Shown: positions 1 to 64,000 of the stretch, piece after piece | Position numbering within the stretch: position 1 is the first letter of the stretch | Layout of the letters: every line of letters starts with the position of its first letter | Assembly (NCBI GenBank): GCA_049700215.1 | Contig: JBNAVT010000002.1 | Span: forward strand, 41,981-105,980 | Source of the DNA: Thermoproteota archaeon | GTDB lineage: Archaea > Thermoproteota > EX4484-205 > JAAOZP01 | Length of the DNA stretch: 64,000 bases | Direction of reading: 5' to 3' | Translations under genes and position numbers: made by a program | Notes under the pieces: model-generated | What the model saw: the letters and a program-made list of their open reading frames with translations, nothing else | What the model was told of the DNA's origin: nothing | Database searches by the model: none

Positions 1-687
1 TCCACAGCCGGGGCTGGAACGTCGAAAGGACCCATGGCTTCCTCAACCTTTCTCAAGACGGATCTTTCCCCTGCAAGATAGCCTGACCTTAAGCCCGCCA
101 ACCCGTATGCTTTAGAGAAGGTCCTGACTAGCACAAGGTTGTTGAAGCCGCGTAGAAATGAGATAAGGCTTTTACCATAGTACTCCGCATAGGCCTCGTC
201 CACTATAACCATTCCGAACTCTTCAAGAAACCTTCTCACAATCCTCTCTTCAACAACCTCTCCAGTCGGATTGTTTGGCGATCCTAACAATAGTACTGCG
301 TCGCTGCCCGAGAGGCTAAAAACAGTATCCCAGCCCCTGCCAAGCCAAGAAGGGGTCTGCTCAACCTTGTCGAAGAAAAGCCTGGAAAACCTTGTGTACA
401 TTAGGAAGGCTGGTGAAGGTATTATAGCCCGCTCATATTTTTTCGACAAGCATTGCAACAGGGCCTGCAGCCCCCTGTCGCTGCCCGGGGTTGGAAGAAC
501 CTCCCCGGGCTGTAGACCAAGGCGGCTCGATAAAAGCTCCCTGTATTCAACGTAATCCGGATACCTGTTTAGACGCATAGCTGCATTAAAATAGGCTAGT
601 AAGGCCCTCGGAGATGGGCCAAACGGGTTTTCATTCGTGTCTAGACGGATGGGTTTTCCTTCATATCCGGATGATGGGAATTTCATG
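1..687 (-). CDS. Class I/II PLP-dependent aminotransferase, histidinol-phosphate aminotransferase-like; partial, C-terminus beyond window start
   Basis: Minus-strand translation from ATG at ~685-687 reads MKFPSSGYEGKPIRLDTNENPFGPSPRALLAYFNAAMRLNRYPD... ending ...VLRKVEEAMGPFDVPAPAV. The LDTNENPxGPSP segment is the HisC-type N-terminal motif. It is absent from the ORF track because no stop falls inside the window. Confidence 0.6.
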
Positions 688-757
688 GGAATAATGTTCC
701 ACTGGGAACCCACATGTTTATAAGCTTTTCCAAAGCCCCTAAACAAGGAAGATAAGC

Positions 758-1174
758 ATGCCGAAGACGTATCTTCTTAAAATAGACGATAGGGGCAGAA
801 TCCTGATACCTCAAGCCGTTAGAGACCTTATGGGGCTTAGGCCGCAGTCTGAGACCGTCGGAACCTACGATTCTGAGAAAAACGTTTTCACGCTTATGCC
901 TGCTAGGCAGGGTGGGTACTTCGTCAGGATTGTTTTTAAAATATCTGACCAACCAGGCTCCTTGGCTAAGGTGGCTAACTCGCTCGCATCCTCGGGGATA
1001 AACCTTGTGGCAACGAGCTCGACAACCCTGGTGCCGGGTAAGCTGGCTGAGTGGGAAGTTATTGCAGACATTGACAAGGATTACCCGTTGAAGGAGCGTT
1101 TAAAAGGGGTTGTGGATGCCCTAAGGGGGATCGTGTTCGAGTATGAAGCGGAGGAGGCTAGGGTTGAAACATAG
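758..1174 (+). CDS. AbrB/SpoVT-type N-terminal domain fused to ACT domain, small regulatory protein
   Basis: 138 aa. The N-terminus LLKIDDRGRILIPQAVRDLMGL resembles a swapped-hairpin AbrB/MazE fold, and the C-terminal half has ACT-like beta-alpha-beta-beta-alpha-beta periodicity. It is divergent from the aminotransferase gene. Confidence 0.45.
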   Translation: MPKTYLLKIDDRGRILIPQAVRDLMGLRPQSETVGTYDSEKNVFTLMPARQGGYFVRIVFKISDQPGSLAKVANSLASSGINLVATSSTTLVPGKLAEWEVIADIDKDYPLKERLKGVVDALRGIVFEYEAEEARVET

Positions 1175-1252
1175 TTTTCAGTTTTTCTACCAGGCTGGAA
1201 TCAAAAAGATTTTTAAGCATCCTTAGAGAATCCTTCTACGAATAAAGCCTAA

Positions 1253-1573
1253 ATGGTAGGGATAGAGGAAGCGTTAGGTGAAAGGATAAAGCCGTTTGAC
1301 GACAAGGAAATTTTCGAGGAGCTAAGTAAGGAGGAACAGGTAATAACGATAAGGCTTGAGGTGACCAGGTGGAACAAGCAAATGACTATAATTGAAGGCA
1401 TTGATCCCAAGGAAGTCGACTTGGCCGGCTTGGCTAAGAAGCTTAAGACTTACTGCGCATGCGGGGGAACCGTTAAGAACAATGCTATAATGCTTCAGGG
1501 CGACCACAGGCAGAGGGTCTACAACTATTTGTCTAAAAACGGCTTCTCAGAAAGAAACATAACAATACTGTAG
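1253..1573 (+). CDS. SUI1: Translation initiation factor SUI1/eIF1 homologue (aSUI1)
   Basis: 106 aa. QVITIRLEVTRWNKQMTIIEGI...LKTYCACGGTV...IMLQGDHRQRV matches the SUI1 fold signature, and the length is typical. Confidence 0.85.
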   Translation: MVGIEEALGERIKPFDDKEIFEELSKEEQVITIRLEVTRWNKQMTIIEGIDPKEVDLAGLAKKLKTYCACGGTVKNNAIMLQGDHRQRVYNYLSKNGFSERNITIL

Positions 1574-1673
1574 CCTGGAAAACAGGCTAAAATGCTGGTG
1601 GGGAGGGTCTTTTCTTAGACTGTGGTAGGAGTGTCAACGGAAAACCTTATCTTCAGGAATACATGTTTTTCAA

Positions 1674-2198
1674 GTGTTGGACGCGTTTGAATGCATCTCG
1701 AGAAGGAGGAGTGTAAGATCATTCTTAAAGAAGCCGGTTCCGAAGGAGCTTCTCGACAGGGTTCTTGAAGCCGCCCTCATGGCTCCCTCGGCCGGGGACA
1801 TACATCCTTACAGGATAGTCGTCGTAGAGGATGAGGGTAAGATAAGGCGTATTGCTGAAGCTGCTCTAAACCAAACGTTCATATCTCAGGCTCCCGTGGT
1901 AATAGTGTACCTGGTTTCACTGGAGGAGGCTTCAGCATACGGAAAGAGGGGGGTTGAACTTTACAGTATTCTTGACGTGGGCGCGTCAATGGAGAACCTT
2001 ATGCTGGCAGCCACGAGCCTAGGCTTGTCAACATGCTGGATCGGGGCTTTCGACGAGAGGCGGGTTGAAGAAGTTCTTAATGCTCCGAAAGGCTACAGGG
2101 CGGTTTCACTCACCCCCCTAGGCTACTCAGATTCCACAGCCCGCGGGAGGCCACCCCCGCCTAGAAGCGCGAAGATCCTTTACGAGGGGTTTCGATAA
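1674..2198 (+). CDS. Nitroreductase-family FMN oxidoreductase
   Basis: 174 aa. RRSVRSF...PSAGDIHPYRIVVV...GASMENLMLAA..LGLSTCWIG follows the nitroreductase pattern. Confidence 0.8.
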   Translation: MLDAFECISRRRSVRSFLKKPVPKELLDRVLEAALMAPSAGDIHPYRIVVVEDEGKIRRIAEAALNQTFISQAPVVIVYLVSLEEASAYGKRGVELYSILDVGASMENLMLAATSLGLSTCWIGAFDERRVEEVLNAPKGYRAVSLTPLGYSDSTARGRPPPPRSAKILYEGFR

Positions 2199-2199
2199 G

Positions 2200-2832
2200 A
2201 TGGGGAGCAGGGGGTTTCGGGATGTTGCTGAAGCGATAAACCGTTTAAGCGGGCTGGAAGAGCAGGATGCTGTCAAGGAGATGGCTGCCCTGTTTAAAAG
2301 GATTGATGCTGATTGCCTCAAGACTCTTCTCAGGATAATGAGGAGGGATTTCGGGGAGGCTTCAAGGCTGATTGGAACACACTTGTTAAGGAGAATAGTT
2401 TCAGAAGCCTTGGCCAGAATAACGCTTCTAAAACAGGATGTGGCTGAAGGGCTTGTGCAATCCGGAAGGCTGAAGGATGTTTTAAACAGGAGGAGCAGCG
2501 TACTTCTTGAGAAAGAGTTAAGCATCGACCAGGCTTATCTAGGGATGCTTGAGGCCTGTAGGATAAGCGGGAAGAGTAGCATTGCCTCCAAGGTTAAAAG
2601 CTTGGCGGGGCTACTTAACAAGGCTTCTGACGAGGAGGCTATTCTGATAGTAAACATGCTAATGGGTAGACAGGAGCCTGTGGACGACAGGCTGATTCTA
2701 AGAGCCTTAGTCGAAGCATTCCACGGTTCAGCCGCCACTGGAGCGGGGATGATTAAGGAGGAGGGCTCTCAAGACATTTATAAGGTAGCGATGCAGGTAG
2801 TTAAAAATGCAGGACGAGTTGAAGCAGGGTAA
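2200..2832 (+). CDS. Stand-alone protein resembling the N-terminal DNA-binding domain of ATP-dependent DNA ligase
   Basis: 210 aa. GKSSIASKVKSLAGLLNKASDEEAILIVNMLMGRQEPVDDRLILRALVEAFH aligns with the ligase I N-domain motif G.GSQ..K...LA.L...A...EAKY..R..LG..R.GV.E.L..A...AFH. No adenylation (KxDG) or OB domain follows. Confidence 0.45.
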   Translation: MGSRGFRDVAEAINRLSGLEEQDAVKEMAALFKRIDADCLKTLLRIMRRDFGEASRLIGTHLLRRIVSEALARITLLKQDVAEGLVQSGRLKDVLNRRSSVLLEKELSIDQAYLGMLEACRISGKSSIASKVKSLAGLLNKASDEEAILIVNMLMGRQEPVDDRLILRALVEAFHGSAATGAGMIKEEGSQDIYKVAMQVVKNAGRVEAG

Positions 2833-3010
2833 GAAAGAGGATTCTGGAAGAATTGAGCAAACAATAGAGTGTGCTGAAGAATTATCCAAGATGGTTCAGA
2901 GCCTGAATACTGCTCTGTCGCGAGGGGACTTCGAAGAGCTGAGGGAAATCTTAAGCAAGGTTAAACGACGCATACTGGAGTTGGAGAACTATCTAAATAT
3001 GATTGATTAA
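2807..3010 (+). CDS. Small hypothetical coiled-coil protein
   Basis: 67-aa ORF overlapping the 3' end of the previous gene. Charged heptad-like sequence. No recognisable family. Confidence 0.25.
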   Translation: MQDELKQGKKEDSGRIEQTIECAEELSKMVQSLNTALSRGDFEELREILSKVKRRILELENYLNMID

Positions 3011-3102
3011 ACCTGATTCCTCTTTTTATGAATATTGGTCACGTTTTTCCACCGGTCTTTCTCAGGAGTAAAAGCTTAATAGGTTAGAAGGCACCTAAAA
3101 AC

Positions 3103-3384
3103 ATGGTGGTCTTAATGTCTGAGGTTGAGGCGAAGATTGATGAATGCATAGCTGAGTTGAAGCCCTACAGGATGTTCTCCTCCGAGGCCAGTAGCGCTAT
3201 AAAGGGCTTAGAAATGCTCAAGGAACAGTTGAAAAATCTAACGAAGGAAAACATTGATGAAGTTATAAGGAGTGTGGATGAAGGATACCGGGGAAGCCTA
3301 GCGTATGCGAATTACATTCCCAAGACGGTTGAGAACCTTAGGTTCATAAAGGAATATCTCGAGAAAGTAAAGGCTTCTCTCTAG
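3103..3384 (+). CDS. Hypothetical protein
   Basis: 93-aa ORF with a plausible upstream A/T-rich promoter. No recognisable family. Confidence 0.3.
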   Translation: MVVLMSEVEAKIDECIAELKPYRMFSSEASSAIKGLEMLKEQLKNLTKENIDEVIRSVDEGYRGSLAYANYIPKTVENLRFIKEYLEKVKASL

Positions 3385-3521
3385 CTTACCAGCATGGGGT
3401 GGAATTGATCCCAGGTAACTAGGTGTTCTTTCTCCGCCGCGTTTTTACTCGCTGGATAAACGTTGGTGAGGAAGCGGGATGCCGGCTAATCTTTTTAAGC
3501 CTGTTTTCTAGGAAACAGTCT

Positions 3522-4565
3522 ATGAGGCAGGTTAAGTTTGGTGTAGTCGGCGCTGGGGTGGGAGCCAGCTTTGCTCTTCGCGCCATGAAGCTCCTTGAGG
3601 AGAAGGAAGGGATCGTAAAAGCTGTGGCTGTGAGCGATGTGGTTGAGGATTTGGCAAGGAAAACGGCGGAGGAGTTTGGAATAAAATATTTTCTCAACTA
3701 TAGGGATTTATTGACCCAGGAAAAGGTTGACGCGGTTTTCATTTCAACGCCGCACTATCTGCATTTCCCCATGGCAATAGATGCTATAGAGGCTGGTGTA
3801 AACGTGCTTGTTGACAAGCCTATGGCCATTAGCCTCAGGGAGGCGGATGAGATGATAAGGAGGGCTAGGAGGACTGGTGTGAAGCTGGGTGTAAACCTTC
3901 AGGGCAGGTTCGACCCCAGCGTGTTAAAGGTTAAGGAGGCGGTGGACACAGGCAGGCTCGGCAGGCTTTTCTACGGGGAGGCGACTGTAAAATGGTTCAG
4001 GACAAGAGAATACTATGATAAAAGCCAGTGGAGAGGAAGATGGGCCACTGAGGGAGGTGGAGCGCTCATAAACCAGGCTATTCACACTCTAGACCAGCTT
4101 GTCTGGATCATGGGTCCGGTTGAATACCTCTGGGCTCAATGCGACACTGTTTTCCACAATATAGAGGTTGAGGACCTGGCTGTTGCTACCCTAAGGTTTA
4201 AGAACGGTGCTCTCGGCCTTGTTCAGGCGGGCACAGCGCTCTACCCCGGTTTCCCAACCGGGCTTGAGCTATATGGGACGAATGGCACAGCAATCATAGA
4301 GGGAGAGGTGATTAAACTCTTGGACGTGAAGGGTGAGAAACCATACTCGGAGAAGGAGCCTAAGGGAGGCTTAGAGACATGGGCTAGACCAGAGGCTGCA
4401 CCCCCTTTGAACCATGCAGCATCCATAAGAGACTTTGCCCAAGCCATCCTGGAGGACAGGGAGCCGAAGGTTTCCGGCGAGGAGGGAAGGAGGTCTATCG
4501 AGATCATAAACGCTATCTATCAGTCCAGTAAAAATAGCCAGATAGTCAGGCTCCCGCTGAAGTGA
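3522..4565 (+). CDS. Gfo/Idh/MocA-family NAD(P)-dependent oxidoreductase
   Basis: Rossmann N-terminus MRQVKFGVVGAGVGASFALRAM plus ...FISTPHYLHFPMAIDAIEAGVNVLVDKPMA, the canonical family motif. The start was moved to the internal ATG at 3522 within ORF 3423..4565. Confidence 0.8.
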   Translation: MRQVKFGVVGAGVGASFALRAMKLLEEKEGIVKAVAVSDVVEDLARKTAEEFGIKYFLNYRDLLTQEKVDAVFISTPHYLHFPMAIDAIEAGVNVLVDKPMAISLREADEMIRRARRTGVKLGVNLQGRFDPSVLKVKEAVDTGRLGRLFYGEATVKWFRTREYYDKSQWRGRWATEGGGALINQAIHTLDQLVWIMGPVEYLWAQCDTVFHNIEVEDLAVATLRFKNGALGLVQAGTALYPGFPTGLELYGTNGTAIIEGEVIKLLDVKGEKPYSEKEPKGGLETWARPEAAPPLNHAASIRDFAQAILEDREPKVSGEEGRRSIEIINAIYQSSKNSQIVRLPLK

Positions 4566-4637
4566 TTTAAAATAGTTTTGCAGACGGGTTGCGAGAGCTT
4601 GAAGCAATTTTCTTCGAAAAAGAGCTTCACGGGCTAT

Positions 4638-5546
4638 TCAGAGTTTCAAAACCTTCTTCGCATTCCCATGCATGATTTTATCATAGGCTTTTCGAGATAT
4701 TTTTCCCTCCTCTCTCAAGCCGCGGAGATATTTCAACTGGGGTATGTTCTGATCCGGCATGTCTAAGTCTGTTCCGAACATCAGCCTGTCTTGAAACTCC
4801 TCCAGGAACTGGACTCCGAACTCAGGGTCTCTCGAGACAGCGTTATACCCGCTGCCAGCCGAAAGATCCCCGTAAAGGTTTTGATATTTTTTGAACAAGT
4901 CGACAACTCTCCCGCCAGGCGCAACCCTGCCCGCCGGGTAGCTGTTCCTATCCTCCGGCTTAAGGTCTCCAGATATCTCAGCCCAGAATGGTTGAGAGTG
5001 CCCTATGAATATCAGGTTTGGAAACATCCGCAGGCATTTCTCAAGCCTAGGCAGGCCCGGCTCATCCGCAAGGCCGTAGCAGCCGCCAAGCTGAGGACCA
5101 ATATGGAATATTACGGGTAGCTCGAGTTCCTCGCAAACCCTGAAGAGGCTCAGGGTCCTCGGGTCGTCGAAGTATATGTTGGCAGTTATTTCACCCACGC
5201 CTTTACATCCCTCGTTTTTATAATCCTCCAATATGAATCTCAGGCTCTTTTCTGAGCCTGCGTTCAGCCTTGGATCCGGGTTTCAAAAAGGAATCCGCCT
5301 GCCTCTATGCTTTTTACAGAACTCTATTACCTCGCGAGTGGTCACCGGCTCTATGGTGCTTTCGGGGCTCGGCAGTGGGAGAACAATCGCTACGTCTATC
5401 CCCTCTTCCCCCATTCTTTTAACGAGTTCAGACACCGTTATCCACCGTATGTACTGGTTTTTAACGGGATCGTAAGAAAGCCAACTTGGCCCGGGAGAGC
5501 AATGCGCGTGAATATCGATTATCATGCTCACCGTCTCGCGGAGCAA
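4638..5546 (-). pseudogene. Metal-dependent amidohydrolase (TIM-barrel hydrolase) interrupted by one in-frame TGA
   Basis: ORFs 5283..5546 (MIIDIHAHC... metal-binding N-terminus) and 4638..5231 (C-terminal half) are in the same frame, separated by TGA at ~5283-5285. The spacer translates as ...RRIPF*NPDPRLNAGSEKSLRFILEDYKNEG, continuous with family homology. Confidence 0.6.
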
Positions 5547-5710
5547 GTTATTTAAGCATTCGGTTTAAACAGGAAGACGCGTACGCCTCTTTTCAAAGCG
5601 TGGTTTTGAGAACCCGAGTGCCGTAAACCTCTAGGGTTCAAAGTCGGTTGGGAACATGGAGGCGGAAATATTTAATATCCGCTGAAACAGTTTAATAGCG
5701 GTTTAAACGG

Positions 5711-7046
5711 TTGAGAAGCAGCCTAGCTCTCCTGGGGGGTTCGAAGACTGTTAGATCTGAACCCGGAGACATATTCGCCTGGCCGATTATAACGAGGGAG
5801 GTTGAGGAGGCTGTTTTAGAAGTACTCCGCGCTGGGAAAATGTCAGACGTAGATGTGACTCAAAAATTCGAAGAAGAGTTCGCTCAATGGTTGGGCGTGG
5901 AATACGCGCTTGCACACAACACTGGAACCGCTGCTCTGCACAGCGCGATGTTCGGCATAGGCATAGGGAAGGGAGACGAGGTCATTTGTCCAAGCATCAC
6001 CTACTGGGCCTCCTGTCTACAAGTCTACTCGCTGGGTGGGACCGTTGTCTTCGCTGACATTGATCCTGAAACGCTTTGTATTGATCCCATGGATATTGAA
6101 CACTGGATTACTCCAAGGACTAAGGCAATTATGGTTGTCCACTACCTTGGAATGCCGGCGGATATGGACGCGATAATGAAGATAGCTGAGAGAAACGGCT
6201 TAATGGTGATCGAGGATTGTTCTCATGCTCACGGCGCCCTTTATAAGGGTAGAATGGTTGGGACCTTTGGAGACGTTGCAGGCTTCTCGCTAATGTCAGG
6301 CAAATCTCTTGCTTGCGGCGAGGGGGGGAATGATGACTACGGGCGACAGGCGGATCTATGAGAGGGCAGTGGTCTTCGGCCATTATGAGCGCCACGGGTT
6401 TGCCCTAACGCTTGAAGACCTTAAGCGTGGATCAGGGTTGCCCTGGGGAGGTTACAAGTATAGGATGCACCAGTTAACCTCTGCAGTGGGCCGTGTCCAG
6501 TTGAAGCATTACCCGGAGATTATGGCTGAGATCGATAAAGCGATGAACTACTTCTGGGACCTGCTTGAAGGCGTCCCAGGGATCAGGAGCCATAGGCCTC
6601 CAAAAGACTCTGGGTCGACCAAGGGCGGGTGGTACGCACCCCACGGCATCTATCATCCGGAGGAGTTAGGGGGCCTATCTGTTAACCGGTTCTGCGAAGC
6701 AGTAAGGGCGGAGGGGGCTCCGTGCTACCCAGGATGCAATCTTCCGCTCCATCTACACCCCTTGTTTAACGAGGTAGACGTCTACAACCAGGGTAGGCCG
6801 ACGCGCATAGCAAATTCTCCCCCGGGCGTCGACGTGAGGCAGCCTCCGGGCAGCCTCCCTGTTTCAGAGAGCGTGCAGGAGCGGGTGTTCACTGTCCCAT
6901 GGTTCAAGCATTACAGACCCGAGATTATTGAAGAGTATGCTCAAGCATTCAGGAAGGTTGCTGAAAACTACATGGATCTTCTTCCGGGAGACGCTGAACG
7001 TGGCGAGCCTGCTGGTGGATGGAGCACTTTCTGGACTTCAAGGTAG
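5711..7046 (+). pseudogene. DegT/DnrJ/EryC1/StrS-family PLP aminotransferase, frameshifted in a G7 homopolymer (or sequencing error)
   Basis: ORF 5711..6361 gives ...GKSLACGEGG and ORF 6309..7046 gives MMTTGDRRIYERAVVFGHYER.... Removing one G from the G7 tract at ~6326-6332 restores GEGGMMTTG, matching the TTGEGG region of this family. Confidence 0.65.
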
Positions 7047-7134
7047 CGCTCGGGCTCCATGATACGGGGGAATTCGTGAAACAAGTCGGCATAGTAAACA
7101 GTTGGGCAGGCCGCTACGATTCCTTCCCCCGGAG

Positions 7135-7947
7135 TCAGTACCAGCCTAGTATTCCCATTGCTTCAAGCAGGTCGTCCCCACGGACGATGACAGTCCGGGA
7201 ATCGAGGCGTTCTACGCCGGGCGTTCTACACTGAACGTCCGCGTAATTCGGATGGGAGTATTCGACTTTAAGCACTATAGGGGGCTTAACTTTGAAAGGC
7301 TTGAAATCGGCGGCGTTTTTAACAGCCTTCTCAGCTGCCTCTCGAATCAGCTTCCTGCTCAATGCCGGCGGCAGACAAACCGCGAAGTTCCTGCTTAAGC
7401 CTTCTTTCACAGCAACGGTCTCAACCCTGCCCAGTAGAGCCCTAGCCTCCTCAACAGCAATCCTGCACCCGCTCACTAAAGCCACAGGTACTTCAAAATA
7501 CCCGAGGATTGCAGCATCTATCCCTATTTCGCCAACCCGCTTCTCGTTTACGTAAGCGTTGACTATGACCCTACTGGCCATCGTGTGGTCTAAAACCGCA
7601 CCCCTGCTCCCAGCCATAGCGTGGTACCCTATCATGAACGCTAGGCTAAAGCTCCTGTCGAGGCCAGCCATCCTACACGGCCTCGGCCCCCCGGTTACGT
7701 ACTTCGCCCCCTCATGCAGCTCCTCCGGGACAAGGTTAAAACCGCCTCGCGCCCCGTGCAGATCGTTTACCAGAACTTCTGAAGCACCCCCCTGCAAAGC
7801 TCCTTCTACAGCAGCATTCACATCCCTAGTTAGAAGAAGGCATGCTTCTTCGTATTCTCTGCTTCCAGGCTCTGTCTGCTGCTCGCGGACAATGTAGCTG
7901 GCGCCCTCCATGTCGGCTAGAACGTAAACCTTCATATCCACCACCAT
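7135..7947 (-). CDS. Peptidase M55 (D-aminopeptidase DppA-like)
   Basis: 270 aa. MKVYVLADMEGASYIV...NDLHGARGG...IGYHAMAG matches the M55 family pattern. Confidence 0.75.
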   Translation of the reverse strand: MVVDMKVYVLADMEGASYIVREQQTEPGSREYEEACLLLTRDVNAAVEGALQGGASEVLVNDLHGARGGFNLVPEELHEGAKYVTGGPRPCRMAGLDRSFSLAFMIGYHAMAGSRGAVLDHTMASRVIVNAYVNEKRVGEIGIDAAILGYFEVPVALVSGCRIAVEEARALLGRVETVAVKEGLSRNFAVCLPPALSRKLIREAAEKAVKNAADFKPFKVKPPIVLKVEYSHPNYADVQCRTPGVERLDSRTVIVRGDDLLEAMGILGWY

Positions 7948-8028
7948 TATATGGTTTTTCGAAGCCTTTAAGGATTTACAGGCCTAGCCGGAAGTTTCAT
8001 TCTAACATGATTAGCGTTCTCTCAACTT

Positions 8029-9495
8029 TTAAGGTTCATGCCGATCCACAGGCTCAGAAAGCCTTTTCCAGGCCCTACGCTTCTTATACAGGACTGCCGC
8101 CGCGCACGCGGCTACAAGTATTACGGCTACCGTTAATGGTTTAACATAGTCTATCCTCCAAACAGCTTTTACTACTCTAGACTCGTCAACATAGATTTCA
8201 ACGGTTCTCTCATCCACCATCCTGTCGTTTGGGCCTAGCCCCTCGAAATGGTCGAAAACGTAGAAGCCGCAGCTCGTTACATTCATCCGTATTAGAGCGT
8301 AGGAGCCTTCGTCATACCAGCCTGCGCCGTAGGCGTTTCCATACTCCGTTTCCACACTAATATAATGTTTCTCGGAAATCAACGCGTTTAAAAGGCCTGT
8401 TCGCCACTCTCCCTTAACCGGGTCGTAGGCTCCGAAGCCTGCGCAGAACTCCCAGTAGCACCAGGCTATTCCCCTCTTCTCCGCCTCTCTCGCTACGAAA
8501 CGTGTCCATCTCACCCTTGAATCCATATCTGCTTTACTGTAGGCTCCGAACTCGCCCATTAAAAGAGGGACACCGCCGTGTTGCGCTGCCCATTGGGCAG
8601 CCATATCCAATTCTTCAGTGATCTGTTTCTTCTCCGCCTCAGTCCCGAGCCATCGCTCACCCACGGCGGGAGAGGGACTAACCCACTCCGCCCCCTGATG
8701 GGTGAATTCGAACGGGGTGTAGAAGTGGAAGGTGACGATGATATTCTCATCCTGGGGGATCACTAGACTCTTAAGATTGTAGACACTGTTCCATCCCGTA
8801 GGGCCGATGATTATTTTTCTCGTGGGGTTTGTCTTCCTTATGGTTTCAACCGTCTCCTCAACAAGCTTGTTCCACTTCTCATCAGTCAACTCCCCGTAAG
8901 GCTCGTTCAGTAATTCGAAGTAAAGAGTTTCAGGATAATTCCTGTAGTGCTCGGATATTTGCCTCCATAAGGCTATGAAGCGGTCCCTATGGCTCAAGGG
9001 GTCTTGCATTATCTCCTCATAGTGATGAATGTTTATTATGATGATAAGATGCTGTTCCAAGGACTTGTTCACAACCCAGTCCACCCTGTTGAAGAAGTCT
9101 CCGTCTATCCTATAGGGCGGATTGTTCTCAGCGTGAGCTGACCATCTTATTGGTATTCGAACAGTGTCGAAGCCCGCTTCCCTTATCACGCTGAAATACT
9201 CGTCTCTAATGTAAACCCCCCAGTCGCCCTCCCTGGGCGCTTCTAAAGCGTTCCCGATGTTTATTCCTCTGCGCATCCCGGATTCCACGACTGCTTCTTC
9301 AAACCGGTAATCGTAAGCCAGCTGCGCCTGCTCACTATCTCCCTTCATGCTTACAAAATAGAACATAATTGTAAAAAGTAAGCCGGACAATAAGATGCAT
9401 GTTTCAAGCCTCCTCTCAAGCAGAGTCATCTCTAAACTCCTCTGCTGAAAACCTTTAAAAATATTATTCTCGGATGATGAAAGATATTTTCTCAA
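8029..9495 (-). CDS. Glycoside hydrolase family 5 endoglucanase (cellulase), membrane-anchored
   Basis: 488 aa. GH5 motifs ...FELLNEPYGELTDEKW (acid/base NEP) and LLMGEFGAYSK (nucleophile GEFG). Has an N-terminal signal-anchor and a C-terminal hydrophobic segment LTVAVILVAACAAAVLYKKRR. Confidence 0.85.
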   Translation of the reverse strand: MRKYLSSSENNIFKGFQQRSLEMTLLERRLETCILLSGLLFTIMFYFVSMKGDSEQAQLAYDYRFEEAVVESGMRRGINIGNALEAPREGDWGVYIRDEYFSVIREAGFDTVRIPIRWSAHAENNPPYRIDGDFFNRVDWVVNKSLEQHLIIIINIHHYEEIMQDPLSHRDRFIALWRQISEHYRNYPETLYFELLNEPYGELTDEKWNKLVEETVETIRKTNPTRKIIIGPTGWNSVYNLKSLVIPQDENIIVTFHFYTPFEFTHQGAEWVSPSPAVGERWLGTEAEKKQITEELDMAAQWAAQHGGVPLLMGEFGAYSKADMDSRVRWTRFVAREAEKRGIAWCYWEFCAGFGAYDPVKGEWRTGLLNALISEKHYISVETEYGNAYGAGWYDEGSYALIRMNVTSCGFYVFDHFEGLGPNDRMVDERTVEIYVDESRVVKAVWRIDYVKPLTVAVILVAACAAAVLYKKRRAWKRLSEPVDRHEP

Positions 9496-10651
9496 TCCTT
9501 CCAGCGTCCGGATTAATCTTCACATTCAACTCTATCCCTTTTTCTAAATAGTATAAATTCGCGTTAAAGTACAGGCTTGTTTGATCAAAGGGATACTCCG
9601 TCATGATCATGTCTACCTCGCACCCGGATTCTATAAGCCTGCCTGTAAGCCTATTGCTGCTCAATATCTGCATGATTCTCCGCCCCAGCTCGCTCGTCGC
9701 ATTAATAATCGAAGCCCTTGCGTATATGCTTGGTGAGACCCAGATGTTTGCCGAGCTATTCTTTAAACATGCTTCGCCCATACTGTAAGTGTATCCCGGA
9801 TCATATGGGTCTTTGGATTCCACTATCGTACCCACTATAAACCCATCACCATACTTATAAATATATACACAGATTCCATCAGTCTTATTACTCTCCTCAA
9901 GGGATATCTGCAATTCTCTGAATGCGTTAGAATCGGATATAATCCTATAGGTTTTATTAAGGATTAGGCTGCATGATGTTTCAACCCCTTCAACCACCAT
10001 TTCTATCTCCACGTTTGAAGTGGTGTCCCATTCTCTTAATATTCCCAATAGTCTAATTCTTTCAATACTGTAAGTGAAACCCTCCTCCTTAAGCCATCTG
10101 ATGAAAGACTGGTTTTCCAGGATCATGGTCACCCTATTCTTAAAGTCTTCAGGCGGGTTCCTCAGCCTTGGGTAGGATAGGTTTAGAACGTTGATCGTTG
10201 CCTCTACCAGCGTGTTGTTTACAGGCAGTTTTACTTGCTCAGGTCTTCTCCTCAACTCCTTTGTGTTAAAAACATGCTCTGTCCCATTAATCATGCTCAA
10301 AATAACCACTTCTTCATGCCACTCGATTCTGAGGGTTCCCCCTATTATTGCAGTCACAAGATTTCCCCTAGCCTCGCTCCATATCCTGTTCCCCATTCTC
10401 CCGGCTATTTCAGAAGGATAATAGATTTTAACGATCAATGTTTCAAACGTGCCTTCTCCAACCGTAATCGGTATCGCCCCCTCTTCCTCAACGCCGGGAA
10501 GCATGTTGAATAGACTTGTACGGTATGTAAGAAGTATTCCTAAGCTTAAGACTATGGGTAGTATTATAATTAAAGCTAGGAGTGCTTGGGTTGACGTTAA
10601 CACTTTTTTGAGCGAAGGCCTCTCCCCCACTTTCCCTATGTTCTCTTTCAA
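9464..10651 (-). CDS. Hypothetical membrane-anchored extracellular protein, probably co-transcribed with GH5
   Basis: 395 aa. N-terminal transmembrane segment LLALIIILPIVLSLGILL and at least 8 N-glycosylation sequons (NGT, NNT, NLS, NQS, NKT, NSS, NAT). Overlaps the GH5 start by 32 nt. TATA gctttataagg ~30 nt upstream on the minus strand. Confidence 0.45.
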   Translation of the reverse strand: MKENIGKVGERPSLKKVLTSTQALLALIIILPIVLSLGILLTYRTSLFNMLPGVEEEGAIPITVGEGTFETLIVKIYYPSEIAGRMGNRIWSEARGNLVTAIIGGTLRIEWHEEVVILSMINGTEHVFNTKELRRRPEQVKLPVNNTLVEATINVLNLSYPRLRNPPEDFKNRVTMILENQSFIRWLKEEGFTYSIERIRLLGILREWDTTSNVEIEMVVEGVETSCSLILNKTYRIISDSNAFRELQISLEESNKTDGICVYIYKYGDGFIVGTIVESKDPYDPGYTYSMGEACLKNSSANIWVSPSIYARASIINATSELGRRIMQILSSNRLTGRLIESGCEVDMIMTEYPFDQTSLYFNANLYYLEKGIELNVKINPDAGRIEKISFIIRE

Positions 10652-10751
10652 AAAGATGGAAAAACCTTATAAAGCTTTTTCCTTAAACTATTTTAAGCCG
10701 CTGCTTGTCTTTTGAATAAAGCATAAGTATTTAGAATGTTTCAAGATAACC

Positions 10752-11174
10752 ATGGGGGCTGGAGGAAAACACGGTAATTTTAAGGTTGCGGTCTACTGCA
10801 CGGTCCGTGACGTGAATGAAATGGCTGATTCAACCTGGCTGGAAAACAGTTTCAAGGTTTTGAGCAGGAGCATTCCTTTAGACAAGGTTTATCTTGAGAC
10901 CTTCGGCAGCGGTGCCTTGGCGGATAGAGGCTTAATGCAGAAGGTTAAGTCTTTTTTCAAAGATAAGGGTGTCGAGGTGTCCGGGGGAATAGCCACCAAT
11001 GGTCCACGCGGCCAATCTCTCTGCTACTCGAAGCCCGGCGACAGAGAAATGCTTGAAAACGTTGTCAAGTATACTGCTGAATTGTTCGATGAGATTATCC
11101 TGGATGACTGGCTCTTCACAAGCTGCAAGTGCGAAGCATGCGCGCGCGCTAAAGCTGGACCGAGTACCGTTTGA
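10752..11174 (+). CDS. Hypothetical protein, possibly the first fragment of a disrupted larger gene
   Basis: 140-aa ORF ending ...CKCEACARAKAGPSTV*. The next two ORFs continue without an intergenic gap in other frames. Confidence 0.35.
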   Translation: MGAGGKHGNFKVAVYCTVRDVNEMADSTWLENSFKVLSRSIPLDKVYLETFGSGALADRGLMQKVKSFFKDKGVEVSGGIATNGPRGQSLCYSKPGDREMLENVVKYTAELFDEIILDDWLFTSCKCEACARAKAGPSTV

Positions 11175-11485
11175 AGACTATGGAGGATGTTGCGCAAAAC
11201 ATCATCTTTAAAACAGCCAAGGAGGTTAACCCCAAGGTTAGGCTGATAATAAAATATCCAAACTGGTATGAGCATTACCAGTTTCTCGGCTACAGTCTCG
11301 ATTTCGAATCAAGAGTCTTCGACATGGTTTACACGGGCACTGAGACGAGAGACTCAGAGTATACTCATCAACACCTTCAGGAGTATCAGAGCTACGCTAT
11401 AATGAGGTTTCTGGAGAACGTTAAGCCGGGTTTCAACGGCGGCGGCTGGATTGATCCTTTTGCCAAGAGGCGCGCGCGCTCTTGA
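11171..11485 (+). CDS. Hypothetical protein, middle fragment of a possible disrupted gene
   Basis: 104 aa, protein-like sequence (...IKYPNWYEHYQFLGYSLDFESRVFDMVYTG...). Frame differs from the flanking ORFs. Confidence 0.3.
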   Translation: MKTMEDVAQNIIFKTAKEVNPKVRLIIKYPNWYEHYQFLGYSLDFESRVFDMVYTGTETRDSEYTHQHLQEYQSYAIMRFLENVKPGFNGGGWIDPFAKRRARS

Positions 11486-12500
11486 CCGTTACGCGGAGCA
11501 GATAAGGCTGACGCTCTTCGCTAAAGCCAGGGAGGTTACGCTCTTCTGCTACAGCGCCCTGCTCGAGTCCTTTAAGCAAGATGGGGCAAGAATTCCTATA
11601 AGCATCCTTGCACCAGTAGTCGGAACCATCTTCGAGGAGATGGATTTTCTTGTCGGGAAACTCGGCAACCCTTGTGGTGTTAAAAGCTATAAGCCGTTCA
11701 ACTCGTCCGGCGAGGATTTTCTTCAAAACTACATAGGCATGCTAGGAATTCCTGTCGAGATGACTCCGAGTTTCCCCGAGGCCAGTGAAACCGTGTTCCT
11801 AACCGAGTGTGCCAAGTTTGACGGCGGGATAATGGGGAAAATCAAGAAGCATCTTGTTAAAGGCGGGGACGTTATTATTACATCCGGTTTTCTGAGGGCG
11901 ATGCAGGATGAAGTGGTTAGAGAGCTGGCTGAGGTCAAATACACCGGTGGAAAAATACTTGTCAAAGACTTCTCACTAGGCTTTTTCCTTTTCGAAGATG
12001 TTTACCACTCGGATGTGGAAATACTTATCCCCCATATCAAATACCCGACTAACGATGTTTGGGAGGTCATTACGTGTTTAAGCAGGGGCAACGGATACCC
12101 GTTGCTGATGCTCATGAACTACGGGAGGGGAACACTATACCTACTTACAATACCGGATAACTTTAACGACCTATACCATCTCCCACCCACTGTTTTGAAC
12201 AGTATTAGAAGAATCTTCTCGAAGAATTTGAAAATAAGCCTTGAAGGACCAAGCAGGGTCTGCATTTTCCTTTACGACAACGATGCTTTAATCCTTCATT
12301 CATTCCTGCCTCATCCCTCTAGAGTCAGCGTTGTGGTTAAGGGCAAGGGTTTAAAGATGCGTGAACTCTCCTCGGGCGAGATACTTAACGGCTTCGAGAG
12401 GAAATGGGGGATGGTTTTGAAAGAAGTATTGAAACCGTGTTCCCGGTTTACTTGGCGTCGTCTTCCTACAGTGCTTTCAGGGTTGAATAATTATCTTTGA
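11451..12500 (+). CDS. Hypothetical protein, C-terminal fragment of a possible disrupted gene
   Basis: 349 aa, in the same frame as 10752..11174. (GC)5 tracts sit at ~11140-11149 and ~11472-11481, near both ORF junctions. Confidence 0.4.
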   Translation: MILLPRGARALDRYAEQIRLTLFAKAREVTLFCYSALLESFKQDGARIPISILAPVVGTIFEEMDFLVGKLGNPCGVKSYKPFNSSGEDFLQNYIGMLGIPVEMTPSFPEASETVFLTECAKFDGGIMGKIKKHLVKGGDVIITSGFLRAMQDEVVRELAEVKYTGGKILVKDFSLGFFLFEDVYHSDVEILIPHIKYPTNDVWEVITCLSRGNGYPLLMLMNYGRGTLYLLTIPDNFNDLYHLPPTVLNSIRRIFSKNLKISLEGPSRVCIFLYDNDALILHSFLPHPSRVSVVVKGKGLKMRELSSGEILNGFERKWGMVLKEVLKPCSRFTWRRLPTVLSGLNNYL

Positions 12501-12536
12501 AAAGTTTAAACCAGTTTAAAACTGGAGTGTTTCAGG

Positions 12537-13139
12537 ATGAACGCGTTTAAGCAGAATGAGCGGTTGGGCAGGGGGGTTAACATACTGGGTTACGACCCGG
12601 TTTGGAAAAACAGGTCTATGGCAAGAATGAGGAGCGAGCATTTTAGGCTGATAGGGAGCGTCGGCTTCAACAGCGTACGCATCGCTCTCCACCCTTTTCG
12701 CGACGGGGCTATGGGTTGGGGAAACCGGCTTTCGGAAGAGTGGCTTGAAACATTGGAATGGGCGGTTGAACAGGCTCTTGGAAACTGGCTTATGCCGATA
12801 ATCGATTTCCACGAGTTTATAATCATGGGGAGGGATCCGTCTGGAAACAGGGATAGGCTTCTCGCCTTCTGGGATCAGATTGGTAGACTCTACAGTAATT
12901 ATCCTGACGGAGTGGTTTTCGAGCTTCTAAACGAGCCCAATAGGGAGCTTACGCCTGAGCTTTGGAACCGTCTTCTCGCCGAGATCCTTAAAACAGTGCG
13001 CAAGACTAACCCGGATAGGACTGTGATAATAGGCCCAGCCGTCTGGAACAGCATAACCGGCCTTGATAAGCTGGTTCTCCCGGAGGAAGACAGGAATATA
13101 ATTGTAGCGCGCACTCACGTTTTGGTCAAACGCCTTTAA
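12537..13139 (+). pseudogene. GH5 endoglucanase N-terminal fragment (truncated paralogue of 8029..9495)
   Basis: 200 aa. Contains FELLNEPNRELTPELW but ends at ...NIIVARTHVLVKRL*, where the intact paralogue continues NIIVTFHFYTPFEF...GEFG. No frame carries the nucleophile region. The divergence point lies on the tagcgcgcac motif at ~13104-13113. Confidence 0.65.
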
Positions 13140-13302
13140 AAATTTGGAGTAGCAACCTTGAGGAAATTATTGCTCTAAGCTTGTATGAGCACCCTCTACT
13201 TAAGGTTAAGCGCGCGCTATTTGTATTGAATGTTAATCATCTCGTCTGTATATCTAGACGAAACTTAAATTCTTGCCTCGGAAAAGGGTTTTGGGCAGGT
13301 TG

Positions 13303-15039
13303 TCAACCTAGTGTTCCGAAGGGGAAAACGCCTGCTGAAACCCAGGCGAAGAGGAGCGCGTTGAAGACTGTGCCCGTGCCTATGGATGAGGTAATCCTGT
13401 GAAGCCACCATGAGCACGCGGTTGAGGTGACGAATTGCACCGTTATGAGCGGAAGGAACTCTATTAGGAAGCCGAGGAAAGAGGTGAGCGGCTTAACTTC
13501 GAACAGGAACATCGGGATATACTGCACGCCCATTACGAGAATGTAGGGTGCAATCTTGATCCCGATGGTTCTAAGCATTTCCAGGGCTTCCGGGAGAAAA
13601 CCGTTCTCCCTGCTTCCGCCGCGCAGAATATGCAGGTAAATCGCTTCAACGTAGAAGAAGACCAGGAAGAACGGTATGAGGGTTAGAAACAGTATGATTC
13701 TCTCCGGAACGCGGAGAACTCTGAAAATGGGTACGAAAATCCAAAGGTTCATGTCTAGGAATAGATGCACAAGGTAAACAATGGTGTAGAGCATTAGGAA
13801 CATGCTTACTGCAACCAAGACTCCTCGCCGCGTGAAGGATTCTGATGCTAATCTTCTCATTCTCAGCCTAACGCCTAAAAATCTAGGCATGGCAAACAGG
13901 ATGAGAGAACCCCCGGCTAAAGCAACCATGAGCAGCCACCAGGCTATTGAGGAGCCGAATAAAACTGGTGGGAAAGGCAGGCTGAAGCCCAGTATGAACG
14001 CTGGTAGGAGCAGCGCTATGCTCAGAGCCCCCCAAATAACCATAATCTTCCAGTCTTTAAGGGAGCCATGCTCCCGCGCCCTCTTATTCTGGGGCTTGCG
14101 CGGCGAGATGAACGTGGAGACCGGGAAGGTTAAACCTACTAGCGAGAAGACGCTCAGGAGCATCATTGTTTCACGGTAGGGGTATGTTAAGCCTTCTTCC
14201 AGCAGCCCGATTCGGCTTGCTCCACTGGGCTTGAGAGCGCTGCCCATCCAGACAACTGTTTCGGAAACAATAGTCGGGTCGAGGGGTTCAAGCAGATGGG
14301 TTGTAGCTGGGGCTACTAGTTTCCTTGCGGTTCCAGAGTTGAAATCACCGTATAGTCTTCCAGGAGAAACCTCATGAACCCCGAAAACCGGGGGTAGCCA
14401 TTCCCCAGCAACCTGGTTCAGGTTGAAAAGAACGTCCTGCCTACCTATGGCTACCAGCAGGTTCCTTGGGAAAGTGGTGTTTAGAACCCCGTATTCCAAC
14501 GGGCTGGAGGCCATTCCGCCTAAGCCTCCCGCTATGAGCACGGTTGCTTTAACCCCCCGGTGGGCGGCGGCAGCAGCCCTGACCGCTCCAGCACCCAAGC
14601 TGTGCCCAACTAGGCCGAGTGAAGAAGCGTCTACATACGGCAGCTTTTCAACGTATCTTAAGGCTGCAATAGCCCCGAGGCTGGGGTCCTTAGTTGCGCC
14701 GAGCCGCCCACCGGAGTCGCCATGGCCCACAACATCTATCGATAATGCGACGAAGCCCCTTCTAGCGAGCTCTAAGGCTATGCTGCTCATGGATTCTTTA
14801 GCACTGCTGATACCGTGCACAAGGACTACTGCCGGCATAGGGTTCTCCACGGTGGCCGCATGCGGGCGGTATAGTGCCCCGCTTATGTAGTGTTCGCCAT
14901 CCGGTATTCTAACAGTTTTTACTTCAAGCCTTCCGAAGTCGTTGTTTATTAGGAATGCTGCGACTGTCCCTAGTAGGAAGACAGTGGCTAAAACAATCAG
15001 TGTCAAACAGCTTGTTCCCGCTGGCCCCATGCGTGTCAA
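13303..15039 (-). CDS. Alpha/beta-hydrolase (serine esterase/lipase-like, GHSLG) fused to a C-terminal polytopic membrane domain
   Basis: 578 aa. N-terminal anchor, then VVLVHGISS...GLVGHSLGAG (GxSxG nucleophile elbow), followed by ~8-10 hydrophobic helices over the C-terminal 300 aa. TATA aaatatatagg upstream on the minus strand. Confidence 0.7.
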   Translation of the reverse strand: MTRMGPAGTSCLTLIVLATVFLLGTVAAFLINNDFGRLEVKTVRIPDGEHYISGALYRPHAATVENPMPAVVLVHGISSAKESMSSIALELARRGFVALSIDVVGHGDSGGRLGATKDPSLGAIAALRYVEKLPYVDASSLGLVGHSLGAGAVRAAAAAHRGVKATVLIAGGLGGMASSPLEYGVLNTTFPRNLLVAIGRQDVLFNLNQVAGEWLPPVFGVHEVSPGRLYGDFNSGTARKLVAPATTHLLEPLDPTIVSETVVWMGSALKPSGASRIGLLEEGLTYPYRETMMLLSVFSLVGLTFPVSTFISPRKPQNKRAREHGSLKDWKIMVIWGALSIALLLPAFILGFSLPFPPVLFGSSIAWWLLMVALAGGSLILFAMPRFLGVRLRMRRLASESFTRRGVLVAVSMFLMLYTIVYLVHLFLDMNLWIFVPIFRVLRVPERIILFLTLIPFFLVFFYVEAIYLHILRGGSRENGFLPEALEMLRTIGIKIAPYILVMGVQYIPMFLFEVKPLTSFLGFLIEFLPLITVQFVTSTACSWWLHRITSSIGTGTVFNALLFAWVSAGVFPFGTLG

Positions 15040-15519
15040 CGTTTTTCCTTAAGCCTATATATTTGTTTCCCTATGCTTTCTGCAAGCGTGTTGTTCAACG
15101 TTTTCACGCGTGCCCGAACCGTTTCCACTTAAGGCTGGTTTCACGTTTTCCCCGCCTATGGTTCTCCGATTTAAATTACTTATATCATTGAGTAGCAGTA
15201 ATTCGACTTAGCGCGCTGTATTCGAGCAAAAAAGTATTGGTAGAGCAGGCGAGCCTGATCCAGAACGGACTTTGATCCTTTCTATTTCGTGAAAGAACAT
15301 TACAGGAAACAGAGGTTGGTTGAGCGAAGACGCTGAAGCCTCCAGACAAAGAATGTTTACGGGATGGGTTGCACATCTCCATTTTTACTCCTGGCCGCGG
15401 GCGGGTTACTTACGTAGAGTATGTGAAGCCTTAACAATAATGGGAATCAGGAAAAGCGTAGCGCGCACTATAATCTTTGCAGGATTAAAATATTTGTTCT
15501 CTAAAGGGGTTTTATGGGG

Positions 15520-16036
15520 TCAGTCCTCCGGCATCCTTGTTTTTCTTTCAACGGCTGCTTTAGCCAGAGTCTCACCAAGCCTCTTCAACTCAGACAAGTC
15601 TTTTTCAAACGGTGATCCTTTCTCCCTGAGCCCCCAGACAACGCCTCCAGCAGTCTTCTCCATTTTGAAAGCTGGGAAAATCCTTTCTATGCTTAACAGT
15701 GCTGAGTCGCTTGAACTGCCGCCGCATGTGAATGGCTGCCGGTTTTCCAGCAGCCTTCTCCCTTACGCTCCAGGCTCTGTCGAAGAAATCCTTCAACAAT
15801 CCCGCCATGTAGCCGAAATAGTTGGGTGAGCCGAATGCTACGGCGTTGCACGATATAAGGTCTTCAACAGTAGCGTAGTCCACGCGTTTCAGCTCAGCAG
15901 TGGCGCCTTCAACCTTCTCCACGCCTTGAGCAACCACCTTAGCTAAGGCTTCAACGTTTCCCCCTCGAGAATAGTAAAGTATTAGGACTCTAACCATGTT
16001 CCCAAGCCTCCTGCTGTAACCCTGCAATCCTAACAA
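15520..16036 (-). pseudogene. Flavodoxin-like NAD(P)H:quinone oxidoreductase (WrbA/NADPH-FMN reductase family), frameshifted
   Basis: N-terminus MVRVLILYYSRGGNVEALAKVVAQG...NAVAFGSPNYFGYMAGLLKDFFDRAWSVREKAAGKPAA, then the frame is lost. The +1 frame continues FTCGGSSSDSALLSIERIFPAFKMEKTAGGVVWGLREKGSPFEKDLSELKRLGETLAKAAVERK... to TGA at ~15520. A single extra base near 15730 explains the break. Confidence 0.6.
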
Positions 16037-16111
16037 AAATACTTTACTGTGAAAGCTTTATGCTAAACTTTTGATTGCCAGAACTGGTGGAAATAAAGGT
16101 TAAAAAGGAGA

Positions 16112-17302
16112 TTGAAGAATTTTTTTCTCATGGAGGGCTTCCAGTTTCAATGTCCCACTAGAATCGTTTTCGGCAGGGGTGTTGAAAACCTGGTTGGGGA
16201 AGAGGTGAAGAAATACAGTGATAAGGTTCTTTTCCACTATGGTGGTGGAAGCATAAAGAGAATAGGTCTCTACGACAGGGTTGTAGAATCCTTGAAGAGT
16301 GCTGGCGTCAGGTTTATCGAGCTTCCAGGTGTTAAGCCTAATCCTCGTTTAAGCCTTGTTAGAAAGGGAATAGAGGTGTGTAGGAGTAGTGGTGTAGATT
16401 TCATACTGGCGGTTGGAGGCGGGAGCGTCATAGACTCTGCTAAAGCCATAAGCGTAGGCGTTCCCTATAGGGGTGACGTGTGGGATTTCTACGTTGACAG
16501 GGCTGAGCCAGCGGAGGCTTTGCCCGTCGGGGTAGTTTTAACTATACCTGGGGCGGGGAGTGAGGCGAGCAGCAGCTCAGTTATCACGAACGAGGAGGAT
16601 TGGCGTAAGCTTTCGCTCACAACTGAGCTCCTACGCCCCAGGTTCGCGTTGATGAATCCTGAGGTTACTTTTTCAGTACCGCCCTACTATACTGCTTGCG
16701 GAGCAGCTGATATAATGGCTCACGTCATGGAGAGGTATTTCACTAACGTGCGGCACGCGGACCTGACGGACAGGCTTTGCGAAGCAACTTTAAAAACCGT
16801 GATCAGGAATGTTCCAATAGTGTTAAGCGAGCCTGAGAACTATGATGCTCGAGCTGAAATAATGTGGGCTAGCACTGTTGCGCACAACGATCTTCTGGGG
16901 ACCGGCCGGATAGGAGACTGGGCTACGCACATGATAGAGCATGAGCTCAGCGGTCTATACGACGTGCCGCATGGCGCTGGGCTGGCCGTATTGTTTCCAA
17001 GCTGGATGAGACACGTGTATAAGCACCGCCTAGACATATTCGTGCAGTTCGCCGTTAGAGTCTGGAACGTTGAACCCGACTTCCAGGATCCTGAGAAAAC
17101 CGCGCTCGAAGGCATGGAGAGGCTGAAAGCCTTCTTCAGGCGGATAGGGCTTCCGACAACTCTAAGGGAACTCGGTGTTTGCGACGATAGGCTTGAGGAG
17201 ATGGCGCTTAGATGCACTGATTCAGGAGCCTCGAGAATAGGGAGCTTCGTGAAGCTGGGGAAGGACGATGTTCTGAGCATTCTGAGAAACGCCAGGGGAT
17301 AA
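16112..17302 (+). CDS. Iron-containing alcohol dehydrogenase (Fe-ADH family)
   Basis: 396 aa. ...ILAVGGGSVIDSAKAI... and the His-rich metal site (AHNDLLG, HMIEHELSGLYDVPHGAG) are typical of group III ADH. The true start may be the internal ATG at ~16130. Confidence 0.85.
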   Translation: MKNFFLMEGFQFQCPTRIVFGRGVENLVGEEVKKYSDKVLFHYGGGSIKRIGLYDRVVESLKSAGVRFIELPGVKPNPRLSLVRKGIEVCRSSGVDFILAVGGGSVIDSAKAISVGVPYRGDVWDFYVDRAEPAEALPVGVVLTIPGAGSEASSSSVITNEEDWRKLSLTTELLRPRFALMNPEVTFSVPPYYTACGAADIMAHVMERYFTNVRHADLTDRLCEATLKTVIRNVPIVLSEPENYDARAEIMWASTVAHNDLLGTGRIGDWATHMIEHELSGLYDVPHGAGLAVLFPSWMRHVYKHRLDIFVQFAVRVWNVEPDFQDPEKTALEGMERLKAFFRRIGLPTTLRELGVCDDRLEEMALRCTDSGASRIGSFVKLGKDDVLSILRNARG

Positions 17303-17308
17303 CTCCGG

Positions 17309-18544
17309 CTAACGCTTCTTCCTCAGGAGACCGTTCGCCCTATCGATGGGATCCTGATATTTTGAAACCCTCCCGTTTAGAACATCCCTGTACCTTACGG
17401 CTGCACGGAGCTTAGCGGACTCGTATATGGCTTCCGCTATTGCTTTTGCCATCATCCCGTCCTCGCCGTCAACCTCCGGCCTTCTTCTTTTCTGAACAGC
17501 CTCAAGAAAATCGTAGCACTCCAGTGTAATCCCGTCTGTAAAACCATGTGGGAAAAGCCTGTTCTTCCCCTCTTCACCTATGCTTCTGAGGAATTCTTCT
17601 CTAAGCTCAAGCATGGTGCGCTGAGTTCCATCCTTAAGAATGAGCACAGCATTGTCGAAAGGACCGTGGAAGACATCACCCGAGTCGAGAAGACACCCTT
17701 CAGACCCATAGTAAACAACCTTCGTAAAAGAGTGGCCCGGCGCAGCCATAGTCCAGCTCCATGTCCCGACGAGACCGTTTTCAAAGCTTATTAGCGCAAC
17801 CCAGCTGTCCTCCACCTCGCTGTAAAAGGTTTCCCCCTGCTTATCGTGGGGCCATTTTTCAAACTGTCCTACGAAAGCGTAAACCCTGTCCACCTCCCCG
17901 AAGAAATATCTCATCGAGTCGCAGAAATGTGCTCCACTATCCATAGCCAGGCCTCCCCCGCTCAGGTTCCTCTCGACTCTCCAATGCCACTTCTTGGGCT
18001 TCAAGGGGTCGTTCCAAGAGGCGTGAATCGCGTAGAACATTCTGGGCTTGCCGATCAGCCTGGCCTCGTTAATCAGCCAGTGCATAGTCCTCTGGTTCAA
18101 TCCGCGGCGAATGTTCTCCGCCGTCGCGACAATCCTCCCATGCTTTCTCCCAGCAGCTATTATCATCTTGCTCGCCCTCAATGATACTCCAAGGGGTTTC
18201 TCAACCATCACATCCGCCCCAGACCTGATACACTCTATTGCAACCTTATGGTGTTCAGAATGCGGCGTACATATGTCGACGGCCCTCGGCCTAGCCTTCC
18301 TCAACATTTCCCTGGTGTCGAGGAAGACAGGGGGCCTGTAGCCGAGGAGCTTCTCAGCCTCGTCCGCGAAAGATTCAACAGCCTCCTTTGAAACATCGTT
18401 TAAGGCGACAAGCCTGAGTTTCCCAGGCTCCTTCTCGCTGATCCTTGCATAAGCCATCAAGTGTTCACGGGCTATTCCTCCGCAACCAGCTATCGCGAGT
18501 TTAACCGTCCCATCTCCTACCATAGTGGCTCTCCTGCTTAACAC
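17309..18544 (-). CDS. Gfo/Idh/MocA-family oxidoreductase
   Basis: 411 aa. KLAIAGCGGIAREHL...ICTPHSEHHKVAIECIRSGADVMVEKPL matches the family. Confidence 0.8.
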   Translation of the reverse strand: MLSRRATMVGDGTVKLAIAGCGGIAREHLMAYARISEKEPGKLRLVALNDVSKEAVESFADEAEKLLGYRPPVFLDTREMLRKARPRAVDICTPHSEHHKVAIECIRSGADVMVEKPLGVSLRASKMIIAAGRKHGRIVATAENIRRGLNQRTMHWLINEARLIGKPRMFYAIHASWNDPLKPKKWHWRVERNLSGGGLAMDSGAHFCDSMRYFFGEVDRVYAFVGQFEKWPHDKQGETFYSEVEDSWVALISFENGLVGTWSWTMAAPGHSFTKVVYYGSEGCLLDSGDVFHGPFDNAVLILKDGTQRTMLELREEFLRSIGEEGKNRLFPHGFTDGITLECYDFLEAVQKRRRPEVDGEDGMMAKAIAEAIYESAKLRAAVRYRDVLNGRVSKYQDPIDRANGLLRKKR

Positions 18545-18822
18545 GCCTTAAAAACATATTTTTCAAAATCGCTGGAGACGCTTCTGTAATTGGGACTCTG
18601 CCTCCCTGTTAAAGGTTAAGCCTTTTTAAGACGCGCGTAAGCTTTTTAGCACTCCGTTTCCCTGTGGAACGAGGTTTTCCCCGGCTTCAAACCGGTTTTT
18701 GCATGGCGGAGCCCTATTTGGCTTCAGGCGCCTTTTCCAGAGGGCTTTATAAACAGGCGTAACCTTAATATTCACCCTTTTAGCGAATGAGCATACTGCA
18801 GGCAGGGGTCAAGGAATAAGAA

Positions 18823-19224
18823 ATGAGCACGATAATGTTTAGAGAGGTGGATTCGCTCGGCAGGGAGTATGAGGAGGCTCTTAAGAATGTTGAAACCGGT
18901 AAGAACGTTAAGACCGGCGGGGCTCTCGTCACTTTTCCGGATAAGGAGAGGAAAATCTGCGAGCTTTCAGCAACCTACATGGTGAAGCTGGGAAGGTTCT
19001 CCAAGGAGCAGAGAGTAGTAGTTACTCTCACGTTTAACAAGGATAGTAATGGGGTTTACGTGGCGAACATGGATGACTCTGTGTTCCACGTGGTTCAGGA
19101 GGAGAAGGGAGGCCTGAAAGAGGTTTGGAGTGGAAGGCTTAGAGAAGCGATGGATAAACTGGGGGATGTTGCCAGGATTCACGTAAACGTGATGTCAAGC
19201 CTCTCCAGCAAGTCTTCGTCCTGA
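18823..19224 (+). CDS. Hypothetical protein
   Basis: 133-aa ORF with TATA ggctttataaaca at ~18752. No recognisable family. Confidence 0.35.
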   Translation: MSTIMFREVDSLGREYEEALKNVETGKNVKTGGALVTFPDKERKICELSATYMVKLGRFSKEQRVVVTLTFNKDSNGVYVANMDDSVFHVVQEEKGGLKEVWSGRLREAMDKLGDVARIHVNVMSSLSSKSSS

Positions 19225-19470
19225 TTAGCGCGCGAATACTAAATATTTGGCGCATAATAAGCCGCCTCCTACGTTTAGTCTTGAGACGTAGCTCGAGGAT
19301 TAGATTAGCGCGCGTCTTTTTGGTACTCCCCTGTTCTGATAGATATTTCCTAGATTATCAATTCCTAATAAGTGCACGCGCTGTTGTTAAAGCCAAAAAC
19401 TAGCTTTGTGGCTTAATTCTTGGGCTTTGCCACAATCATGTTAAGATTTTCCACTAGCGCGCGCGCTAAA

Positions 19471-19490
19471 GCAAAAAACTTATATATTAC
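19471..19490 (+). promoter_or_regulatory. BRE/TATA promoter of the ABC substrate-binding-protein operon
   Basis: gcaaaaaacttatatatt lies 30-50 nt upstream of the start at 19524. Four GCGCGC-core palindromes sit in the 300 bp upstream. Confidence 0.5.
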
Positions 19491-19523
19491 TTCCGTAGGG
19501 TCTAAAAAAGTGAGCGATATAAA

Positions 19524-22154
19524 ATGAACATATGCTCCATGGATTTTGGAAAATATGTTGCAGTATTGACCCTTCTAGCAACAGTAGCGCTTACCCAGCT
19601 GACGATGCCTGCTTTCGCTCAGCAAGTGCCAAACGGTGGTTGGCTGGATGAAATCGTTTTCTTCAAAGAAAGCGATGCAAGCAAGATGTTCGACATGATA
19701 GAGAAGGGTGAGGCGCATGAATGGCAGTGGACGGCCCCTGTAACTCTTATTGACAGGATAAAGGCTTCTGATAAGGTTGGATATGTTTCCTCATCAGGAA
19801 TCTTTTATGTGCTCGATGTGAATCCGTGTCCGTTTAGAAGCGGCTTTAACCCGTTTGTAAACGCGAAAATGAGAGAAGCGTTAAACTACATCGTGGATAG
19901 AGAGTATCTTGCTTACACCATTATGAAGGGTGCTGGGAGGCCGAAGTATACCATACTTGTCTCCAGTTTTCCGGATTATGGTCAGGTTATAGATGTTGCT
20001 AAAATAATTGAAAGCAAGTACAGGTTTAATCTCGATGCCGCTAAGGAGATAATCTACAAGGAAATGGCTGATATGGGGGCTGTTCTCAAAGATGGGAAAT
20101 GGTACTATGAAAACAAGGTTGTCACTATAAAATTCATCATAAGAATTGAAGATGCGAGGAGAGATATTGGTGATTTCATAGCTTCACAGCTTGAAAAGCT
20201 TGGTTTCATCGTAGACAGGCAGTATAAACCAGCATCGGAGGCCTTCCCCATTAGGTATGCTACTGACGCGCGCGATGGATTATGGCACCTCTACACCGGC
20301 GGGTATGAAGCAGGCTTCGACCAATCCGGAGACTTTTGGGGCTTCTTTGCAGGTGCCTACATAGAAACGGGTGCCGTCCATGACCCAGTCTTTTCAGAAA
20401 TTGCTAGAAGGCTTTCCACGGCTGACTATACTTCTTTAGAGGAGAAAATCAGCCTAATGAAGAAAGCATTGTTAATGTCGGTGGAAGACTCAACCTACGT
20501 CGGATTGGCTGACAGGCTTTCAATATTCATGGTTTCAAAGGATGTGGTGGCAGCATACCATCTTAGCGCCGGACCTTGGAGAATGCCGTGGAGCAGAACT
20601 GTTAGGCTTAAGGACAGAGTTGGCGGAACGATAAAAGTGGGTGAACAGGATCTTCTCGTAGAGGAGATGAATCCTGTTGCACTCGGCGGATGGGTCTGGG
20701 ATATGGCTGTCTACATGCCGACTCAAGACTACGGATTCATCGAGAATCCTTACACGGTTGCATTAATCCCATTGAGAGTTAAGGAGTACAGTGTTGAAGT
20801 GACTCAAGGAATCGCGATTAAACAAACGCCGGAAGTTAAAACGGTTGACCAAGTAAGAGTTCCTTCTGACGCTATTGCCGCATGGGATGCTGTAAACAAG
20901 AAGTATGTCAATGTCGGGGAGAACAAGTATGCTAAAGCCAAGGTGACTTTAGTGTACGACTCTCCCCTCGGTAAATATCACGATGGTACGGACATAACTT
21001 TAGCAGACTTCATGTTCTGGTTCGCCCTTTCCTTTGAAAGGACAAGTAGTTCCAGCAAGATTTACGACGAGTCTGCTGTACCCGGATTCATAGCCACAAT
21101 GCGGCAATTCATAGGTTTCAAAGTTATTCGTAGCAACCCGGTGACTGTGGAAGTCTATGTTAACATGACTCACGTCGAACCGACTCGTCTCGCTGACTGG
21201 GCTGCTCAACGCTTCACGCTATCGGGATTTCCGTACTTCCCGTGGCACGACCTTGCTGTTGCAATTCTCGCTAGACAGGATGGAAAGCTTGGTTTCAGCG
21301 CTCTTGAAGCTCGGTCTCTTGGATGTGAAAGAGTCAATTTCATGTATGGTCCAAGCATGGCAATACTAAACGAGTATCTTGATAAAGCGATAAAGGAAAA
21401 ATACGTGCCTGAATGGATAAAGGATTATGTTACTCCAGATGAAGCAGTGGCAAGATACCAGAAGCTTAAAGAGTTCTACAACAAATATAAGCACTTCTGG
21501 GTTGGTTGCGGGCCGTACTATTTATACTCCACTGATCCTGTGGGGAAGGTTGCGGTGTTAAAGGCTTTCAGAGAATACGTGTATAAGGCTGACAAATTTG
21601 ATTGGCTGCTAAAGTCATCTACTCCTGAAGCCTCTTTAAAGGTTCCTGAAAAGATTGTTCCAGGCATTGAGGCAAATATTACCGTAACCATCAGTTCAAT
21701 GGGAGAACCTTATCCAAGAAGCAATATAGAGAAGGTCATGTATCTCATAACAGATCCAGCAGGCAACATGCTTTTAAGCGGTATTGCGAGAGAAACTGCT
21801 ACCGAAGGACTTTACCAAATAAGGCTTAACGGGACTGAAACTTCAAAACTGCCTCCTGGCACGCATACGGTAACCGTATATGCGTTCAGCAATATTGTCG
21901 CAGTCCCGGGAAGTGGAGAAGCAACTATCGCAGTTATACCGCCTGCAAGCTACATAACGCTGGAGCTGAATAGGGTTAGGCAAGAGATGGAGGCCAGGCT
22001 GTCCGCAATAGAAGCCTTGAACACTCAGGTCTCCAATTTATCGTCTGAAGTAAACTCGTTAAAGAGTACTTTAAACATGGCTGTAGGGATAGGGGTTGTT
22101 GCGATAATAATTGCCGTAGTGGCAGTAGTCCTTAGTATTAGAAAGAAGCGATGA
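19524..22154 (+). CDS. ABC transporter substrate-binding protein, family 5 (oligopeptide/cello-oligosaccharide type), with C-terminal coiled coil and membrane anchor
   Basis: 876 aa. N-terminal signal peptide (VAVLTLLATVALTQLTMPAFA), family-5 SBP body, and a C-terminal segment ...LNTQVSNLSSEVNSLKSTLNMAVGIGVVAIIIAVVAVVLSIRKKR (coiled coil plus transmembrane anchor, as in archaeal SBPs). Confidence 0.85.
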   Translation: MNICSMDFGKYVAVLTLLATVALTQLTMPAFAQQVPNGGWLDEIVFFKESDASKMFDMIEKGEAHEWQWTAPVTLIDRIKASDKVGYVSSSGIFYVLDVNPCPFRSGFNPFVNAKMREALNYIVDREYLAYTIMKGAGRPKYTILVSSFPDYGQVIDVAKIIESKYRFNLDAAKEIIYKEMADMGAVLKDGKWYYENKVVTIKFIIRIEDARRDIGDFIASQLEKLGFIVDRQYKPASEAFPIRYATDARDGLWHLYTGGYEAGFDQSGDFWGFFAGAYIETGAVHDPVFSEIARRLSTADYTSLEEKISLMKKALLMSVEDSTYVGLADRLSIFMVSKDVVAAYHLSAGPWRMPWSRTVRLKDRVGGTIKVGEQDLLVEEMNPVALGGWVWDMAVYMPTQDYGFIENPYTVALIPLRVKEYSVEVTQGIAIKQTPEVKTVDQVRVPSDAIAAWDAVNKKYVNVGENKYAKAKVTLVYDSPLGKYHDGTDITLADFMFWFALSFERTSSSSKIYDESAVPGFIATMRQFIGFKVIRSNPVTVEVYVNMTHVEPTRLADWAAQRFTLSGFPYFPWHDLAVAILARQDGKLGFSALEARSLGCERVNFMYGPSMAILNEYLDKAIKEKYVPEWIKDYVTPDEAVARYQKLKEFYNKYKHFWVGCGPYYLYSTDPVGKVAVLKAFREYVYKADKFDWLLKSSTPEASLKVPEKIVPGIEANITVTISSMGEPYPRSNIEKVMYLITDPAGNMLLSGIARETATEGLYQIRLNGTETSKLPPGTHTVTVYAFSNIVAVPGSGEATIAVIPPASYITLELNRVRQEMEARLSAIEALNTQVSNLSSEVNSLKSTLNMAVGIGVVAIIIAVVAVVLSIRKKR

Positions 22155-22163
22155 AAAAGCAAG

Positions 22164-23270
22164 ATGAGTCCCTCCTCTTTTTCTGGCTTTTCTAGAAGTG
22201 AATTCGAAAGGTCTTTAATCTACTTTGTAAAAAGGCTTATTGCAATACTTATATCAGTAACGATAACGTGTTATCTGACCATACTCATAGCTGAAATGGG
22301 TGGGTTTGTAGATACTGTAGTAATATCCCAGCTGAAGGATGAGATTCGAAACATGGTTAGAACCAGCCTAGAATATGCTTCACTATCTCCACAGCAGCAG
22401 GAGGAGATAATGGCAATAAAGTTGAATCTAACCATAAAGGAACGGGGTCTGGACACACCTTTCTACGTAAGGTCACTCATATACCTTAAGAATGCTCTAA
22501 CATTAGATCTTGGCAGGGCGAACATACTTGTCAGCGACAGTGGTTCCAGAAGGGTGCAGGCAATAATATTTGAAAGGCTTCCTTACACTATTCTACTCTT
22601 CACAACAGCCACTGTTTTAGGCTTCTTCATAAACATATTATTCGGATTATACTTAGCTCGCCACAGAGGTTCCCTCATAGATAGGATCATGGTTGGGTTT
22701 ACATTCCTCTCATCCATACCCGGATGGTTTTACGGAATAATCTTCATAATGGTTTTTGCAATGTATCTCGGGGTTCTTCCTTACGGAGGTCTCGTCAGCA
22801 TCCCTCCTCCCAGTGACCCGCTGCTCTATGCACTGGACATTTTGAAACACGCTATTCTCCCGATTTTTTCATGGCTTTTCTCAGGACTTTGGCTCGGGGT
22901 CTATGCGAACCGGAACTTTTTTCTTATATTCTCAACACACGGGTATGTGACTGTTGCTGATGCGAAGGGGCTTCCGGAGAGAAGAATTCTTAGTAAATAC
23001 ATTATAAAGCCTGCTCTACCGACAATCGTCACGAACCTATCTCTAGGAATAATCGGTTCATGGATGGGTGCAATGGTTACTGAAAGCGTGTTCAACTGGC
23101 CCGGTATAGGAAGCCTAACTTACAGGGCTATAAACCTCAAGGACACGCCAATAATAGTCGGTACAACAGTTATCTATGCGTATCTTCTAGGTTTAACTAT
23201 GCTGATTCTTGATATAGTCTACAGTATTCTTGATCCGAGAATAAGAGCTAGCTTGTCAGGAGGGTATTGA
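22164..23270 (+). CDS. ABC transporter permease (DppB/OppB-like)
   Basis: 368 aa, 6 transmembrane segments, family-5 permease architecture, immediately downstream of the SBP. Confidence 0.85.
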   Translation: MSPSSFSGFSRSEFERSLIYFVKRLIAILISVTITCYLTILIAEMGGFVDTVVISQLKDEIRNMVRTSLEYASLSPQQQEEIMAIKLNLTIKERGLDTPFYVRSLIYLKNALTLDLGRANILVSDSGSRRVQAIIFERLPYTILLFTTATVLGFFINILFGLYLARHRGSLIDRIMVGFTFLSSIPGWFYGIIFIMVFAMYLGVLPYGGLVSIPPPSDPLLYALDILKHAILPIFSWLFSGLWLGVYANRNFFLIFSTHGYVTVADAKGLPERRILSKYIIKPALPTIVTNLSLGIIGSWMGAMVTESVFNWPGIGSLTYRAINLKDTPIIVGTTVIYAYLLGLTMLILDIVYSILDPRIRASLSGGY

Positions 23271-23271
23271 A

Positions 23272-24693
23272 TTGTCTAAAATCAAATCTGCATCAAGGCG
23301 TTACATGGTGTTAAGTGAACTATTTCGCTCCAAGAGTGCGATAATCGGGTTTTCTATAATAATTCTAGTTTCAATATTATCCGTTTATGCGGTGATCGTT
23401 TATCCTCCTTCTGTCGTCACTAGAATATGGAGTGATCCAGAGTATTGGAGAGATAAACCAGTATTAGCACTACCGGAATGGTATAGCTCCCTCTTAGGTC
23501 TCAACCTCCCTCCTAACATAGTTTTAGATACTAGGGAGCAAGATAGTAGGATCTTGAAATACACGGTTTCTTTGAACGAGCATACGGAGCATGAAATCAC
23601 GTTTACGTTTAACTATGATTATGACGCTTTTCCGAGTGAAATGAATGCTTATGTTCATGCTAAATTCAAAACGAATCCTTTAATTGTCATGACTTTTATT
23701 CGACCTGACGGGAGAGAAATAAACCTGTGGTCCGGCACTTTAACTCAGAATGAGAGTTTCATAATTTTGTCAAACTCTCCAATCGCTAAGAAAAATGTTC
23801 AAGAGTATTTTTTCAGTACTTTTGGGGAATACGTCTCTGATCCAACTACGGAAGTAATTTTATTCGCTGTGGAAAAACGAGGTATGGATAAACCGAACAC
23901 GGCTGAAATTCTTAAGAGTGCAGGTAAAAGTTACAAGATTAAGATATGTGGAACGTTCTTTGAAAAAGACTCTAACCTTGACGTCAAGCTTATAATCTAT
24001 GGTAAAATATGGGGAATGCTTGGAACAGACGATAGAAGAAGAGACCTACTAATACCTATAATATGGGGTGCCCCGATTGCCTTAAGCTTCGGGATATCTC
24101 TTTCAATTATAACGTCTTTGCTACACATGTCCTTAGGCTCGATCAGCGCTTGGTTCGGGGGGAAAGTGGACTTCATAATCCAGAAGATAACTGAAATCTA
24201 CATGACGGTGCCATTTCTATCAGTACTCGTGATGATCTCAATGTTCTACAAGGTCAGTATAGTTGCCATATTTATTTCTGTAATAATTCTCAGCCTATTT
24301 GGCGGCGGTGTGAAGAGTTCGAGAGCTCTTGCTTTGCAGCTTAAGCAGCAACCCTTCGTAGAGGCTGCAAAAGTCTACGGGGCTAGCGGGCTTCGAATAG
24401 TCTTAAGATACATAATTTTCGCTATGGCTCCAACACTTGTACCCGGAATTATATCCTCCATACCAGGGTTTGTATTCTTAGAGGCTGCCCTAGCCTTCCT
24501 CGGATTAGGAGACCCGGTTCTTCCGACATGGGGTAAAACTATTAACGAAGCGAATTCAGCAGGTGCTTTGTACAACTTTTACTGGTGGTGGATATTGCCT
24601 CCTGTCATAATGCTTGTCTCAATATCCTTGGCTTTTTCTTTAATAGGTTATTCCCTTGATAAAATTGTAAATCCCAAGCTGAGAGAAATATAG
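23272..24693 (+). CDS. ABC transporter permease (DppC/OppC-like) with large N-terminal extracytoplasmic domain
   Basis: 473 aa. N-terminal transmembrane segment, ~200-aa loop, then a permease core. Confidence 0.85.
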   Translation: MSKIKSASRRYMVLSELFRSKSAIIGFSIIILVSILSVYAVIVYPPSVVTRIWSDPEYWRDKPVLALPEWYSSLLGLNLPPNIVLDTREQDSRILKYTVSLNEHTEHEITFTFNYDYDAFPSEMNAYVHAKFKTNPLIVMTFIRPDGREINLWSGTLTQNESFIILSNSPIAKKNVQEYFFSTFGEYVSDPTTEVILFAVEKRGMDKPNTAEILKSAGKSYKIKICGTFFEKDSNLDVKLIIYGKIWGMLGTDDRRRDLLIPIIWGAPIALSFGISLSIITSLLHMSLGSISAWFGGKVDFIIQKITEIYMTVPFLSVLVMISMFYKVSIVAIFISVIILSLFGGGVKSSRALALQLKQQPFVEAAKVYGASGLRIVLRYIIFAMAPTLVPGIISSIPGFVFLEAALAFLGLGDPVLPTWGKTINEANSAGALYNFYWWWILPPVIMLVSISLAFSLIGYSLDKIVNPKLREI

Positions 24694-24695
24694 CT

Positions 24696-25697
24696 TTAGA
24701 CTACTCCTTTAGAGTTTTTCTGGCTGTAGAGCCAGCATTTGACTTTATGGAGTTCAGACACCTCTACTTCAGGAGGCTCCTCTCTCCTGCAAACATTCAT
24801 GGCGTGTGGGCACCTCGGGTGAAACCTGCAACCAGGTGGGGGATCAAGAAGACTCGGAGGCTCTCCTGGAGGTGTTTTCCTACGTCTTTTCACGTTTAAA
24901 GGATCCAAGTCTGGAATGGCTTCGAACAAGGCTTTTGTGTAAGGATGTAACGGTTCTCTTAAAATCGTCTGTGTATCTGCTTTTTCAACAATATGGCCTC
25001 CATACATTATGAATATTTTATCTGAAAAATATCTGGTGGTGGACAAGTCATGAGTAATATATATAAAGCTTATTTTCTTGTTCTCCTGAAGCTCTCTCAG
25101 TAAAGTCAATATCTCAATCCTTACAGATGCGTCCAGCATAGAAACAGGTTCATCTGCGACGATTAATTCGGGCTGGAGTATGAGAGCTCTTGCAATAGCT
25201 ACTCTCTGCGCTTGGCCTCCGCTTATCATATGGGGATACTTTGGCAAGAAATCTTCAGCAGGTAAAAGCCTGACGTTTTCAAGCGCTTTATAAACCATCT
25301 CACCCCTACTTCTTTCATCACTGATCTTATGGATTTTCAAGGGTTCTTCAAGTATTTCTCGTATCGTTAAGAAGTATGGGAGGCTTCCGAATGGGTCTTG
25401 CTGAATCAACTGTGCCGCCCTCCTGTACCACATAAGGTTTTTTGCATCCAAGTGAGTTATGTCTTTACCGTTAAATACTAAAGTCCCCTGTGTCGGCTTG
25501 TAAAGTCTGAGTATAGTTTTGCCTAAAGTAGTTTTTCCGCTTCCAGATTCGCCTACAAGCGATACTGCCTCCCCCCTACTGAGTTTGAAGTTGACCCCGT
25601 CAACAGCCTTCACTGCCAGGGATTTGGAGAATAAGCCACGTTTGATTTCAAAGTATTTCCGTAGATCTATCACTTTTAACAGGGCATCGTCCATCAA
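24696..25697 (-). CDS. ABC transporter ATP-binding protein (OppF/DppF-like) with C-terminal oligopeptide-type extension
   Basis: 333 aa. Walker A GESGSGKTT, signature [15 protein letters not shown], Walker B LIVADEP. The C-terminal 56 aa are identical to the neighbouring ATPase. Confidence 0.9.
   Translation of the reverse strand: MMDDALLKVIDLRKYFEIKRGLFSKSLAVKAVDGVNFKLSRGEAVSLVGESGSGKTTLGKTILRLYKPTQGTLVFNGKDITHLDAKNLMWYRRAAQLIQQDPFGSLPYFLTIREILEEPLKIHKISDERSRGEMVYKALENVRLLPAEDFLPKYPHMISGGQAQRVAIARALILQPELIVADEPVSMLDASVRIEILTLLRELQENKKISFIYITHDLSTTRYFSDKIFIMYGGHIVEKADTQTILREPLHPYTKALFEAIPDLDPLNVKRRRKTPPGEPPSLLDPPPGCRFHPRCPHAMNVCRREEPPEVEVSELHKVKCWLYSQKNSKGVV
24703..24870. repeat. 168-bp exact direct repeat, copy 1, encoding the C-terminus of ATPase 24696..25697
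   Basis: actcctttagagtttttctggctgtagagccagcatttgac...ggaggctctcctgga is identical base-for-base to 25708..25875. Confidence 0.9.
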
Positions 25698-26683
25698 CTA
25701 TCAGCCACTCCTTTAGAGTTTTTCTGGCTGTAGAGCCAGCATTTGACTTTATGGAGTTCAGACACCTCTACTTCAGGAGGCTCCTCTCTCCTGCAAACAT
25801 TCATGGCGTGTGGGCACCTCGGGTGAAACCTGCAACCAGGTGGGGGATCAAGAAGACTCGGAGGCTCTCCTGGAATATGACCGAGCTTCTTGGTGGAGCG
25901 TAATGTAGGTACACTTGCCAAGAGTAATTTAGCATATGGGTGTAGAGGCTCGCTTAGAAAAGCTTCAAGGCTCGTTAACTCTACTATTTTTCCTGCATAC
26001 ATTATGGCGATCCTGTCAGAAAGCTCCGTGCTCAGCGCAATATCGTGCGTAATAAATATGTAGCTGATTTTAAGCTCAGACTTTATATCCTTCAATATGT
26101 TCATTATGTTCGCCTGAGTTATAACATCTAAGGCTGAAGTCGGTTCGTCGAGAATAACTATTTCTGGATGCGTTATCAAAGCCATTGCTATTAAAACCCT
26201 TTGCTGCATGCCTCCACTAAGCTCGAAAGGATACCTGTCTATAAAAGAACTGCTTATTCCGACAAGCGATAGAAGTTCCGATGCTTTTTCAATTGCGTCT
26301 TTTTCAGGAATACCTTTATGGATCATAAGTGGTTCTGCTACCTGTTCCCCTACTTTAAGCAAAGGATTTAAGGAGTCCATCGCTCCCTGAAAAACGATCG
26401 ACACTTTCTTCCATCTGATTTTTTTCTTAAAATCATCATCTCTCAGACTCATAATATCCATACCATCGATAAATATGCTTCCCTCATACTTTGCTATATT
26501 CTTTGGGAGCAACCTCATTAGGGCTCTAGCCAGAGAGCTTTTACCACATCCGGATTCTCCAACTAAAGAAACTGTTTCTCCTTTCCTAAGGTTAAAACTT
26601 ATATCATCTACAGCTTTCACTGTTCCTTTTCTAGTACTATAATATAGATAAAGCCTTTTTACCTCCATTAATGAGTCCAACAT
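25694..26683 (-). CDS. ABC transporter ATP-binding protein (OppD/DppD-like)
   Basis: 329 aa. Walker A GESGCGKSS, signature LSGGMQQRVLIAMAL, Walker B IVILDEP. Overlaps the downstream ATPase gene by 4 nt. Confidence 0.9.
   Translation of the reverse strand: MLDSLMEVKRLYLYYSTRKGTVKAVDDISFNLRKGETVSLVGESGCGKSSLARALMRLLPKNIAKYEGSIFIDGMDIMSLRDDDFKKKIRWKKVSIVFQGAMDSLNPLLKVGEQVAEPLMIHKGIPEKDAIEKASELLSLVGISSSFIDRYPFELSGGMQQRVLIAMALITHPEIVILDEPTSALDVITQANIMNILKDIKSELKISYIFITHDIALSTELSDRIAIMYAGKIVELTSLEAFLSEPLHPYAKLLLASVPTLRSTKKLGHIPGEPPSLLDPPPGCRFHPRCPHAMNVCRREEPPEVEVSELHKVKCWLYSQKNSKGVADS
25708..25875. repeat. 168-bp exact direct repeat, copy 2, encoding the C-terminus of ATPase 25694..26683
   Basis: Identical to 24703..24870. 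Flanking bases differ on both sides. Confidence 0.9.
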
Positions 26684-26714
26684 TCTTCCTACCTTGTATG
26701 AAAACTACTGTTTT

Positions 26715-26735
26715 CCAGCTTTTTATAAATTTTTA
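26715..26735 (-). promoter_or_regulatory. Putative BRE/TATA promoter for the convergent ABC ATPase gene pair
   Basis: The minus strand reads aaaaatttataaaaagc ~40 nt upstream of the ATG at 26683. Confidence 0.45.
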
Positions 26736-26850
26736 GAAGAGATGTATAAATGCTAAGCTTAATCTGCAATACCGTTTATACGGTTTTGCGATAGACTTAG
26801 TAGTCATGAATGTCGAGAATCCTTGTTTATTTTCTAGACGAGCTAACTTA

Positions 26851-27685
26851 GAGCATGTTTCAAAACCCCTTCTTCCTCCCATTCGCCCGCTTGTAGCATA
26901 TCAGCGCGCACGCCAAGTTCAGGAACGCCTGGTATGTACACTGCAACCTCTCGTACCTGACCTTGAGCCTCCGGTACTGGTTGATCCACGCCTGCGCCCT
27001 CTCCACAGGCCAGAGCTTCCTATACCTCCTCGGCCTCCGCCTCCTGTTCAGCAGGGGGATTATGCCCCTCTTCCTTAGTTCCCTCCTCAGCGGCTCCGAG
27101 TCGTACGCCTTGTCTCCCTTGAGCTTTAGCGGCCTTCCCACTCCATGCCTTATCGGAGGTATCGCGTCGACCAGCCTCAGGGCTACTGTAGAGTCGTGCG
27201 CGTTCGCTCCTGTAACTATTGCAGCGAGAGGGAGCCCCCTCGAGTTGGCTATGACGTGCCTCTTCGTGCCGTTCTTGGCCCTGTCCGTCGGATTGGGGCC
27301 TGTCGAGCGCCCCCTTTTAGAGCCTGCACAGGAGAGCTGTCTATCATCGCAAGCCTCATGCTTGGCTCGGCCCTATCGAGCATCTCCTTCCAGACCCTCT
27401 TCCATATGCCCTTTCGCTGCCATTCTCTAAGCCTCCTCCAGCAGCTAGGTCCGGAACTGTACTCCTTTGGGAGGGCATTCCAGGGGCAGCCGTTTAAGAG
27501 CACGTAGAGTATTCCGAGCATCGCTGTCCTGTTCGGCACAGGTGGCCTGCCGGGTGTTCCAGGGGGCTTCTGCTTCGGAAGCATGGGTTCTATTATCTCC
27601 CAAAGATCGTCCGTCAGAACCTTCTCGGGTCTAGCCATGGGGAGAGGAGGTCAGAAGGCTTGGATAAGGGTTTTGAAACACGCTC
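26851..27685 (-). mobile_element. IS5-family insertion sequence (IS427/IS1031-like), ~835 bp, with imperfect terminal inverted repeats and TTA target duplication
   Basis: Left end gagcatgtttcaaaaccc versus reverse complement of right end gagcgtgtttcaaaaccc (17/18). Flanking TTA at 26848-26850 and 27686-27688. Encodes a two-frame IS5-type transposase. Confidence 0.75.
26860..27638 (-). CDS. IS5-family DDE transposase, orfA/orfB in two frames (programmed -1 frameshift type, or inactivated)
   Basis: orfA 27249..27638 reads LTDDLWEIIEPMLP...NRTAMLGILYVLLNGCPWNALPKEY...CWRRLREWQRKGIWKRVW (DUF4096/IS5 N-terminus). orfB 26860..27141 plus upstream extension reads ...GRPLKLKGDKAYDSEPLRRELRKRGIIPLL (IS5 C-terminal DDE region). 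Confidence 0.75.
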
Positions 27686-27690
27686 TTAGT

Positions 27691-28122
27691 TTAAGTCTGC
27701 ATATAAAACTGCTCTTTAAAAAGCCTTATTTTCTTGAAACACTCTTCCTCCTCGCCGCAGTCTGCAACAAGCTTTTCAAACGGGCAGACATCGTTCTTCA
27801 TCCTGTTTAGGATTTCGGGAACAAGTTTATCATACTCGACGCTTATACTCTTCTCCTTCAAAGCGGCTAAGCCCTTCCTACTTACTACTTCCGCGTACAC
27901 TTCAGCAATATTAGCACGCCGGCAGAGCATTGCTGCTGCTCTGCCAACAACCCTGTCGGCAACAGCAGCCCCTGATAACTCTACACCATGGTTTTCAATA
28001 GCTTCAACAAGCCCCACGACGCCGTATTTCCTAGTCGCATGGATGAAAGCTCCTTGCTTAACTATAACTAGGCTGAAACCACCGTTTTTCAAAATCCTCT
28101 TAGCCGTCTCCAAGCCATTCAT
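27691..28122 (-). CDS. Hypothetical protein (possibly DUF1893-like)
   Basis: 143-aa ORF. ...DRVVGRAAAMLC... segment. The stop lies 5 bp from the IS right end. Family assignment is tentative. Confidence 0.4.
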   Translation of the reverse strand: MNGLETAKRILKNGGFSLVIVKQGAFIHATRKYGVVGLVEAIENHGVELSGAAVADRVVGRAAAMLCRRANIAEVYAEVVSRKGLAALKEKSISVEYDKLVPEILNRMKNDVCPFEKLVADCGEEEECFKKIRLFKEQFYMQT

Positions 28123-28251
28123 TTCCTCGCAGCCGTATTGTGTCTGCCAAGAGTTATATAAGCCTGTTGTTCTATTTTGGTCTCGTGTTTTGGGAACTAT
28201 TTCTGCAGCGCCTTAGTAAAATTTTTAAGTCTACCATCCTACGCACGGCTT

Positions 28252-29397
28252 ATGAAGTATAGGCGATTCGGGAAACTGGACTGGCAGGTGTCCGCCCTAG
28301 GCTTCGGATGCATGAGGCTCCCTATAATAGGCAACGATCATTCTAAGGTTGATGAGCCTGAGGCCATCAGGATGATAAGGTACGCTATAGACCATGGTGT
28401 CAACTATGTTGACACCGCGTACCCGTATCACGGGGGGAATGGTGAGATCGTCGTCGGCAAGGCTTTAAAGGATGGCTACAGGGAGAGGATTAGGCTCGCA
28501 ACCAAGATGCCTATCTGGAATATTAATTCTAGGGAGGATATGGACAGGATCTTCGAGGAGCAGCTTAAGAAGCTTCAGACGGAATACGTGGATTTTTACC
28601 TTCTCCACGCCCTGAATAAAGACACTTGGCTTAAGATTAAAAACCTGAATGTTTTCGACTGGGCTGAAAGGGTTGTTTCCGAGGACAGGATAAAGTATCT
28701 TGGCTTCAGCTTCCACGACGACTACGAGGTTTTCAAGGAGATTATAGACGCGTATGACAAATGGACCCTTTGCCAAATACAGTATAACTATGAGAATGAG
28801 GATGTTCAAGCCGGGACAAGGGGGTTGAAATACGCTGCTGGGAAAGGGCTTGCCGTGGTTATAATGGAGCCTCTTTTAGGAGGGGCTTTAGCCAATCCGC
28901 CCCCTGCTGTTAAGCAGATCTGGGATGAGGCTGGTAAGGATCCTGTGGAGATGGCGCTGCAGTGGCTTTGGAACAAGCCTGAGGTCTCAGTGGTCCTAAG
29001 CGGCATGAGCACGATGGAGCAGGTTAAGCGAAACATTGAGTTTGCCTCAAGATCAGGTGTCGGGCTGCTTACTGACGAGGATCTTAAGCTTATAGCTAGA
29101 GTACACGTGAAGTACAGGGAGCTCCGCCCGATTCCTTGCACGAGATGCGGCTACTGCATGCCGTGTCCGAACGGCGTTGATATCCCTGAGAACTTTGAGG
29201 TTTACAATCATGGTGTAGCGTATAGCACGATTGGCGCAGCCCGATGGATTTACAACAATAATATTCCTGCTGAGAGGCGGGCGAGCGCATGCGTGGGATG
29301 CAGGACCTGCGAGGAGAAGTGTCCCCAGAAGATTAAGATCAGCGAATGGATGCAGAGGATCGATAAGGAATTAAGATTCCAGCCGCCTGGAACGTGA
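28252..29397 (+). CDS. Aldo/keto reductase fused to C-terminal 4Fe-4S ferredoxin-type domain
   Basis: AKR N-terminus MKYRRFGKLDWQVSALGFGCMRL...NYVDTAYPYHGG. C-terminal CTRCGYCMPCPNG...CVGCRTCEEKCP gives two Cys clusters. The start was set at the internal ATG at 28252. Confidence 0.8.
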   Translation: MKYRRFGKLDWQVSALGFGCMRLPIIGNDHSKVDEPEAIRMIRYAIDHGVNYVDTAYPYHGGNGEIVVGKALKDGYRERIRLATKMPIWNINSREDMDRIFEEQLKKLQTEYVDFYLLHALNKDTWLKIKNLNVFDWAERVVSEDRIKYLGFSFHDDYEVFKEIIDAYDKWTLCQIQYNYENEDVQAGTRGLKYAAGKGLAVVIMEPLLGGALANPPPAVKQIWDEAGKDPVEMALQWLWNKPEVSVVLSGMSTMEQVKRNIEFASRSGVGLLTDEDLKLIARVHVKYRELRPIPCTRCGYCMPCPNGVDIPENFEVYNHGVAYSTIGAARWIYNNNIPAERRASACVGCRTCEEKCPQKIKISEWMQRIDKELRFQPPGT

Positions 29398-29464
29398 CGC
29401 TTTAAAACCTGAAACCGGCATCCGGTGCAGTTTATATATTGCCCAGGGTTTTCAATACTGCGAC

Positions 29465-32340
29465 ATGTATAGGGATGAGGCGGTGGTTTGGAGTCCCGGG
29501 GATTCTGAGAAAATTGCTGGTTTTCTGAGGCGCGTATCCCCAGGTTTCACCGAGAACGCTCAGGCCAGGGCCTGGGTTGAACCTGACGGCAGGATCCTTC
29601 TTCAAATAGTGTTCATGAAAGAGGGTGTTGCAACCAGGATGCTTGAAACATTTGTCGTTAAGGATGATGGTGGGAACATCGTCAGGGTTGAGCCTCCTGA
29701 GGCGACTGGTGAAGCGGGGGAGAGCCAGCTGGAAGGCGGTTCCCAGAATCCCTGTTTAAAAACCCTTGGGGATCGCCTCAGGGTTCTCAACTGGCATCAT
29801 AGTAATTCTCTGGCTGCTGTTGCTAAGAGGCTGGTGGGCCTCGAGGTTTTTTCCACACTTCCTTCTAAAGAGGTTGACTGGGCGAGCAGTGTTTTCAACC
29901 AGGTTTTCCCCGAGTCCCCTTTAACCCTCAGGCCCTACGGGTATTTTGATAAGGAGACGAGAGAGTACGTTATAACTCGGCCAGACACGCCTACGCCCTG
30001 GATAAACTATCTCGGCCAAGGAGGCTACGGCGGAATAATATCTAACACTGCTGGAGGTTTCTCGTTCGACCGTGACCCCCGTAACCGTCGGGTTACAAGG
30101 TACCGGTACAACGCTATTCCACTGGATCAGCCTGGGCACTATATTTATCTTAGGGATGATGAAACCGGGGAGTTCTGGAGTCCAACTTGGCAGCCTGTTA
30201 AGAACAGCCTTGAATGGTATGAGTGTAGGCATGGCGCAGGCTATACTCGTATAAGCAGCAGGCGTAACGGGGTTGAGGCCTCAATACTCTTCTTCATCCC
30301 ACCTAATCCCCCCTACGGGGAGTGTCCTGTCGAGCTTCATGTGCTACGCTTAAAAAACACTAGCGCCAGCGTTAAGAGCCTGAGCATATGGTCCTACGAG
30401 GAGCTGTCATACTGGGATGCTATCGTTGACACGACTAACCTGGATTGAGGTCAGCAAATAGTTTCAAGCTCCTACAGGAATGGTGTTATTGTCACGGGGG
30501 TTCAGTTTAAACCTACTAGAACGTTCCTCGCAAGCAGCCTCGCCCCAGATGGTTACGACACTAGCCGCGAGGTTTTCGTGGGGAGCTACGGCGACCTCTC
30601 CAGGCCGCAGGCGGTTGTCAGCGGCAAGCCGGGTTACAGTATTGCTTCACGCGGCAACAGTATTGCTTCCCTCAGACATTTTCTGGAGCTGAAGCCCCGG
30701 GAGGAGGAGACAATAGTCTACGTGCTTGGCGTGACTGATAAGCCGAGTCTAATACCTGAAACCGTTGAACACTATAGTGTCGTAGAAAACGTTGAGAAGG
30801 CTTTTAAAGAGCTTGGAGAAAACTGGGGCGAATACCTTGGGAAGCTAACTGTTGAAACACCGGATGAGGAGATGAACGCTATGATAAACTTCTGGAACGC
30901 TGTTCAGTGCTGTGCCAACCTCTACTGGTCTAGATTCGTCTCCCTGTACGATACTGGTTTAGGAAGAGGCATGGGGACGCGTGACTCTGCTCAAGACACT
31001 TTGGGCACTGTGCATAATGATCCTCAGCATGCACGCAGGGTTCTGAAAATGCTCTGGAAACTACAGTTTAAAGATGGGCACACCTGGCACCAGGTTTTCC
31101 CGCTTACTGGCGAGGGGGGGCCTGGGCATGCTGCAGAATCTCCTGAGAAACCCCAGTGGTTTAGCGACGACCACCTTTGGCTCATCTTAGCGACCTGCAG
31201 CTATCTCCGTGAAACGGGTGACTTCACACTCCTGGATGAGAAGCTGCCATACCAGGATAGTGACGCGGAGGAGACTGTTTGGGAACACGTAGAGAGGGCG
31301 GTAGGCTTCACCTGCAGGAAAAGAGGATTACACGGCCTGCCGCTGATCGGCTTCGCAGACTGGGATGACACTATGAATCTTGACCATGGTTCTGAGAAGG
31401 CTGAAAGCGTCTGGACGGGGATGCTTTTCTGCAGGGTTATGCTTGACCTTGCGGAGCTTTGCAAGAAGCTTGGGCGCGTGGAGAAGATGATGGAGTTTGA
31501 AAAGCTTCACAGGGAGATGGCTGAAACAATAAACCGGGTTTCATGGGATGGTGAATGGTATGCTAGGGCTTACGACGACGAGGGCAGGCCTGTCGGCATT
31601 AAGGGTAAGAAGTATCACTGGATAAGTCTTATTCCGCAGGCTTGGTCGGCTATTGCTGAGCTCGGCGAAGAAGAGAGGTCGAGGAAAGCCTTGGAGAGTG
31701 CACGCCGGTTTTTAAACAGCCTTTAGGATTAAGGCTGATGAGAGACCCGTTTAACAGCAGTAAGACGGATGAGGATTCAGTGGATGTTGAGAGCCTGAGG
31801 CGTTTCGGCGGAACAGCAACATACCCGCCTGGGCTCAAGGAGAATGGTGGAATATTCAACCATGCTAACACTTGGGTTATTGTTGCAGCCGCCAAGCTCG
31901 GGCTTGGAGACCTCGCCTACCAGTTTTACAGCCAGATAATGCCGCTTAGACGTAGAGATACGGATGCTCTTAAGACTGAGCCCTACGTGTATTCTCAGAA
32001 TCTGGCTGCCCCGGAGCATCCTGAGTATGGGCGTGCAAGAAACTCGTGGCTCACCGGCACAGCCTCATGGGTTTACGTGGCTGCGACACAATGGATTCTC
32101 GGCATACGCCCCACCTTCGAAGGGTTGAAAATATCTCCATGCATACCGGAATCCTGGAGCGGCTTCAAGGCTCGAAGGGTCTTCAGAGGAGTGACGTACA
32201 ATATTCTCGTTAAACGTGTTGGAAAGGGTAACAAGGTTTCGCTCAAGGTGAATAGTAAGCATGTTCCCGGAGAAGTTGTTCCGCTTCCAATCGAGGATGT
32301 GGCGAGCGTGGAAGTAGAGGTCGCGCTCGGAGGGCAATAG
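29465..32340 (+). pseudogene. GH94 cellobiose/cellodextrin phosphorylase, disrupted by one in-frame TGA (~30446) and one frameshift (~31720)
   Basis: Three ORFs cover the N-terminal domain (RPYGYFDKETREYVITRPDTPTPWINYLG), the catalytic (alpha/alpha)6 region (GRGMGTRDSAQDTLG) and the C-terminal domain (NGGIFNHANTWVI...). ORF1 and ORF2 are in the same frame and separated by TGA (...TTNLD*GQQIV...). ORF2 to ORF3 needs a 1-nt correction near aacagcc/tttagg. Confidence 0.75.
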
Positions 32341-32414
32341 TCCTGGTGTACTCGGAGCCCAGCTTGTCTCAGCAAAGTTTAAATTAAAATTTAAATGGTT
32401 CAAACCGGGAAAAG

Positions 32415-33503
32415 ATGAGGAGGTTTCTTAAACTCCCCACGGATCCAATTGACGTTAGCCCGGATAAAAAGATTAGTCAGCTGACTGATGAAATGCTGTT
32501 CACAGGCTTTCAGGGTAGGAAGGTTGCTGAGGTTGTTCAAGTATGGTCGAGAATGCTTAATAAAAGGAATATCGTAATATGGTTCGGCTTAGCCGGCGCC
32601 ATGGTTCCAGCCGGGATGAGGAGACTAATCTCGTACCTGATTGAAAGGAGAATGATCGACGCGGTTGTCTCGACTGGCGCAAATCTTTACCACGATCTCT
32701 TTGAAGCCCTAGGCGGGAAGCACTATGTCGGAACCCACATGATAGATGATGTTAAGCTGAGGAGGGAGAGGGTTGACAGGATTTACGACGTTTTCGCAGA
32801 CGAGAACAAGTTCTACGAGACCGATCTCTGGATAGAAAAGTTTTTCGCCAGGACGCTTAGGGACGATTACCCCTATTCCTCTCGTGAATTACTCTATCTT
32901 CTCGGGAAGCTTTTAAGCAAGAATGCTAAGGATAAAGACTCCATTCTTGTAAGCGCCTACAGGAGCGGCGTCCCAATATTCTGCCCCGCGTTCGGAGACA
33001 GCTCCCTGGGTTTCTCGATAATGTTCTCCAACAGGAGGGAGAGGGTTGCAAGCATGAACGGGAAGAAGGTTGTCCTTAAGAGGAAGAGGATAATTGTCGA
33101 CTATCTTAAGGATGTTGACGAGAGCTCCAGAATAACTGAGAAGGCGAAGCAGACTGGGGTGATATACATAGGTGGAGGCGTGCCCAAGAATTTTATTCAG
33201 CAAACCGCTGTGATAGCGAGCTACCAGACCAGGCACGATAGAAGCCATAGTTTTGCGATACAGATCTCCACGGACATGCCGCAGTGGGGAGGCCTATCGG
33301 GATGCACATTCGAGGAGGGTCAAAGCTGGGGGAAAATCGGGTTCCGAGCCCAGAGAGTGCAGTGCTACGCTGACGCCACCATAGTGCTTCCGCTCATAGT
33401 TCATTCTTTAAGCGAAAAGTTCAAGAGGCTTAGAAGGGATGTTCCAATCTTCGAATGGAAGGGTAGTGATTTGAAGATAACTTATGAGAGGATGAAGCTT
33501 TAG
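32415..33503 (+). CDS. dys: Deoxyhypusine synthase
   Basis: 362 aa. ...GLAGAMVPAGMR...STGANLYHD...GGGVPKNF...QWGGLSG are hallmark DHS motifs. Confidence 0.9.
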   Translation: MRRFLKLPTDPIDVSPDKKISQLTDEMLFTGFQGRKVAEVVQVWSRMLNKRNIVIWFGLAGAMVPAGMRRLISYLIERRMIDAVVSTGANLYHDLFEALGGKHYVGTHMIDDVKLRRERVDRIYDVFADENKFYETDLWIEKFFARTLRDDYPYSSRELLYLLGKLLSKNAKDKDSILVSAYRSGVPIFCPAFGDSSLGFSIMFSNRRERVASMNGKKVVLKRKRIIVDYLKDVDESSRITEKAKQTGVIYIGGGVPKNFIQQTAVIASYQTRHDRSHSFAIQISTDMPQWGGLSGCTFEEGQSWGKIGFRAQRVQCYADATIVLPLIVHSLSEKFKRLRRDVPIFEWKGSDLKITYERMKL

Positions 33504-33506
33504 CCG

Positions 33507-34907
33507 TTAGACGATAGCCTCCCCCCTCTCGGTTAGGGAATAATACTCCCTCTTCCTACCCATGACCCTCCTAGACTCCCCCCTCTTAACATACCCTTTT
33601 TCAACAAGGTCGGAAAGATGCTGGTAGACAGTTGGAATCCTGACCTTCATACCGTATTTCTCCCTTAGCCCCCTCCAAACCTCGTACCCATACATGTTTT
33701 TCTCAGACAGTAGCCTAAGGATAGCTGTCTTAGTCGGGCCCAGTCTAATACCTCCGCTCAACTCCTCTATCAACACGCCTAGGCTGGACTTTCTGAAGGC
33801 TATTTCCTTCATAACCCTCGGATCCTTGAGGCCGCTTCCCGTGACGACGCAAACCACCCTGGCGTCCCTGCTTAAGCCTCCGCTTCTAACCAGCTTAATC
33901 AAGCCGGCTAGGGAAAGGCTTCCAGCCGGCTCTGCAAGTATGCCTTCCTTCTCAGCCAGTAGACTCAGGGCTTCGAAGATCTCTTTCTCGCTGACGGATA
34001 CTGCGAGCCCGCCTGTCTGTCTTATTGCGCTCAGGGCAGCGTTTCCAAACCTGGGGTTGGCCACGTTTAAGTCGAATATCCTGCTTCTCGGCTCGGCTTC
34101 AGCCTCAACGGTTTCTAAGCCTCTTTCGAAAGCCTTTACTATGGGCTTACAGTCCTCCGGCTGGACTCCGACTATTCCTATACTGCGCTTAGCGACGCCG
34201 AGCTCCCTCAGCTCCTTCAGCATCTTGAAGGTTGCGTAGACTAGGCCTCCTTCTCCCATCGGGAGAATAACATAGTCTGGTTGCCTCCCGCTGAGCTGAA
34301 GCAGTATTTCAAGCATGATTGTTTTCTTAGCCTCGTTTATCAAGGGGTCGTGCTCCACGGCTACGATAGCCCCCCTAGTGCTACGCTTCCCAAAGGAGTT
34401 GACTACGCTGACTTCTGCACCATATATTATCATCTGGTAGAGCTTTCCAAGGTCTATTGTGGGCTTTACCTGAACGTGCGTCTTTAAACCTGCTTTAGAG
34501 GAGTATGCGGCCAGCGAGGCGCCAAGGTTCCCGGTTGAATAGGTGGAAATCCTCCCGTAGCCGAGACTCAGGGCGACGGATACGAATAAGGCTGAACTCC
34601 TGTCCAAGTAGGAGCCCGTTGGCTCAACCGTCTCATCCTTAATCCAAAGCTCTTCAACCCCGATGCTTTTCTCAATCCTCACCCCGTGCTGGAGCATTGT
34701 GGTCCCCTCTCCGAGAGAGACTCTGAACTTTCTCTCGACAGCCGGCAGTATCCCGCCATACCTCCATATTCCATGCTCCCCGGGCTCCTCTAAGAAGGAT
34801 GGTTTAACCTCCAGTGTTAATCCTTGTCCACACTTATCACACAGCTTCCTCTCCACGTTGAAACTGTAGGCTGCTCCGCAGCCCGTGCATCTTAGAACAT
34901 GGTTCAA
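33507..34907 (-). CDS. thrC: Threonine synthase with N-terminal zinc ribbon and an unusual C-terminal PadR-like winged-helix domain
   Basis: 466 aa. N-terminal CTGCG...CDKCG ribbon and a PLP fold-type II body (GNLGASLAAYSSKAG...). The C-terminal ~85 aa TKTAILRLLSEKNMYGYEVWRGLREKYGMKVRIPTVYQHLSDLVEKGYVKRGESRRVMGRKREYYSLTERG match the PadR family pattern in one continuous ORF. Confidence 0.8.
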   Translation of the reverse strand: MNHVLRCTGCGAAYSFNVERKLCDKCGQGLTLEVKPSFLEEPGEHGIWRYGGILPAVERKFRVSLGEGTTMLQHGVRIEKSIGVEELWIKDETVEPTGSYLDRSSALFVSVALSLGYGRISTYSTGNLGASLAAYSSKAGLKTHVQVKPTIDLGKLYQMIIYGAEVSVVNSFGKRSTRGAIVAVEHDPLINEAKKTIMLEILLQLSGRQPDYVILPMGEGGLVYATFKMLKELRELGVAKRSIGIVGVQPEDCKPIVKAFERGLETVEAEAEPRSRIFDLNVANPRFGNAALSAIRQTGGLAVSVSEKEIFEALSLLAEKEGILAEPAGSLSLAGLIKLVRSGGLSRDARVVCVVTGSGLKDPRVMKEIAFRKSSLGVLIEELSGGIRLGPTKTAILRLLSEKNMYGYEVWRGLREKYGMKVRIPTVYQHLSDLVEKGYVKRGESRRVMGRKREYYSLTERGEAIV

Positions 34908-35075
34908 AGCTATGCCCCATCCTAATATATAGGGGGATACTTATACATTTCCTCTCTGCTTGCAGCAATCGTTTCCCGCCAATAAGGATCCGGCTCAGCG
35001 AAACCCCTCTCGCCGCTTAAAAAGCCCCTTATGCAAGGCTGATTAAGCGGTCGTAGCAATCGTTTTATAGTTCCT

Positions 35076-36161
35076 GTGGCATTAAACCTATGGATGCAAA
35101 AACCGGATTCAAGGATGGCTCTAACGCTAGCAATACTTATTATAATTCTCTACGTAAGCCTGCTTATGGTGCAACGGACTGGGAGAAGAGTGTCACAGGG
35201 AAACTCAAGCAGCATCGAGGAGTATTTCAAAACAGTTCCCCTTGAGAAACTGGAGGTTAAGTTCTTCGGATGGGTTACGCCGGACGGTGAAAGCATCAAC
35301 AGTTTTCTGGCTAACGCTGAAAAGTTCACCTGGGTTTCTCCAACAGGCTCGATAGTCAATGAACACGGGGTTTTCACCCCTAGAGTGGACAGTAGGGTTG
35401 TCGAGGCTGCTAGAAGGAGTAACGTAAGTATTGTTCCGCTTGTAGCAAACTCAGGCTTCGACAGGAGCTTGGCTCACAGAATCCTTGCGGATCCTGAGGT
35501 TAGAAGACGCACGATAGAAGACATAGTCAGCTTCGTTGTTGAGAACAATTTTTCAGGGATCAACATTGATTACGAGAACATTCCTCCTGAGGATAGGAGT
35601 GCGTTAAACTCGTACATGAGGGAGCTGGCTTCAATCCTACACTCCCACGGGAAGATTGTTACTATAGATGTCTCGGGCAAAACTTGGGACGATGCCTCCG
35701 GTTGGGGTGGCGCATGGGACTACAGGGCTCTAGGCGAGGCCTGTGACTACGTCTGCATAATGTGTTATGATTATCATTGGTCTGGGAGCGAAGCGGGCCC
35801 CATAGGACCCTTAGGCTGGCTCAGGGAAGTCGTTGAATATGCTCTTTCAACAATACCGAGGGAGAAGATAGTAATCGGTATTCCCTTCTACGGTTACAGG
35901 TGGCTCGGGAGAAACGGTGTTGGCCTAACTTTTAAACAGGCGTTGGAGACGGCCAGGAGCGTTGATACGGAGGTTTTTTTCAGCGAGGAGGATGCTGAAT
36001 ACCACTATTCTTACGGCTCATACGAAGTATGGTTCCAGGGTGCGAAGTCGGTGGAGCTAAAGGCTTCCGCAGTGCTTTCACACGGGATAGATAAGATAGC
36101 TGCCTGGAGAGTTGGGCAAGAGGATCCGAGGGTCTGGGAGGTTATAAGCAGGAAGCCTTAA
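35076..36161 (+). CDS. Glycoside hydrolase family 18-like protein (chitinase-like TIM barrel), membrane-anchored
   Basis: 361 aa. N-terminal transmembrane segment. FSGINIDYENIPPED carries the GH18 catalytic DxDxE motif, and aromatic MCYDYHW is typical of GH18. Confidence 0.65.
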   Translation: MALNLWMQKPDSRMALTLAILIIILYVSLLMVQRTGRRVSQGNSSSIEEYFKTVPLEKLEVKFFGWVTPDGESINSFLANAEKFTWVSPTGSIVNEHGVFTPRVDSRVVEAARRSNVSIVPLVANSGFDRSLAHRILADPEVRRRTIEDIVSFVVENNFSGINIDYENIPPEDRSALNSYMRELASILHSHGKIVTIDVSGKTWDDASGWGGAWDYRALGEACDYVCIMCYDYHWSGSEAGPIGPLGWLREVVEYALSTIPREKIVIGIPFYGYRWLGRNGVGLTFKQALETARSVDTEVFFSEEDAEYHYSYGSYEVWFQGAKSVELKASAVLSHGIDKIAAWRVGQEDPRVWEVISRKP

Positions 36162-36723
36162 CGGGTTCGGGAGGATCCTGTTTCAACCCGCCGGAACCCT
36201 TGTTCTCCCTGATTATTCTGATGAGCTCAGTGAGAAGCAGTATTACGAGAAGGGTGATCAGCACTATCCTGCCGAGACCAGTATTTGCAAGCAGCAGGAT
36301 GAAGCCGACTAAGTGTATCTTTATCCCGACCCATTTTCCAACAATATCCTCGTCTCTCGGATTATAACTGTCTGGGTAAGCATTATAATCCCCTTTCGTA
36401 ACGTATCGCTTACTGCCATACTGGTCTACTTTAACCCCGATTATCCTGTGAACAATATTCCTGCCTGAATAAGGGTTTCTATAGATGATTACATCACCTA
36501 CTTGAAGATTCTCCCCCCCGCTTAAGAGCAGCAGGTCCCCCGGGAAAAGGGTCGGGTACATGCTGCTAACGTACCAGGGGCTCATATCTATCTCCACAAC
36601 CGCCAGCGGGCTACTGGTTCCCATCAGGCTGTTTAAAAGAGATATTGACACTGCTATTATTAACACAGGTATTACGATTGTTGTTAAAAACATGTTTAGA
36701 GATTCTTTAACCCTGTTATCCAT
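36142..36723 (-). CDS. Signal peptidase I (archaeal/eukaryotic SEC11-type, S26B)
   Basis: 193 aa. VSSMYPTLFPGDLLLL (SM.PT catalytic Ser box), ...IIYRNP...IVHRIIG...VTKGD, plus transmembrane anchors. Confidence 0.7.
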   Translation of the reverse strand: MDNRVKESLNMFLTTIVIPVLIIAVSISLLNSLMGTSSPLAVVEIDMSPWYVSSMYPTLFPGDLLLLSGGENLQVGDVIIYRNPYSGRNIVHRIIGVKVDQYGSKRYVTKGDYNAYPDSYNPRDEDIVGKWVGIKIHLVGFILLLANTGLGRIVLITLLVILLLTELIRIIRENKGSGGLKQDPPEPVKASCL

Positions 36724-36736
36724 TTCCTAAACCCGT

Positions 36737-37369
36737 CTAGTCTTCTTCAACTTCCACGTATCTTGTTCCGAAAGTCTCCTCAGCCGCGCTGGGGTGAGCT
36801 GCTTCCGCCTCTCTTCTGAGCCTGACTAGGGAGTACACGAGTATGACGAGCCCAGCTACGAACCCTAGGGATGGTCCCACTGTTCTCAGAAGGTCAACCT
36901 GCTCCTCCCATTGTATGTCTTTATGGAGCCATGACTCCGTTATTTTGAATGTTGCTTTAACAACACTATTACCCGTGGTGGTTGCGTTTAACACGTAAAC
37001 GTCTTCACCTGTTATCATAAGATCCTCTATAGTGTGGTTTCCAGTGTTGAAACTGTTTTGAATAATGCTCGTGCTGTTTTTCCCAAATACCAGCACGTTG
37101 AGTGTACCGTTGGTTTCAACGTTAAGACTAACCTTATACTGTTCCCCCTTCGCCGGGTTTAAGCGAACCTCCATTATCTTCTCCATGCCAGTTATAGTCT
37201 TTGAGATCGGCCCATACTCCTGCGGTGGGAACGGTATTAAAACCTCCTTGGAAGTAACCATAGTAATGGGCTTTCCAGTAAAAACCATGTTAGCCACAAA
37301 TGGTGATGAAACCGAGGCAAGTATCACGCCTGCGATAGCCATGATCAAACATTTCTTCCCAACATCCAT
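36737..37369 (-). CDS. Hypothetical secreted/membrane-anchored protein
   Basis: 210 aa. N-terminal signal-like segment and C-terminal transmembrane segment, multiple NxT/S sequons. Immediately upstream of signal peptidase on the same strand. Confidence 0.4.
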   Translation of the reverse strand: MDVGKKCLIMAIAGVILASVSSPFVANMVFTGKPITMVTSKEVLIPFPPQEYGPISKTITGMEKIMEVRLNPAKGEQYKVSLNVETNGTLNVLVFGKNSTSIIQNSFNTGNHTIEDLMITGEDVYVLNATTTGNSVVKATFKITESWLHKDIQWEEQVDLLRTVGPSLGFVAGLVILVYSLVRLRREAEAAHPSAAEETFGTRYVEVEED

Positions 37370-37375
37370 TTCCTC

Positions 37376-37696
37376 TCACCCTGATACTTTCTCCAGCCTG
37401 CCGCTTCTTTCAATTAGCAGGAATACGTGTTTACCGTCAACTTGACTGTATTTTTCTGAGACGACGCGTTTAATTTCCTCCATATGCCTCCGCGCATGCT
37501 CCTCACTCTTAAAAATTATCTTCACTGAGTAAGGATCGCCTTCCTTCACCTTCTTCTTAAGCTTCTGCCTGAATATTTTTGCCTCCTGCTCGTCAGCCAG
37601 ATAAACCTTGCCGCTTGCAATCTCCTCATTACCATAGATTATGCTAATAGCCTTAGTATACTTGTCGGGTTGCTCCGTTTCAACTATTTTCAGCAA
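37376..37696 (-). CDS. Hypothetical protein
   Basis: 106-aa charged ORF, first gene of a probable three-gene minus-strand unit. Confidence 0.35.
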   Translation of the reverse strand: MLKIVETEQPDKYTKAISIIYGNEEIASGKVYLADEQEAKIFRQKLKKKVKEGDPYSVKIIFKSEEHARRHMEEIKRVVSEKYSQVDGKHVFLLIERSGRLEKVSG

Positions 37697-37865
37697 AGGA
37701 GTTCCTCCCGATTGTTAAGGCGGTGAAGATTTAAGGTTTACGGTTTAAACTAAAACTGTTTTACAGAATTAAAAAACTCTTTCTAAGTCAAGCGCTGCTC
37801 TAAATTAGAAGCATGTCTGCCGATGCTCTTCGACACTCGGTTAACACCGCATTGGCTTAAGCATC

Positions 37866-37880
37866 AGGTTTATATATCGT
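37866..37880 (+). promoter_or_regulatory. TATA box of the luxE-like operon
   Basis: ggtttatatatcg lies ~27-35 nt upstream of the ATG at 37905. Confidence 0.5.
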
Positions 37881-37904
37881 GTTATCGGATTCTAACCCTA
37901 ACCT

Positions 37905-39161
37905 ATGAATTCCTCAGAAATATTTGAAGCCGCGTCTAAAAGTAGGCTTTTAAAAGATCCTTACGTGGAAAAAATATGGGCCTTGATGAGTGATAAAAAC
38001 CTTTTCTCAAAGTCTCCAGACTATCTCAGTAAACTCAGGAAGAGTCTTCTCAGAGATGCTTTAGACTATTTTTCGAGACATAGTGATTATTACCGTGAAC
38101 TTTTCGAGAGGCTTGGAATAAGACCCCGGGATGCTGAGCTGGAGGATCTAGCGAAGCTCGCAGTCCCATCGGATGTTCTAAGGGGAGAGGGGCATAAGCA
38201 GTTTCTAATCAAAGACGTGGAGGAGAATGGGGAGTATTTCATGTCAAGCGGCACGACTAATCCTAATCCTGTAAAGGTTTACAGGAGTCCTCTCGACCTT
38301 GCGATCATGATACTGGGCAATACCTATCTTTTCGAATACGTTTACGGGAAGGAGGTTGAAAGAGAGAGGGGAATCGCGCTTTTCATGGCTGCCCCAGAGC
38401 TTAGGCACAGGCTTAACTTTGTGGCTTTCGTGCATCTCACTCTAGAGTCAAAGAAGATTCCTCTTCTCTACGGCATGAACCTGGTTGAGGGGACTACGGA
38501 GGGGAAGCCTTGGCAGAAGCTTGTCCCCAACCAGGAGAATGTCCTTCGTTTCCTGAGAAGCAGGGAGGAGCCTAAACTCCTTTTCACCGCGCCCGCCGGC
38601 GTCTATTTGCTGTCTAAAAAGTTTAAGGATATGAACATTGTTCATAGGCTCGCATACAGGCTGCTGAAAATCATGCCGATAAACCTTGGAAGAGGAGGCG
38701 TCATCGTAACAGGCGGTGGCACAAAGGGCTTTGACCTGCCGCCTTACGATAAGACCGTTGAATTCTCCAGAAAATATTTTGTTTCACGCGACCAGGATGG
38801 AGGTGCTCAGGAGGTTCCCTTCATGGATGTTTACGGGATGACTGAGACATTAACCGCTATGCTGGATAGGTTTGGTGAAATGGATAAGATACCGCACCCG
38901 CTTTCCGAAGTTTTCATACTAAACCCTAAAACCTTCGAGTTAGCCAAGGAGGAGGATGCGGAGGGTATTGTTGGAGTATTTAATCCTTTCACAACATCTT
39001 GGCTTGAAATATTTTATCCCGGGGACATTATGCGTAGCCATCCCTCAAACAGGTATTATGGGAAGGAGTACGTGTTCGTCAGGAGGCTGAGTGTCGACGA
39101 GGGCTGGAGTCTTCAGCGAGCGTGCGGCGGAACCCTGGAGGAGCTAATGGGCAGAGGCTAG
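37905..39161 (+). CDS. LuxE-like acyl-protein synthetase (adenylate-forming, PaaK/LuxE superfamily)
   Basis: 418 aa. FMSSGTTNPNPVKVYRS is the SSGTTG-type adenylation motif of LuxE/PaaK enzymes. A Cys 10 residues from the C-terminus (...QRACGGTLEELMGRG) matches the position of the LuxE acylation cysteine. Directly followed by a LuxC-like gene. Confidence 0.6.
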   Translation: MNSSEIFEAASKSRLLKDPYVEKIWALMSDKNLFSKSPDYLSKLRKSLLRDALDYFSRHSDYYRELFERLGIRPRDAELEDLAKLAVPSDVLRGEGHKQFLIKDVEENGEYFMSSGTTNPNPVKVYRSPLDLAIMILGNTYLFEYVYGKEVERERGIALFMAAPELRHRLNFVAFVHLTLESKKIPLLYGMNLVEGTTEGKPWQKLVPNQENVLRFLRSREEPKLLFTAPAGVYLLSKKFKDMNIVHRLAYRLLKIMPINLGRGGVIVTGGGTKGFDLPPYDKTVEFSRKYFVSRDQDGGAQEVPFMDVYGMTETLTAMLDRFGEMDKIPHPLSEVFILNPKTFELAKEEDAEGIVGVFNPFTTSWLEIFYPGDIMRSHPSNRYYGKEYVFVRRLSVDEGWSLQRACGGTLEELMGRG

Positions 39162-40625
39162 TTGGACACTATGCTTGAGCTTAAACCGTTCTGCAGCCAC
39201 AGGCATACTGCCGTGGAAAAAACACAGAGCCATTACAGGATCCTAGAGGTTAGCAGAGAAAGCCTGCGGGAGATCATCAATAGGTCTTCAGAGGTTCAGG
39301 GAAGGCTTTCAAGCCTAGGGGTTCGGGAACGGCTTGGAGTAATAGAGGAGATGGGTAAAATATGGAGGGAGAAGCTTAGCGATGGCAGGCTTGAAAACCT
39401 GAAGAAGATTCTTGCTAGAACAACAGGGTATGGTGAAAAGCTGATAGAAATGGAGTTTTCACTGATCCCGATGGTTTTAAGCGGCGAAAACATCCGTGAA
39501 AATTTGGAATACTCCCCTGCCAGGGACATCCGGGTGTTTGAAAGATTCGTCGAGATGAAGAATGGTGAGAGCTTTAGAATCGCCCCCGCAGGGCCTGTAC
39601 TCATCATAAGCTCAGGCAACTCGCTCCTTCCAGCGATTATTCCTTCAACCATATCCCTTGCAACTGGAAACCTCACTATTGTAAAACCCTCTCTTTCAAA
39701 CTACCTAGGGGTTGTTGAAGTATTTGGTACACTCTGGGAAATAGCCTTAAACTCCGAGGCGGCGAGGACCATGATGGACACGCTTGTCATAAGCTACTTT
39801 ACGCATGACAGTCCTTCGCTGAGATACCTCCTTGGTGAAGCAGAACTCGGCGTGGTAAACTTTTGGGGTGGTGAGCCTGCTAGAACCAGTGTTCTGAGAA
39901 TGGTTTCGGAAAACCCGAATCACCCTAAGATCCTTGTAAACGGGCCCTTGACGGGGTGTGCTATCGTAGATGAAAAGTCTGCTGACGAGAAAACGGCTGA
40001 AGGCTTAGCGAGAAACATGGTACTTTACGATCAACAGTTGTGCAGCTCCCCAACTTCTGGGGTTTTCATCGGCTCCTGGCAGAACGCCCTCTCCTTCACC
40101 CGTATGGTTGAAAGATTCTTGGACGAGATTGGATCGGAATTCGAGTCTGATTTCGACGATACAAGCATTTTTCTCACACAGTCCGCTAGAAGGATCTTCC
40201 AGTTGAAGGGATCTCACGTTCTTTCCTCAAAAAACCCTAAGAATTTTTGGACGCTAGTGGTCTCAAGGGGGAAAAGCCTTCTGGACGAGGTGGTCAACTC
40301 ACTCCCCGCCTTTAACATCTATACTCGTAGAAGATTCTTGGAGATGGTTGTTGTAGAATCTATAGACGAGGCGCTGGAACACGTCAGTAAGGTTCCTGGT
40401 TCACCTGCTTTCAAAGGAGTAGACGGTGTCCAAACCATAGGGTATTCTGTAAACTGGGATGAAAAGATTTTTGAAAAACTGGTTTCCCTCGGGGTATTCA
40501 GGATCGTGCCTTTAAGCGACATGTTTATGAGAAGCCCCATCGAGCCCTACGATGGCGTCGCATTGTTCTCCGCCTTCACCAAAATAGTTTACCGTAGGGA
40601 TTTAGCGCTATCCTTAAAACCATGA
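39162..40625 (+). CDS. LuxC-like acyl-CoA/acyl-protein reductase
   Basis: 487 aa, similar in length to LuxC. PVLIISSGNSLLPAIIPSTISLATGNLTIVKPS matches the LuxC H/I-I-SGN-P core, and MVLYDQQLCSSPTSG gives Cys ~294 in CSSP context like the LuxC catalytic Cys. Confidence 0.65.
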   Translation: MDTMLELKPFCSHRHTAVEKTQSHYRILEVSRESLREIINRSSEVQGRLSSLGVRERLGVIEEMGKIWREKLSDGRLENLKKILARTTGYGEKLIEMEFSLIPMVLSGENIRENLEYSPARDIRVFERFVEMKNGESFRIAPAGPVLIISSGNSLLPAIIPSTISLATGNLTIVKPSLSNYLGVVEVFGTLWEIALNSEAARTMMDTLVISYFTHDSPSLRYLLGEAELGVVNFWGGEPARTSVLRMVSENPNHPKILVNGPLTGCAIVDEKSADEKTAEGLARNMVLYDQQLCSSPTSGVFIGSWQNALSFTRMVERFLDEIGSEFESDFDDTSIFLTQSARRIFQLKGSHVLSSKNPKNFWTLVVSRGKSLLDEVVNSLPAFNIYTRRRFLEMVVVESIDEALEHVSKVPGSPAFKGVDGVQTIGYSVNWDEKIFEKLVSLGVFRIVPLSDMFMRSPIEPYDGVALFSAFTKIVYRRDLALSLKP

Positions 40626-41620
40626 AGATACTTGTAACCGGGGCCTCCGGCTTCCTCGGCGGGCATTTAATCGAGGAAATGGTTTCTAAAGGGTATGATG
40701 TCGTAGGCATGGTTAGGAAAAGCAGCGATACGAGTTTCCTGAGAAGCCTCGGCGTGAAGCTTAGGGTTGGGGATCTCACTGTTCCTGAAAGCCTCGAGAA
40801 GGCTACGCGGGACATAGACATCGTCATACATCTTGCTGCATACTACACTTTCTTCGGGGAAAAAGAGACGTATAGGAGGGTTAACGTGGAAGGCACAAGG
40901 CTTCTTCTAGAGGCTTCTTTAAGAAACAATGTTAAAAGATTCGTCTACTGTAGCTCCACTGAGGCAATAGGTCCTGTTAAGAACCCTCCGGCGGAGGAGG
41001 ATTCCCCGCCGAATCCTTCCTACGAGTACGGGAGGTCTAAACTCGAGGCTGAAAAAATAGTTAGGAATTATGGTGAAAGGGGTGTTGAGTACACGATTCT
41101 GAGACCATCCGGAATATATGGTCCAAGGAATATTGACGATATCTCCTACTGGTTTATCACCGCCTACGCTAAAAACACTCTCCCGACAAGAATTATCGTT
41201 GGGGATGGGAGGAACCTTATACAGTTCGCGTACGTGAAGGACGTGGTTCAGGGTTTTCTCCTGGTTCTGGAAAAGCCTGAGGCCTCTGAAAACCAGACTT
41301 ATTTCATAAGCGAGGACAGGGCTTATACTTACCTGGAGGTTTACGAAATATTGTCTGAACTCTGCAATAGGGCTCCCCCCAGGATTCATATTCCCCCGAT
41401 GCTTGCAAAAGCGGTTGTGGCTCCTGTGGATTTGTTCAACAGGCTGAGGGGGAGAGTTGTTTTCACTTGGAGGATCAGTACTGTGAACGATCTTACTTGT
41501 GACAGGGCATACAGCGTCAGGAAAGCAATGAGGGAGCTGGGTTTCAAGCCTAAGTATGATCTTAAGACGGGCTTAAGAGAGACCGTGGAATGGTATAGGG
41601 AGAACGGCTATATCCGGTGA
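40622..41620 (+). CDS. NAD(P)-dependent epimerase/dehydratase-family SDR (extended SDR, 3beta-HSD/cinnamoyl-CoA-reductase-like)
   Basis: 332 aa. MKILVTGASGFLGGHLIEE (TGxxGxxG), ...YCSSTEAIG..., YGRSKLEAE (YxxxK). Start overlaps the LuxC-like stop by 4 nt. Confidence 0.8.
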   Translation: MKILVTGASGFLGGHLIEEMVSKGYDVVGMVRKSSDTSFLRSLGVKLRVGDLTVPESLEKATRDIDIVIHLAAYYTFFGEKETYRRVNVEGTRLLLEASLRNNVKRFVYCSSTEAIGPVKNPPAEEDSPPNPSYEYGRSKLEAEKIVRNYGERGVEYTILRPSGIYGPRNIDDISYWFITAYAKNTLPTRIIVGDGRNLIQFAYVKDVVQGFLLVLEKPEASENQTYFISEDRAYTYLEVYEILSELCNRAPPRIHIPPMLAKAVVAPVDLFNRLRGRVVFTWRISTVNDLTCDRAYSVRKAMRELGFKPKYDLKTGLRETVEWYRENGYIR

Positions 41621-41641
41621 CGAGTCGACCGGCTTAGCCTG

Positions 41642-42388
41642 ATGGTTAGAGCAATAAAATTTATCTTAAGCCGGGCTGAACCCCTTGCAAACACGATGAA
41701 GATCAGGGTGCTCCTTGGAACTATCGACAGCTCACTCGTTTATTCGGATGCGGTTGTTGCCATAGATGTTTTACGCTCATCTACAACCATATTGACAGCC
41801 TTGGCGAATGGCGCTAAGAGTGTTATACCGGCTGCGTCTGTGGACGAGGCTCTAACTGTTGGAGGCAGGCTTCAAGCAGTTGTTGGCGGGGAGGTAAACA
41901 GTGTTAAGCCCCCTATGTTTCACCTAGGAAACTCTCCACTGGAATATGTTCGAAGGAGAATAGGTGGGAAAACAGTTGTACTCTACACCTCCAGCGGAAC
42001 AAGGCTCCTAAGGTTTCTAATGGCTGTTTCGGAAAAAGTCTTCGTTGGGGCGGTTGTCAACGTTTCTAAACTTGTGGAGCACATTGTGGAAGAAGGTTTC
42101 GGCAACGTGGCGATCGTCACGGCGGGTAAAACCGGCTCACCCGCTCTTGAAGACTCTTATTGCGCAGGCCTCCTCGTTAAAAGTCTTCCTTGGAACGAGT
42201 GCGATAGGAATGCTGAGGTCGTGATGAAGATCGCTGAGCTCAAAATAGATGTTGTGAAGAGGTCGATTCACGCTTTGGAGCTTGTTAAACTCGGCTTGGA
42301 GAAAGACGTGGAGTATTCCCTAACTCCTGACCGCGTCAGTATAGTGGCTGCCGCTGATCCTTTCAAGGGATGTATCCAGCTCCCTTGA
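41642..42388 (+). CDS. 2-phosphosulfolactate phosphatase (ComB) family protein
   Basis: VVAIDVLRSSTTILTALANGAKSVIPA is the ComB family core. The true start is probably the internal ATG giving MKIRVLLGT.... Last gene of the luxE-like operon. Confidence 0.7.
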   Translation: MVRAIKFILSRAEPLANTMKIRVLLGTIDSSLVYSDAVVAIDVLRSSTTILTALANGAKSVIPAASVDEALTVGGRLQAVVGGEVNSVKPPMFHLGNSPLEYVRRRIGGKTVVLYTSSGTRLLRFLMAVSEKVFVGAVVNVSKLVEHIVEEGFGNVAIVTAGKTGSPALEDSYCAGLLVKSLPWNECDRNAEVVMKIAELKIDVVKRSIHALELVKLGLEKDVEYSLTPDRVSIVAAADPFKGCIQLP

Positions 42389-42686
42389 CAACCCCCTTCT
42401 TCAACATTTTCCTCTGCTCCTTGCTCTGCTCATACATCCTGACGGCAAGCGAGTGTGAACACATCCTTCTCTTCAAATAGCCTAGGCAGCTACAGTTATA
42501 GTTGCCGTAAGCGTCTCTCGAAACTATGTAAACCCCGTGGTCTCCCTTAACCTCGTAGCTGGATTTATCAAGCTGGCTGATCCTTTTCTCTTTAAGAATC
42601 GTCTTCGCCTTAAGCACCAGCTTCTCGACTCCTGTCGCATCCCTCTTCTCGCCTTCTTCACCCATCTCTTCAAGACCCCTGCCCAA
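42363..42686 (-). CDS. Small SWIM-type zinc-finger protein
   Basis: 107 aa. CSCLGYLKRRMCSHSLAV gives a CxC...CxH SWIM-like ligand pattern. Overlaps the ComB 3' end. Confidence 0.45.
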   Translation of the reverse strand: MGRGLEEMGEEGEKRDATGVEKLVLKAKTILKEKRISQLDKSSYEVKGDHGVYIVSRDAYGNYNCSCLGYLKRRMCSHSLAVRMYEQSKEQRKMLKKGVVKGAGYIP

Positions 42687-42786
42687 AGAGTCTTACCCAG
42701 TGTTTTTAAGATTTCCATGCCTGTTGATATGCTGGTAACAGGGTTTTGGAAGCCTAAATCGCCATCGGGGGGCAAGCATAGCGTTT

Positions 42787-44064
42787 TCAAGACAGGCTGG
42801 TGAGGCCCTCTGGAAACTCCAGCCCGAAGTCTGAAATCCTCTTCTTAACCATGCTCATTATCTTCTTGCTGCTTAGCCTCCTAATGCTCGTGGGCTGCAG
42901 TATCCCTATGTCTGTCACAATGGCCGTTATGAACCTTGGCGGGGTCACGTCGAAAGCAGGGTTGAAAATCCTAACCTGCTTCCTACCGGGCTCACGTGTC
43001 ACAATGCTTTCCGAAGGAGGCCACTCCTCCAAGGCTTTCTCGGAAACCAGTCCCCTGCTCTTCATATCCTTCGCGATCAAACTATAGGGGTATGTTACTT
43101 CATCTATGCTCCTCTCCTCGATCTCTATATCCCTCCCCTTTTTAACGTCCAGCGATATTGTAGAGTAGGAGGTAGCGTAGTAGAAGGGTGCCTTAAAATA
43201 CTTGAAAAGCCGGGCGATGTCGGCTGAGCCAACCTTGTTGGCTACTGAACCGTCTCTAGCGACTCTGTCAGCCCCGAGAATAGCCTTGTTCACACCCAGC
43301 CTTTCGAACGATATTGAAACCATGTTGTCTGTAACTATTGTCGTAGGAACCCCCACCCTGTTCAGCTCCCAGACGGTTAGCCTATATCCCTGGCTCCTCG
43401 GCCTAGTCTCCTTCGAGACAACCTTAACATCCACGCCGTTCGAGTATGCTTCCTCTATTATGCCTAGAGCATGCCCCATGAGCGTTGAGGAGAGGCTTCC
43501 ACCATTGCAGTGCGTCATTATCACGTCGCCGTTTCCAACAATCTTCAAGCCGTAGCTCCGCATATAGTAGTTTAAAGCCATGTCTTGAGCAAGTATGAAG
43601 TCTGAGATTTTGCGCAGAGCATCTGTTGATTTCTCCAGGCTTCCAGTCTCCTCGTAAACCCTCTTACAGTAGTTGTAGGCCAGGAGCGTGGCCCAGGCCA
43701 ACGGGGCTGCAGTTGGTCTTGCGTAAGCTATTTCGCGAGCCATCTGGCTCAACTGTCCAAGCGGGTCTGAGCTTCGCTTAGCCTGGGTTGCTCCGGTCAG
43801 CAAAGTGTAGGCGCCGGCTACACCTATGGCTTGAGACCCTCTTACAACCATGTTTTTAATAGCCTGAACCCCGTCCTTCCAGTCGCCTATTTCCCGTGCC
43901 GCGACTTCAAAGGGAAGCTTATTCTGATCTAGGAGAATGAGCCTTTCCTTCTCATGGTTATACCAGAGGGTTACTGGCAGAGTCGTCTTCTTATGCAAAG
44001 GGAGGCCTAGCGCAGGATCCTCCTCGAGCCCAAGCTTTTGCGAAACATGCTTCAAATATTCCAA
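42787..44064 (-). CDS. eIF-2B alpha/beta/delta-family isomerase (methylthioribose-1-phosphate / ribose-1,5-bisphosphate isomerase type)
   Basis: 425 aa. ...VRGSQAIGVAGAY..., IMTHCNGGSL, ...NKVGSADIA..., FDVTPP are family motifs. Confidence 0.8.
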   Translation of the reverse strand: MEYLKHVSQKLGLEEDPALGLPLHKKTTLPVTLWYNHEKERLILLDQNKLPFEVAAREIGDWKDGVQAIKNMVVRGSQAIGVAGAYTLLTGATQAKRSSDPLGQLSQMAREIAYARPTAAPLAWATLLAYNYCKRVYEETGSLEKSTDALRKISDFILAQDMALNYYMRSYGLKIVGNGDVIMTHCNGGSLSSTLMGHALGIIEEAYSNGVDVKVVSKETRPRSQGYRLTVWELNRVGVPTTIVTDNMVSISFERLGVNKAILGADRVARDGSVANKVGSADIARLFKYFKAPFYYATSYSTISLDVKKGRDIEIEERSIDEVTYPYSLIAKDMKSRGLVSEKALEEWPPSESIVTREPGRKQVRIFNPAFDVTPPRFITAIVTDIGILQPTSIRRLSSKKIMSMVKKRISDFGLEFPEGLTSLS

Positions 44065-44130
44065 TTCTAAGGTTTTTCAAACATTCTGGAAGTTTTTATC
44101 TTTATCTCCCGCTCCTCCTATTGGGTATGG

Positions 44131-44838
44131 ATGAAGCGTGACGCTGGAAGGCGGGTAGCCGGGGTCTTCAGGCCTGCTGAAGTAATAGTTGCCTCCGGAG
44201 TAAGACCTGGTGTTAAGCCGAGTGATGTCTACGAGGTTTGCAGCGAGGCTTTGAAACAGGGTATTAGGGATGTTTGCATACCGAGCGTATACGTCGGGGA
44301 GGCTGGGGCCCTCTTCGAGAATACTGGTTTAAAGTTGTCGACAATGATATCTTTCCCAACAGGACTGATGCCCCTCGAGCTAAAGATGATGGAGATTAGG
44401 CTCGCCTCTGAGCAGGGTGTTGAGGAAGTATACTTCTACCCTAATCTGGGAAACTATCTTGACAGTAGGATTGTCGAGTTCGAGTCCGAGCTTTCGAGGA
44501 TAACGGAGGCTTCTCAGCTAATCGGCTTGAGAAACGTTAAGCCGGTTGTCGAGATGGGCTTGGTTTCGGAAAAACAGTTAAGGGAGATCATTAGTATTTT
44601 CGAATCATCAGGTTTCGACACGGTGGTCGTCTCATCCGGCTTCGGCTTGAAGAGAATGAGTCTTGAGGAGCTGTCGATTTTGAAAAACATTGAGCAGGAT
44701 GTGACGATCGAGGCCCACTGCAGGCTGGGCTCGCTGCAGGACTTGCGGAGCCTGGTTGAAAACAGGGTGTACAAAGTATGTACGGTAGACTACAAGGTTG
44801 CTCGGGAAGAAGGCTCCGTCAAGCGGCTTGAAGAATAG
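44131..44838 (+). CDS. DeoC/LacD-superfamily class I aldolase (deoxyribose-phosphate aldolase-like)
   Basis: 235 aa. ...KLSTMISFPTG...MMEIRLASEQGVEEVYFYPNLG... and ...VVVSSGFG fit a DeoC-type TIM barrel. The start is uncertain. Confidence 0.55.
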   Translation: MKRDAGRRVAGVFRPAEVIVASGVRPGVKPSDVYEVCSEALKQGIRDVCIPSVYVGEAGALFENTGLKLSTMISFPTGLMPLELKMMEIRLASEQGVEEVYFYPNLGNYLDSRIVEFESELSRITEASQLIGLRNVKPVVEMGLVSEKQLREIISIFESSGFDTVVVSSGFGLKRMSLEELSILKNIEQDVTIEAHCRLGSLQDLRSLVENRVYKVCTVDYKVAREEGSVKRLEE

Positions 44839-44908
44839 TTCGTGGGAAAAACATATATTCGGACCCAGACAGGTCAACACGGCTTTGTCGCCGTACAGGA
44901 TTGCTTTA

Positions 44909-46057
44909 ATGCCCGGCGATGGGATTGGGCCTGAGGTGGTGAGGGAGGCGGTTAAAGTTGGATGGGGCCTACTTGAAGCCATGGGTGTCCCAATGGTTTT
45001 CGAAGAGTTTCCTAACGGTGCTGAACACTACCTTAAAACCGGTGAAACGCTTTCAGAATATACTTTGGGAAGGCTGAAGGGTTTTGACGCGATTTTCTTC
45101 GGGGCTGTTGGAGACCCGAGGGTTAAGCCAGGTGTTCTCGAGAAAGGTGTTCTCCTGAGGATGCGCTCCTCACTGGATCTTTACGTGAACCTGCGGCCAG
45201 TCAGGCTCCTCAAGGGTGTTGAAACACCTTTGAAAACATCTGGGGATAAGAGTATTGACTTCGTAGTCATACGTGAGAACACTGAGGATTTCTACGTAGA
45301 CATGGGTGGCAGAGTGTGTGAAGGATGCTCAAGGCTCTTCGAGTATACTGTTGAAGCCGGCGGGGCTAAGGGGAGCAGATACAGGGTTGAGGTTGAAAGT
45401 AGGAATGGCGAGGCCTTTCAAATAGGAATAATATCGGTTAAGGGTGCTGAAAGAATAGTAAGGTATGGTTTCGAATACGCCCTTAGAAGAGGCTTGAACC
45501 TTATAACTTTCGTTGATAAGGCTAACGTGCTCACTGAAACATACGGTCTCTGGAGGGAGGTCGTTGAAAAAGTGTGGGGAGAGTACGGCGGCAGGGTTGG
45601 TAGAGAATTCATGTATGTTGATGCTGCAGCGCTACACATGGTTTTAAACCCTGGCCGCTTCAAGATAATTGTTGCTCCAAACATGTTCGGAGACATTTTA
45701 ACGGACTTGGGGGCAGCGATCCAAGGCGGTCTGGGTTTCGCGCCGAGTGGAAACATTAATCCTGAGGGTGTTTCGATGTTTGAGCCTGTTCACGGGAGTG
45801 CTCCGGACAAGGCTGGCCTAAACATAGCTAACCCTGTTGCGGCGATACTTACCTTCTCCCTCATGCTGGAACACTTGTGGAGCAGAAGCGGTGATAAGCG
45901 TCTGCTCGAAGCCTCGAAAATAATTGAGACGGCTGTTGAGAATGTTTTAGCAAGTGGCAGGTGCAGGACGCTGGACATGGGCGGGGTCTCTAAGACGAGT
46001 GAGATGGGGGACGCTGTTCTGGATGAGTCTAAACGCTTATTGACGGATGGAAGATGA
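44909..46057 (+). CDS. Beta-decarboxylating dehydrogenase (3-isopropylmalate / homoisocitrate / isocitrate dehydrogenase family)
   Basis: MPGDGIGPEVV N-terminus, ...LDLYVNLRPVR..., NMFGDILTDLGAAIQGGLG. The start was moved to the internal ATG at 44909. Confidence 0.85.
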   Translation: MPGDGIGPEVVREAVKVGWGLLEAMGVPMVFEEFPNGAEHYLKTGETLSEYTLGRLKGFDAIFFGAVGDPRVKPGVLEKGVLLRMRSSLDLYVNLRPVRLLKGVETPLKTSGDKSIDFVVIRENTEDFYVDMGGRVCEGCSRLFEYTVEAGGAKGSRYRVEVESRNGEAFQIGIISVKGAERIVRYGFEYALRRGLNLITFVDKANVLTETYGLWREVVEKVWGEYGGRVGREFMYVDAAALHMVLNPGRFKIIVAPNMFGDILTDLGAAIQGGLGFAPSGNINPEGVSMFEPVHGSAPDKAGLNIANPVAAILTFSLMLEHLWSRSGDKRLLEASKIIETAVENVLASGRCRTLDMGGVSKTSEMGDAVLDESKRLLTDGR

Positions 46058-47169
46058 AGAGCCTAATCTTTAAGAAGGATGGTCTCCAGAGGCTGAGTGC
46101 AAGCTATATTCCTGAAAGGCTTCCAAGTAGGGAGGAGCACCAGCTTGAAATATTCAATACTGTAATAGGTTTCCTGGAGGGCAGGCTCCCTTTGAAAGCT
46201 ATTGTTTTAAACGGTCCAAGCGGCTCCGGTAAGACCGTTACTGTAAAGAAGGCTTCTGAACAGGTTTTGAAATACTGTAGCCAGAGGGGCATCAGGCTTG
46301 AATACCGTCATTTAAACACGAGGTTTGCTTCCTCAGACTTCACTCTTGCACAGATGATTGCGCTGAGCCTAATGCCTAACATTCCTGGCAGGGGCTACAG
46401 CAGCAGGGAGCTCCTGTTCACTGTCTTCGACTATCTTGAAAAATCAGGCAGGAGCTTCCTGCTCGTGCTGGATGATTTCGACAGCTTCCTAAGCGGAGTT
46501 AGAAGCAGGTTTTTCACGGATCTTTTAAAGATTTCAGAGGAGTATGAGGACAGGGTTAAGGTGATCCTGGTACTCATCGGAATAGAGGATGTTTCCCGCA
46601 AGGTTAAAGATTCTTGGGCGACCTCCTTCTTCTGGAGGATAGGCAGAAGCTTTAAACCATACACTGCTGAAGAAATCTCAGTGATACTTAAGGACAGGGT
46701 GGAGCTCTCTTTTAACGAGGATAGTGTTGACGATTCCCTAGTATACTTGATGGGTAGGCTGACTGAAAGATTCGGATACGGTTCAGCAAGATATGGCATC
46801 GAGCTCCTGCTTGCAAGCGGGCTTAACGCGAGCTACGAGGGGTCTGCCAGGGTTTCCTGCGAGCATGTGAGGGAGGCCCAGTACAGGATTGAAAGCGTAA
46901 TCACGCCTGGAGACTTGAAAACAGTTTTCTCCCAGGATCCTGAAATGCGCAGGCTTGTAGAGAGGCTTCTACGCGTCTTCGAGTCTTGCAACGAGCCTTT
47001 CGTAGGCTTTAAGACGCTTGAGGAGCATGGTGTTAGAATAAGGGATGGCAGCGTGGCTGAGAAGCTTAAGAGGCTGCATTTCGAGGGGCTGCTGGACTAT
47101 AACCCGTCTCGGAGAGAGGTTGCTTTAATAGGGATGCCCCTCCGGCTTCTTCAACAGGCTTTCGACTAG
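46054..47169 (+). CDS. orc1/cdc6: Orc1/Cdc6-family AAA+ replication initiator
   Basis: 371 aa. YIPERLPSREEHQLEIF...LNGPSGSGKT (Walker A), LVLDDFD (Walker B), and a C-terminal winged-helix region. Confidence 0.85.
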   Translation: MKSLIFKKDGLQRLSASYIPERLPSREEHQLEIFNTVIGFLEGRLPLKAIVLNGPSGSGKTVTVKKASEQVLKYCSQRGIRLEYRHLNTRFASSDFTLAQMIALSLMPNIPGRGYSSRELLFTVFDYLEKSGRSFLLVLDDFDSFLSGVRSRFFTDLLKISEEYEDRVKVILVLIGIEDVSRKVKDSWATSFFWRIGRSFKPYTAEEISVILKDRVELSFNEDSVDDSLVYLMGRLTERFGYGSARYGIELLLASGLNASYEGSARVSCEHVREAQYRIESVITPGDLKTVFSQDPEMRRLVERLLRVFESCNEPFVGFKTLEEHGVRIRDGSVAEKLKRLHFEGLLDYNPSRREVALIGMPLRLLQQAFD

Positions 47170-47830
47170 TCTTCTCCCTGCGGGAAACTAGTATGAGTAA
47201 AACTATTGCTAGAAAGGTTGCTAGAAGCAGATAGTTTAACAGGGTAACGTCTCCCTCGCTGATGCCTGCTCCAAGCTTCTCACCCATATAGCTGTAGAAA
47301 AAGGCTCTTGGAACCGTCCCCAGGAGGGTTGCGACGGTGAACGATACTAAGGCTATTCCCGTCGCCCCGGCGAAATAGGAAACGGCGTCGAAGGAAATCC
47401 AAGGTATGAATCTGGCTGCGAAAATTATTTTAGACCCGTGTTTCACGAAAAGCTTCTCCACCTTCTCAAGCTGTTGCCTGCTTACTAGTCTCTCAACCAG
47501 CGGCCTGCCGAACTTCAGGCCTATTACGTAGTTTATCAGGGCGCCGCTCATCAAGCCGAGTGTTCCAACTGCGGTGGAGGCTTCGAAGCCGAAGGCTGAG
47601 CCGCTCATAATCAGCACTGCCTCAGCAGGTATGACTGCTATTATCGATTGGACTATCATAAGCAGGTAGAAGCCGGGTAGTCCTCCTTTCAACATTGCCT
47701 TCTGAAGCTGGTTGAAATATTCGGATAAAACTCTGGGAATAATGTTGACTATAATAATGGCTGTGACCACGATTATTGAAAACAGTAGCTTGGCATCCAG
47801 CTTCATTGCAACCTCCCTAACCTCTCGCAT
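47066..47830 (-). CDS. DedA/SNARE-associated (VTT-domain) membrane protein
   Basis: 254 aa, multi-pass. ...FGRPLVERL...KHGSKIIFAARFIPW matches the DedA family. Convergent overlap of ~100 nt with the orc1 3' end. Confidence 0.75.
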   Translation of the reverse strand: MREVREVAMKLDAKLLFSIIVVTAIIIVNIIPRVLSEYFNQLQKAMLKGGLPGFYLLMIVQSIIAVIPAEAVLIMSGSAFGFEASTAVGTLGLMSGALINYVIGLKFGRPLVERLVSRQQLEKVEKLFVKHGSKIIFAARFIPWISFDAVSYFAGATGIALVSFTVATLLGTVPRAFFYSYMGEKLGAGISEGDVTLLNYLLLATFLAIVLLILVSRREKTSRKPVEEAGGASLLKQPLSETGYSPAAPRNAAS

Positions 47831-47922
47831 AAGGCCCTTATTAATCCTTAAGCCGCCTTAGAAAACCTTTAAAGAAACCTGTTTAGAGAGACGCTATTCA
47901 AAACGGTGAGGAGGGTAACTGG

Positions 47923-49065
47923 TTGGAGCCCGAATGCTCAAGCAGTATTCCGGTGCTTGACGATGTTGAGGCAGTCAGGATGATCGATAAGGGAAACATG
48001 CGGCTCATGATATCCTCGTTTCCAGCTTTACTGAAAGAGGCGGTGGAGCTGTCCAGGGGCCTGCGTCTTCCTGAAGGCTACAGGAACGCCAGGGAGATTA
48101 TTGTGTGCGGGATGGGTGGCTCAGCCATAGGTGGAGACCTTTTCAAAGACCTCTCTCAAGCGATGAGCCCGCTACGAGTCTCCGTAATCAGGGACTACGA
48201 CCTGCCTAGGCACGTTGACGAGAGTAGCCTGGTGGTGGCGGTAAGCTATTCCGGGAACACTGAGGAAACGCTTGAGTCCTTCAAGCAGGCTTACGAGAGG
48301 GGTTCCCGGATAATTGGTATTGCTTCCAACGGTCTGCTGGGGAAGGCTTGCTCCAAGCTTAAAATCCCGTTCATAGGGGTTCCATCCGGGTACACGCCTA
48401 GGTCAGCGCTTCCACTGCTATTCATACCATTGTTGAAAGTGGCTGAGGAAATAGGTTTCCCAATGGTGGGAGAGGGTGAGCTGGCTGAAGCCCACGGGCT
48501 GATTGAAGAGTATAATTCTAAACTCACCCCGGAAGTGCCTTTAAGCCGGAACCCGGCTAAGCAGCTGGCTGCTAGGCTGCATCAGAAGCTTCCAATCATA
48601 TACTCCATGGGACACTTGAAATCCGTCGCCCTAAGGTATAAGGATCAGATTAATGAGAACGCTAAGATGAGGGCTATGTGCGACCAGCTTCCAGAGGCAA
48701 ACCATAATGAGGTTGAAGCATGGGAGAAGGTTGATTTCAAAGAGCTCCTCCACGTTGTTTTCATCGACAGCCGTTTCAAGAACCCCTATATCGCTGAAAG
48801 CGTCAACAACCTTGTTTCAAAGATTGAGAAAGAGGGTGTTGGATTAAGCATGGTTAAACCGCTTGGCGGAACAATGCTTGAAGAGATGCTTTCAGCCATA
48901 ATACTGGGGGACTGGGCTAGCTACTACCTTGCTATACTTAGGGGGGTTGACCCAGCTCCCGTCAGCCTAATAAGTGAGCTGAAGAAGAAGCATGATGAGA
49001 AAACGAGATACTCTGAAAAGTTTGAAGAATGGCTGTGTAAGCTCGGTGAAAATGGTGAAGACTAG
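47923..49065 (+). CDS. Bifunctional phosphoglucose/phosphomannose isomerase (SIS-domain, archaeal PGI/PMI type)
   Basis: IIVCGMGGSAIGGDLF, VVAVSYSGNTEET SIS motifs. The N-terminal start is uncertain. Confidence 0.7.
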   Translation: MEPECSSSIPVLDDVEAVRMIDKGNMRLMISSFPALLKEAVELSRGLRLPEGYRNAREIIVCGMGGSAIGGDLFKDLSQAMSPLRVSVIRDYDLPRHVDESSLVVAVSYSGNTEETLESFKQAYERGSRIIGIASNGLLGKACSKLKIPFIGVPSGYTPRSALPLLFIPLLKVAEEIGFPMVGEGELAEAHGLIEEYNSKLTPEVPLSRNPAKQLAARLHQKLPIIYSMGHLKSVALRYKDQINENAKMRAMCDQLPEANHNEVEAWEKVDFKELLHVVFIDSRFKNPYIAESVNNLVSKIEKEGVGLSMVKPLGGTMLEEMLSAIILGDWASYYLAILRGVDPAPVSLISELKKKHDEKTRYSEKFEEWLCKLGENGED

Positions 49066-49853
49066 AGATACCTTGTTATGCCACGCTTCTCAACGCTTCT
49101 TTCCCGCATAAGGGTCTTGGTTAATTCGAGCATACTGATCCTTTTGAACTCCATCCTGTTTCTTCTCAGGATTCTTTCAGCCTCTCCCGTCACACTCGGG
49201 GCTAGGAGCACAATCCTGACGCCTGCACCAAGCCCCCCGGCATACCTCAACAACTGTCTAACAGCCTCTAAACCCGCCCTATCCTTTTTTATTTCAACTA
49301 TTGTCCTACGATTGTTCGCGTCAACTCCAACAATGTCAACCACTCCGGTTTTCTCCCTTGCTTCCGCCGACGTTACTCTAAATCCTTCCTCCACGAGCTC
49401 AGGATGCCTACGGAGGATTTCAGAAATCTCCCTCTCGCTCAGATACATTTGGAACTCCCCCTTGTCCTCAAGCCTTCCCGAGAAGATGCTTTTCACCCCG
49501 TATATTTTTACGATGATTTTCTCAGGCCTCCTGACTCTTTTAACAGTAAGGACAATATGATCCCGGTCGACGGCAATCCCGACGTAGTTCGGAGGAGGCT
49601 GCCAGTTAACCGGCTCGAGCCCGGAGGGCCTGTGAATCAGGAAGGAAGTGTCCTCCTTAACAATTAGGAGTCTCTCACCCTTCTCCAAGAATGATCTTGC
49701 CCTTCCAACGTAATCAGCCTCGCAAAGGCATGTTAACGCGATGAACTCTTTAGCGCTAACAGCCTTTTTAAGCTGCTCCGCCGCCTCCTCCAAGTCGGGT
49801 TTAACCATCAGCATCCCACGTGGCTGGCGGGATTTATTTCTTTTTTTCAACAT
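49062..49853 (-). CDS. nucS: Endonuclease NucS (EndoMS)
   Basis: 263 aa. The C-terminal RecB-like nuclease motif GVVDIVGVDANNRRTIVEIKKDRA (D...ExK) and a two-domain layout are typical of NucS. The true start is probably the internal MLMVKP. Confidence 0.75.
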   Translation of the reverse strand: MLKKRNKSRQPRGMLMVKPDLEEAAEQLKKAVSAKEFIALTCLCEADYVGRARSFLEKGERLLIVKEDTSFLIHRPSGLEPVNWQPPPNYVGIAVDRDHIVLTVKRVRRPEKIIVKIYGVKSIFSGRLEDKGEFQMYLSEREISEILRRHPELVEEGFRVTSAEAREKTGVVDIVGVDANNRRTIVEIKKDRAGLEAVRQLLRYAGGLGAGVRIVLLAPSVTGEAERILRRNRMEFKRISMLELTKTLMRERSVEKRGITRYL

Positions 49854-50016
49854 TCTGTCGCTGTTCGAATCAAGATTTTTAAACAGTTTTGCAAGGTTTT
49901 GGCATGAACGTTTTTTAACTGTTTCGTTCTACGAGCGTGCACGATGAAACTTAATAAACCCCTCCTGTGAAATCTTTCCAGTTGAAAAGTGTTGACGGGA
50001 GGGGAGATGCCGGGCG

Positions 50017-52284
50017 TTGAGCGATAAGAGGGAGGGTTTTCAAAACGATGCGGGAAGAAAGAAGGATCCGCCTGACTATGTTTACCTGCGTGTCGCTGAG
50101 GCCCAGCCTACTGACGTGGGACGGGGGTACGCTAGGATAGATCCTGAGGTTGCGAAGCTTCTGAATCTTTCACCTGGGGACGCTATAGAGATCGTTGGCA
50201 GAAGGAAGACTTATGCCCTCGTGTGGCCTGCGTCAGCCAAGGACAGGGGCCTAGGCCTGATCAGGATAGACGGATACACGAGGGAGAATGTCGGCGTCAG
50301 CCTAGACGACAAGGTTAGGATCAGAAAGGTAACGGCTAGGTATGCTACTACTGTTGTTCTGGCGCACACCGAGCAGCCTAGGATGGTTAACGGCGAGGAG
50401 TTTGTGAAAAGCATAATGATAGGCCGGATAATAAACAGGGGTGACATTATTCCGGTGAGGATAATGGGCAAGATTGTTCAGCTAGTTGTCGTCTCCTACC
50501 AGCCTGCTGCTGAAGCAGTTATCGTTACCGAGGACACTGTTGTTAAGATCAGCGAGAAAATATACCAGATTAAGAAGCTTCTCCCAAGGGTTACCTACGA
50601 GGATATAGGCGGCTTGGAGGAGGCTATACAGAAGATCAGGGAGATGGTTGAGCTCCCCCTGAGGCACCCGGAGCTTTTCGACAGGCTGGGGATAGAGGCT
50701 CCGAAGGGTATTCTCCTCTACGGTCCGCCCGGTACTGGCAAGACCCTGCTGGCGAAAGCCGTGGCGAACGAGACCAATGCGCACTTCATAAGCATAAGCG
50801 GGCCTGAGATAATGAGCAAGTACTATGGTGAAAGCGAGCAGAGGCTGAGGGAGATATTCAAGGAGGCTGAGGAGAATTCTCCAAGCATAGTCTTCATAGA
50901 TGAGCTTGACTCCATAGCTCCAAAGAGGGAGGATGTTACTGGAGAGGTTGAGAAGAGGGTTGTCGCGCAGCTTCTCTCCCTGATGGACGGTTTGCAGACT
51001 CGTGGAAAGGTTGTGGTAATAGGCTGTACGAACAGGGTTAACGCGATAGACCCTGCTCTCCGCAGGCCGGGCAGGTTCGACAGGGAGATAGAGATAGGCG
51101 TGCCCGATAAGAAGGCGAGGCTGGAGATACTTCAGATCCATATAAGGGGTATGCCGCTCTCCGACGACGTTGACCTTAAAAGGCTGGCTGAGCTAACTCC
51201 CGGTTTCGTCGGCGCTGACCTAGCGGCCCTAGCTAAGGAGGCAGCATTAAGATGCTTAAGGGAAGTGCTTCCCGAGATAGACCTTGAAACCGAGGTCATT
51301 CCGATAGAGGTTCTCAGCAAGCTCGTGGTCAGGATGAAGCATTTCATGGATGCTTTGAAAGAGATAGAGCCATCCGCGTTAAGAGAAATAATGGTTGAAA
51401 GCCCTAATGTGCACTGGGATGATATCGGTGGCCTTGAAGACGTTAAGAGGGAGCTGATAACCTCGATAGAGTGGCCCCTAAGGTTCCCGGAGCTTTTCAA
51501 GAAGCTTAACATTAGGCAGCCGAAGGGTATTCTCCTCTACGGTCCGCCCGGTACTGGCAAGACCCTGCTGGCGAAAGCCTTGGCGACTGAGAGCGAGGCC
51601 AACTTCATAAGCATCAAGGGTCCAGAGCTGCTTTCAAAATGGGTCGGCGAGTCTGAGAGGGGCATTAGAGAAGTCTTTAGGAAGGCTAGGCAGGTTGCCC
51701 CCTGCATAATCTTCTTCGACGAGATTGATTCAATCGCGCCCGTCAGGGGTAGGGATGTTAGCAGCGACGTTACCGAGAGGGTTGTCAGCCAGCTTCTCAC
51801 AGAGATGGATGGGTTGCAGGATCTCAGGGGAGTCATAGTCATAGGTGCGACTAACAGGCCTGACATAATTGACCCTGCTCTGCTGAGGGCTGGAAGGTTC
51901 GATAAGCTTATAGGCTTAAGCTGGCCTGATAGAGAGACCCGCAAGAAAATATTCCAGATACATTTAAGGGGGAAGCCTATAGCGCCTGACGTGAACATCG
52001 ATGAGCTGGCCTCGATGACTGAAGGCTTCTCCGGGGCTGACATAGCCCAATCGTGCAACGACGCCGGCCTTATAGCGATAAAAGAGTTGCTGGAGATGTC
52101 TAGCGACGAGGAGAAGGTTATGAGGATGACTGAGAAGCTAGTTATTCAAAAGAGGCACCTGATGGAGGCAATAACCAAGATAAACATCCCGTCTCCAGAG
52201 GAGCGCAGGGCCTACGAGCTCATGATGTCGAAGTTCGCTGGCACAGCAAAGTCGACAATAATGGCTTCGCCAACACTGGTTTAA
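50017..52284 (+). CDS. cdc48: CDC48/VCP-type AAA+ ATPase
   Basis: 755 aa. N-domain plus two AAA cassettes, each with [18 protein letters not shown] Walker A and second-region-of-homology motifs. Confidence 0.95.
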
Positions 52285-52343
52285 ACAGGCTTAGAGGAGA
52301 AAACATTTATTTATTTCAGTCGTGGAGACTAGTTGAGCAAGCC

Positions 52344-53198
52344 ATGTGTGCAAGCGTAAGGTACAGGCCTCCTGAGACAGCTGAAATAGGTATTTTCGGG
52401 GGAACCGGCAACTATGATCCTTCATACCTTCAGGACGCTAAACAGTTTAAAGTATACACGCCCTACGGGCCGCCCTCAGACCTTGTAACAGTAGGGTGGG
52501 TTAAAGACAGGAAGGTTGCCTTCCTGCCGAGGCACGGCAGGCACCACACAATACCGCCTTACAGGGTCAACTACAGGGCCAACGTCTGGGCCTTTAAAAC
52601 GCTGGGTGTAACCAGGATAATAAGCCCCGCCGCCGTCGGGAGTCTTCAACCGGAGTTCATAAAGCCCTATGAGTTCGTCGTGGTAGACCAGTTTTTCGAC
52701 AGGACGACGAACAGGAGGAGCCTCTCCTTCTACGAGGGCGGTGTCGTTGGGCACGTCCCCTTCAGCGACCCAGTCTGCCCGGAGCTGAGGAGAATATTCT
52801 TGGACTCAGGTAGGAGGGTGCTTCCCAACGTGAAGATCCACCCAACCCCGGAGGAGGAGGCGGGGGGAAAATCGTTCACATACGTAACCATCGAGGGCCC
52901 GAGGTTCTCAACGAGAGCTGAATCGCTCTTCTACAAGAGCCTAGGGTTCTCAGTCGTAGGTATGACGGCAGTGTCTGAAGCATACTTGGCGAGGGAGGCT
53001 GAGATATGTTTCCTCAGCATCGCGCTCATCACGGACACGGACGTGTACGGTTTAATGCCGGTTACGGCTGAAAGGGTTGCTAAAAGCATGAGGGAGAACG
53101 TTGCGAACGTCAATAGGCTTATCTACGAGACAATCCCCACGATACCGAGGGAGAGGAAGTGTGGCTGTGACACTGTGCTGGATGTTTCACTCTACTGA
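52344..53198 (+). CDS. mtnP: 5'-methylthioadenosine phosphorylase (PNP family)
   Basis: 284 aa. IGIFGGTGNYD, ...FLPRHGRHHTIPP...VNYRANVWAFKTLGV, plus a C-terminal Cys pair typical of hyperthermophile MTAPs. Confidence 0.9.
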   Translation: MCASVRYRPPETAEIGIFGGTGNYDPSYLQDAKQFKVYTPYGPPSDLVTVGWVKDRKVAFLPRHGRHHTIPPYRVNYRANVWAFKTLGVTRIISPAAVGSLQPEFIKPYEFVVVDQFFDRTTNRRSLSFYEGGVVGHVPFSDPVCPELRRIFLDSGRRVLPNVKIHPTPEEEAGGKSFTYVTIEGPRFSTRAESLFYKSLGFSVVGMTAVSEAYLAREAEICFLSIALITDTDVYGLMPVTAERVAKSMRENVANVNRLIYETIPTIPRERKCGCDTVLDVSLY

Positions 53199-53255
53199 GG
53201 AGGCTGGGGGTAAAAATCCCGACGAGGGCTCAGCAGACGGGGGAGAAGGATACGG

Positions 53256-54365
53256 GTGTCTAAACGCCTGCCGAAGACCATAGTCGGCTTCGACCCGGGG
53301 ACAACGGCTGGCCTAGCTATACTGAACCTAAACGGGGAGCTGCTTCTCCTGAAGAGCCTTAGACACTGGAGCAGGAGCAGTATTATTCTTGAAGCGCTGA
53401 GCGTCGGCGACCCTGTTCTGATAGCGACTGACAGGGCTGAGGCTCCTAGAGCAGTTAGGGAGCTCGCCCAGTCGCTCAACCTAGCTGTGTTCGAAACAGG
53501 GAAGGAGGAGGCTCTGGAGGATAAGACCAGCATTATCGACGAATATGCTTCTAAAAAGGGTGTCAGCATTGGGGACGAGCATCAGGCTTCAGCTCTCTAC
53601 GCTGCGCTTAAAGCCTACAACAGTTTCAAAAACGATTTCAGGAACATTGAGCTGAACGTTGAGAGAAGGATTGGCGAGTTCAAGGAGGCTCTGGTAGACG
53701 AGGTTAAAAGCGACCTTATCAGGGGGGTTCCGCCTGAGCGCTCGATTAGGGAGCGGCTCTCTCAAACGACTGTTCAAAGCTTCGACGCTAACCTTGTGGA
53801 GCAGCTTAGGAAGCAGCTTCTCGAAGAGAGGAGGAAGGTTGAGGTGCTTGCGCTTAAGCTTGAAAACCTTAGGAGCGAGCTTAGGAAGGCTGAGTCGAAG
53901 AAGCCGGGTAAAGACGCAGGGTTGAAAAGCGTTATAGCCTTCATGCCGGAGAGCAGTAGGCTGACGAGCTTAAGCCAGGTTCTCGGGAAGCAGGAGAAGG
54001 ATTCCGGAGAACAACTTCGAGTGGATGTTTTCTCGGAGCTGACTTCGAAGAAGGCTAGGAGCGAGGTTGGCAGCATGGTTGTAGCTGCTGAAACCCTTAA
54101 AGGCGATTTGAGCAAGATCTTTAAAGCCCTGTCTTCAAAAGGCGTAAGGATCCTTATTCTGGATTCTGAAACTATTGATGACGAGGCGGTGAGGGAGGCT
54201 GCATACCATGGTCTCCTACTCTGCGACATTAGGAGCCTGCCGTTAGAGAAGCGGAATGAGGGTCTCTACGTGAGGAGGAGCGACATCAGGGAGCTTCTAA
54301 ACAGGAAGAGGAGCCTGCTAACAACAGCCCTGATCGAGAGGCTGACTGATCTGAGCCTAAGGTAG
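53256..54365 (+). CDS. DUF460-like RNase H-fold protein (predicted nuclease) with long coiled-coil region
   Basis: 369 aa. The N-terminus IVGFDPGTTAGLAILNLNGELL is a YqgF/RuvC-like fold start characteristic of the archaeal DUF460 family. Confidence 0.45.
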   Translation: MSKRLPKTIVGFDPGTTAGLAILNLNGELLLLKSLRHWSRSSIILEALSVGDPVLIATDRAEAPRAVRELAQSLNLAVFETGKEEALEDKTSIIDEYASKKGVSIGDEHQASALYAALKAYNSFKNDFRNIELNVERRIGEFKEALVDEVKSDLIRGVPPERSIRERLSQTTVQSFDANLVEQLRKQLLEERRKVEVLALKLENLRSELRKAESKKPGKDAGLKSVIAFMPESSRLTSLSQVLGKQEKDSGEQLRVDVFSELTSKKARSEVGSMVVAAETLKGDLSKIFKALSSKGVRILILDSETIDDEAVREAAYHGLLLCDIRSLPLEKRNEGLYVRRSDIRELLNRKRSLLTTALIERLTDLSLR

Positions 54366-54367
54366 CG

Positions 54368-54643
54368 CTATATCCCTTCAGACCTGCCGACGAAAAGTAT
54401 GTTGCTCCCTCTGACCAGTACAAGGTTAAAGTTGACGGCTTCCCTATCCCCCTCGTACTCCATCGTGCCGCTCATAATCAGGTTCATCTGAGTATCCACG
54501 TTAAGCAGCATCCCCCTGTATACTGAGTGATCGTTTTTAAGCCTGAGGAAAACCTTCTTGCCAACCATGCTTCTAAGAACGTTCAGCGGCCTCTTGTTAA
54601 CAGTCTCGTCGACACTCCGGTTGCTCAACTTCGGAAAAAGCAA
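54368..54643 (-). CDS. Sm-like archaeal protein (SmAP/LSm)
   Basis: RPLNVLRSMVGKKVFLRLKNDHSVYRGMLLNVDTQMNLIMSGTMEY is an Sm1/Sm2 fold. The ORF-track start is a TTG. The true start is probably a downstream TTG or ATG. Confidence 0.85.
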   Translation of the reverse strand: MLFPKLSNRSVDETVNKRPLNVLRSMVGKKVFLRLKNDHSVYRGMLLNVDTQMNLIMSGTMEYEGDREAVNFNLVLVRGSNILFVGRSEGI

Positions 54644-54764
54644 CTTACTGCTCCCTATATAAAAATTGCTGGCTGAAGAGGGATTAACAGCTTTCCACCG
54701 GAAATCAGCGTCCAGTCTCTCACCAGCCGGGTGCTTATATACAAGCGTGCGCTAGCTGTAAACA

Positions 54765-55525
54765 CTAGTAGGGAAAGCCTTCAGCCATCTCAGCGTCGGA
54801 AAGCTCCTTAAGGAGGATGGCAATTCTCTCCACAGCAGCCTCCAATATCTTCTCCCCCTTCTCACTAGATGATTTCAACGGGTTTCCGAAGCCGGAGTTC
54901 CTGGTTAAAACATGCCAGGGCCTCGTAAACCTGGCCCAAGAATAGGAAGACTCAACCTTGGGTGTATTCACAGTCCCCTCCTCCGCCTCCCACATGTGCA
55001 CGAGACACGGGAACAGGGCAAGCCCAACGCTTGTCTCAAACTCGTCGCCATGCTCCCCGGGCTCCTCTATAATCCTGCTCCTCACATCGTCGACTGTTCT
55101 CCACCAGTCTACTGTGACGATGAAAACCCTGGTCCTGCCGTAGAGGTCTCGCATCAAGGGTGTGAAATCGTTACCGCCATGCCTGTTTAGAATAACTAGT
55201 TTCATCACACAATGGTGCTCGAGCGATTCAACGATATCTCTAACCACCATGTTCAGTGTCGACTGGTCGAGGTTTATCGTCATCGGGAAGCCGAGCGAGT
55301 TCTTGTTGAACCGTAGGGTATGGCGGGGAGCATAACCACTTTAGCACCCATCTCTACAGCCTTTCCGCAAGCCATCTCGGCAACAGCCTTAGCCTGGTAG
55401 AAATCCATTCCATAGGGCAAGTGTAGGCCATGGGGCTCGGTTGAGCCGACAGGTAGAACAGCAACCTCAAACCTAGACTCCTTAACATCCTTAAGCGTAG
55501 ACTCCTGAAGGTTTCACGCAACCAT
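54765..55525 (-). pseudogene. Creatininase-family amidohydrolase (ArfB-like) with in-frame TGA at codon 4 and a -1 frameshift
   Basis: From ATG at ~55523-55525 (TATA aaatttatatg ~30 nt upstream) the sequence reads MVA*NLQESTLKDVKESRFEVAVLPVGSTEPHGLHLPYGMDFYQ...IPYGST, then shifts frame into ...FPMTINLDQ...LNRHGGN...EHGDEFETS (ORF 54765..55283). The indel is near an AA/AAA run at ~55290-55310. Confidence 0.6.
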
Positions 55526-55613
55526 GAGGCTAAGCTTGCTTGTCAAGCATATAAATTTTCATAGGCTAGCTTTGGGGGAAACTTGCTGAAAGCTACATGG
55601 ACTCGCTTAAAAA

Positions 55614-55781
55614 TTATTTTTCTTTAGAAACTATGCCTTGAACAGCACCGCATTGTTTGCAGAAAACAATCGTCAGAAGCTTGTCGCTCAAAGGGTATTC
55701 GATGAAGGTGAATGAAGCTATGTCGGCTCCACACTTGAAGCAAACAGGCTTATTCTTAACAGTCCTGTCTTCCATACTCAT
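55614..55781 (-). CDS. Small C4 zinc-ribbon protein (55 aa), not in ORF track
   Basis: [55 protein letters not shown] carries two CxxC pairs. A GGAGGTGA Shine-Dalgarno-like motif lies 6-8 nt before the ATG and an A/T-rich box further upstream. Confidence 0.5.
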
Positions 55782-55857
55782 CCTGCGCCATCACCTCCGT
55801 CTATTTTTATTATGAACAGTTCGCTTTTAGACTGCTGATACTGTTCATCCCCGTTGA

Positions 55858-56008
55858 ACTTCGGATTCAGGCTGATTGCCCTGGCTATCGCCACCCTTTG
55901 TCTCTGTCCGCCTGACAATTGGTGCGCATACTTATTCATAAAGTACTCTGGGGGAGTTAATGCAACCAGGTGCAGAAGCTCAACCACCTTACTCCTTATT
56001 TCGCTCTC
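55858..56008 (-). pseudogene. Isolated ABC-transporter ATPase fragment (signature-motif region only)
   Basis: Within ORF 55778..56056: [44 protein letters not shown] is the ABC signature (LSGGQ) region. There is no Walker A upstream or Walker B/H-loop downstream in any frame. Confidence 0.5.
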
Positions 56009-56113
56009 ATTCGCACGCGCGTCAATCCGCGTGTAGCGCGTGCACGCTGTATCCATCCTGCTATAGCGGTCTATTTATTTGGCCATAGCCCATCATTAAA
56101 AGGAAAGACGGCT

Positions 56114-57589
56114 TTACCCAGATAAATTCTTAACCGCCTTTCTTTCTATCTCTGAAAGCTGTTCAATAACCTGCTTGTCAATAACTGGCTCCGGAGGATA
56201 ATTCTCCCTAATAATCCTGTTTAAGGCATCCTGGGCTTTCTTAAGCAGGTCTCTGCAACCTTTCTTCTCCCAGCCTATCCAATCATCCCTGTTGAAGAGG
56301 TTCGGATACCAGAGTTCCCCACGCATTTTCCTCAAGGTGTGTTGCTCCCCTAGGAAGCTTCCGCCTACTCCGACTCTTTTAATCACTTCAAGCGCTAAAG
56401 TCTCCTTGTTTACTTCAAACCCTTTAAGAATACGGTTGACATAGCTGAGCCACTCGTTGTCGATTATAAGCTGCTCGAGGCTCGCTCCCTGGTCTGCTCC
56501 AACTATCCCCTGTTGACCTATGCCCTCCGCCCCCGCCGCCAAAACCAGAGCAGTGCTCACCGCCTTCTCAAAGCCTGCTTGAAAGTCTGGAATGTTTGAA
56601 TCAGTCAGAGCCACGTTTGCGAAGCAGCTTAACCCGAGTTCTCTAGCCACTTGTATCCCTGCCAGGGATGCTAGCGTGTTTTCAGGCGCTCCGAAGGAGC
56701 ATAGGGCAGTCCTCTGGTCTAACACGTGTATCGACGTTGAGAAGCCGATGGGAGAATCAGGGTTGAGAAGATTGACCAGCACTATGCCCGCCAGGACCTC
56801 GGCTGCATGCAGGCTCAACGCGCCAGCCAGTGTTACTGGGGCAGTGCCTCCCAGGAGGCTCATAGAGCCTGACGCGCTTATGGGAAGCCCATACTTAGCC
56901 ATCTCCATAAGAATCTCTATAGCGTGGTGTGAAAGCTGAAGCGGGCTCGTAGGCTCCGCCCCATAGCCGATAATCTTCTTCCTTAGCTCATCCTCTCCCC
57001 CGGCAACAGCCTTAGCCATATCCAGAATATGCCTGCAGGATTCGATGGAGTATATCCAGGCGTAAAACGGTTTACGCGAATACGTGAAGAGAAGCCTATG
57101 CTCCCTCACGTCCGCTATCCTCACAGGCACGTCGCTGGGCACGACGAAGGGGGATACAACACTCACGTTTTCAAGCTCGTTGCCGACTGTTATCGATTTT
57201 ACACAATCCTCAGTCCTCCCTGGTCGGCGTTCCATCCTACTGTAATCCACGAGTTGAATCTCCAATCCCATGGTGGCCTTTATGCTTCCGTCTCCGAAGT
57301 AGACAGCGTCACCCTGGGGAGGCTCAACAATATACTGCTTAGGAGCTTTTTTAAGACAGTCTAGAATAAGCTCTCTGGGAAGCTTAGCCACCTCGCTCCT
57401 GTAATCGATAATCGCCCCATGCTCCTTAAGCATCTCTAGAGCGCCCCTATGCCTGTATGCAAAACCAACTTCTTCCAGTATTTCCAGCGCGCCCTCCTTT
57501 ACTGCTTCAACCCCTTCTCTGGGAAGCAGCTCAAGCCTCTTGTTGAAAACCGGCCTCATTCTCAACCACCCGGATACATAACCATCCAT
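56114..57589 (-). CDS. MttB-superfamily methyltransferase (trimethylamine / quaternary-amine:corrinoid methyltransferase family, non-pyrrolysine member)
   Basis: 491 aa. Segments TLAGALSLHAAEVLAGIVLVNLL, LEQLIIDNEWL, KETLALEVIKRVGVGGSFLG align with the MttB TIM-barrel core. No in-frame TAG. Confidence 0.8.
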   Translation of the reverse strand: MDGYVSGWLRMRPVFNKRLELLPREGVEAVKEGALEILEEVGFAYRHRGALEMLKEHGAIIDYRSEVAKLPRELILDCLKKAPKQYIVEPPQGDAVYFGDGSIKATMGLEIQLVDYSRMERRPGRTEDCVKSITVGNELENVSVVSPFVVPSDVPVRIADVREHRLLFTYSRKPFYAWIYSIESCRHILDMAKAVAGGEDELRKKIIGYGAEPTSPLQLSHHAIEILMEMAKYGLPISASGSMSLLGGTAPVTLAGALSLHAAEVLAGIVLVNLLNPDSPIGFSTSIHVLDQRTALCSFGAPENTLASLAGIQVARELGLSCFANVALTDSNIPDFQAGFEKAVSTALVLAAGAEGIGQQGIVGADQGASLEQLIIDNEWLSYVNRILKGFEVNKETLALEVIKRVGVGGSFLGEQHTLRKMRGELWYPNLFNRDDWIGWEKKGCRDLLKKAQDALNRIIRENYPPEPVIDKQVIEQLSEIERKAVKNLSG

Positions 57590-57639
57590 ACTTATATGCT
57601 TTCTTCATCCCTTTAAACTCGGCATCAAAAGTCAGCGTG

Positions 57640-58820
57640 CTAAACATATTTTTCAGCAGCAGAGGAGGCTATCCTCGCCCACTCCCATAGGCGTTGAGGC
57701 TGGTACCTAACGGTGCTAATGTCCTTCATATGGATCTCCATCACGCAGTTAAACCTCCTCGCCTTCCCAAGCTTCTCCTCCATGTCTCTGCGCACTTCCT
57801 CCGGGTTCCAACTCGACTCAGCCAGCACAGCGGGATTAGGCTTCCAAGCGAATATGAACTCGTCACCCACGTTTTCAACAGCCTTGTCGAATCTATGAAG
57901 GGGCTCATAGAGATCCTGCGCAGCCTGGGTATGTTCCTCCTCAAAACGTCAACCTTATGGTGGAGAGGCTCGCAGCACCCATAGTAGTTCAACCCCCATT
58001 TCTCATACCAATGTTTCTCATGCTTCAACGCAAACTCCTCATGCATAGCAGGAGATACTGCTGAAAAAGCCTGTGCCGCTCCAACCCCCCAAAGCCTCGT
58101 GGGAGAGTCGCGCAGCAATCCGAGTTTCTCATACTGGTCCAGCCGGTGGAGCCAAGCGTCAACCATCCTCTCGGCAAGCCTATGCACATACCCTGGCCTA
58201 CGATGCATATCTATAAGGATCTCCCTAACCCCGGTCAGCATAACGATCTCATCCCAGGGGGCGAACCAGAAGGCGCTGACCCCACGCTTCTCAACAGGCA
58301 GAACCCCGTCGAAAACCTCGCAAAGCATCTCGAAATCCTCCTCAGCCCTTTCTTCGTCGAAAAACACTCTCGGCATCCGGATCTTCTCAACGTCTTCTTC
58401 AGACTTGATTTGAGCATGGTAACGGTGGGAAACTACAGGATTCTTCTCATCAGTCTTAACAATATCCTCCTTAACACGGATGCCTATGTCAGTGTCAGCA
58501 ACATAGTCCTGAAGCGGCTGCTCCACCACAGGCTCCAAACCTAGGCTGCTGCTGAAACGGGGATCATCCACCAGCACCCCCAGTCCATGCCTCCACTTAT
58601 AGATCAAGCGTCTAAGCCTCTCCTCGTATCTCCTGCATAACGGATGCCTAGTCCTCAGCGTTAGCTCATTGTTAACATTCATCTCGTGCCACGGGATCTC
58701 GTAAACATAGACCGGAGGCTTCACCATCTCCAGGTTGATCACCCTTTTTTGCAGCTCAAAATACTCCTCGTTAACGGGTGAGGCTGCGATTTCAGCGCGC
58801 GCTATTCCGCTGCAAACCAT
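57640..58820 (-). pseudogene. Uroporphyrinogen-decarboxylase-family protein (MtaA/MtbA-like methylcobamide methyltransferase type), frameshifted
   Basis: ORF 57741..58820 loses family similarity after ...YYGCCEPLHHKVDVL. The -1 frame continues FEEEHTQAAQDLYEPLHRFDKAVENVGDEFIFAWKPNP... (ORF 57640..57870) to a family-typical C-terminus. One T is missing in a T4 run at ~57925. Confidence 0.65.
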
Positions 58821-59379
58821 CTATCGTCTACAGCCTCCTCTTCTAAGCCCACACCTCCGCTGGAAAAGACTTTAAAAAACATTACTGGGAAAGTCATACA
58901 ATGAGACCCGGTTTTTCAAGCACCGTATGTTCTGGAAACGGACAGGTGTGTTTCTTAATATATTTCACTTCGTAGATGGCGCGGGGGAGGTGGTAGTACG
59001 CGCGCTAATGCATAGTATCCGTGCTAATAGCTATGGCTTTCTCGCCACCTGAGGAAACGTAGAGGCTTCTAGCATATAAAGGGTCATGCACACCTTTAAA
59101 AAAGGTGTGGCGCGCTAAAACGACCAACTATTTCTACAATCATCTCGAGCATCAACCAGTCTCAGGCTGGAGATACGACGTGACTGATCAAGGCATCGGA
59201 AGTTAAAAAAAGGAAAATGATTTGAAACTCAATGAAAGAAACCGAATGATAAGCATTCGTGCCTACAGCATTCTTCACTAAACAAGCTTGATTTATGCAG
59301 ATAGCGAGTCTAGAAGTGACACGGTTAGAATTAGAGTTCAGCCAGCATAGAGGTGAGAATAAGAGCTACCTTATTCTTC

Positions 59380-59900
59380 TAACAGCCTCCTTGATTATCG
59401 GGTCCTCAATCCAGTAGTAGCCCTCCTTCTCCTCCACTATCATCGCGGAGGAAAGAGTTTCCAAGACTATTTAGCGCGCGCGAGGGGTGAAGCAGGGCTC
59501 GGCTCTAAGAACCTGCGCAGGATTCCAACGTATGATCCTGAGAAAACTATCCTTATACCTCTGTATTCATCCCAAACACTTTTCAAAACTTTTAAAAAAT
59601 AATGTGAATACACTTCTTGCATCTCGTCTAAAGCAATAACCCTATCCTTGACGCGTGAAAAAAACGTCTTCCAAGACTCTAGTCCACTTCCTGTACAAAC
59701 TTCAAGTCTAGGCCGATCTCTCCGAGCTTAAACCCGGATTCAGCCGCCAACTTCCTAACCACGTCCTCAATACTCCTAGCACCCATCAGATTTACGTAAA
59801 ACCCATTGTTCTCATTGGAGAAAGTTTTAAGCGGGCTCGTCTTACCCGTCATCCTCTTCCCGACGACAGCAACCCATAAGCGCGCGCTCTAAAAATAAGA
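59380..59900 (-). pseudogene. Remnants of a second Arch_ATPase (PF01637-type) gene
   Basis: Minus-strand fragments: ...VAVVGKRMTGKTSPLKTFSNENNGFYVNLMGARSIEDVVRKLAAESGF (Walker A region, ~59690-59880) and ...EGYYWIEDPIIKEAVRRI (~59380-59450, compare ALYRIADPYMAFWFRYV in the intact paralogue). No continuous ORF. Confidence 0.4.
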
Positions 59901-60048
59901 CGCTTACCAAAGTCACACCTGCTCCTGGAAACATTAGGTGTATTCACTCCAACCAGCCACATAACCAGATAGTGAACTCATACGCAAAGGGTCTTTCTGC
60001 TGGTTAACCGCACCAGTACCAAAAAAGTTTACGCGGGCTAGATGCAAG

Positions 60049-61455
60049 CTATTTTTTCTCCAAAATGTCTTTAAGTTCAAGGATGATGTAGCCTTTCTTA
60101 GAAAGCTCTTCCTTACCCTCGATTTTTCTGGCAACTAAGCCGAAGTACTCTCTCCGCCTCGATTTCCTCCACTTAAAGTTTTGAGCCTTCTGTTTTAATG
60201 CTTGAATTATTCCTTCAGCCTTAACCCCCTTCAGGCTGCTCCACTTTACTTCAAAGAAGGCTGATGAAGACTGGGCCTCGTCCAAAGCTACAGCATCTAT
60301 TTCCTGATCTTTAAACCACCACTTCCCCACGATCTTCGGACGGAATGGAATCTTCTTGAGGCTGTAGAGGCTTTCTCTAAAAATCTGTTCGTAAACCATC
60401 CCGAGATAAGCATCATAGTCCCGCTTAACCTTCTCCAAAACCGGGTCAACATTTCCAAGCTCGAGCTCCGATTTATTCGGGAAAACGTAGCGGAACCAGA
60501 AAGCCATATAGGGGTCAGCTATACGGTAGAGGGCTTTCCGCGGCTTAATTCTCTCTCCAACAGGGTAGAGGCGTTCAACCCATCCTAATTCCTCCAGCAC
60601 GTCAAGATACTTCGAAAGAAGAGTTTTTTCAAGGCCGGTGAAGCCAGCTATCTCGCCGAAGGAGGAAGCTCCGAATGCTACAGCCTTAAGTATTGCCGAG
60701 TATAGCCTTGGCTCACGAAGCTCCTCCCTAAGCAAGAACTCTGCCTCACCGTAAAGGAACTCGCCTTTTCTGAATATTCGGGTAGCCACATTATCCCAGA
60801 ACGGGATATTCGGGTCAAACTTAAGGAGGTATGCTGGAACCCCGCCCAGACACCCGTAAACCCTGACAAGATCCTCCTCAGAATATTCTTTGAAGAACTC
60901 TCGGAGACAATTAAAGCGTAGGGGCTGAAGCTTCCATTGCCCAGTCCTCCTACCGTAAAGCGGGCTCCTGTAGCTTAAGACCTCAGTCTCCATCATGCTG
61001 ACGGAGGAGCCGAGGAGGATTAGCACGACATGACTGTTTTTAAGCTCGAGATCCCATATTTTCTGGAAAACAGAAGGTATCGCCTTATTATCCTCTATCA
61101 GCATCGGAAACTCATCTATCACGATAATAACCTTCCCACCCTTCCACCATTTCAGAAACTCTTTGAAGAGCTCCAGCCAGTTTCTAACTTCAAGCTTCGA
61201 GAAGGATTCGTCGCGAAGAGCCTGCGACATCTTCTCCTTAAACTCCTCAAGCAGGTCTCTCTCCGGCCTCCTGTCCGCCAGGAAGTATACAGCGGGCTTC
61301 CCCCTGATGAACCTCGCAACAAGCTCCGTCTTCCCGATTCTCCTACGCCCGTAAATAACCAGGAGCTCAGGATTCGTGCTTCTAAACTTCTCCTCCAAGT
61401 ATTGTAGCTCATCCTCCCTATCGACAAATAGTTGAATCACGAGTATTATACTCAT
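60049..61455 (-). CDS. Archaeal ATPase (Arch_ATPase AAA+ domain with DUF234 C-terminal domain)
   Basis: 468 aa. FVDREDELQYLEE...LLVIYGRRRIGKTELV (Walker A), VIIVIDEF (Walker B), C-terminal YRIADPYMAFWFRYV DUF234 motif. TATA atttaaatag upstream. Confidence 0.8.
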   Translation of the reverse strand: MSIILVIQLFVDREDELQYLEEKFRSTNPELLVIYGRRRIGKTELVARFIRGKPAVYFLADRRPERDLLEEFKEKMSQALRDESFSKLEVRNWLELFKEFLKWWKGGKVIIVIDEFPMLIEDNKAIPSVFQKIWDLELKNSHVVLILLGSSVSMMETEVLSYRSPLYGRRTGQWKLQPLRFNCLREFFKEYSEEDLVRVYGCLGGVPAYLLKFDPNIPFWDNVATRIFRKGEFLYGEAEFLLREELREPRLYSAILKAVAFGASSFGEIAGFTGLEKTLLSKYLDVLEELGWVERLYPVGERIKPRKALYRIADPYMAFWFRYVFPNKSELELGNVDPVLEKVKRDYDAYLGMVYEQIFRESLYSLKKIPFRPKIVGKWWFKDQEIDAVALDEAQSSSAFFEVKWSSLKGVKAEGIIQALKQKAQNFKWRKSRRREYFGLVARKIEGKEELSKKGYIILELKDILEKK

Positions 61456-61896
61456 GGTTCAACAACTATTTAAATCTGCCTCCTCCCTTATTAAGCGGCG
61501 TATGCCAGCCGAGAAAATTAAAGCTCCTCCACCATCGTCACAAGGAAAGGCTTCAATAAGAGTTTAGCGGACTGTATCCTGCGGGCTTAATAAAGCAGCA
61601 TACGGTATAGCCGATTTAGCCAATTCTATGCAAACCCTGACCCTCCTACCGTTGTTTCTCACCTGCTTGCCGAGCCAGTTGACTATCGAGCTGAGCGGCA
61701 GGTATTTGGCTTCCCAGCAGCCTTTTCTAAGCAGCTTGCTCACCACGTCAGCCTTGATCTCGCGCGCGCCTACCGTCTCTATTCACCCATAGATGCCCGA
61801 GGAACTCTACATAGAAAGGAATACGAGTCGATCCTGCTCAAATGCTTCGGAAGCTCCCCCAAGCTCAGAATAATAGACTTCCTATTCGACAACCCG

Positions 61897-62142
61897 TTGT
61901 TTGACTTCACTAAGAAGGAGATTATAGAAGCACTAGGCATGAGCAAGCAAACATTCTACAAGCATTTTACAGGCATAGAGAAAAACGGTCTAGTCAAAGT
62001 CTCAAGAAGAATAGGCAGGGCTAAACTCTGCAGGATAAACCTGGAGAACCTAATGGTCAAAATGCTAAGAGAAAGCGAAACACAGCTCTCCCTGCAAACA
62101 GCAGAGCAGGAAGCTGAAAAGAAACAAATAGAGGTAAAATAG
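61897..62142 (+). CDS. Small winged-helix DNA-binding protein
   Basis: 81 aa. FTKKEIIEALGMSKQTFYKHFTGIEKNGLVKV gives an HTH and wing. Flanked by (CG)4 tracts at ~61763 and ~62143. Confidence 0.45.
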   Translation: MFDFTKKEIIEALGMSKQTFYKHFTGIEKNGLVKVSRRIGRAKLCRINLENLMVKMLRESETQLSLQTAEQEAEKKQIEVK

Positions 62143-62189
62143 TTTTCGCGCGCGAGAGGAATCTATGCATATTCAAGACCCTATGAGAA

Positions 62190-62561
62190 TCATATTTCTA
62201 CAAGCCCGTCGATAAACCTCAAATACCATCCTACAAACTCCCTCTGAGTCGCCACGTGTATTTCAACTGGTACGGACGGCCCCATCCTTTGCAGGATCCT
62301 CGCCTTTAAACTTGCTGCTCCCTCCTTTACTGCTTCATTAGACACTATGAGAACATCTATATCGCTTGAAGCCGTGTACCTTCCACTCACCACTGATCCG
62401 AAAACGTAGACCTTCGCATCCTTATAATCCTCCTTTACGATATCCTTAACGGAAGCAGCAACCTCCCTATATTTCTCGAGGTACTCTAACGTTTCCCTCC
62501 CCAGCTTCACATATTGCTCAAACATTCCTAATAACCTTCTCGAACTTGTCAGCGAACTCAA
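62190..62561 (-). CDS. Minimal nucleotidyltransferase (MNT) of a HEPN-MNT toxin-antitoxin pair
   Basis: 123 aa. VYVFGSVVSGRYTASSDIDVLIV is the GS...SDxD NTase motif. Confidence 0.8.
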   Translation of the reverse strand: MSSLTSSRRLLGMFEQYVKLGRETLEYLEKYREVAASVKDIVKEDYKDAKVYVFGSVVSGRYTASSDIDVLIVSNEAVKEGAASLKARILQRMGPSVPVEIHVATQREFVGWYLRFIDGLVEI

Positions 62562-62901
62562 TTAGCTGTTTAACCTCCTTCTCCTCATACCTCCTCGGGA
62601 AGTATCTGGAAATTACATAAGCATCCTCAACCTTAGTGAGAATCATTATCTCCGAATCGATTAGCGACGCTAGACCCCTCCCAGACGCAGCATCATCAAG
62701 CACCCTTAACAATCTCACTATCGAGTGTGTCCGGGGATACGTTCCAGTTTTTACGAGAAGCTTGTATTTCAGAATAAGTTGAAAGAATTGCTCGACACTG
62801 AACGCTGCAAGGTCAAATTCTCTCTCCTCAAAAAGCCTCTTAGCATTCCTCAGGAAGGCATACGCTCTTTCCCTGAGAACCTCAGCCTCTTCGAATGACA
62901 A
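62518..62901 (-). CDS. HEPN-domain protein (partner of MNT)
   Basis: 127 aa, helical. R-x-x-H-type motif (YPRTHS). Overlaps the MNT gene by ~44 nt in the classic HEPN-upstream arrangement. Confidence 0.7.
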   Translation of the reverse strand: MSFEEAEVLRERAYAFLRNAKRLFEEREFDLAAFSVEQFFQLILKYKLLVKTGTYPRTHSIVRLLRVLDDAASGRGLASLIDSEIMILTKVEDAYVISRYFPRRYEEKEVKQLIEFADKFEKVIRNV

Positions 62902-63596
62902 TACGTACGCTTTTCAAGAAGCTTAATATTTAAGTCTTAATAGAGGCTTAGAGCCTTTGCAGCGACTATTTCAATATCATTCCCAGTCAACTCGTTACCG
63001 CGAGAATACCACAGCGAAACACCCACTTGAAACCACGAATCATCCCGCTTGCAGAAGCCTTAACATCCCCGGTCAGACGTACACGTCCCTTCCCTCCTCA
63101 CGTGAGCATCACTGGGCTCAACCGTGCCGTCAACCCAATCCGTATGGCTCCACCCCAACCAGCCTGGACACCGAAAACAGGCGTGCCACGCTTATAGCGA
63201 GAATAACAAGATGCCTCCCGGGATTTTTCTCAATTCTGCTTTATAACCCTTGTCAACATTCAGGTTTTTACAAGGAAACACAGGCTAAGGTGCTAGGGCC
63301 TCAATTTTCTACATGCTTCCCTGCATATGGGATCAAGGAATTCGTAATCCTTCACGATGCTCATCATTTCAAGCGCGCGCTACAAGTCGTTTCGAGACGA
63401 CTTCCCAATGTCGAAAAGCAAGTTCCGGTTCGGAACTATTAAGCTTACGGCAACCATCACCAAGCAACTTATCCCCACCCGTCCTCATCCATCACCACCC
63501 GCCCAATTTGAAACACCAAGACCCATCCCGGAAAACCCCTGAAGAACACTGGCTCCAAAACCTTAAATACACCATCAGCCTAACGCCCAGCGAAAG

Positions 63597-64000
63597 ATGA
63601 CGGCGGAAAAATCAAAGAAATACGTGCTCTGGTTCAACGAAATAGGCATCGAAGACGTTCCCCTAGTAGGAGGAAAATCAGCAAGCCTAGGAGAAATGCT
63701 GCGTAAAACAGGCGCCCCGGTGCCAAACGGCTTCGCAACAACCGCCGAGGCCTACAGGTACTTCATAAAATACAACAATCTAGAGCAGAAAATAGCGGAC
63801 ATACTCAGCGAGCTGAAAGACCCCAACGACACCAAAACACTCCAAAACATAGGGGCAAGAATACGGAGAACAATCGTCGAGGCCAAAATGCCGCCTGAAA
63901 TAGAAAGCGAAATCAAAAAATACTACACTCAGCTCGAACAGGAAGTCAAACAGAAAAACCCGTTCGTAGCAGTAAGATCATCAGCAACAGCCGAAGACCT
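63597..64000 (+). CDS. ppsA: Phosphoenolpyruvate synthase (pyruvate, water dikinase), N-terminal part; continues beyond window
   Basis: MTAEKSKKYVLWFNEIGIEDVPLVGGKSASLGEMLRKTGAPVPNGFATTAEAYRYF is the conserved PpsA N-terminus. Strongly A-rich, T-poor codon choice, unlike the rest of the window. Confidence 0.85.
   Translation, partial: MTAEKSKKYVLWFNEIGIEDVPLVGGKSASLGEMLRKTGAPVPNGFATTAEAYRYFIKYNNLEQKIADILSELKDPNDTKTLQNIGARIRRTIVEAKMPPEIESEIKKYYTQLEQEVKQKNPFVAVRSSATAED

Follow-up and report, generated by a model that had tools for sequence, protein, structure and literature searches.

Disrupted genes in the window

We analyzed a stretch of 64,000 nucleotides (hereafter the window) from an NCBI metagenome-assembled genome (MAG) labelled 'Thermoproteota archaeon', a Brockarchaeota-like organism from the Zavarzin spring, Kamchatka. 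Three genes of the window, coding for an amidohydrolase, a GH94 (cellobiose-phosphorylase-like) protein and a creatininase-family protein, contained in-frame TGA codons (Table 1). These TGAs lie exactly where they were originally predicted and, as had also been claimed, homology runs straight across each of them, with Pfam domains and close orthologues aligning on both sides. The original prediction described each gene as having a single TGA in otherwise conserved sequence, but GH94 and creatininase also carry 1-nt deletions and the amidohydrolase gene is 5 nt short at its 3' end.

Table 1. Disrupted genes, individual lesions and sites of disagreement between assemblies (window coordinates; asterisk, stop codon)
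Feature	Position	Strand	Details
Amidohydro_2 (PF04909) pseudogene	4638..5525	-	Pfam match 1-289/289 spanning stop
TGA at near-invariant Cys codon (PFCNPDPR)	5283..5285	-	reads ...RRIPF*NPDPRL...
5-nt deletion, amidohydrolase 3' end	4640..4641	-	private to this assembly
DegT/DnrJ/EryC1 aminotransferase pseudogene	5711..7046	+	Pfam positions 3-182 and 177-325 in two frames
SSO3021-like glycoside hydrolase in three ORFs	10752..12500	+	both junctions at (CG)n tracts
Truncated GH5 cellulase fragment	12537..13139	+	PF00150 positions 5-190 of 272 only
GH94 (cellobiose-phosphorylase-like) pseudogene	29465..32340	+	PF06165 and PF17167 split across two frames
TGA at conserved Trp codon (NLDWGQQIV)	30446..30448	+	reads ...TTNLD*GQQIV...
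1-nt deletion, frameshift in GH94	31718..31719	+	shifts last 206 codons
Creatininase-family (PF02633) pseudogene	54765..55525	-	Pfam positions 2-67 in one frame, 69-236 in another
Gly-to-Cys (HHGV to HHCV) in creatininase	55209..55211	-	Gly invariant in 13 compared homologues
1-nt deletion (AAA to AA), creatininase frameshift	55306..55307	-	shifts last 180 codons
TGA at near-invariant Trp codon (MVAWNLQE)	55514..55516	-	reads MVA*NLQE...
Hypothetical 416-aa gene, 1-nt deletion (TTT to TT, ~57890-57891)	57643..58820	-	nucleotide alignment
Assembly disagreement	4640/4641		5-nt deletion
Assembly disagreement	11478-11479		+/- GC
Assembly disagreement	14558		C6 vs C5
Assembly disagreement	52516-52520		4-nt difference

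The amidohydrolase is 87% identical to an intact 298-aa orthologue (P0001). Multiple alignments showed Cys at the TGA column in 20 of 21 homologues and Asn in the remaining one. In the orthologous locus L001 the codon is TGC, from which a C-to-A change gives TGA. The same TGA was present in ENA contig NODE_82 (L007), where it is the only lesion of the gene, and an 87-aa ORF (P0375) was found on a Logan contig of the same cluster. The shortened C-terminus reads ...LKL* in the window, compared with ...LKLDFE* in L007 and LKLDLE in orthologues. The dN/dS ratio of this gene (0.079) was as low as that of its intact neighbours.

Intact GH94 orthologues are 957 aa long, and all 13 homologues that cover the TGA column have Trp there; the codon is TGG in locus L002, one G-to-A change away from TGA. 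The TGA was also found in Logan contig SRR6344962_100017 (L008). At the deletion site the window reads AAACA-GCC, compared with AAACACGCC in L004 and AAACACTCC in L002, and tblastn alignments switch frame at position 31720. The 200-aa ORF downstream of the frameshift was called separately in ENA NODE_6309 and NCBI GCA_964543825.1 as well, and the C-terminal translations of the window and L004 are 94% identical. L004 itself (95% nucleotide identity) has a net in-frame deletion of 570 nt in GH94 that removed most of the supersandwich domain. The window sequence deviates uniquely at 12 otherwise invariant columns, versus 0-4 columns for each of the ten closest full-length homologues in the comparison, and dN/dS of the N-terminal part against L004 was 0.60, versus 0.08-0.22 for neighbouring genes; both features may be signs of relaxed constraint on GH94.

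Creatininase orthologues (254-266 aa) are 87-92% identical to the window gene, and Trp occupies the TGA column in 15 of 15 aligned homologues. The codon is TGG in locus L003, from which a G-to-A change gives TGA, and ENA NODE_754 (L009) reads the same TGA as the window. We found no ATG, GTG or TTG in frame between this TGA and VLPVGSTEPHG, in agreement with the prediction that the gene lacks an alternative start in this interval. The 1-nt deletion (GGTTC-AACAAG in the window, GGTTCAAACAG in L003) is likewise shared with L009. Besides the Gly-to-Cys change listed in Table 1, a Gly-to-Arg change was observed in NGHGGN, in a column that is not strictly invariant and has Ser in one homologue. The dN/dS values were 0.09 over the C-terminal 181 codons and 0.17 over the N-terminal 83 codons. 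The amidohydrolase and creatininase genes (0.08-0.17) are inside the range of neighbouring genes, so that these two do not yet display relaxed selection; such unraised values would fit very recent inactivation and do not prove loss of function.

The three genes had been singled out as a set, but at least four other genes of the window are frameshifted or truncated, i.e., a DegT aminotransferase, an SSO3021-like glycoside hydrolase, a GH5 fragment and a hypothetical gene of 416 aa. The DegT gene has a +1 frameshift in a G7 run at 6322-6328 (GAGGGGGGGAATG at 6320-6332), which is common to the window and L007; L001 is in frame at this run (GEGGMM) but has at least seven other private 1-nt indels in DegT. 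The three ORFs of the SSO3021-like protein are in frames 0, 2 and 0, and between assemblies its (GC)n tract at approximately 11470-11481 varies by 2 nt in length; the protein was identified from precomputed Pfam hits (PF28584, PF27250 and PF28585) over consecutive ORFs of L007. For the hypothetical gene, tblastn with the 416-aa protein of L003 switched frame, and L009 again agreed with the window. The original prediction overlooked the frameshifts in GH94 and creatininase as well as the general presence of broken genes in the window. About 47 other genes are colinear and undisrupted, including those for CDC48, Cdc6, NucS, SUI1 and deoxyhypusine synthase. An in-frame stop associated with a SIS/PGI gene (approximately 47860-47923) was considered as a further lesion and rejected: it lies upstream of the real start, and the same 380-aa gene was called in same-strain contigs.

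Comparison of assemblies

Other assemblies of the same population were reached through exact-protein matches to Cdc6 and to ORF fragments, whereas exact-protein look-ups with the M55 peptidase and deoxyhypusine synthase gave no match. They comprised the ENA/MGnify assembly ERZ3623746 (NODE_82, NODE_754 and NODE_6309), its NCBI copy GCA_964543825.1 and Logan contigs of SRR6344962, and were at least 99.94% identical to the window. The reads are short (84 nt; PMC8468003, Table 2), and we assumed the Illumina platform. SPAdes k-mer coverage, taken from contig names, was low (4-5.6).

Each lesion was seen again in one or more further assemblies of the population (MGnify and its NCBI copy, Logan, or both), although the window, MGnify and Logan assemblies were probably built from one read set and would then not be independent biological samples. 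The window and MGnify contigs disagreed at four slippage-prone indel sites in approximately 43 kb (Table 1). Some of these sites break a gene in one assembly only, i.e., the esterase and PNP genes in MGnify contigs and the amidohydrolase 3' end in the window. This disagreement points to either microdiversity or some indel miscalls in the data set.

Origin of the in-frame TGAs

When compared with intact orthologues, the reading frames are disrupted by stops at Cys, Trp and Trp sites and, in GH94 and creatininase, by frameshifts. Taken together, these data strongly favour real, recent nonsense mutations in genes that are being lost, that is, ordinary gene decay with no recoding signal. Point mutations would have turned sense codons into stops in accessory genes that are probably dispensable in one population of this uncultivated hot-spring archaeon. 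The TGAs appear to be part of a wider decay, since single-base indels and truncations struck the same and neighbouring genes, mostly hydrolytic or carbohydrate-related. In total, nine disruptive lesions were found in 6 of 56 genes; with random placement of nine lesions, six or fewer genes would be hit with P ~0.03 and three or more genes would be hit twice with P ~0.01. From this pattern we infer that the affected genes are non-functional and that their loss is tolerated under relaxed selection. In addition, comparison with related sequences shows that GH94 and DegT decayed independently in relatives.

Nonsense mutation was among the options originally proposed, with TGG or CGA as the precursor codon. 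The mutational origin and TGG were borne out by the codons of orthologues (84-95% nucleotide identity to the window), but CGA was not; the precursors are TGG in GH94 and creatininase and TGC in the amidohydrolase. These precursors also largely account for all three stops being TGA: by single changes a Cys codon can become no stop other than TGA, and a Trp codon is about equally likely to become TGA or TAG.

An alternative is that the stops are leaky. UGA is the leakiest stop codon and can be decoded by Trp or Cys near-cognates. If near-cognate tRNA-Trp or tRNA-Cys decoded these stops at a low level, the residue encoded before the mutation would be restored, as each TGA arose from a TGN codon (Trp, Trp and Cys). 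Such routes from TGN to TGA account for ~6% of one-step nonsense routes in the codon usage of the window (~11% at an assumed 4:1 transition weight), and the nominal probability of three of three TGN-derived stops is ~2e-4 to 1.5e-3, a post hoc figure with n = 3; with Trp and Cys codons taken as the precursors, however, the probability that all three stops are TGA is ~0.25. Read-through was an option of the original prediction, but it could not rescue GH94 or creatininase because both are also frameshifted, and a functional enzyme could realistically be expected from the amidohydrolase only, in which the TGA is the sole lesion in L007 and dN/dS remains low. Even for this gene, a stop at the site was found in none of 21 aligned orthologues. 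A scan with the degenerate pattern ATHCCNTTYTGAAAYCCNGAYCCNMG over metagenome_contigs and genome_contigs, covering 241 million metagenome records and GTDB species representatives, returned only two matches, both of them non-homologous and due to chance; an exact 35-mer spanning the TGA had no match in genome_contigs, a collection without the source MAG. Furthermore, no structured element was detected 3' of the amidohydrolase: the fold of 4520-4660 on the minus strand (141 nt, comprising the last 20 coding nt and 3' flank) was no better than shuffles (z = 0.04). No sign of programmed read-through or recoding was seen at the three sites, where the stop and its context are not conserved and all orthologues have sense codons. 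We therefore regard read-through as unlikely. The related idea that the TGAs are self-correcting nonsense alleles preferentially tolerated in this thermophile, so that the amidohydrolase might still yield some active enzyme, is slightly more doubtful still.

Errors of sequencing or assembly were also considered in the original prediction. If the TGAs and frameshifts were consensus miscalls of a low-coverage metagenome assembly, the genes would be intact in the cells. The low k-mer coverage and the four sites of indel disagreement, some of which break a gene in one assembly only, are in line with such errors. However, the three TGAs and the four frameshifts compared in this way (DegT, GH94, creatininase and the 416-aa hypothetical gene) are the same in two or three assemblies, for which different assemblers were used, and short-read substitution errors do not repeatedly reach consensus. 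Miscalls would also leave the concentration of lesions in a few accessory genes, with two each in three genes, the excess of amino acid changes at invariant GH94 sites and the damage that GH94 and DegT suffered independently in relatives from other samples to be accounted for separately. Since the same lesions were found again in one or more further assemblies of the population, this explanation has little chance of being correct.

The amidohydrolase TGA could instead encode selenocysteine (Sec) where homologues have the conserved Cys, as alignment of TGA with Cys in nearly all homologues is the classic Sec/Cys signature. Several lines of evidence argue against it. The GH94 and creatininase TGAs align with Trp, and neither the orthologue alignment nor the two collection-wide pattern scans revealed an orthologue with TGA at the amidohydrolase site. 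The search for SECIS-like hairpins 3' of this gene, which had been suggested as a formal check, gave only the shuffle-like fold described above; Rfam had no match in the window at the gathering threshold, and no tRNA gene, including tRNA-Sec, was found within the 64 kb. The Cys appears to sit in a metal-dependent hydrolase fold with no redox motif. To our knowledge, the only archaea reported to use Sec are some methanogens and Asgard archaea; we know of no Sec use in this lineage, and a literature search found nothing tying Sec to Brockarchaeota. A Sec reading is very unlikely and has next to no weight in our assessment.

Finally, reassignment of UGA to Trp or another sense meaning, with two of the three TGAs at conserved Trp positions in its favour, has virtually no probability and is refuted by codon usage within the window, as originally stated: the 47 intact genes contain 188 TGG and not one in-frame TGA, TGA ends 18 of them at the same position as in their orthologues and is the commonest true stop, the third site is a Cys, and the same genes are frameshifted.

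Implications and comparison with known systems

A role in polysaccharide degradation is discussed for Brockarchaeota-like archaea. If gene decay is the correct reading, the GH94 phosphorylase, SSO3021-like glycoside hydrolase, GH5 copy, creatininase-family amidase, amidohydrolase and DegT aminotransferase should be treated in annotation and metabolic inference as pseudogenes and not as capabilities; two of the fragments are at present annotated by NCBI as proteins, one of 82 aa as 'hypothetical protein' and one of 172 aa as 'creatininase family protein'. That sister lineages suffered independent damage in GH94 and DegT hints that accessory genes are still being lost in a lineage-specific manner. 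These TGAs add nothing to the knowledge of recoding or the genetic code.

With regard to known systems, the window resembles UGA-to-Trp reassignment (translation table 4) in having two TGAs at Trp positions, but here TGA is the commonest genuine terminator and is absent inside all intact genes. Archaeal selenoprotein genes, which have an in-frame UGA and a SECIS element in the 3'-UTR, are similar in that a conserved Cys has given way to TGA at one of the three sites; in contrast to them, the amidohydrolase has no SECIS-like structure, its TGA is not conserved, and the other two TGAs replace Trp. The disrupted genes differ in nothing essential from unitary (non-processed) prokaryotic pseudogenes, the host here being known only as a MAG and loss of function being inferred. 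As in such pseudogenes, single-base stops and indels occur where orthologues are intact, several lesions accumulate per gene, housekeeping neighbours are intact, relatives have lost the same genes independently, and an IS element lies nearby.

Probable pseudogenization of the TGA-containing genes

The three genes interrupted by TGA codons, which code for an amidohydrolase, a cellobiose-phosphorylase-like protein (GH94) and a creatininase-family protein, are very probably ordinary recent pseudogenes of an uncultivated Brockarchaeota-like archaeon, as part of a broader decay that affects accessory hydrolase and carbohydrate genes. The window is derived from an NCBI MAG labelled 'Thermoproteota archaeon' (locus tags ACPL4E_, 109.5-kb contig), and its mates in 90%-identity clusters were Candidatus Brockarchaeota. 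All three TGA codons were located where the original prediction had placed them, and no alternative in-frame start was present between the creatininase TGA and VLPVGSTEPHG. Pfam matches were found for each gene: Amidohydro_2 spanned the amidohydrolase end to end, through the TGA, GH94 had both the supersandwich and catalytic domains, and the third gene matched the Creatininase family. The TGA column was occupied by Cys in 20 of 21 aligned amidohydrolase homologs (PFCNPDPR, identity up to 87%; Asn in the other one), and by Trp in all 13 GH94 homologs covering the site (NLDWGQQIV) and all 15 creatininase homologs (MVAWNLQE). Orthologous DNA from relatives (loci L001–L004), reached by exact-protein look-ups, gave the ancestral codons as TGC, TGG and TGG, respectively.

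The original description of a single TGA within otherwise conserved sequence missed several frameshifts. Both GH94 and the creatininase gene also lost their frame through single-base losses, such that catalytic-domain Pfam positions 2–302 and 320–420 of GH94, and Pfam positions 2–67 and 69–236 of creatininase, were in different frames; the neighbor of the amidohydrolase, a DegT/DnrJ/EryC1 aminotransferase gene (DegT), was split as well. In GH94, 12 deviations private to the window occurred at alignment columns without variation among 15 homologs; the ten closest full-length homologs compared had 0–4. Its dN/dS against the closest relative, L004 (from a different JGI metagenome, 3300031749; 95% nucleotide identity), was 0.60, 0.13 and 0.24 for the N-terminal, middle and C-terminal parts, versus 0.08–0.22 for neighboring genes. 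Values for the amidohydrolase (0.079) and creatininase (0.17 for the N-terminal 83 and 0.09 for the C-terminal 181 codons) were inside the neighboring-gene range, which would be compatible with very recent inactivation.

Features and lesions of the window (bracketed bases are those of orthologous DNA)
Feature	Position	Observation
Amidohydrolase 3' end	4640/4641	5 nt absent relative to MGnify contig; protein 3 residues shorter; discordant site
Amidohydrolase TGA	5283-5285	minus strand, RRIPF-TGA-NPDPRL
DegT	5711-7046	extra G (+1) in G7 run, 6322-6328
GH5 cellulase	8029-9495	intact
SSO3021-like glycoside hydrolase	10752-12500	three ORFs; frame changes at (CG)n tracts, ~11141-11149 and ~11470-11481
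Discordant site	11478-11479	plus or minus GC
GH5 paralogue	12537-13139	Pfam positions 5-190 of 272
Discordant site (14558)	14553-14558	C6, C5 in MGnify; 578-aa esterase intact, split in MGnify
IS5-family element	26845-27691	847 bp; 24-nt terminal inverted repeats (26845-26868, 27668-27691), 92% complementary
GH94 TGA	30446-30448	plus strand, TTNLD-TGA-GQQIV
GH94 frameshift	near 31718/31719	AAACA[C]GCC
Discordant site	52516-52522	4-nt difference in small palindrome of MTA phosphorylase gene, plus one SNP; gene intact, split in MGnify
Creatininase frameshift	55306-55307	GGTTC[A]AACA
Creatininase TGA	55514-55516	minus strand, codon 4, MVA-TGA-NLQE
MttB methyltransferase and 92-aa ORF	55799-57589	MttB gene at 56114-57589
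MscS gene remnant	55799-55861	last 21 codons
Hypothetical gene	57643-58820	ATAGA[T]TTC, one T lost from TTT, ~57890-57891

Occurrence of the lesions in other assemblies

Other assemblies of the same population (≥99.94% identical) were identified by exact look-ups with proteins and ORF fragments from the window. The amidohydrolase TGA and DegT frameshift were present in ENA ERZ3623746 NODE_82 (L007), both creatininase lesions and the frameshift of the hypothetical gene in ENA NODE_754 (L009), the GH94 frameshift in ENA NODE_6309 and NCBI GCA_964543825.1 (L012, L013), and the GH94 TGA in Logan contigs of run SRR6344962 (L006, L008). In addition, an 87-aa ORF corresponding to the amidohydrolase N-terminus (P0375) was encoded by a Logan contig that belongs to the same 90% cluster. 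A single low-coverage read set probably underlies these assemblies; SRR6344962 represents 84-nt reads from Zavarzin hot spring, Kamchatka (PMC8468003 Table 2). Four slippage-prone indel sites were discordant among assemblies, and therefore strain microdiversity or occasional low-coverage indel miscalls exist, either of which may account for the differences between the window and MGnify. The lesions under test fall outside these sites.

Recoding and the origin of the TGA codons

Read-through of the TGA in the amidohydrolase is improbable, and GH94 and the creatininase gene, being also frameshifted, are beyond rescue by it. Cys codons can give rise only to TGA, and Trp TGG may become TGA or TAG via equivalent G-to-A transitions. 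Given Cys, Trp and Trp precursors, the probability of three TGAs was ~0.25. Unconditioned, TGN-to-TGA changes represented 6–11% of one-step nonsense routes under window codon usage, so three of three is nominally unusual, a post hoc observation with n = 3. The TGN origin of all three codons is the basis for a speculative leaky-stop reading, in which near-cognate tRNA-Trp or tRNA-Cys would put back the original residue.

Selenocysteine was rejected. Only the amidohydrolase site had Cys in homologs, its 3' region folded no better than shuffled sequences (z = 0.04), and neither Rfam nor a tRNA scan gave any match in the window. Across GTDB species representatives and the JGI metagenome collection, a degenerate IPF-TGA-NPDPR pattern matched only twice, in both cases by chance and in non-homologous sequence, and a literature search found nothing tying Sec to this lineage. 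A code change, already excluded in the original prediction, was also rejected: TGA ended 18 of the 47 intact genes at orthologous ends, and inside these genes TGG occurred 188 times and TGA never. The three TGAs are not a recoding phenomenon, and their recognition as pseudogene lesions serves annotation and metabolic inference.

Probable decay of accessory genes in the window and in relatives

When all genes called on L001–L004 were compared with the window by tblastn, approximately 47 were colinear and undisrupted, such as CDC48, Cdc6, NucS, SUI1, deoxyhypusine synthase, MTA phosphorylase, an ABC transporter and isopropylmalate/isocitrate dehydrogenase. The disrupted set included the three TGA-containing genes, DegT, a hypothetical gene that lacks a Pfam match and whose L003 counterpart encodes 416 aa, an SSO3021-like glycoside hydrolase and, adjacent to the intact GH5 cellulase gene, a shortened GH5 paralogue, which is probably a gene remnant. 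Nine disruptive lesions occurred in 6 of 56 genes, three of which had two each (P ~0.01–0.03 under random placement). One GC unit in the second (CG)n tract of the SSO3021-like gene differed between the window and L007, and this tract is either polymorphic or miscalled.

The intact MttB-family gene (no in-frame TAG) and a 92-aa ORF stood where L003 has an MscS channel gene, of which only the end was recognizable in the window. The IS5-family element, in which a DUF4096 transposase ORF overlaps the DDE_Tnp_1 transposase ORF that follows it, was intergenic, between ABC ATPase and TM1506-family genes, and was not present at the orthologous locus L002.

Relatives had lesions of their own. GH94 of L004 (1065–3356) did not have the window's frameshift and carried a net 570-nt in-frame deletion (window 29940–30519 replaced by 10 nt), which removed ~190 codons, or most of the supersandwich domain, and would represent a second, independent inactivation. 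DegT of L001 (8376–10000; 86% identity across the gene, ~82–88% overall) carried no fewer than 7 private indels of 1 nt but kept the correct frame at the window's G-run; judged by these sequences, its decay appears independent and more advanced. Together, the GH94 deletion and the DegT indels suggest that the same genes are being lost independently in related lineages.

Follow-up and report, generated by a model that had tools for sequence, protein, structure and literature searches.

A probable beta-1,4-glucan cluster of a Brockarchaeota-like archaeon and the recent decay of its predicted intracellular enzymes

The window analyzed here is a stretch of 64,000 nucleotides of archaeal DNA, whose host is a Brockarchaeota-like hot-spring dweller. 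Positions 8029-36161 contain the glycoside hydrolase genes, ABC importer, insertion sequence and lesions collected in Table 1. All of the features listed in the preliminary description of this DNA were recovered in their places, and its assignments to GH5, GH94, GH18 and the family-5 substrate-binding proteins (SBPs) were backed by profile and structure searches.

Table 1 Features of the cluster and its surroundings (positions in the window)
Feature	Position	Strand	Remarks
Probable beta-1,4-glucan cluster, local copy	8029-32340		counterpart cluster conserved in Brockarchaeota-like archaea
Predicted extracellular GH5 endoglucanase, intact	8029..9429	-	466-aa gene call; longest ORF reaches 9495
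Partner protein, membrane-anchored	9464..10651	-	395 aa; upstream of GH5, same strand
Predicted cytoplasmic GH42-fold glycosidase pseudogene	10752..12500	+	three ORFs; Pfam PF28584 GH_cat / PF27250 / PF28585
Lesion J1	11143..11151	+	native 19 nt (TTGAAGCCAAGGrTGATAG) replaced by CGCGCGCTA, net -10 nt
Lesion J2	11471..11478	+	single native A replaced by CGCGCGCG, net +7 nt
Predicted cytoplasmic GH5, truncated	12537..13139	+	PF00150 positions 5-190 of 272
Non-homologous filler	13107..13297	.	~190 nt, in place of GH5 3' end and downstream sequence
Alpha/beta-hydrolase, esterase-like	13303..15039	-	578 aa; Pfam Hydrolase_4, PETase, DLH and others
FMN-reductase/flavodoxin-like gene, shortened	15605..16036	-	143 aa vs 164-168 aa in L010/L011
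Iron-containing alcohol dehydrogenase (Fe-ADH)	16112..17302	+	conserved cluster neighbour by synteny
GFO/IDH/MocA sugar-type oxidoreductase	17309..18544	-	in L006, L013, L016; not in L010
Conserved 133-aa protein	18823..19224	+	position kept in L006 and L010
Left edge of ABC module	19226..19466	.	three alternating-GC tracts
ABC importer	19524-26683		SBP_bac_5, two permeases, two oligo_HPY ATPases
Family-5 SBP	19524..22154	+	876 aa
Two ABC permeases	22164..24693	+	BPD_transp_1
Two ABC ATPases	24696..26683	-	oligo_HPY C-terminal domains
IS5-family insertion sequence	26850..27690	-	~840 bp; DUF4096 gene call; inverted ends TTTCAAAACCC
TM1506/DUF1893 protein	27691..28122	-	conserved GH94 neighbour
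Aldo-keto reductase fused to 4Fe-4S dicluster domain (AKR-Fer4)	28252..29397	+	conserved, immediately upstream of GH94
GH94 cellobiose-phosphorylase pseudogene	29465..32340	+	would encode 957 aa
GH18, YdhD/YaaH/SleL type, membrane-anchored	35076..36161	+	PF00704, E 8e-26

The longest open reading frame of the first GH5 (8029-9495) matched PF00150 over its full length in a Pfam search (E 1.7e-54). Its closest solved relatives were Thermotoga maritima Cel5A (3amc, E 1.4e-113) and Fervidobacterium nodosum Cel5A (E 3e-101), which aligned over the whole catalytic domain, including both catalytic Glu motifs (NEP and GEFG); we take both to belong to GH5 subfamily 25. Hydrophobic windows at both ends (30-51 and 450-472) are consistent with anchoring on either side of the GH5 domain, by an N-terminal signal anchor and a C-terminal membrane anchor, and the protein also has a ~70-aa extension; the anchors and the extension go beyond the architecture of the two Cel5A enzymes. 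The gene call in strain L013 likewise has 466 aa. Unlike the Cel5A enzymes, the archaeal GH5 is paired with a putatively glycosylated membrane protein, which had eight N-x-S/T sequons compared to 3.4 expected and a hydrophobic membrane segment at its N-terminus, and no match in Pfam and NCBIfam searches. This partner adjoins GH5 in L007 and L013 too, while an unrelated CE15-like esterase takes its place in L010. The window genome has kept the secreted GH5 intact, as well as the partner and the importer.

Between the two GH5 copies, a three-piece gene of no assigned family had been described; the gene is real, and we identified it as a third inactivated enzyme, with a GH42 fold. Its pieces lie in frames 0/2/0, and its relatives are single uninterrupted genes of 572-578 aa with 76-87% identity to it. 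The AlphaFold model of an orthologue (P0121, pLDDT 90) had as its best Foldseek match the GH42 beta-galactosidase Gan42B (4oif; E 1e-21, TMq 0.65). The two have in common a three-domain fold of TIM barrel, Rossmann-like middle and beta-sandwich, but only ~10% identity, and a search of the Pfam GH42 models yielded no match. Unlike the GH42 beta-galactosidases, this family is covered by recent Pfam entries of its own and is linked to GH5 both as a gene neighbour and through fusion, some homologues being joined to GH5 in one protein. Lesion J1 was defined by alignment with L007, L015, L016, L017 and L020, and its sequence is the same in L013 and L014.

The second GH5, which had been suspected to be inactivated, has indeed lost the 3' third of its gene. 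Over residues 1-190 of the L010 gene, which is intact and encodes 310 aa, the identity was 72%, and the alignment to this orthologue ended after 'NIIV', so that the acid/base NEP motif is kept and the nucleophile is gone together with the rest of the final ~120 aa. Homology stops at 13105-13115, at TAGCGCGCAC, and the filler carries GCGCGC at 13107 and (GC)4 at 13210.

An orthologue of the GH94 gene (P0001) was closer to Clostridium thermocellum cellobiose phosphorylase (3qde, E 7e-190) than to chitobiose phosphorylase (1e-141), and aligned with 3qde over 800 residues, including the GLPLIG-ADW-D segment. Compared to 3qde, the archaeal clade has 957 aa with a conserved N-terminal extension of ~155 aa, for which no Pfam match was found, and the window copy is a pseudogene. 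It carries an in-frame TGG>TGA change at 30446-30448, where L006 keeps TGG, and it lacks one nucleotide of an ACG/ACT codon between 31718 and 31719. The frameshift was also present in ERZ3623746 and GCA_964543825.1 and the TGA-terminated piece in the Logan assembly of SRR6344962, which bears out the preliminary description of GH94 as broken by a nonsense codon and a frameshift.

Counts of nonsynonymous/synonymous changes in GH94 were 16/61 for the window branch, compared to 18/51 for the branch of L006, whose gene is intact. Because this ratio is the same as that of the intact sister branch, the loss appears to be recent. The lack of relaxed selection fits a very recent loss and would also fit continued use by recoding, in which GH94 is still made through near-cognate Trp readthrough of TGA plus a -1 frameshift. 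Recoding has an archaeal precedent in the fucA1 alpha-fucosidase of Saccharolobus solfataricus. A heptamer T_TTA_AAC (31711-31717) stands in X_XXY_YYZ register 7 nt ahead of the 0-frame stop, the downstream piece sits in the -1 frame relative to it, and the shifted product FLNQPLGL preserves length and alignment against FLNTPLGL of intact orthologues. However, the heptamer is ancestral coding sequence, occurring also in sister lineage L005, where GH94 is in frame and has lost 580 bp without a frameshift. Recoding would moreover need both of two independent events, and both neighbouring sugar genes are damaged beyond repair. We thus regard recoding as highly unlikely and GH94 as probably non-functional.

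Other genes lie in and beside the cluster. The alpha/beta-hydrolase, which has an anchor at its N-terminus and a multi-pass membrane domain at its C-terminus, occurs in the close clade and not in L010; in strain L013, a 1-nt deletion splits it. The FMN-reductase/flavodoxin-like gene is possibly a remnant, and a non-homologous stretch (15100-15500) contains GCGCGC at 15211 and 15461. Family searches gave no match for the 133-aa protein. The GH18-like hydrolase had been listed as part of the island; its family stood, but it does not belong to the pathway, because housekeeping genes lie between it and GH94 and the L010 cluster has no GH18. Deoxyhypusine synthase and a PLP enzyme are also outside the pathway.

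The family-5 importer with its 876-aa SBP is present as first described, but not as a fixed member of the cluster. Since it is missing at the equivalent cluster position in L010 and L015, the ABC module is a variable insert and not a core member. Its left edge is marked by TTAGCGCGCG at 19226 and again at 19306 and by CTAGCGCGCGCGCTAA at 19454, and homology to L006, L015 and L016 is interrupted at 19226 and again at 19468. The two ATPase genes have an identical 168-bp stretch in common, and the IS5-family element is not in L006, according to the alignment.

In the SBP, a signal peptide and a C-terminal membrane anchor accompany a circularly permuted binding core, an Ig-like domain and a coiled coil. 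It showed significant sequence and fold similarity to Thermococcus kodakarensis OppA (7fi3) and other cluster-C/family-5 binders, and the permeases and ATPases are of the Opp type, matching an OppA-like binder. Compared to 7fi3, it is 876 aa long with the added Ig-like domain, coiled coil and membrane anchor, and its two sequence halves are in swapped order, as they are against the Pfam profile. By sequence or fold, it clustered with neither sugar binders nor peptide binders. The system might import peptides and sit in the cluster by accident, leaving the island without a dedicated importer. The best solved relative, OppA, has a pentapeptide bound, the single NCBIfam match was DppA, far under the cut-off, and the module is an indel among close relatives, bordered by GC tracts and the insertion sequence. 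On the other hand, identity to OppA is low and limited to two segments, and chitin-, mannobiose-, nickel- and peptide-binders scored alike in Foldseek. A homologue at 41% identity adjoins GH38, GH127 and a GFO oxidoreductase, and the module here likewise adjoins a GFO oxidoreductase, placed between glycan-cluster genes. Opp-type proteins of Pyrococcus furiosus and Thermotoga are known to bind cellobiose. Peptide import is a possible but rather unlikely role, and oligosaccharides are the putative cargo.

The closest genome matches were Brockarchaeota and Thermoproteota MAGs. In L010/L011 (Brockarchaeota MAG), the synteny runs through GH5, esterase, GH42-fold gene, 310-aa GH5, FMN reductase and Fe-ADH, and continues with the 133-aa gene, TM1506, AKR-Fer4 and an intact 957-aa GH94. 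An undamaged GH94 adjoins the ABC module in L006, and the GH42-fold gene and second GH5 are both undamaged in L007, L015 and L016. With a probability of roughly four in five, positions 8029-32340 are a local version of a Brockarchaeota-like beta-1,4-glucan (possibly mannan) cluster, in which all three intracellular enzymes were recently inactivated. In the proposed pathway, the membrane-tethered GH5 endoglucanase and its glycosylated partner would cleave the polymer outside the cell. The oligosaccharides would then be imported, in some lineages probably by the Opp-type ABC system inserted in the cluster, and the GH42-fold enzyme, as a putative exo-glycosidase, would complete the breakdown in the cytoplasm together with the signal-less GH5 and the GH94 cellobiose phosphorylase. 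This order of depolymerisation, import and phosphorolysis, proposed earlier, agrees with the gene order conserved in relatives; it gives no part to the conserved 133-aa protein, TM1506, AKR-Fer4 and Fe-ADH. The "beta-glucan" label may be too narrow, since GH5 relatives of the T. maritima Cel5A type cut mannans too.

Ruminiclostridium cellulolyticum has a seven-gene cellodextrin utilisation cluster with an ABC importer and a cellobiose phosphorylase (PMC5663094). As far as that cluster is outlined in the source, the two systems have in common the products of extracellular cellulases, import by an ABC system and phosphorolysis by GH94 inside the cell. Relative to this outline, the archaeal importer differs in being Opp-type (family 5) and not a fixed cluster member, GH42-fold and cytoplasmic GH5 enzymes are extra, GH94 bears the ~155-aa extension, and the three intracellular genes are dead in the window copy.

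The lesions are real and not errors of a single assembly, because two or three independent assemblies show them; the three-piece gene has its first break in the ERZ3623746 and SRR6344962 assemblies as well. Errors in low-coverage metagenome bins, with the genes intact in the organism, would be conceivable given that the contigs with these sequences had a coverage of only 4-5x and that the DegT lesion is a G7 run, a classic error site. Such an origin is very improbable: the same lesions appeared across pipelines and runs (ENA SPAdes, NCBI MAG, Logan), the strains sharing them differ from the window by SNPs, and homopolymer slippage does not account for J1, J2 and the GH5 truncation, in which many bases are replaced.

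Among the enzymes of the cluster, only the cytoplasmic ones (GH42-fold, second GH5 and GH94) were hit. L020 is missing 1.39 kb spanning the GH42-fold 3' end and the entire second GH5. As the same genes bear different lesions in sister lineages, the intracellular arm of the pathway is apparently being lost repeatedly. Just upstream of the cluster, a DegT aminotransferase and an amidohydrolase are both split. The view of a locus in flux with inactivated enzymes therefore holds for the inactivation and not for locus-specific decay; general gene decay and cassette turnover would form the backdrop to the loss. Because flanking non-sugar genes are also broken, the decay may have nothing specific to say about sugar metabolism.

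An unexpected observation was the alternating CG filler at the lesion junctions. It occurred at five lesions in three lineages, where native sequence of 1 bp to 1.4 kb had been replaced. The filler was always alternating and 6-11 nt long, in many cases with TA directly after it, and it bordered gene cassettes as well. Within the window, GCGCGC was confined to variable zones, with none in the conserved part. The tracts could be phase-variation (contingency) repeats that toggle the GH42-fold gene by dinucleotide slippage: the J2 tract is two bases, one GC unit, shorter in strain L013, and gain or loss of GC units could in principle restore the frame at each site. However, J1 additionally takes 19 nt out of a Cys-rich segment that is conserved, all assemblies examined lacked an in-frame GH42-fold allele, and like tracts stand at the irreversible 580-bp and 1.39-kb deletions. 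We consider toggling most improbable. Our literature search found no description of alternating CG filler lesions in archaea. Filler DNA, or N-nucleotide addition, at end-joining junctions and restriction-site-linked rearrangement likewise give deletions with short non-templated junction inserts. GCGCGC, which the conserved part of the window lacks, is a 6-bp palindrome. What sets the archaeal lesions apart from both processes is that their filler consists of alternating CG in every case, was seen in three lineages and also borders cassettes.

The Pfam scans, which covered every large ORF from 7 to 39 kb of the window, agreed with the gene list and family assignments of the preliminary description, which had read the region 8029-36161 as a beta-glucan utilisation island running from extracellular depolymerisation through oligosaccharide import to intracellular phosphorolysis. 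NCBIfam gave no useful names for the cluster proteins, no SusC/SusD pair of the Bacteroidota-type polysaccharide utilisation locus appeared in any Pfam scan of the region, and Rfam and tRNA scans of the window found no RNA genes.

Features of the glycoside-utilisation region, in window coordinates
Feature	Coordinates	Strand	Basis
Complete GH5	8029-9495	(-)	Pfam
395-aa protein (partner), no known domain	9464-10651	(-)	
Three-piece gene: three consecutive ORFs, frames 0/2/0	10752-12500	(+)	
Second GH5, profile positions 5-190 of 272 only	12537-13139	(+)	Pfam
Alpha/beta-hydrolase	13303-15039	(-)	
Fe-alcohol dehydrogenase	16112-17302		
GFO/IDH/MocA oxidoreductase	17309-18544	(-)	
133-aa ORF	18823-19224		
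Opp-type ABC system: 876-aa SBP_bac_5 protein, two permeases, two ATPases with oligo_HPY	19524-26683		
TM1506 protein	27691-28122	(-)	
Aldo-keto reductase fused to 4Fe-4S domain	28177-29397		
GH94 in three pieces	29465-32340		
Deoxyhypusine synthase, PLP enzyme fused to PadR, GH18	after GH94, in that order		

The intact GH5 (8029-9429) matched the whole (beta/alpha)8 domain of PF00150 at 185.6 bits (curated cut-off 23.5; profile positions 17-269 of 272), and its closest solved relative was Thermotoga maritima Cel5A (E = 1.4e-113). We take the catalytic residues of GH5 to be an acid/base Glu in NEP and a nucleophile Glu near the barrel end; the LLNEP and MGEFG segments of the window enzyme lined up with the matching TmCel5A segments (NEP and GEFG motifs). 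Both of its termini carry hydrophobic segments. The N-terminus of the partner has a membrane segment, and the protein contains 8 sequons versus 3.4 expected; its gene lies on the same strand, 35 nt from the GH5 gene under the 466-aa gene call of other assemblies, a spacing that fits co-transcription. The partner is not homologous to the CE15-like esterase found at the equivalent position in L010, a related locus (L numbers denote related loci or contigs in other assemblies). The alpha/beta-hydrolase is esterase-like, with a C-terminal domain of about five membrane-spanning segments; a 1-nt deletion at 14553 splits it in strain L013, and the window copy is intact.

Window proteins were identical in ERZ3623746 (ENA), GCA_964543825.1 (an NCBI MAG) and the Logan assemblies of SRR6344962, at 99.4-100% DNA identity. 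The nearest species-level genomes were 'Candidatus Brockarchaeota archaeon DRTY-6.bins.80' and other Thermoproteota/'Nitrososphaerota' hot-spring MAGs, with ~86% amino-acid identity. MAG annotation has led to the proposal that the uncultured Brockarchaeota are hot-spring plant-polymer degraders (PMC8065059). A Brockarchaeota MAG (L010/L011) carries GH5 (452 aa), the CE15-like esterase, a 578-aa GH_cat/SSO3021_2nd/GH_C gene, GH5 (310 aa) and an FMN reductase, followed by Fe-ADH, a 133-aa gene, TM1506, AKR-Fer4, an intact GH94 (957 aa), deoxyhypusine synthase and PLP-PadR. L006 contains the ABC module and an intact GH94, then GH18 and downstream genes as in the window, and in L007, L015 and L016 both the middle gene (572-575 aa) and the second GH5 are intact. 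Because of the gene order in these loci, we conclude from synteny that GH5/middle gene/GH5 ... GH94 is a conserved cluster. The window, L006 and L016 have the ABC module, which is missing at the equivalent spot in L010 and L015.

The importer belongs to family 5 (cluster C, Opp/Dpp-type), as shown by the SBP_bac_5 match, Opp-type permeases and oligo_HPY ATPases. Its binding protein (19524-22154) has a signal peptide and a C-terminal membrane anchor. Residues 41-275 corresponded to SBP_bac_5 profile positions 148-360 and residues ~485-695 to positions 28-149; likewise, against T. kodakarensis OppA (7fi3), query residues 443-686 matched chain residues 68-307 and 105-263 matched 399-568. Since the segment order is swapped relative to both the profile and 7fi3, the protein is circularly permuted, and the near-full-length alignment of ~300 homologues (860-910 aa, including P0241-P0360) drawn from many archaeal groups indicates that the permuted form is a family trait. 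The structure model was confident (pLDDT 88.6). Foldseek aligned only 300-390 columns to any canonical binder and ranked peptide, nickel, chitin and mannobiose binders alike; neither sequence nor fold discriminated between sugar and other ligand classes. A 41%-identical homologue, P0247, adjoins GH38, GH127 and a GFO oxidoreductase; gene context, here and at P0247, makes sugar specificity plausible, although it is suggestive only. The two ATPase genes share a 168-bp stretch of 100% identity (24703-24870 and 25707-25874), which suggests gene conversion, and a single ATPase gene was called at this position in L006. Between the ABC ATPase and TM1506 is an IS5-family element of ~840 bp (26850-27690), bounded by inverted ends TTTCAAAACCC and absent from L006; its transposase is in pieces, possibly the normal two-ORF arrangement.

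The GH18 protein had been counted as a pathway member, an assignment that we do not uphold. Its best solved relatives were YdhD, YaaH and a cortical-lytic enzyme (E = 2e-40 to 2e-31), not chitinases, and its GINIDYE motif keeps the Glu of DxxDxDxE and not the upstream Asp residues. The N-terminal membrane segment, the intervening housekeeping genes and the lack of GH18 in the L010 cluster also argue that it stands outside the pathway.

Lesions were found in the three predicted intracellular enzymes of the cluster. The second GH5, described earlier as truncated, is missing its last ~120 codons: homology to its orthologues stops at 13105-13115, inside TAGCGCGCAC. The reading frame closes after NIIV and does not reach the LGEFG segment found in the 310-aa orthologue, so the nucleophile Glu is missing. 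The nonsense codon and frameshift previously reported for GH94 were also recovered. Codon 30446-30448 is TGA in the window versus TGG in L006, and a Thr codon (ACG/ACT) is short of one base between 31718 and 31719, leaving the downstream piece in the -1 frame. The supersandwich and catalytic domains are present, but the two lesions split the polypeptide. The frameshift recurs in L003/L004 despite 26 SNPs separating them from the window in 4.3 kb, and SRR6344962 has a record of the 327-aa product ending at the TGA. A programmed -1 frameshift could also give such a split gene, with a canonical slippery heptamer (T_TTA_AAC) in register within 31711-31726, 7 nt ahead of the 0-frame stop of piece 2, and piece 3 in the -1 frame; yet the heptamer is ancestral coding sequence (FLN), and the frame is kept at this site in L005, in L006 and in every top homologue, so we consider this explanation very unlikely. 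With L010 as outgroup, the window branch of GH94 had 16 nonsynonymous and 61 synonymous changes and the intact L006 branch 18 and 51, with similar ratios in neighbouring genes; the similarity of the two branches indicates that the inactivation is recent. Two independent short-read assemblies break inside GH94, around the region deleted in L005 (L001/L002 stop at 30295 and L003/L004 begin at 30857), which hints at mixed alleles in the sampled population.

The closest intact GH94 homologues are 957 aa long and aligned at 85% identity over 100% of their length, so the ~155-aa N-terminal extension (29465-29930) is real and conserved. The extension belongs to an archaeal clade, has no Pfam match and is lacking in the ~800-aa bacterial homologues. 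The full-length orthologue P0001 matched C. thermocellum cellobiose phosphorylase at 7e-190 and chitobiose phosphorylase at 1e-141, while the central piece of the window gene, a different and shorter query, matched cellodextrin phosphorylase at 2e-11 and laminaribiose phosphorylase at 2e-8. By these similarities the enzyme is probably closer to cellobiose phosphorylases than to the chitobiose, cellodextrin or laminaribiose enzymes.

With its two lesions removed, the three-piece gene encodes a protein of 574 aa, and full-length homologues number in the thousands across archaea and bacteria; some of them are fused to a GH5 domain. Neither the local Pfam library nor the local NCBIfam library had a match for the protein, and its orthologue had none in a PDB sequence search; the precomputed domains of the family are PF28584, PF27250 and PF28585. 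The fold search alone succeeded: the AlphaFold model of P0121, an 87%-identical intact orthologue (pLDDT 90, pTM 0.90), matched GH42 beta-galactosidases throughout its three domains (4oif, E = 1e-21, TMq 0.65) at ~10% identity. Membership of GH42 by sequence was rejected given the lack of a local Pfam match, as only the fold is in common. We read the protein as a predicted cytoplasmic exo-glycosidase that would act on GH5 products, GH42-like but of a separate family. At the first lesion, J1 (11143-11151), CGCGCGCTA stands in place of 19 native bases, and at the second, J2 (11471-11478), CGCGCGCG replaces a single A. J1 is the same in L013 and L014, and the J2 tract of L013 is shorter by one GC unit.

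Sister lineages carry other lesions. L005 (95% DNA identity) lacks the frameshift at 31718 and instead has CGCGCGCGCTA in place of window positions 29940-30519. L020 (the GTDB representative SKW236) has GCGCGCGC in place of the equivalent of 11907-13297, a loss that takes the GH42-fold gene's 3' third along with the entire second GH5. The secreted GH5 and its partner were kept in every case. Because the lesions differ among L005, L020 and the window, the intracellular arm has been lost repeatedly, by separate events. Decay is not confined to the island. A DegT/DnrJ/EryC1 aminotransferase gene (5711-7046) is split by a G6-to-G7 run and an Amidohydro_2 gene (4441-4620) by small indels, both being intact in L007. 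The earlier interpretation is right in outline, over-inclusive for GH18 and too specific in tying decay to the locus. A mutator lineage arising through NucS loss was rejected as the cause, since the gene for this mismatch endonuclease is intact at 49062-49853.

At five lesions from three lineages (J1, J2, the GH5 truncation and the L005 and L020 deletions), alternating GC tracts occupy the exact site, and relatives with intact genes have none at the corresponding sites. The window contains 12 occurrences of GCGCGCGC at 9 loci versus 0.57 expected. Each of the 20 loci with GCGCGC falls in 11.1-15.5 kb, 19.2-20.3 kb, the IS element or 57.5-63.4 kb; the remaining ~48 kb of conserved sequence has 0 versus about 7.6 expected, as estimated from the shuffle mean, which resembles restriction-site avoidance in the core genome. 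Three tracts mark the left edge of the ABC module. Seven of the 20 GCGCGC loci are no more than ~25 nt from an indel of at least 5 nt or a breakpoint in homology, as judged against relatives, compared with 7.2% of bases that close (binomial P = 3e-4, a post hoc test in which indels of at least 5 nt and all GCGCGC loci were added after seeing the data). An earlier, cruder test of the tracts against BLAST HSP ends alone was not significant (equalled by 986 of 5000 random sets). In 38 of 50 flanks the base adjoining the tract is an A on the left or a T on the right, often as TA, and no longer conserved flank was found. A connection of the tracts with the IS5-like element was rejected, as its ends (TTTCAAAACCC) differ. 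Scanning viral contigs for TAGCGCGCGCGCTA gave 38 single scattered matches, which we judged uninformative. The literature searched for GCGCGCGC in connection with archaea or with palindromes, deletions and junctions contained no description of such a signature, and a search for SSO3021 likewise gave nothing relevant.

Tracts also bound single genes or gene pairs at 58.8-63.4 kb (58795-63380) and in L036, L037, L047 and L050. These cassettes contain a DUF234 ATPase, an HTH protein, a HEPN-nucleotidyltransferase pair, PIN-MazE pairs and AAA_14/DUF4143 ATPases, and they vary among related genomes; three tract-bounded stretches at 58802-59880 have no ORF of at least 60 aa. The bounding palindromes take the form A(GC)4-5T, often TA-flanked. 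In a comparison with integrons, the boundary motif was only 10-12 bp without conserved flanks, versus 60-140 bp for attC, and no IntI integrase was seen among the genes scanned in parts of the contigs. At 56114-58820, a 359-aa ORF without a Pfam match adjoins the gene of an MttB-family methyltransferase (491 aa). This ORF has a (GC)4 tract within its first codons, and L036 homology ends exactly there. L046 is without the entire 54.7-60.0 kb block.

We tentatively propose, at odds of roughly one in three, that the CG runs mark an undescribed, lineage-specific process of break repair or cassette recombination in Brockarchaeota-like archaea, with decay of the sugar cluster as one visible product. 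Under this proposal, self-complementary (CG)n filler would close the breaks, or the A(GC)4-5T palindrome would serve as a site of recombination. In an end-joining variant, both ends might be extended with self-complementary CG tails able to pair at high temperature; alternatively, recombination or cleavage might take place at a GCGCGC-type palindrome. Such a process would yield gene-killing replacements and deletions of 1 bp to 1.4 kb, as well as the insertion or exchange of cassettes such as toxin-antitoxin pairs, ATPases and perhaps the ABC module. If general, CG-filled junctions would provide a readable mark of DNA deletion and acquisition in these genomes.

The locus displays the make-up of a conserved Brockarchaeota cellulose-type cluster, including an uncharacterised GH5-linked GH42-fold family and an N-terminally extended GH94. 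Systems of this type are well known; the interest here lies in the repeated, recent and selective loss of intracellular enzymes, in the GH42-fold family and the permuted binder, both of them uncharacterised, and in the unexplained CG-filled junctions. At least three closely related lineages are losing the intracellular half while retaining the secreted enzyme, so the presence or absence of CAZyme matches in MAGs is not proof of capability. The pattern of loss may reflect a changed use of the released sugars.

Downstream of the island lies a conserved trio of LuxE-like, LuxC-like acyl-reductase and NAD-epimerase genes (37905-41620), which L005 and L006 have as well. An Orc1/Cdc6 gene is located at 46054-47169, and a replication origin may be near.

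Follow-up and report, generated by a model that had tools for sequence, protein, structure and literature searches.

A short alternating-GC palindrome in a narrow lineage of hot-spring archaea looks like a break-and-rejoin scar rather than a regulatory site

The palindrome (T)AGCGCGCGCT(A), found in a narrow lineage of hot-spring archaea at many sites of recent deletion, insertion or exchange, looks like a scar left where DNA was broken and rejoined in an unusual way rather than a regulatory site. The window (the whole stretch of 64,000 nt analysed here, from a Brockarchaeota-like Thermoproteota MAG) was compared with relatives at 78–99% nucleotide identity, and alignment shows that the tracts coincide with junctions, that they are derived and lineage-specific, and that their phase and flanks are fixed and their length is stable. 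With a probability of about 0.5, they would be scars of microhomology-mediated end joining with a self-complementary GC filler, a mechanism that we infer from sequence. Wherever relatives reveal the ancestral state, the tract is missing from it and arrives together with an indel or a junction; it is thus a product of the event. The recombination hotspot proposed in the original prediction is retained in part: the tracts are strongly linked to gene-fragment boundaries and recombination, but they did not pre-exist the event.

The over-representation of alternating-GC tracts is confirmed. The window holds 11 runs of at least 8 nt (10 nt at 11140–11149, 11470–11479 and 19457–19466; 9 nt at 59474–59482 and 61761–61769; 8 nt at 13210–13217, 20267–20274, 58795–58802, 59880–59887, 62147–62154 and 63373–63380), where about 1 is expected rather than the 2 or so first estimated. 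Three 7-nt runs (19228–19234, 19308–19314 and 58999–59005) bring the number of at least 7 nt to 14, and eight 6-nt runs (starting at 13107, 15211, 15461, 18632, 26904, 56016, 57487 and 59110) the number of at least 6 nt to 22. The original prediction had listed 13 runs of at least 8 nt; all 13 are real alternating-GC runs, although two are 7 nt long, some positions were wrong by up to 6 nt and the run at 58999–59005 was overlooked. The tracts form two clusters, at 11.1–20.3 kb and 58.8–63.4 kb, and the 38-kb core stretch between them (20.3–58.8 kb) has no tract of at least 7 nt. Overlapping matches to GCGCGCGC number 12, against 0.57 in dinucleotide shuffles (shuffle maximum 3), and those to CGCGCGCG number 7, against 0.46; first- to third-order Markov expectations are 0.24–0.48 per 8-mer. 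The excess over dinucleotide and Markov models is 13-fold. One-mismatch tracts are likewise in excess (56 versus 26). With their flanks, the tracts have (T)A-GCGCGCGC-T(A) as consensus, and their modal length is 8. Even-length tracts begin with G in 20 cases and with C in 4, half-sites ending in ..GCGC are followed by T in 48 of 57 instances and by TA in 31 of 57, and longer flanks are common to tract pairs (GCGCGCGCGCTAAAGC, GATTAGCGCGCG and GTAGCGCGCACT, twice each). Apparently intact genes hold only two tracts, at 20267 and 58795.

Among comparable sites, all but one of the tracts are missing from orthologous positions: relatives L003, L004, L006, L049, L051 and L055 lack the window's tracts, and so does the closest relative, L048, with the sole exception of the tract at 20267, which it shares with the window. 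The relatives have tracts of their own at their own junctions (L006 3502, L004 12514, L048 1633, L051rc 19308, L059 11164 and 12587, L070 2869 and 5700, L060 1731 and 3316, L053 591). Enrichment is restricted to the closest relatives, a narrow clade: observed and expected numbers of runs of at least 8 nt are 11 and 0.84 in the window, 3 and 0.05 in the 4.8 kb of the same genome past the window, 12 and 0.46 in the closest relatives, and 0 and 0.96 in 90 kb of more distant relatives.

A GH-like pseudogene of the GH_cat family (10752–12500, + strand; PF28584/PF27250/PF28585) is broken into three ORFs, while intact homologues of its product have 572–582 aa and up to 88% identity. Its two (GC)5 tracts, earlier placed near the ORF junctions, are the frameshifting lesions themselves. 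The first, at 11140, has 9 nt for 19 nt (GCG-TTGAAGCCAAGGGTGATAG-AAAC in the orthologue L003, GCG-CGCGCGCTA-AAGC in the window), which moves the frame from 0 to 2; the second, at 11470 (AGG-A-CTCTT in L003 and L004, AGG-CGCGCGCG-CTCTT in the window), adds a net 7 nt and so brings the frame back from 2 to 0. Farther on lies a GH5 copy truncated to residues 1–191 (12537–13109, + strand). As the original prediction held, it stops at a GC tract: with the L003 GH5 as tblastn query, the match ends at 13109 and the rest of the gene, full-length in L049, is missing from the window. The GCGCGC at 13107–13112 is the joint of a deletion of ~2.3 kb that fuses GH5 residue 191 to the final 12 codons of a 297-aa gene, the left parent being as in L003 and L049 and the right parent (13113–13150) matching L048 at the 3′ end of its 297-aa ORF. 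The repeat reported for this junction also stands, since the 12-mer GTAGCGCGCACT is found at both 13104 and 15458. The (GC)4 tract at 13210 (TTAAGCGCGCGCTA) is within an insert of ~130 nt between convergent genes, which has no homologue in any relative; the site in L048 has just ~20 nt. At 15211–15216, L006 homology restarts directly to the right of GCGCGC (window GCGCGC-TGTATTCGAGCAAAAAAG, equivalent to L006 ATATGTACGAGCATTCAAGC) and the left flank is non-homologous, and at 15461–15466 a GCGCGC(AC) lies within a 171-nt segment (block edges 15336 and 15507) in place of 60 nt of L006.

Other tracts lie near the ABC operon. GCGCGCG at 19228 is a 7–8-nt insertion 3 nt past the wHTH gene stop (GATT-TAAACA in L048 and GATT-GAAACA in L006 and L049 versus GATT-AGCGCGCG-AATA in the window). 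GCGCGCG at 19308 is part of an insertion of ~15 nt, TTAGATTAGCGCGCG (L006 GGGA-C-TCTTTTCC versus window AGGA-TTAGATTAGCGCGCG-TCTTTTTGG), and the (GC)5 at 19457 is a 10-nt same-length swap, 15 nt upstream of the operon's conserved BRE/TATA (L048 ACTA-CGGGTTGTTG-TAAGCAGAAAAC versus window ACTA-GCGCGCGCGC-TAAAGCAAAAAAC). The (CG)4 at 20267 is a 6-nt in-frame patch within an intact binding-protein gene (GAC CTT AGG GAT in L006, GAC GCG CGC GAT in the window), with Leu changed to Ala and Arg unchanged. The 300 bp preceding the operon thus hold three copies, not four as first counted, the fourth being this in-gene tract. All three are missing in relatives with the same wHTH gene, ABC operon and BRE/TATA promoter; this absence from orthologous promoters makes an operator unlikely and speaks against the transcription-factor site suggested earlier.

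The one-mismatch tracts CGCACGCGCG and GCGCGTGC (56012–56043) are at a junction from the loss of a mechanosensitive-channel gene, where window 55866–56105 stands in for ~1.09 kb of L055. At 58795, in the 5′ part of ORF 57741–58820, a (GC)4 accompanies a deletion of ~66 nt: L051 and L055 have ~66 nt between GATTTCA and TATTC, and the window has GCGCGCGC instead. CGCGCGC at 58999 is at the end of L055 homology (parent up to ..ACGC, then window GCGC TAATGC..), ~360 nt in the window replacing about 6 kb of L055; within this segment lies GCGCGC(TAAAAC) at 59110–59115, in sequence without a homologue in any relative compared. By blastn, a PF01637 ATPase gene (59361–59884, − strand; Walker A motif ~59840) persists as two collinear fragments, 59361–59472 and 59483–59884, matching L055rc 18964–19075 and 19452–19855. 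The 9-nt tract at 59474 fills its 376-nt internal deletion, with the filler AGCGCGCGC(G) between ..CTATTT on the left and AGGGGTGAAGC on the right, parents that both lie within the intact 324-aa gene of L055, and the (GC)4 at 59880 cuts off its 5′ end (parent up to ..CCCATAAGC, then window GCGCGC TCTAAAAAT.., without homologue); tracts thus bound the ATPase remnants, as had been claimed. The 9-nt tract at 61761, in a region without homologue among the relatives, is between an intact PF01637/DUF234 ATPase gene and a wHTH fragment, and the (CG)4 at 62147 is 4 nt past that fragment and 35 nt past the nucleotidyltransferase gene of a HEPN-MNT pair. At the (GC)4 at 63373, homology of 82 nt to the 3′ end of a further L055 ATPase gene stops (parent up to ..CATTTCAAGC, then window GCGCGC TACAAG..).

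Of the 22 window tracts, 10 are no more than 10 nt from a homology break, where 1.1 are expected (2000 permutations, maximum 8), and 14 fall in the 15% of compared sequence without a homologue. Between loci at least 93% identical, 18 of 28 breakpoints have a strict or one-mismatch tract; among unique breakpoints, 30 of 183 have one versus 2.8 expected. About a third of the breakpoints between close relatives are without a tract, as are the DegT frameshift, the GH94 splits and one L006 deletion. The window events include several clean insertions of 7–15 nt and three same-length patches of 6, 8 and 10 nt. For the tracts at 59474, 58795, 13107, 11470, 11140, 19228, 19308, 19457 and 20267, both parents of the junction can be named. 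Parent ends at the joints read ..AAGC (59880 and 63373), ..ACGC (58999) and ..TGCG (11140).

In the mechanism proposed, a DNA break would be rejoined with a short self-complementary filler of consensus (T)A-GCGCGCGC-T(A) that stays at the joint. A resected 3′ end in G/C (parents often end in ..AGC or ..CGC) would anneal via G:C microhomology, and a few GC units would be added to it, either by reiterative synthesis or with an existing tract as template, which would account for the inherited T/TA flank. As (GC)n is self-complementary, two GC tails could then pair mutually in any orientation before the joint is filled and sealed. Such events would comprise small insertions, same-length patches, deletions ranging from tens of bases to thousands, and whole-segment swaps, and their scars would persist where harmless, i.e. 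in intergenic DNA, pseudogenes and toxin–antitoxin/ATPase islands and occasionally in frame within a gene. Against end joining stands the uniformity of the filler, which is too great for slippage or for synthesis without a template; its fixed sequence suggests a template, a sequence-specific enzyme or a mobile unit; no enzyme responsible for GC-filled joints was found. The same-length replacements, three in all (6, 8 and 10 nt), sit oddly with break resection. Junctions without a tract also count against end joining.

Microhomology-mediated end joining by polymerization across discontinuous templates has been ascribed to the archaeal primase PriSL of Saccharolobus islandicus, which has terminal-transferase activity and anneals strands via as few as 2–4 G:C pairs; its repair gives G/C-creating insertions and small indels at breaks in Ku-less Thermoproteota, the insertions in Saccharolobus being mostly 1–2 nt with no fixed sequence (PMC12019639). 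The proposed mechanism resembles it in G:C microhomology and G/C insertions, but the tract filler is a defined 6–10-nt palindrome with T/TA flanks, is found at kilobase deletions and swapped segments as well, and occurs in one narrow clade only. Within Thermoproteota, Thermofilum pendens also has an unexplained excess of alternating purine–pyrimidine (Z-DNA-type) patterns, of class RY12 (Huang and Mrazek 2014, PMC4060949). Our tracts are in another genus and of another pattern class, and the sequence of the T. pendens plasmid pTPEN01 has no (GC)n excess. In alternative end joining (synthesis-dependent, polymerase-theta type), templated fillers copy varied local sequence; the tracts share the deletion with short insertion, the microhomology and possibly the copying of nearby or ectopic sequence, but most tract joints have the same palindrome. 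A constant short repeat is inserted at lineage-specific break-repair sites, sometimes with deletion, in mammalian interstitial telomeric repeats, whose sequence is set by telomerase and its RNA template. Like them, the tracts are insertions missing from orthologous loci; we know of no telomerase-like template for the tracts, and the chromosome is presumably circular. Yeast mitochondrial GC clusters are mobile GC-rich palindromes in AT-rich spacers and sometimes genes, with a short T/A-containing flanking repeat, which vary between close strains and are tied to recombination and deletion endpoints; they are structured elements of 30–50 bp, whereas the tracts have 8–12 bp and belong to another domain of life.

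The constant sequence, phase and TA flanks (TAGCGCGCGCTA-like consensus), the two clusters, the narrow clade and the small clean insertions would also suit the footprint or last remnant of a TA-targeting cut-and-paste element, or an ultra-short mobile palindrome itself. TA-GCGC/GCGC-TA would then be a duplicated TA plus the last few bases of both inverted ends, as in Tc1/mariner or IS630 excision footprints; the clusters would stem from local hopping, and the adjoining deletions from excision without successful repair. We regard this origin, one of the two main rivals, as unlikely: no donor element is seen, no inverted repeats extend past the tract and inter-tract segments are unrelated; the 35 ORFs of tract-rich loci include no transposase or integrase family, and the scanned window ORFs only an IS5-family element with unrelated ends. 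Many events lack a TA target, including 11470, 20267 and 11140, where both parents are known, and neither the same-length patches nor the deletions, which span 66 nt to 2.3 kb, are footprints. The other main rival is rather improbable: the palindrome, whose core fits a dimeric enzyme, would be the target of a site-specific recombinase or nuclease and would have been seeded first, site–site recombination then deleting, inverting or inserting cassettes and leaving one site per joint, as in an integron-like array. Nearly every gene unit in the islands (PIN-MazE pairs, AAA_14/DUF4143 ATPases, PF01637 ATPases, a UDG gene) is indeed bracketed by tracts a few nt from the stop codon; yet in ancestral sequence neither endpoint of the deletions has a site, the same ATPase gene has its tract 161 nt past the stop in one genome and 7 nt in another, the ORFs of tract-rich loci include no integrase near the tracts, and the tract is much shorter than any attC.

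Selection for a cis element (wHTH operator, terminator or insulator, methylation or restriction site) is very improbable. It would fit the three copies upstream of the ABC operon and adjoining the wHTH gene, the many copies directly past stop codons and the in-gene copy at 20267, kept while its flanks diverged by ~9%; but the motif is missing in relatives that share the regulator, operon and promoter, copies disrupt genes, the 38-kb core has no copy of at least 7 nt, and a loop-less stem is incapable of forming a terminator hairpin. The methylase or restriction site suggested earlier finds no support, neither enzyme family being among the window ORFs scanned. An origin as ordinary dinucleotide microsatellites, with slippage lengthening GCGC seeds, or as a compositional or assembly effect is largely refuted by the present data and has next to no probability. 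Some parents do have GC, CGC or GCGC at the joint, and one-mismatch tracts are in excess too, but the 13-fold enrichment, the seedless targets at 19228, 11470 and 20267, the phase bias and the A/T flanks would not be expected. Tract lengths are identical across three independent, near-identical assemblies of the same population from different samples, which argues against the slippage or contingency locus of the original prediction and rules out an assembly artefact. A repeat of 8–10 nt is, besides, too short to fool assemblers.

Alternating G/C tracts are over-represented in the window, and many lie where homology with related loci breaks off. The window has 48.8% G+C, with CG at 0.79 of expectation, and its maximal alternating G/C runs number 22 at a threshold of 6 nt, 14 at 7 nt and 11 at 8 nt, the last against 0.84 expected, which bears out the excess over chance claimed in the original prediction. 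There are 12 overlapping matches to GCGCGCGC against 0.57 in dinucleotide-preserving shuffles of the window and seven to CGCGCGCG against 0.46, counts that no shuffle approached; the analytic expectation per 8-mer under Markov models of order 1–3 is 0.24–0.48. Runs of at least 7 nt are confined to 11.1–20.3 kb (the left cluster) and 58.8–63.4 kb (the right cluster), while the 38 kb between them contain 6-mers only (three in number), and tract spacing is irregular, from 80 to 1900 nt. The tract list drawn up from the sequence alone was essentially right, except that two of its 13 entries are 7 nt long, that a 7-nt tract at 58999 was missed and that three tracts, not four, lie upstream of the ABC operon. 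No longer repeat, repeat family or MITE was found around the window tracts, nor any tandem or CRISPR-like array at them (Tandem Repeats Finder gave no relevant match in the window), and the window has no Rfam family match or tRNA. When the unknown segments adjoining tracts were compared with the rest of the window and the fetched loci, the sole match was L048, from a relative. Window proteins have matches in MAGs that carry the label Thermoproteota or Candidatus Brockarchaeota, and the gene content (an MttB-family methyltransferase, sugar ABC transporters and glycoside hydrolases) is in keeping with that group. Some hexamers are also over-represented in the window, 2.5–3.4-fold relative to a first-order model (TTTCAA/TTGAAA, GTTGAA/TTCAAC, TTAAGC and AGGCTT/AAGCCT), for which codon usage or a promoter element are possibilities; TTAAGC or AAGC frequently abuts tracts.

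The loci used for comparison comprised near-identical assemblies of the same population (L001, L002, L074 and L075; 99.8–100%), relatives at 78–92% nucleotide identity (L003, L004, L006–L009 and L048–L056) and loci around close ATPase homologues in JGI metagenomes (L059–L073), in which any association between tract and ATPase is biased, since the ATPase was used to fetch them. Of the 22 window tracts, ten are no more than 10 nt away from a point where homology breaks; 1.1 would be expected, and the highest count in 2000 permutations was 8. Fourteen of the 22 fall in the homologue-free 15% of the compared sequence. When all loci are taken together, 30 of the 183 unique breakpoints carry a strict (uninterrupted) or one-mismatch tract of their own no more than 15 nt away, where 2.8 would be expected and 500 randomisations gave 9 at most; in loci at least 93% identical a tract is present on either sequence at 18 of 28 breakpoints. 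Comparison with relatives shows that the ancestral or orthologous site lacks the tract, which arrives with the indel or rearrangement; tracts are thus products of these events, and the breaking or joining step would be what writes them. Fast-evolving intergenic DNA was rejected as a trivial cause, many joints being intragenic and the association being strongest at 95–99% locus identity. Tract-free lesions also occur, namely the DegT frameshift, the GH94 gene in three pieces and one deletion in L006.

In the left cluster, the broken gene at 10752–12500 belongs to a family (GH_cat) with intact members of 572–582 aa and identity of up to 88%. Its reading frame passes from 0 to 2 and back to 0, and both shifts fall on the (GC)5 tracts that had been reported near its ORF junctions. 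At 11140, GCG-TTGAAGCCAAGGGTGATAG-AAAC in the relative L003 corresponds to GCG-CGCGCGCTA-AAGC in the window, and at 11470, AGG-A-CTCTT has become AGG-CGCGCGCG-CTCTT. As had been proposed for the GH5 truncation point, the window copy of this gene stops exactly at a tract, ending at residue 191 at the GCGCGC of 13107; the full gene is found in L049. What follows this tract is the 3′ end (12 codons) of a gene of 297 aa that L048 retains, so that the event is a deletion of ~2.3 kb with GCGCGC at the joint. A split of GH5 by an insertion with GTAGCGCGCACT as target duplication was discarded, given that the GH5 C-terminus is missing from the window and that the tail of a different gene follows 13112. 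Further along, the tract at 19228 is an insertion of 7–8 nt located 3 nt past a stop codon, and that at 19308 an insertion of ~15 nt. The tract at 19457 is a same-length swap, from ACTA-CGGGTTGTTG-TAAGC in L048 to ACTA-GCGCGCGCGC-TAAAGC in the window, with conserved BRE/TATA just downstream. At 20267, a 6-nt in-frame patch (CTTAGG to GCGCGC) retains the Arg and leaves the gene intact; it is common to the closest relative L048 and is therefore old and stable. The tracts at 15211, 15461 and 13210 lie within or border segments without homologue.

In the right cluster, homology with L055 stops at 58992, 59472, 59884 and 63374 and resumes at 59482, every point touching a tract, and homology with L051 stops at 58797, within a tract. 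A 376-nt deletion at 59474 in a PF01637 ATPase gene carries the filler (the bases written at the joint) AGCGCGCGC(G), and a deletion of ~66 nt at 58795 carries GCGCGCGC. The parent, that is the related locus showing the pre-event sequence, ends with ..AAGC at 59880 and 63373 and with ..ACGC at 58999, each end being followed by GCGC(GC) and then by unrelated T-initial DNA; with the parental end ..TGCG at 11140, this makes four joints with GC-type ends. Parent–filler microhomology is absent at 19228, 11470 and 20267. A mechanosensitive-channel gene has been lost at 55866–56105, a site marked by one-mismatch tracts. The cluster extends past the window into positions 1–4820 of L074 (same genome, about 64001–68820), where (GC)4-type tracts at 2112 and 2555 bracket a small UDG gene and a third at 2783 lies 35 nt past the stop codon of pyruvate phosphate dikinase.

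Junctions in the other fetched loci bear tracts of their own. In L006, homology resumes at a tract at 3502 after a foreign 674-aa gene; in L004, a truncated GH5 ends at 12514, ahead of a tandem duplicate; in L048, a GH_cat fragment is fused to a GH5 fragment at 1633; and in L059, tracts at 11164 and 12587 bracket one gene where MttB has been lost. Own tracts at own junctions are likewise found in L051 (reverse complement, 19308), L070 (2869 and 5700), L060 (1731 and 3316) and L053 (591), and additional joints hold one-mismatch, CpG-decayed copies. In a motif profile of 41 distinct tracts of at least 7 nt with 57 half-sites, tracts are most often 8 nt long. In 48 of the 57 half-sites ..GCGC is followed by T, and in 31 by TA, for which window dinucleotide frequencies would give about 9%; conservation of the flanks ends about 3 nt out from the tract. 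The tract-rich loci have 29 distinct tracts that reach 8 nt or more; of the even-length ones, 20 begin with G and four with C. Length mode, flanks and phase therefore define the unit as (T)A-GCGCGCGC-T(A), not random (GC)n.

Runs of at least 8 nt number three in the 4.8 kb of the same genome beyond the window (0.05 expected), 12 in loci whose ATPase is at least 83% identical (0.46 expected), two in L048 (0.13 expected), one in L049 and L055 together (0.41 expected) and none in 90 kb of loci whose ATPase is 71–77% identical (0.96 expected); tract enrichment is limited to a narrow clade. Within it are islands in which tracts separate nearly all units (PIN-MazE pairs, AAA_14/DUF4143 and PF01637/DUF234 ATPases, a UDG gene), frequently at a distance of a few nt from a stop codon. 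L060, L070 and L073 (1–11963) are such islands, with ten tracts reaching 7 nt or more over 12 kb.

Several readings are excluded by this evidence or find no support in it. Dinucleotide slippage (one suggestion of the original prediction) or phase variation at a contingency locus is contradicted by tract lengths in L001, L002, L074 and L075 identical to those of the window; nor does a transcription-factor operator agree with L006, L008, L048 and L049, which keep the wHTH gene, the operon and BRE/TATA but lack the tract. No cognate methyltransferase or endonuclease for GCGCGC (a type II class) was found among the window ORFs scanned, and type II restriction-modification sites are usually avoided, to which the enrichment of GCGCGC runs contrary. 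IS elements and MITEs are recognized by terminal inverted repeats beyond the core, target-site duplication, a repeated interior and a transposase in the genome; the tracts show no conserved sequence beyond 2–3 nt of flank and form no repeat family, and neither a transposase nor an integrase was found in tract-rich loci. An integron attC site is a 50–150-bp imperfect palindrome with conserved boxes, found at cassette 3′ ends and accompanied by an integrase. The present motif spans 8–12 bp and does not keep one distance from a given gene; as no integrase was found either, a cassette array was rejected. An assembly artefact was dismissed because assemblies made from different samples share the joints and because 8–10 nt is far below assembler k-mer sizes. 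Viral contigs with TAGCGCGCGCGCTA gave 38 single matches, apparently consistent with chance, and no description of the motif or its behaviour was found in the literature.

The favoured explanation is end joining via G:C microhomology with self-complementary filler. A 3′ end terminating in G/C would anneal and then gain a few GC units by extension; an existing tract could serve as template, handing down the T/TA flank and accounting for the extended flanks that some tracts share (GCGCGCGCGCTAAAGC at 11140 and 19457, for example). As two GC tails are mutually complementary in either orientation, the joining of any two ends would be allowed. The closest documented activity is that of PriSL of Saccharolobus, which performs terminal transfer and polymerization across discontinuous templates, annealing through 2–4 G:C pairs, and is linked to indel-prone repair with G/C-creating insertions at CRISPR-induced breaks (PMC12019639). 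An unexplained surplus of alternating purine–pyrimidine patterns was noted for Thermofilum pendens in a survey (PMC4060949); no (GC)n excess was found in the T. pendens plasmid. The nearest analogues are alternative end-joining filler and templated insertions, interstitial telomeric repeats at break sites, yeast mitochondrial GC clusters and Tc1/mariner footprints. None of them equals the tracts in size, constancy and context.

Three points count against end-joining filler: how uniform the motif is, that three patches keep the original length, and how narrow the clade carrying the tracts is. Each is accommodated at least as well by a dedicated template, an enzyme with sequence specificity or a mobile unit; for these reasons, models based on a transposon footprint or mini-palindrome and on a recombinase site are kept live. 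That the tracts are a transposon footprint or a mini mobile palindrome is unlikely: the TA flank at 31 half-sites speaks for it, but a Tc1/mariner excision footprint has TA duplicated on either side of a few bases from the ends of a known element; the targets at 11470, 11140 and 20267 have no TA, and no such element is known here. Use of the tracts as a recombinase site appears more doubtful still. Possible, though less likely than not, is an undescribed DNA-joining or selfish system writing the fixed palindrome TAGCGCGCGCTA at every joint. Such a system might consist of an enzyme that adds a ..TAGCGC-3′ tail to broken ends as a cap, letting every end pair head to head with any other, or of a minimal mobile palindrome spreading through copying into breaks; either version, if true, would be a driver of mosaic accessory-gene island assembly in this archaeal clade.

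Double-strand break repair in archaea without Ku and the assembly of accessory-gene islands are both poorly known. In this lineage, repair and rearrangement appear to leave behind a sequence tag that can be recognised, so that genomes could be read for gene losses, their steps and their rate. For enzymology, the tag makes a testable prediction, namely GC-palindrome filler whose source is either a primase/polymerase or some undescribed system that caps ends or is mobile. A practical use of the tracts is to point out pseudogenes and recent junctions when metagenome-assembled genomes from the group are examined.

Other features of the window were recorded. Damaged genes without strict tracts lie at 4638–7046 and 54765–55283; they include a truncated Amidohydro_2 (197 aa versus 298), a DegT aminotransferase split at about 6309–6361 and a truncated creatininase (172 aa versus 254), with the one-mismatch tract GCGTGCGCTAG at 54745, just past the fragment. 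The GH94 (cellobiose phosphorylase-like) gene at 29465–32340 is in three ORFs, with breaks free of GC tracts, and may be an older pseudogene, since L006 likewise has no called gene there. An ORF of 210 aa at 2200–2832 has only the N-terminal domain of an ATP-dependent DNA ligase and, being conserved in the tract-free L003, is not specific to tract-rich genomes. L074 (NCBI, same population) differs from the window by an 8-nt indel at about 52516–52525, inside the PNP_UDP_1 ORF at 52344–53198, and by a 10-N scaffold gap in the MttB gene (window 56630), which therefore looks split there; neither difference is at a tract. The window's only IS, an IS5-family element of 847 bp at 26845–27691 with a DUF4096 ORF at 27249–27638, has 24-nt inverted ends (92% complementary) unrelated to the GC tracts and a GCGCGC inside at 26904; it is absent from L006 and L049, and its insertion is thus recent. 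Adjacent ABC ATPase genes, otherwise diverged paralogues, share 168 nt at 100% identity (24703–24870 and 25707–25874), which suggests recent gene conversion; the same pair in relatives is about 81% identical to the window.

What the first reader, a model, noticed from the sequence alone, without database searches (positions are those of the whole stretch)
24703..25875. Identical 168-bp segments form the 3' ends of the two adjacent ABC ATPase genes
24703..24870 and 25708..25875 are identical at every base. Each encodes the last 56 aa (GEPPSLLDPPPGCRFHPRCPHAMNVCRREEPPEVEVSELHKVKCWLYSQKNSKGV) of a different ATPase (OppF-like and OppD-like). The upstream ATPase cores are clearly divergent. Perfect identity over 168 bp between paralogues that otherwise differ implies very recent gene conversion or template-switch repair. 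It also gives a substrate for a 1005-bp deletion that would fuse the two ATPases. The Cys/His-rich C-terminal extension is the oligopeptide-ABC-type tail and may bind metal.
Basis: seen in the sequence. Interest (0 to 1): 0.55.

Follow-up and report, generated by a model that had tools for sequence, protein, structure and literature searches.

The report
Gene-converted Fe-S tails of paired ATPases
Two neighbouring, otherwise very different transporter ATPase genes of a hot-spring-type archaeon end in the same 168 bases because their iron-sulfur-binding tails keep copying each other; this ordinary process (gene conversion) seems not to have been reported for these genes.

Summary
They lie in frame at the 3' ends of the adjacent OppF-like and OppD-like genes. 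Outside the tails the two proteins are about 38-40% identical.

It is neither an assembly artefact nor a one-off event. Two other assemblies of the same population carry the same repeat. Every related genome that holds both genes (OppD 86-93% identical) has tails 97.6-100% identical within the genome. Between genomes the tails differ by 12-23%, with up to 16 synonymous codon changes in 44 codons. That is concerted evolution by repeated gene conversion.

More distant archaeal relatives show every stage, from 100% to about 50% tail identity, with partial tracts. Sixty-four unrelated Opp/Dpp loci show none.

The converted unit carries all four cysteines that ligate the [4Fe-4S] cluster in E. coli DppD and DppF.

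Recombination between the copies would delete OppF (1004 bp), not fuse the ATPases. One relative's contig has exactly that structure, either a real deletion or an assembler shortcut.

Verdict: a new example of a known process, of moderate interest.

The parts
24703..24870 (-). Repeat copy 1: the 3' end of the OppF-like gene. It encodes the C-terminal [4Fe-4S]-type module, from PGEPPS through the four Cys to KGV.
   Evidence: Exact 168-nt identity with 25707-25874. It lies in the C-terminal half of the oligo_HPY domain and beyond. The Cys align with the DppD ligands.
25707..25874 (-). Repeat copy 2: the 3' end of the OppD-like gene, encoding the same module. Its last bases (AAAGGAG) lie about 14 nt upstream of the OppF ATG and could serve as its ribosome-binding site.
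   Evidence: The ribosome-binding-site reading is inferred from the sequence only.
24696..25697 (-). OppF-like ABC ATPase gene, 333 aa from a TTG start. The likely start is the ATG one codon later, which overlaps the OppD stop (TGATG).
   Evidence: ORF list. Pfam ABC_tran 4.6e-31 and oligo_HPY 5.9e-21. Called as 332 aa in L015.
25694..26683 (-). OppD-like ABC ATPase gene, 329 aa.
   Evidence: ORF list. Pfam ABC_tran 9.9e-32 and oligo_HPY 1.9e-19. Best solved relatives are M. tuberculosis OppD, T. tengcongensis DppD 4FWI and E. coli OppD/DppD.
24871..25706 (-). Unique 836-nt segment between the copies: the OppF body plus the last three codons and stop of OppD. Repeat-mediated recombination would remove this segment together with one repeat copy.
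   Evidence: L020 lacks the orthologous segment.
19524..24693 (+). The rest of the transporter: solute-binding protein (19524-22154) and two permeases (22164-23270, 23272-24693). They converge on the ATPase pair, and the second permease ends 2 nt from the OppF stop.
   Evidence: ORFs. Pfam SBP_bac_5 and BPD_transp_1.

Best explanation
The two 168-nt copies are the product of repeated non-reciprocal homologous recombination (intrachromosomal gene conversion). It acts between the 3' ends of the tandem, translationally coupled OppD-like and OppF-like genes.

The D/F duplication is ancient: the bodies are 35-44% identical in every lineage. Both paralogues end in the same kind of [4Fe-4S]-binding module, whose motif PG(E/A)PPSLxxPPxGCRFxPRCP is highly conserved. 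I infer that this motif supplies enough DNA similarity to seed recombination. Once a tract has been homogenised, its identity makes further conversion easier.

The tract is bounded upstream by an unalignable linker (KKLGHI versus RRRKTP) and downstream by the gene ends. As a result, both ATPases of the transporter carry the same Fe-S module, which evolves as one unit within a genome and diverges between genomes.

Crossover outcomes would delete OppF and are presumably removed by selection.

Shown: the identity, its boundaries, the within- versus between-genome pattern, its recurrence in other lineages, and the correspondence to the Fe-S ligands.

Inferred: the molecular pathway (double-strand-break repair or template switching), seeding by the conserved motif, and neutrality.
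For: (1) There is exact 168-nt identity with abrupt boundaries between genes whose bodies are 48.5% identical in DNA.

(2) Two further assemblies of the same population (L015 from ENA, SPAdes, coverage 3.7; L016 from GCA_964543825.1) are 99.9% identical but carry 4-10 SNPs elsewhere. Both have the same perfect repeat.

(3) All eight complete D-F loci of close relatives have tails 97.6-100% identical over 163-167 nt within the genome. Between genomes the tails differ by 12-23%, at least as much as the bodies do (9-21%).

(4) In a 156-nt core, 47 columns vary among eight genomes. In 42 of them D equals F in every genome, and this pattern includes a 3-nt indel.

(5) Over 44 codons there are 0-1 synonymous differences within genomes, against up to 16 synonymous and 8 non-synonymous differences between genomes.

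(6) Short-read contigs break inside the tail: L001 starts with a 55-nt copy of its own OppF tail, L017, L024 and L025 end there, and four of the twelve closest OppD homologues are truncated there.

(7) Deeper relatives show graded states. Thermofilaceae L112 has 97.4% identity over 151 nt with the same 5' boundary. L109-L111, three assemblies, have 88% over 146 nt. Bathyarchaeota L115 is unconverted at 57%.

(8) In 26 same-contig D/F pairs the bodies are 35-44% identical but the tails range from 50% to 100%. In 10 pairs the partner is the nearest tail. Partial tracts exist, and tails are D-type in some lineages and F-type in others. The pairing was validated in 5 of 5 checked cases.

(9) None of 64 unrelated two-ATPase Opp/Dpp loci, nor a Caldarchaeum locus, has such a repeat.
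Against: No reads were available. Perfect identity, as opposed to 98-99%, could be sharpened by bubble-popping in short-read assemblers. The recombination pathway and the direction of transfer are inferred from sequence patterns only. GC3 of the tail is not consistently raised, so there is no independent signature of biased conversion. Neutrality versus selection for identical tails is unresolved.
Confidence: 0.9

Rival explanations
1. Assembly artefact: two similar but distinct tails were collapsed into one consensus, or the repeat was created by misassembly.
For: The assemblies are short-read metagenome assemblies, one at only 3.7x coverage. Contigs of relatives often break in this region. 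This shows that the repeat troubles assemblers, which can also pop bubbles between near-identical copies.
Against: The repeat appears in three assemblies of this population and in at least eight other loci from different samples, made with both SPAdes-style and MEGAHIT-style assemblers. Several loci resolve 1-15 differences between the copies, so assemblers are not forcing identity. Breaks at a k-mer's length inside the tail are what a true repeat longer than k produces. Even with collapse, the copies would have to be nearly identical against a 50% background.
Confidence: 0.03
2. Nucleotide-level purifying selection: an RNA element, regulatory site or extreme codon constraint embedded in the tail keeps both copies the same without any recombination.
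For: The protein motif is highly conserved in the family. The end of the OppD copy may double as the ribosome-binding site for OppF.
Against: The tails diverge by 12-23% between genomes, with up to 16 synonymous codon changes in 44 codons. That is as fast as or faster than the gene bodies. There is no Rfam match anywhere in the window. Unconverted relatives function with tails that are only 50-60% identical.
Confidence: 0.02
3. A single very recent conversion or template-switch event peculiar to this genome.
For: Perfect identity over 168 nt in the window.
Against: The same state occurs in every close relative, each with its own lineage-specific tail sequence, and recurs in distant lineages. 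At least one event is needed per lineage after divergence. The absence of intermediate states in the close clade implies that the conversion rate is well above the substitution rate.
Confidence: 0.03
4. Conversion is the mechanism, but identity is kept by selection. An identical Fe-S module in both ATPases is advantageous, for example for symmetric packing, a shared maturation or redox partner, or co-adaptation. Converted genotypes would then be favoured rather than neutral.
For: In E. coli DppBCDF, each ATPase's [4Fe-4S] cluster is needed for complex stability (PMC12136057). A genome-wide survey found that long-lasting concerted evolution is concentrated in subunits of the same complex and proposed gene balance or co-evolution as the reason (PMC6053082). 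Homogenisation recurs in several lineages, and in the close clade the tracts cover the ligand-bearing module from the same 5' boundary to the gene ends.
Against: Many related transporters keep tails only 50-60% identical, and intermediate, decaying states exist (88% in L109). This argues against a strong requirement. The tract boundaries coincide with the points where DNA homology starts and ends, as a neutral homology-limited process predicts.
Confidence: 0.15

Closest known systems
Concerted evolution of prokaryotic paralogues by gene conversion. Examples are tufA/tufB in enterobacteria and the archaeal chaperonin subunits (both from my own knowledge), and the 26 long-lasting cases of Wang & Chen 2018, PMC6053082, including the tandem mtrA-1/mtrA-2 pair.
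   Same: Paralogues within a genome are more alike than orthologues between genomes. Synonymous sites are homogenised. The genes encode subunits of one complex. The process recurs over deep divergence.
   Different: Here only a roughly 55-codon C-terminal module is homogenised, while the ATPase cores stay at 35-44% identity. The genes are the two ATPases of an Opp/Dpp-type ABC importer, which that paper never mentions (no occurrence of 'ABC', 'transporter' or 'oligopeptide'). No paper in the searched library links gene conversion with oppD/oppF or dppD/dppF.
[4Fe-4S]-binding C-terminal domains of E. coli DppD and DppF (PDB 8Z1V and others; PMC12136057), T. tengcongensis DppD (4FWI) and M. tuberculosis OppD (8J5Q).
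   Same: The architecture is ABC_tran plus oligo_HPY. The four Cys of the tail align with DppD Cys284, 290, 297 and 315. Both ATPases of the pair carry the motif, as in E. coli.
   Different: In E. coli the two tails are diverged paralogous sequences. Here they are identical at the DNA level. Cluster binding has not been shown for this protein.
Direct-repeat-mediated deletion between tandem paralogues (unequal or intrachromosomal crossover).
   Same: Two 168-nt direct copies lie 1004 nt apart. A relative's contig, L020, has exactly one copy and lacks the OppF body.
   Different: The product is loss of OppF, not a D-F fusion. Whether L020 is a real deletion or an assembler skipping the loop cannot be decided without reads.

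Membership tests
Opp/Dpp-type ABC importer ATPase (OppD/OppF, DppD/DppF) | An ABC_tran nucleotide-binding domain followed by the oligo_HPY C-terminal region. | tested here: met
   Both genes match PF00005 (E 1e-31) and PF08352 (E 1e-19 to 1e-21), above the curated cut-offs. The best solved relatives are OppD and DppD chains.
Opp/Dpp-type ABC importer ATPase (OppD/OppF, DppD/DppF) | Encoded next to a family-5 solute-binding protein and two BPD_transp_1 permeases. | tested here: met
   The SBP_bac_5 protein and two permeases lie at 19524-24693. The ATPase pair is inverted relative to them in this clade and collinear in distant relatives.
Opp/Dpp-type ABC importer ATPase (OppD/OppF, DppD/DppF) | The substrate is peptides. 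| not testable with these tools
   The neighbours are a GH94 phosphorylase and sugar-type oxidoreductases. From my own knowledge, archaeal Opp-family systems often carry oligosaccharides, so the 'Opp' name describes the family only.
[4Fe-4S] C-terminal domain of DppD/DppF-type ATPases | Four Cys ligands in the pattern GCxFxxRC-x6-C-x17-C, aligned with the known ligands. | tested here: met
   The tail Cys align with E. coli DppD C284, C290, C297 and C315. They are invariant in 26 homologues.
[4Fe-4S] C-terminal domain of DppD/DppF-type ATPases | Actual binding of an iron-sulfur cluster. | not testable with these tools
   This needs spectroscopy or a structure of the purified protein.
Concerted evolution by gene conversion | Paralogous segments are more similar within a genome than orthologous segments are between genomes. 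| tested here: met
   There are 0-2 differences within genomes in the common tract, against 20-42 between clades. In 42 of 47 variable columns, D equals F in all eight genomes.
Concerted evolution by gene conversion | Homogenisation includes synonymous sites. | tested here: met
   There are 0-1 synonymous codon differences within genomes, against 8-16 between clades, over 44 codons.
Concerted evolution by gene conversion | The duplication predates the lineages compared, so the pattern is not independent recent duplication. | tested here: met
   D and F bodies are 35-44% identical in every lineage, while orthologous bodies are 60-93% identical.
Concerted evolution by gene conversion | Mosaic structure with discrete tract boundaries. 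| tested here: met
   Both ends are abrupt. The 5' boundary sits at the same codon (about 269-272) in the window clade and in Thermofilaceae. Partial tracts occur in other pairs.
Collapsed or chimeric assembly | The feature is confined to one assembly or one assembler and disappears in independent data. | tested here: not met
   It is present in three assemblies of this population and in more than eight other loci, with resolvable differences between copies in several. Read-level confirmation was not possible.
Mobile or dispersed repeat element (MITE or IS fragment) | Further copies elsewhere, terminal repeats, and no dependence on reading frame. | tested here: not met
   There are only two copies in 64 kb. 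Both are in frame and homologous to oligo_HPY.

The most novel reading that the evidence does not exclude
The identity may be more than a passive by-product of homology. In that reading, gene conversion serves as a co-evolution device that keeps the two [4Fe-4S] modules of a heterodimeric ABC ATPase pair identical, for symmetric assembly or for a shared redox or maturation partner. The same repeat would then act as a recombination switch that can delete OppF, as in L020, or duplicate it, giving population-level variation in transporter composition.
Probability: 0.12. Interest if true: 0.65.

Novelty: new member of a known kind. Interest (0 to 1): 0.42.

Why it matters
It adds a clean, well-bounded case of domain-restricted concerted evolution in archaea. 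A genome-wide survey called long-lasting concerted evolution in prokaryotes very rare and did not mention ABC transporters (PMC6053082).

The converted unit is a defined functional module, the Fe-S cluster domain needed for complex stability in E. coli Dpp. Natural series of identical, partly converted and diverged tails therefore exist for asking whether the two modules must match.

There are practical consequences too. The repeat breaks short-read contigs and may cause OppF to be missed. It will also mislead phylogenies or orthology calls built on full-length OppD/OppF sequences.

Tried and rejected
(a) Chance or low-complexity repeat. Rejected: the sequence is complex coding DNA with random-level identity on both sides.

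(b) General property of Opp/Dpp D-F pairs. Rejected: none of 64 diverse metagenome loci has such a repeat. They show only 70-90% similarity over short stretches at the Walker A and signature motifs. A Caldarchaeum locus has none either.

(c) GC-biased conversion signature. Tail GC3 is higher than body GC3 in the window (0.48-0.50 against 0.37-0.42) but not consistently in L026, L109 or L115. With about 55 codons this is inconclusive.

(d) Embedded RNA gene. There is no Rfam match at gathering threshold and no tRNA in the window.

(e) The genome-contig scan did not find the source genome, only an 81%-identical short contig, which still proved informative.

It therefore gave a background set rather than close relatives.

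(g) Literature searches for gene conversion with oppD/oppF or dppD/dppF found nothing relevant.

(h) Whether L020 is a true deletion could not be decided. Its retained copy is D-type up to the stop codon. A parent like L021 would need a junction within the last 7 nt, whereas a parent with fully homogenised tails allows either a real deletion or an assembler skipping the loop.
Full report
**1. The observation**

The window holds an exact 168-nt direct repeat at 24703-24870 and 25707-25874, 1004 nt apart.

Identity ends abruptly on both sides. At the same offset the next 800 nt are 17-35% identical, which is the random level.

Both copies lie on the minus strand, in the same frame, at the 3' ends of two adjacent genes:
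- 25694..26683, 329 aa, OppD-like
- 24696..25697, 333 aa, OppF-like

Each protein has ABC_tran plus the oligo_HPY C-terminal region. The copies encode PGEPPSLLDPPPGCRFHPRCPHAMNVCRREEPPEVEVSELHKVKCWLYSQKNSKGV. OppF then continues with V-stop and OppD with ADS-stop.

Upstream of the tails the genes are 48.5% identical in DNA and about 38-40% in protein. No other long exact repeat exists in the 64 kb.

**2. Not an artefact**

The same OppD protein is encoded on two other records. One is an ENA SPAdes contig at 3.7x coverage (L015). The other is a contig of MAG GCA_964543825.1 (L016). They differ from the window by 4 and 10 SNPs in 10.6 kb, and both carry the same perfect 168-nt repeat.

Relatives assembled from other samples with other assemblers show the same feature, sometimes with 1-15 resolved differences between the copies. 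Assemblers are therefore not imposing the identity.

Short-read contigs also break here:
- L001, an 81%-identical relative, begins with 55 nt that exactly repeat the end of its own OppF tail. This is the signature of a de Bruijn graph break at k=55 in a true repeat.
- L017, L024 and L025 end inside or just after a tail.
- Four of the twelve closest OppD homologues are truncated inside the tail.

Only reads could exclude that perfect identity is a polished version of about 99% identity.

**3. What the relatives show**

OppD homologues that are 86-93% identical come from Thermoproteota MAGs and hot-spring-type metagenomes. Loci were fetched for eight of them.

Every locus holding both genes has tails that are nearly identical within the genome:

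| Locus | Tail identity within the genome |
|---|---|
| L018, L019 | 163 nt at 100% |
| L023 | 166 nt at 99.4% |
| L021, L022 | 166 nt at 97.6% (one SNP, one 3-nt indel) |
| L026-L028 | 167 nt at 98.8-99.4% |
| L017 | 120 nt at 100%, up to the contig end |

The tail sequence itself differs between genomes. The window differs from L026 at 20-21 of 167 sites. It differs from the L018/L021/L023 group at 35-42 of 164-167 sites. That is at least as much as the bodies diverge: 9-10.6% and 13.6-20% respectively.

In a 156-nt core, 47 columns vary among eight genomes. In 42 of them the D and F copies agree in every genome.

Over 44 codons there are 0-1 synonymous differences within genomes. Between clades there are 8-16 synonymous and 5-8 non-synonymous differences.

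This pattern defines concerted evolution by gene conversion. The relatives' identity is within genomes, not between them, so nucleotide-level purifying selection is excluded.

All close genomes are nearly homogenised while lineages have diverged by up to 22%. Conversion must therefore be frequent relative to substitution. One site is polymorphic within a species-level population: the F copy reads T in L026 and L028 and C in L027, and the D copy always reads C. This looks like a mutation not yet converted, or one just converted.

**4. Extent of the phenomenon**

Deeper orthologues, with OppD 63-66% identical, show graded states:

| Locus | Lineage | Tail identity |
|---|---|---|
| L112-L114 | Thermofilaceae | 97.4% over 151 nt, starting at the same codon as in the window |
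| L109-L111 | Thermoprotei, three independent assemblies | 88.4% over 146 nt |
| L115-L117 | Bathyarchaeota B26-2 | unconverted, 57% in DNA, 28 of 57 aa |

I then paired the top OppD and OppF homologues that lie on the same contig.

In 26 pairs the bodies are uniformly 35-44% identical, while tails range from 50% to 100%. In 10 pairs the partner is the nearest of all tails.

Several pairs show partial tracts. P0050/P0170 and P0023/P0161 are identical only through the first three Cys. P0072/P0208 is identical for about 34 residues.

Unconverted lineages define a D-type distal tail (…DLGxGH… or …PPPYEYK…HEGKR) and an F-type distal tail (…EEPPEFEVEPxH…). The window clade and Thermofilaceae carry F-type tails in both genes. 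The P0016/P0018 lineage carries the D-type 'DLGGGH' in both. From this I infer transfers in both directions, and therefore independent events.

The phenomenon is not general. None of 64 diverse two-ATPase Opp/Dpp loci from metagenomes has it, and a Caldarchaeum locus does not either.

**5. What the converted unit is**

The tail aligns with the C-terminal domains of T. tengcongensis DppD (4FWI), E. coli OppD/DppD/DppF and M. tuberculosis OppD.

Its four Cys align with E. coli DppD Cys284, 290, 297 and 315. These ligate a [4Fe-4S] cluster. DppF has an equivalent set, and Cys-to-Ser mutation of the ligand set in either subunit disassembles DppBCDF (PMC12136057). The four Cys are invariant in 26 homologues.

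Each repeat copy therefore encodes the whole ligand-bearing module. Cluster binding itself is untested.

**6. Mechanism**

I commit to homology-dependent, non-reciprocal recombination between the 3' ends of tandem paralogues.

Shown:
- The tract begins where the two genes become alignable, at PG(E/A)PPS, after an unalignable linker. It ends at or a few codons before the stop codons.
- Even unconverted pairs keep about 80% DNA identity over about 49 nt at the PPxGCRFHPRCP motif.

Inferred:
- This conserved stretch seeds strand invasion or template switching.
- A homogenised tract then promotes further events.
- Crossover products are selected against because they remove OppF.
- From my own knowledge, crenarchaeal recombination tolerates short homologies and produces short patches, which fits. 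PMC3367456 was listed but I did not read it.

Whether identity is neutral or favoured is open. The existence of decayed and unconverted relatives argues against a strict requirement.

**7. The deletion**

Recombination between the copies would remove 1004 bp, namely one copy plus the entire OppF body. It would leave OppD with OppF's last residue. It would not fuse the ATPases.

L020 (GCA_038827035.1) is 99.7-99.85% identical to L021/L022 on both sides, and its OppD is followed directly by the permease. That is exactly this product. Without reads it may be a real deletion variant or an assembler that skipped the loop.

**8. Comparison with what is known, and novelty**

Gene conversion between prokaryotic paralogues is well established. 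A genome-wide survey found 26 long-lasting cases, mostly subunits of one complex. It called such cases very rare, and its text mentions no ABC transporter (PMC6053082).

Searches linking gene conversion with oppD/oppF or dppD/dppF found nothing relevant.

I rate this a new member of a known kind. It is a clean, recurrent, domain-restricted example affecting the Fe-S modules of an ABC ATPase pair. Interest is moderate. It is instructive for molecular evolution and for annotation or assembly practice, but it is not mechanistically surprising.

**9. Context**

The ATPase pair is inverted relative to the binding-protein and permease genes in this clade, and collinear in distant relatives. Neighbouring genes include GH94 phosphorylase, aldo-keto reductase and GFO/IDH oxidoreductase. 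They hint at an oligosaccharide substrate rather than a peptide substrate.

Noticed in passing
window 26845-27691: An IS-like element of about 847 bp with 24-nt terminal inverted repeats (26845-26868 and 27668-27691, 92% complementary). It carries a DUF4096 (IS4/5-family transposase N-terminus) ORF at 27249..27638 on the minus strand. Its GC is 0.54 against 0.40-0.44 around it. It sits about 160 bp upstream of the OppD start. It is present in L015/L016 and absent from relatives L017-L023.
   Followed up: partly
window 29465-32340 (+): The GH94 (cellobiose/chitobiose-phosphorylase-type) gene is split into three ORFs by an in-frame stop near 30446 and a frameshift near 31730. Relatives encode an intact protein of 957-963 aa. 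It is either a pseudogene or consensus errors in a low-coverage assembly.
   Followed up: partly
window 19524-26683; L109, L112, L115: In the window clade the OppD-OppF pair is inverted and converges on the binding-protein and permease genes, with stop codons 2 nt apart. In more distant orthologous operons all five genes are collinear. This indicates an inversion of the ATPase cassette in this clade.
   Followed up: no
window 50701-50808 and 51520-51627 (inside the Cdc48-like gene 50017..52284 +): A 108-nt direct repeat at 88% identity links the Walker A regions ([18 protein letters not shown]) of the D1 and D2 AAA domains of one Cdc48/VCP-like gene. This is unusually high DNA similarity for ancient internal paralogous domains. 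It may be another small conversion tract or just strong motif and codon conservation.
   Followed up: no
L020 (GCA_038827035.1, JAWBNZ010000015.1) 3804-3970: This contig has OppD followed directly by the permease, and OppF is absent. It has exactly the structure expected from recombination between the two tail copies. Sister assemblies L021/L022, with an identical OppD, keep OppF.
   Followed up: partly
window 17309-18544, 28177-32340: The transporter's neighbours are sugar-metabolism-type genes: a GFO/IDH/MocA oxidoreductase, an aldo-keto reductase fused to a 4Fe-4S dicluster domain, and GH94. The binding protein is unusually large at 876 aa. The 'oligopeptide' label may be wrong for the substrate.
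   Followed up: no
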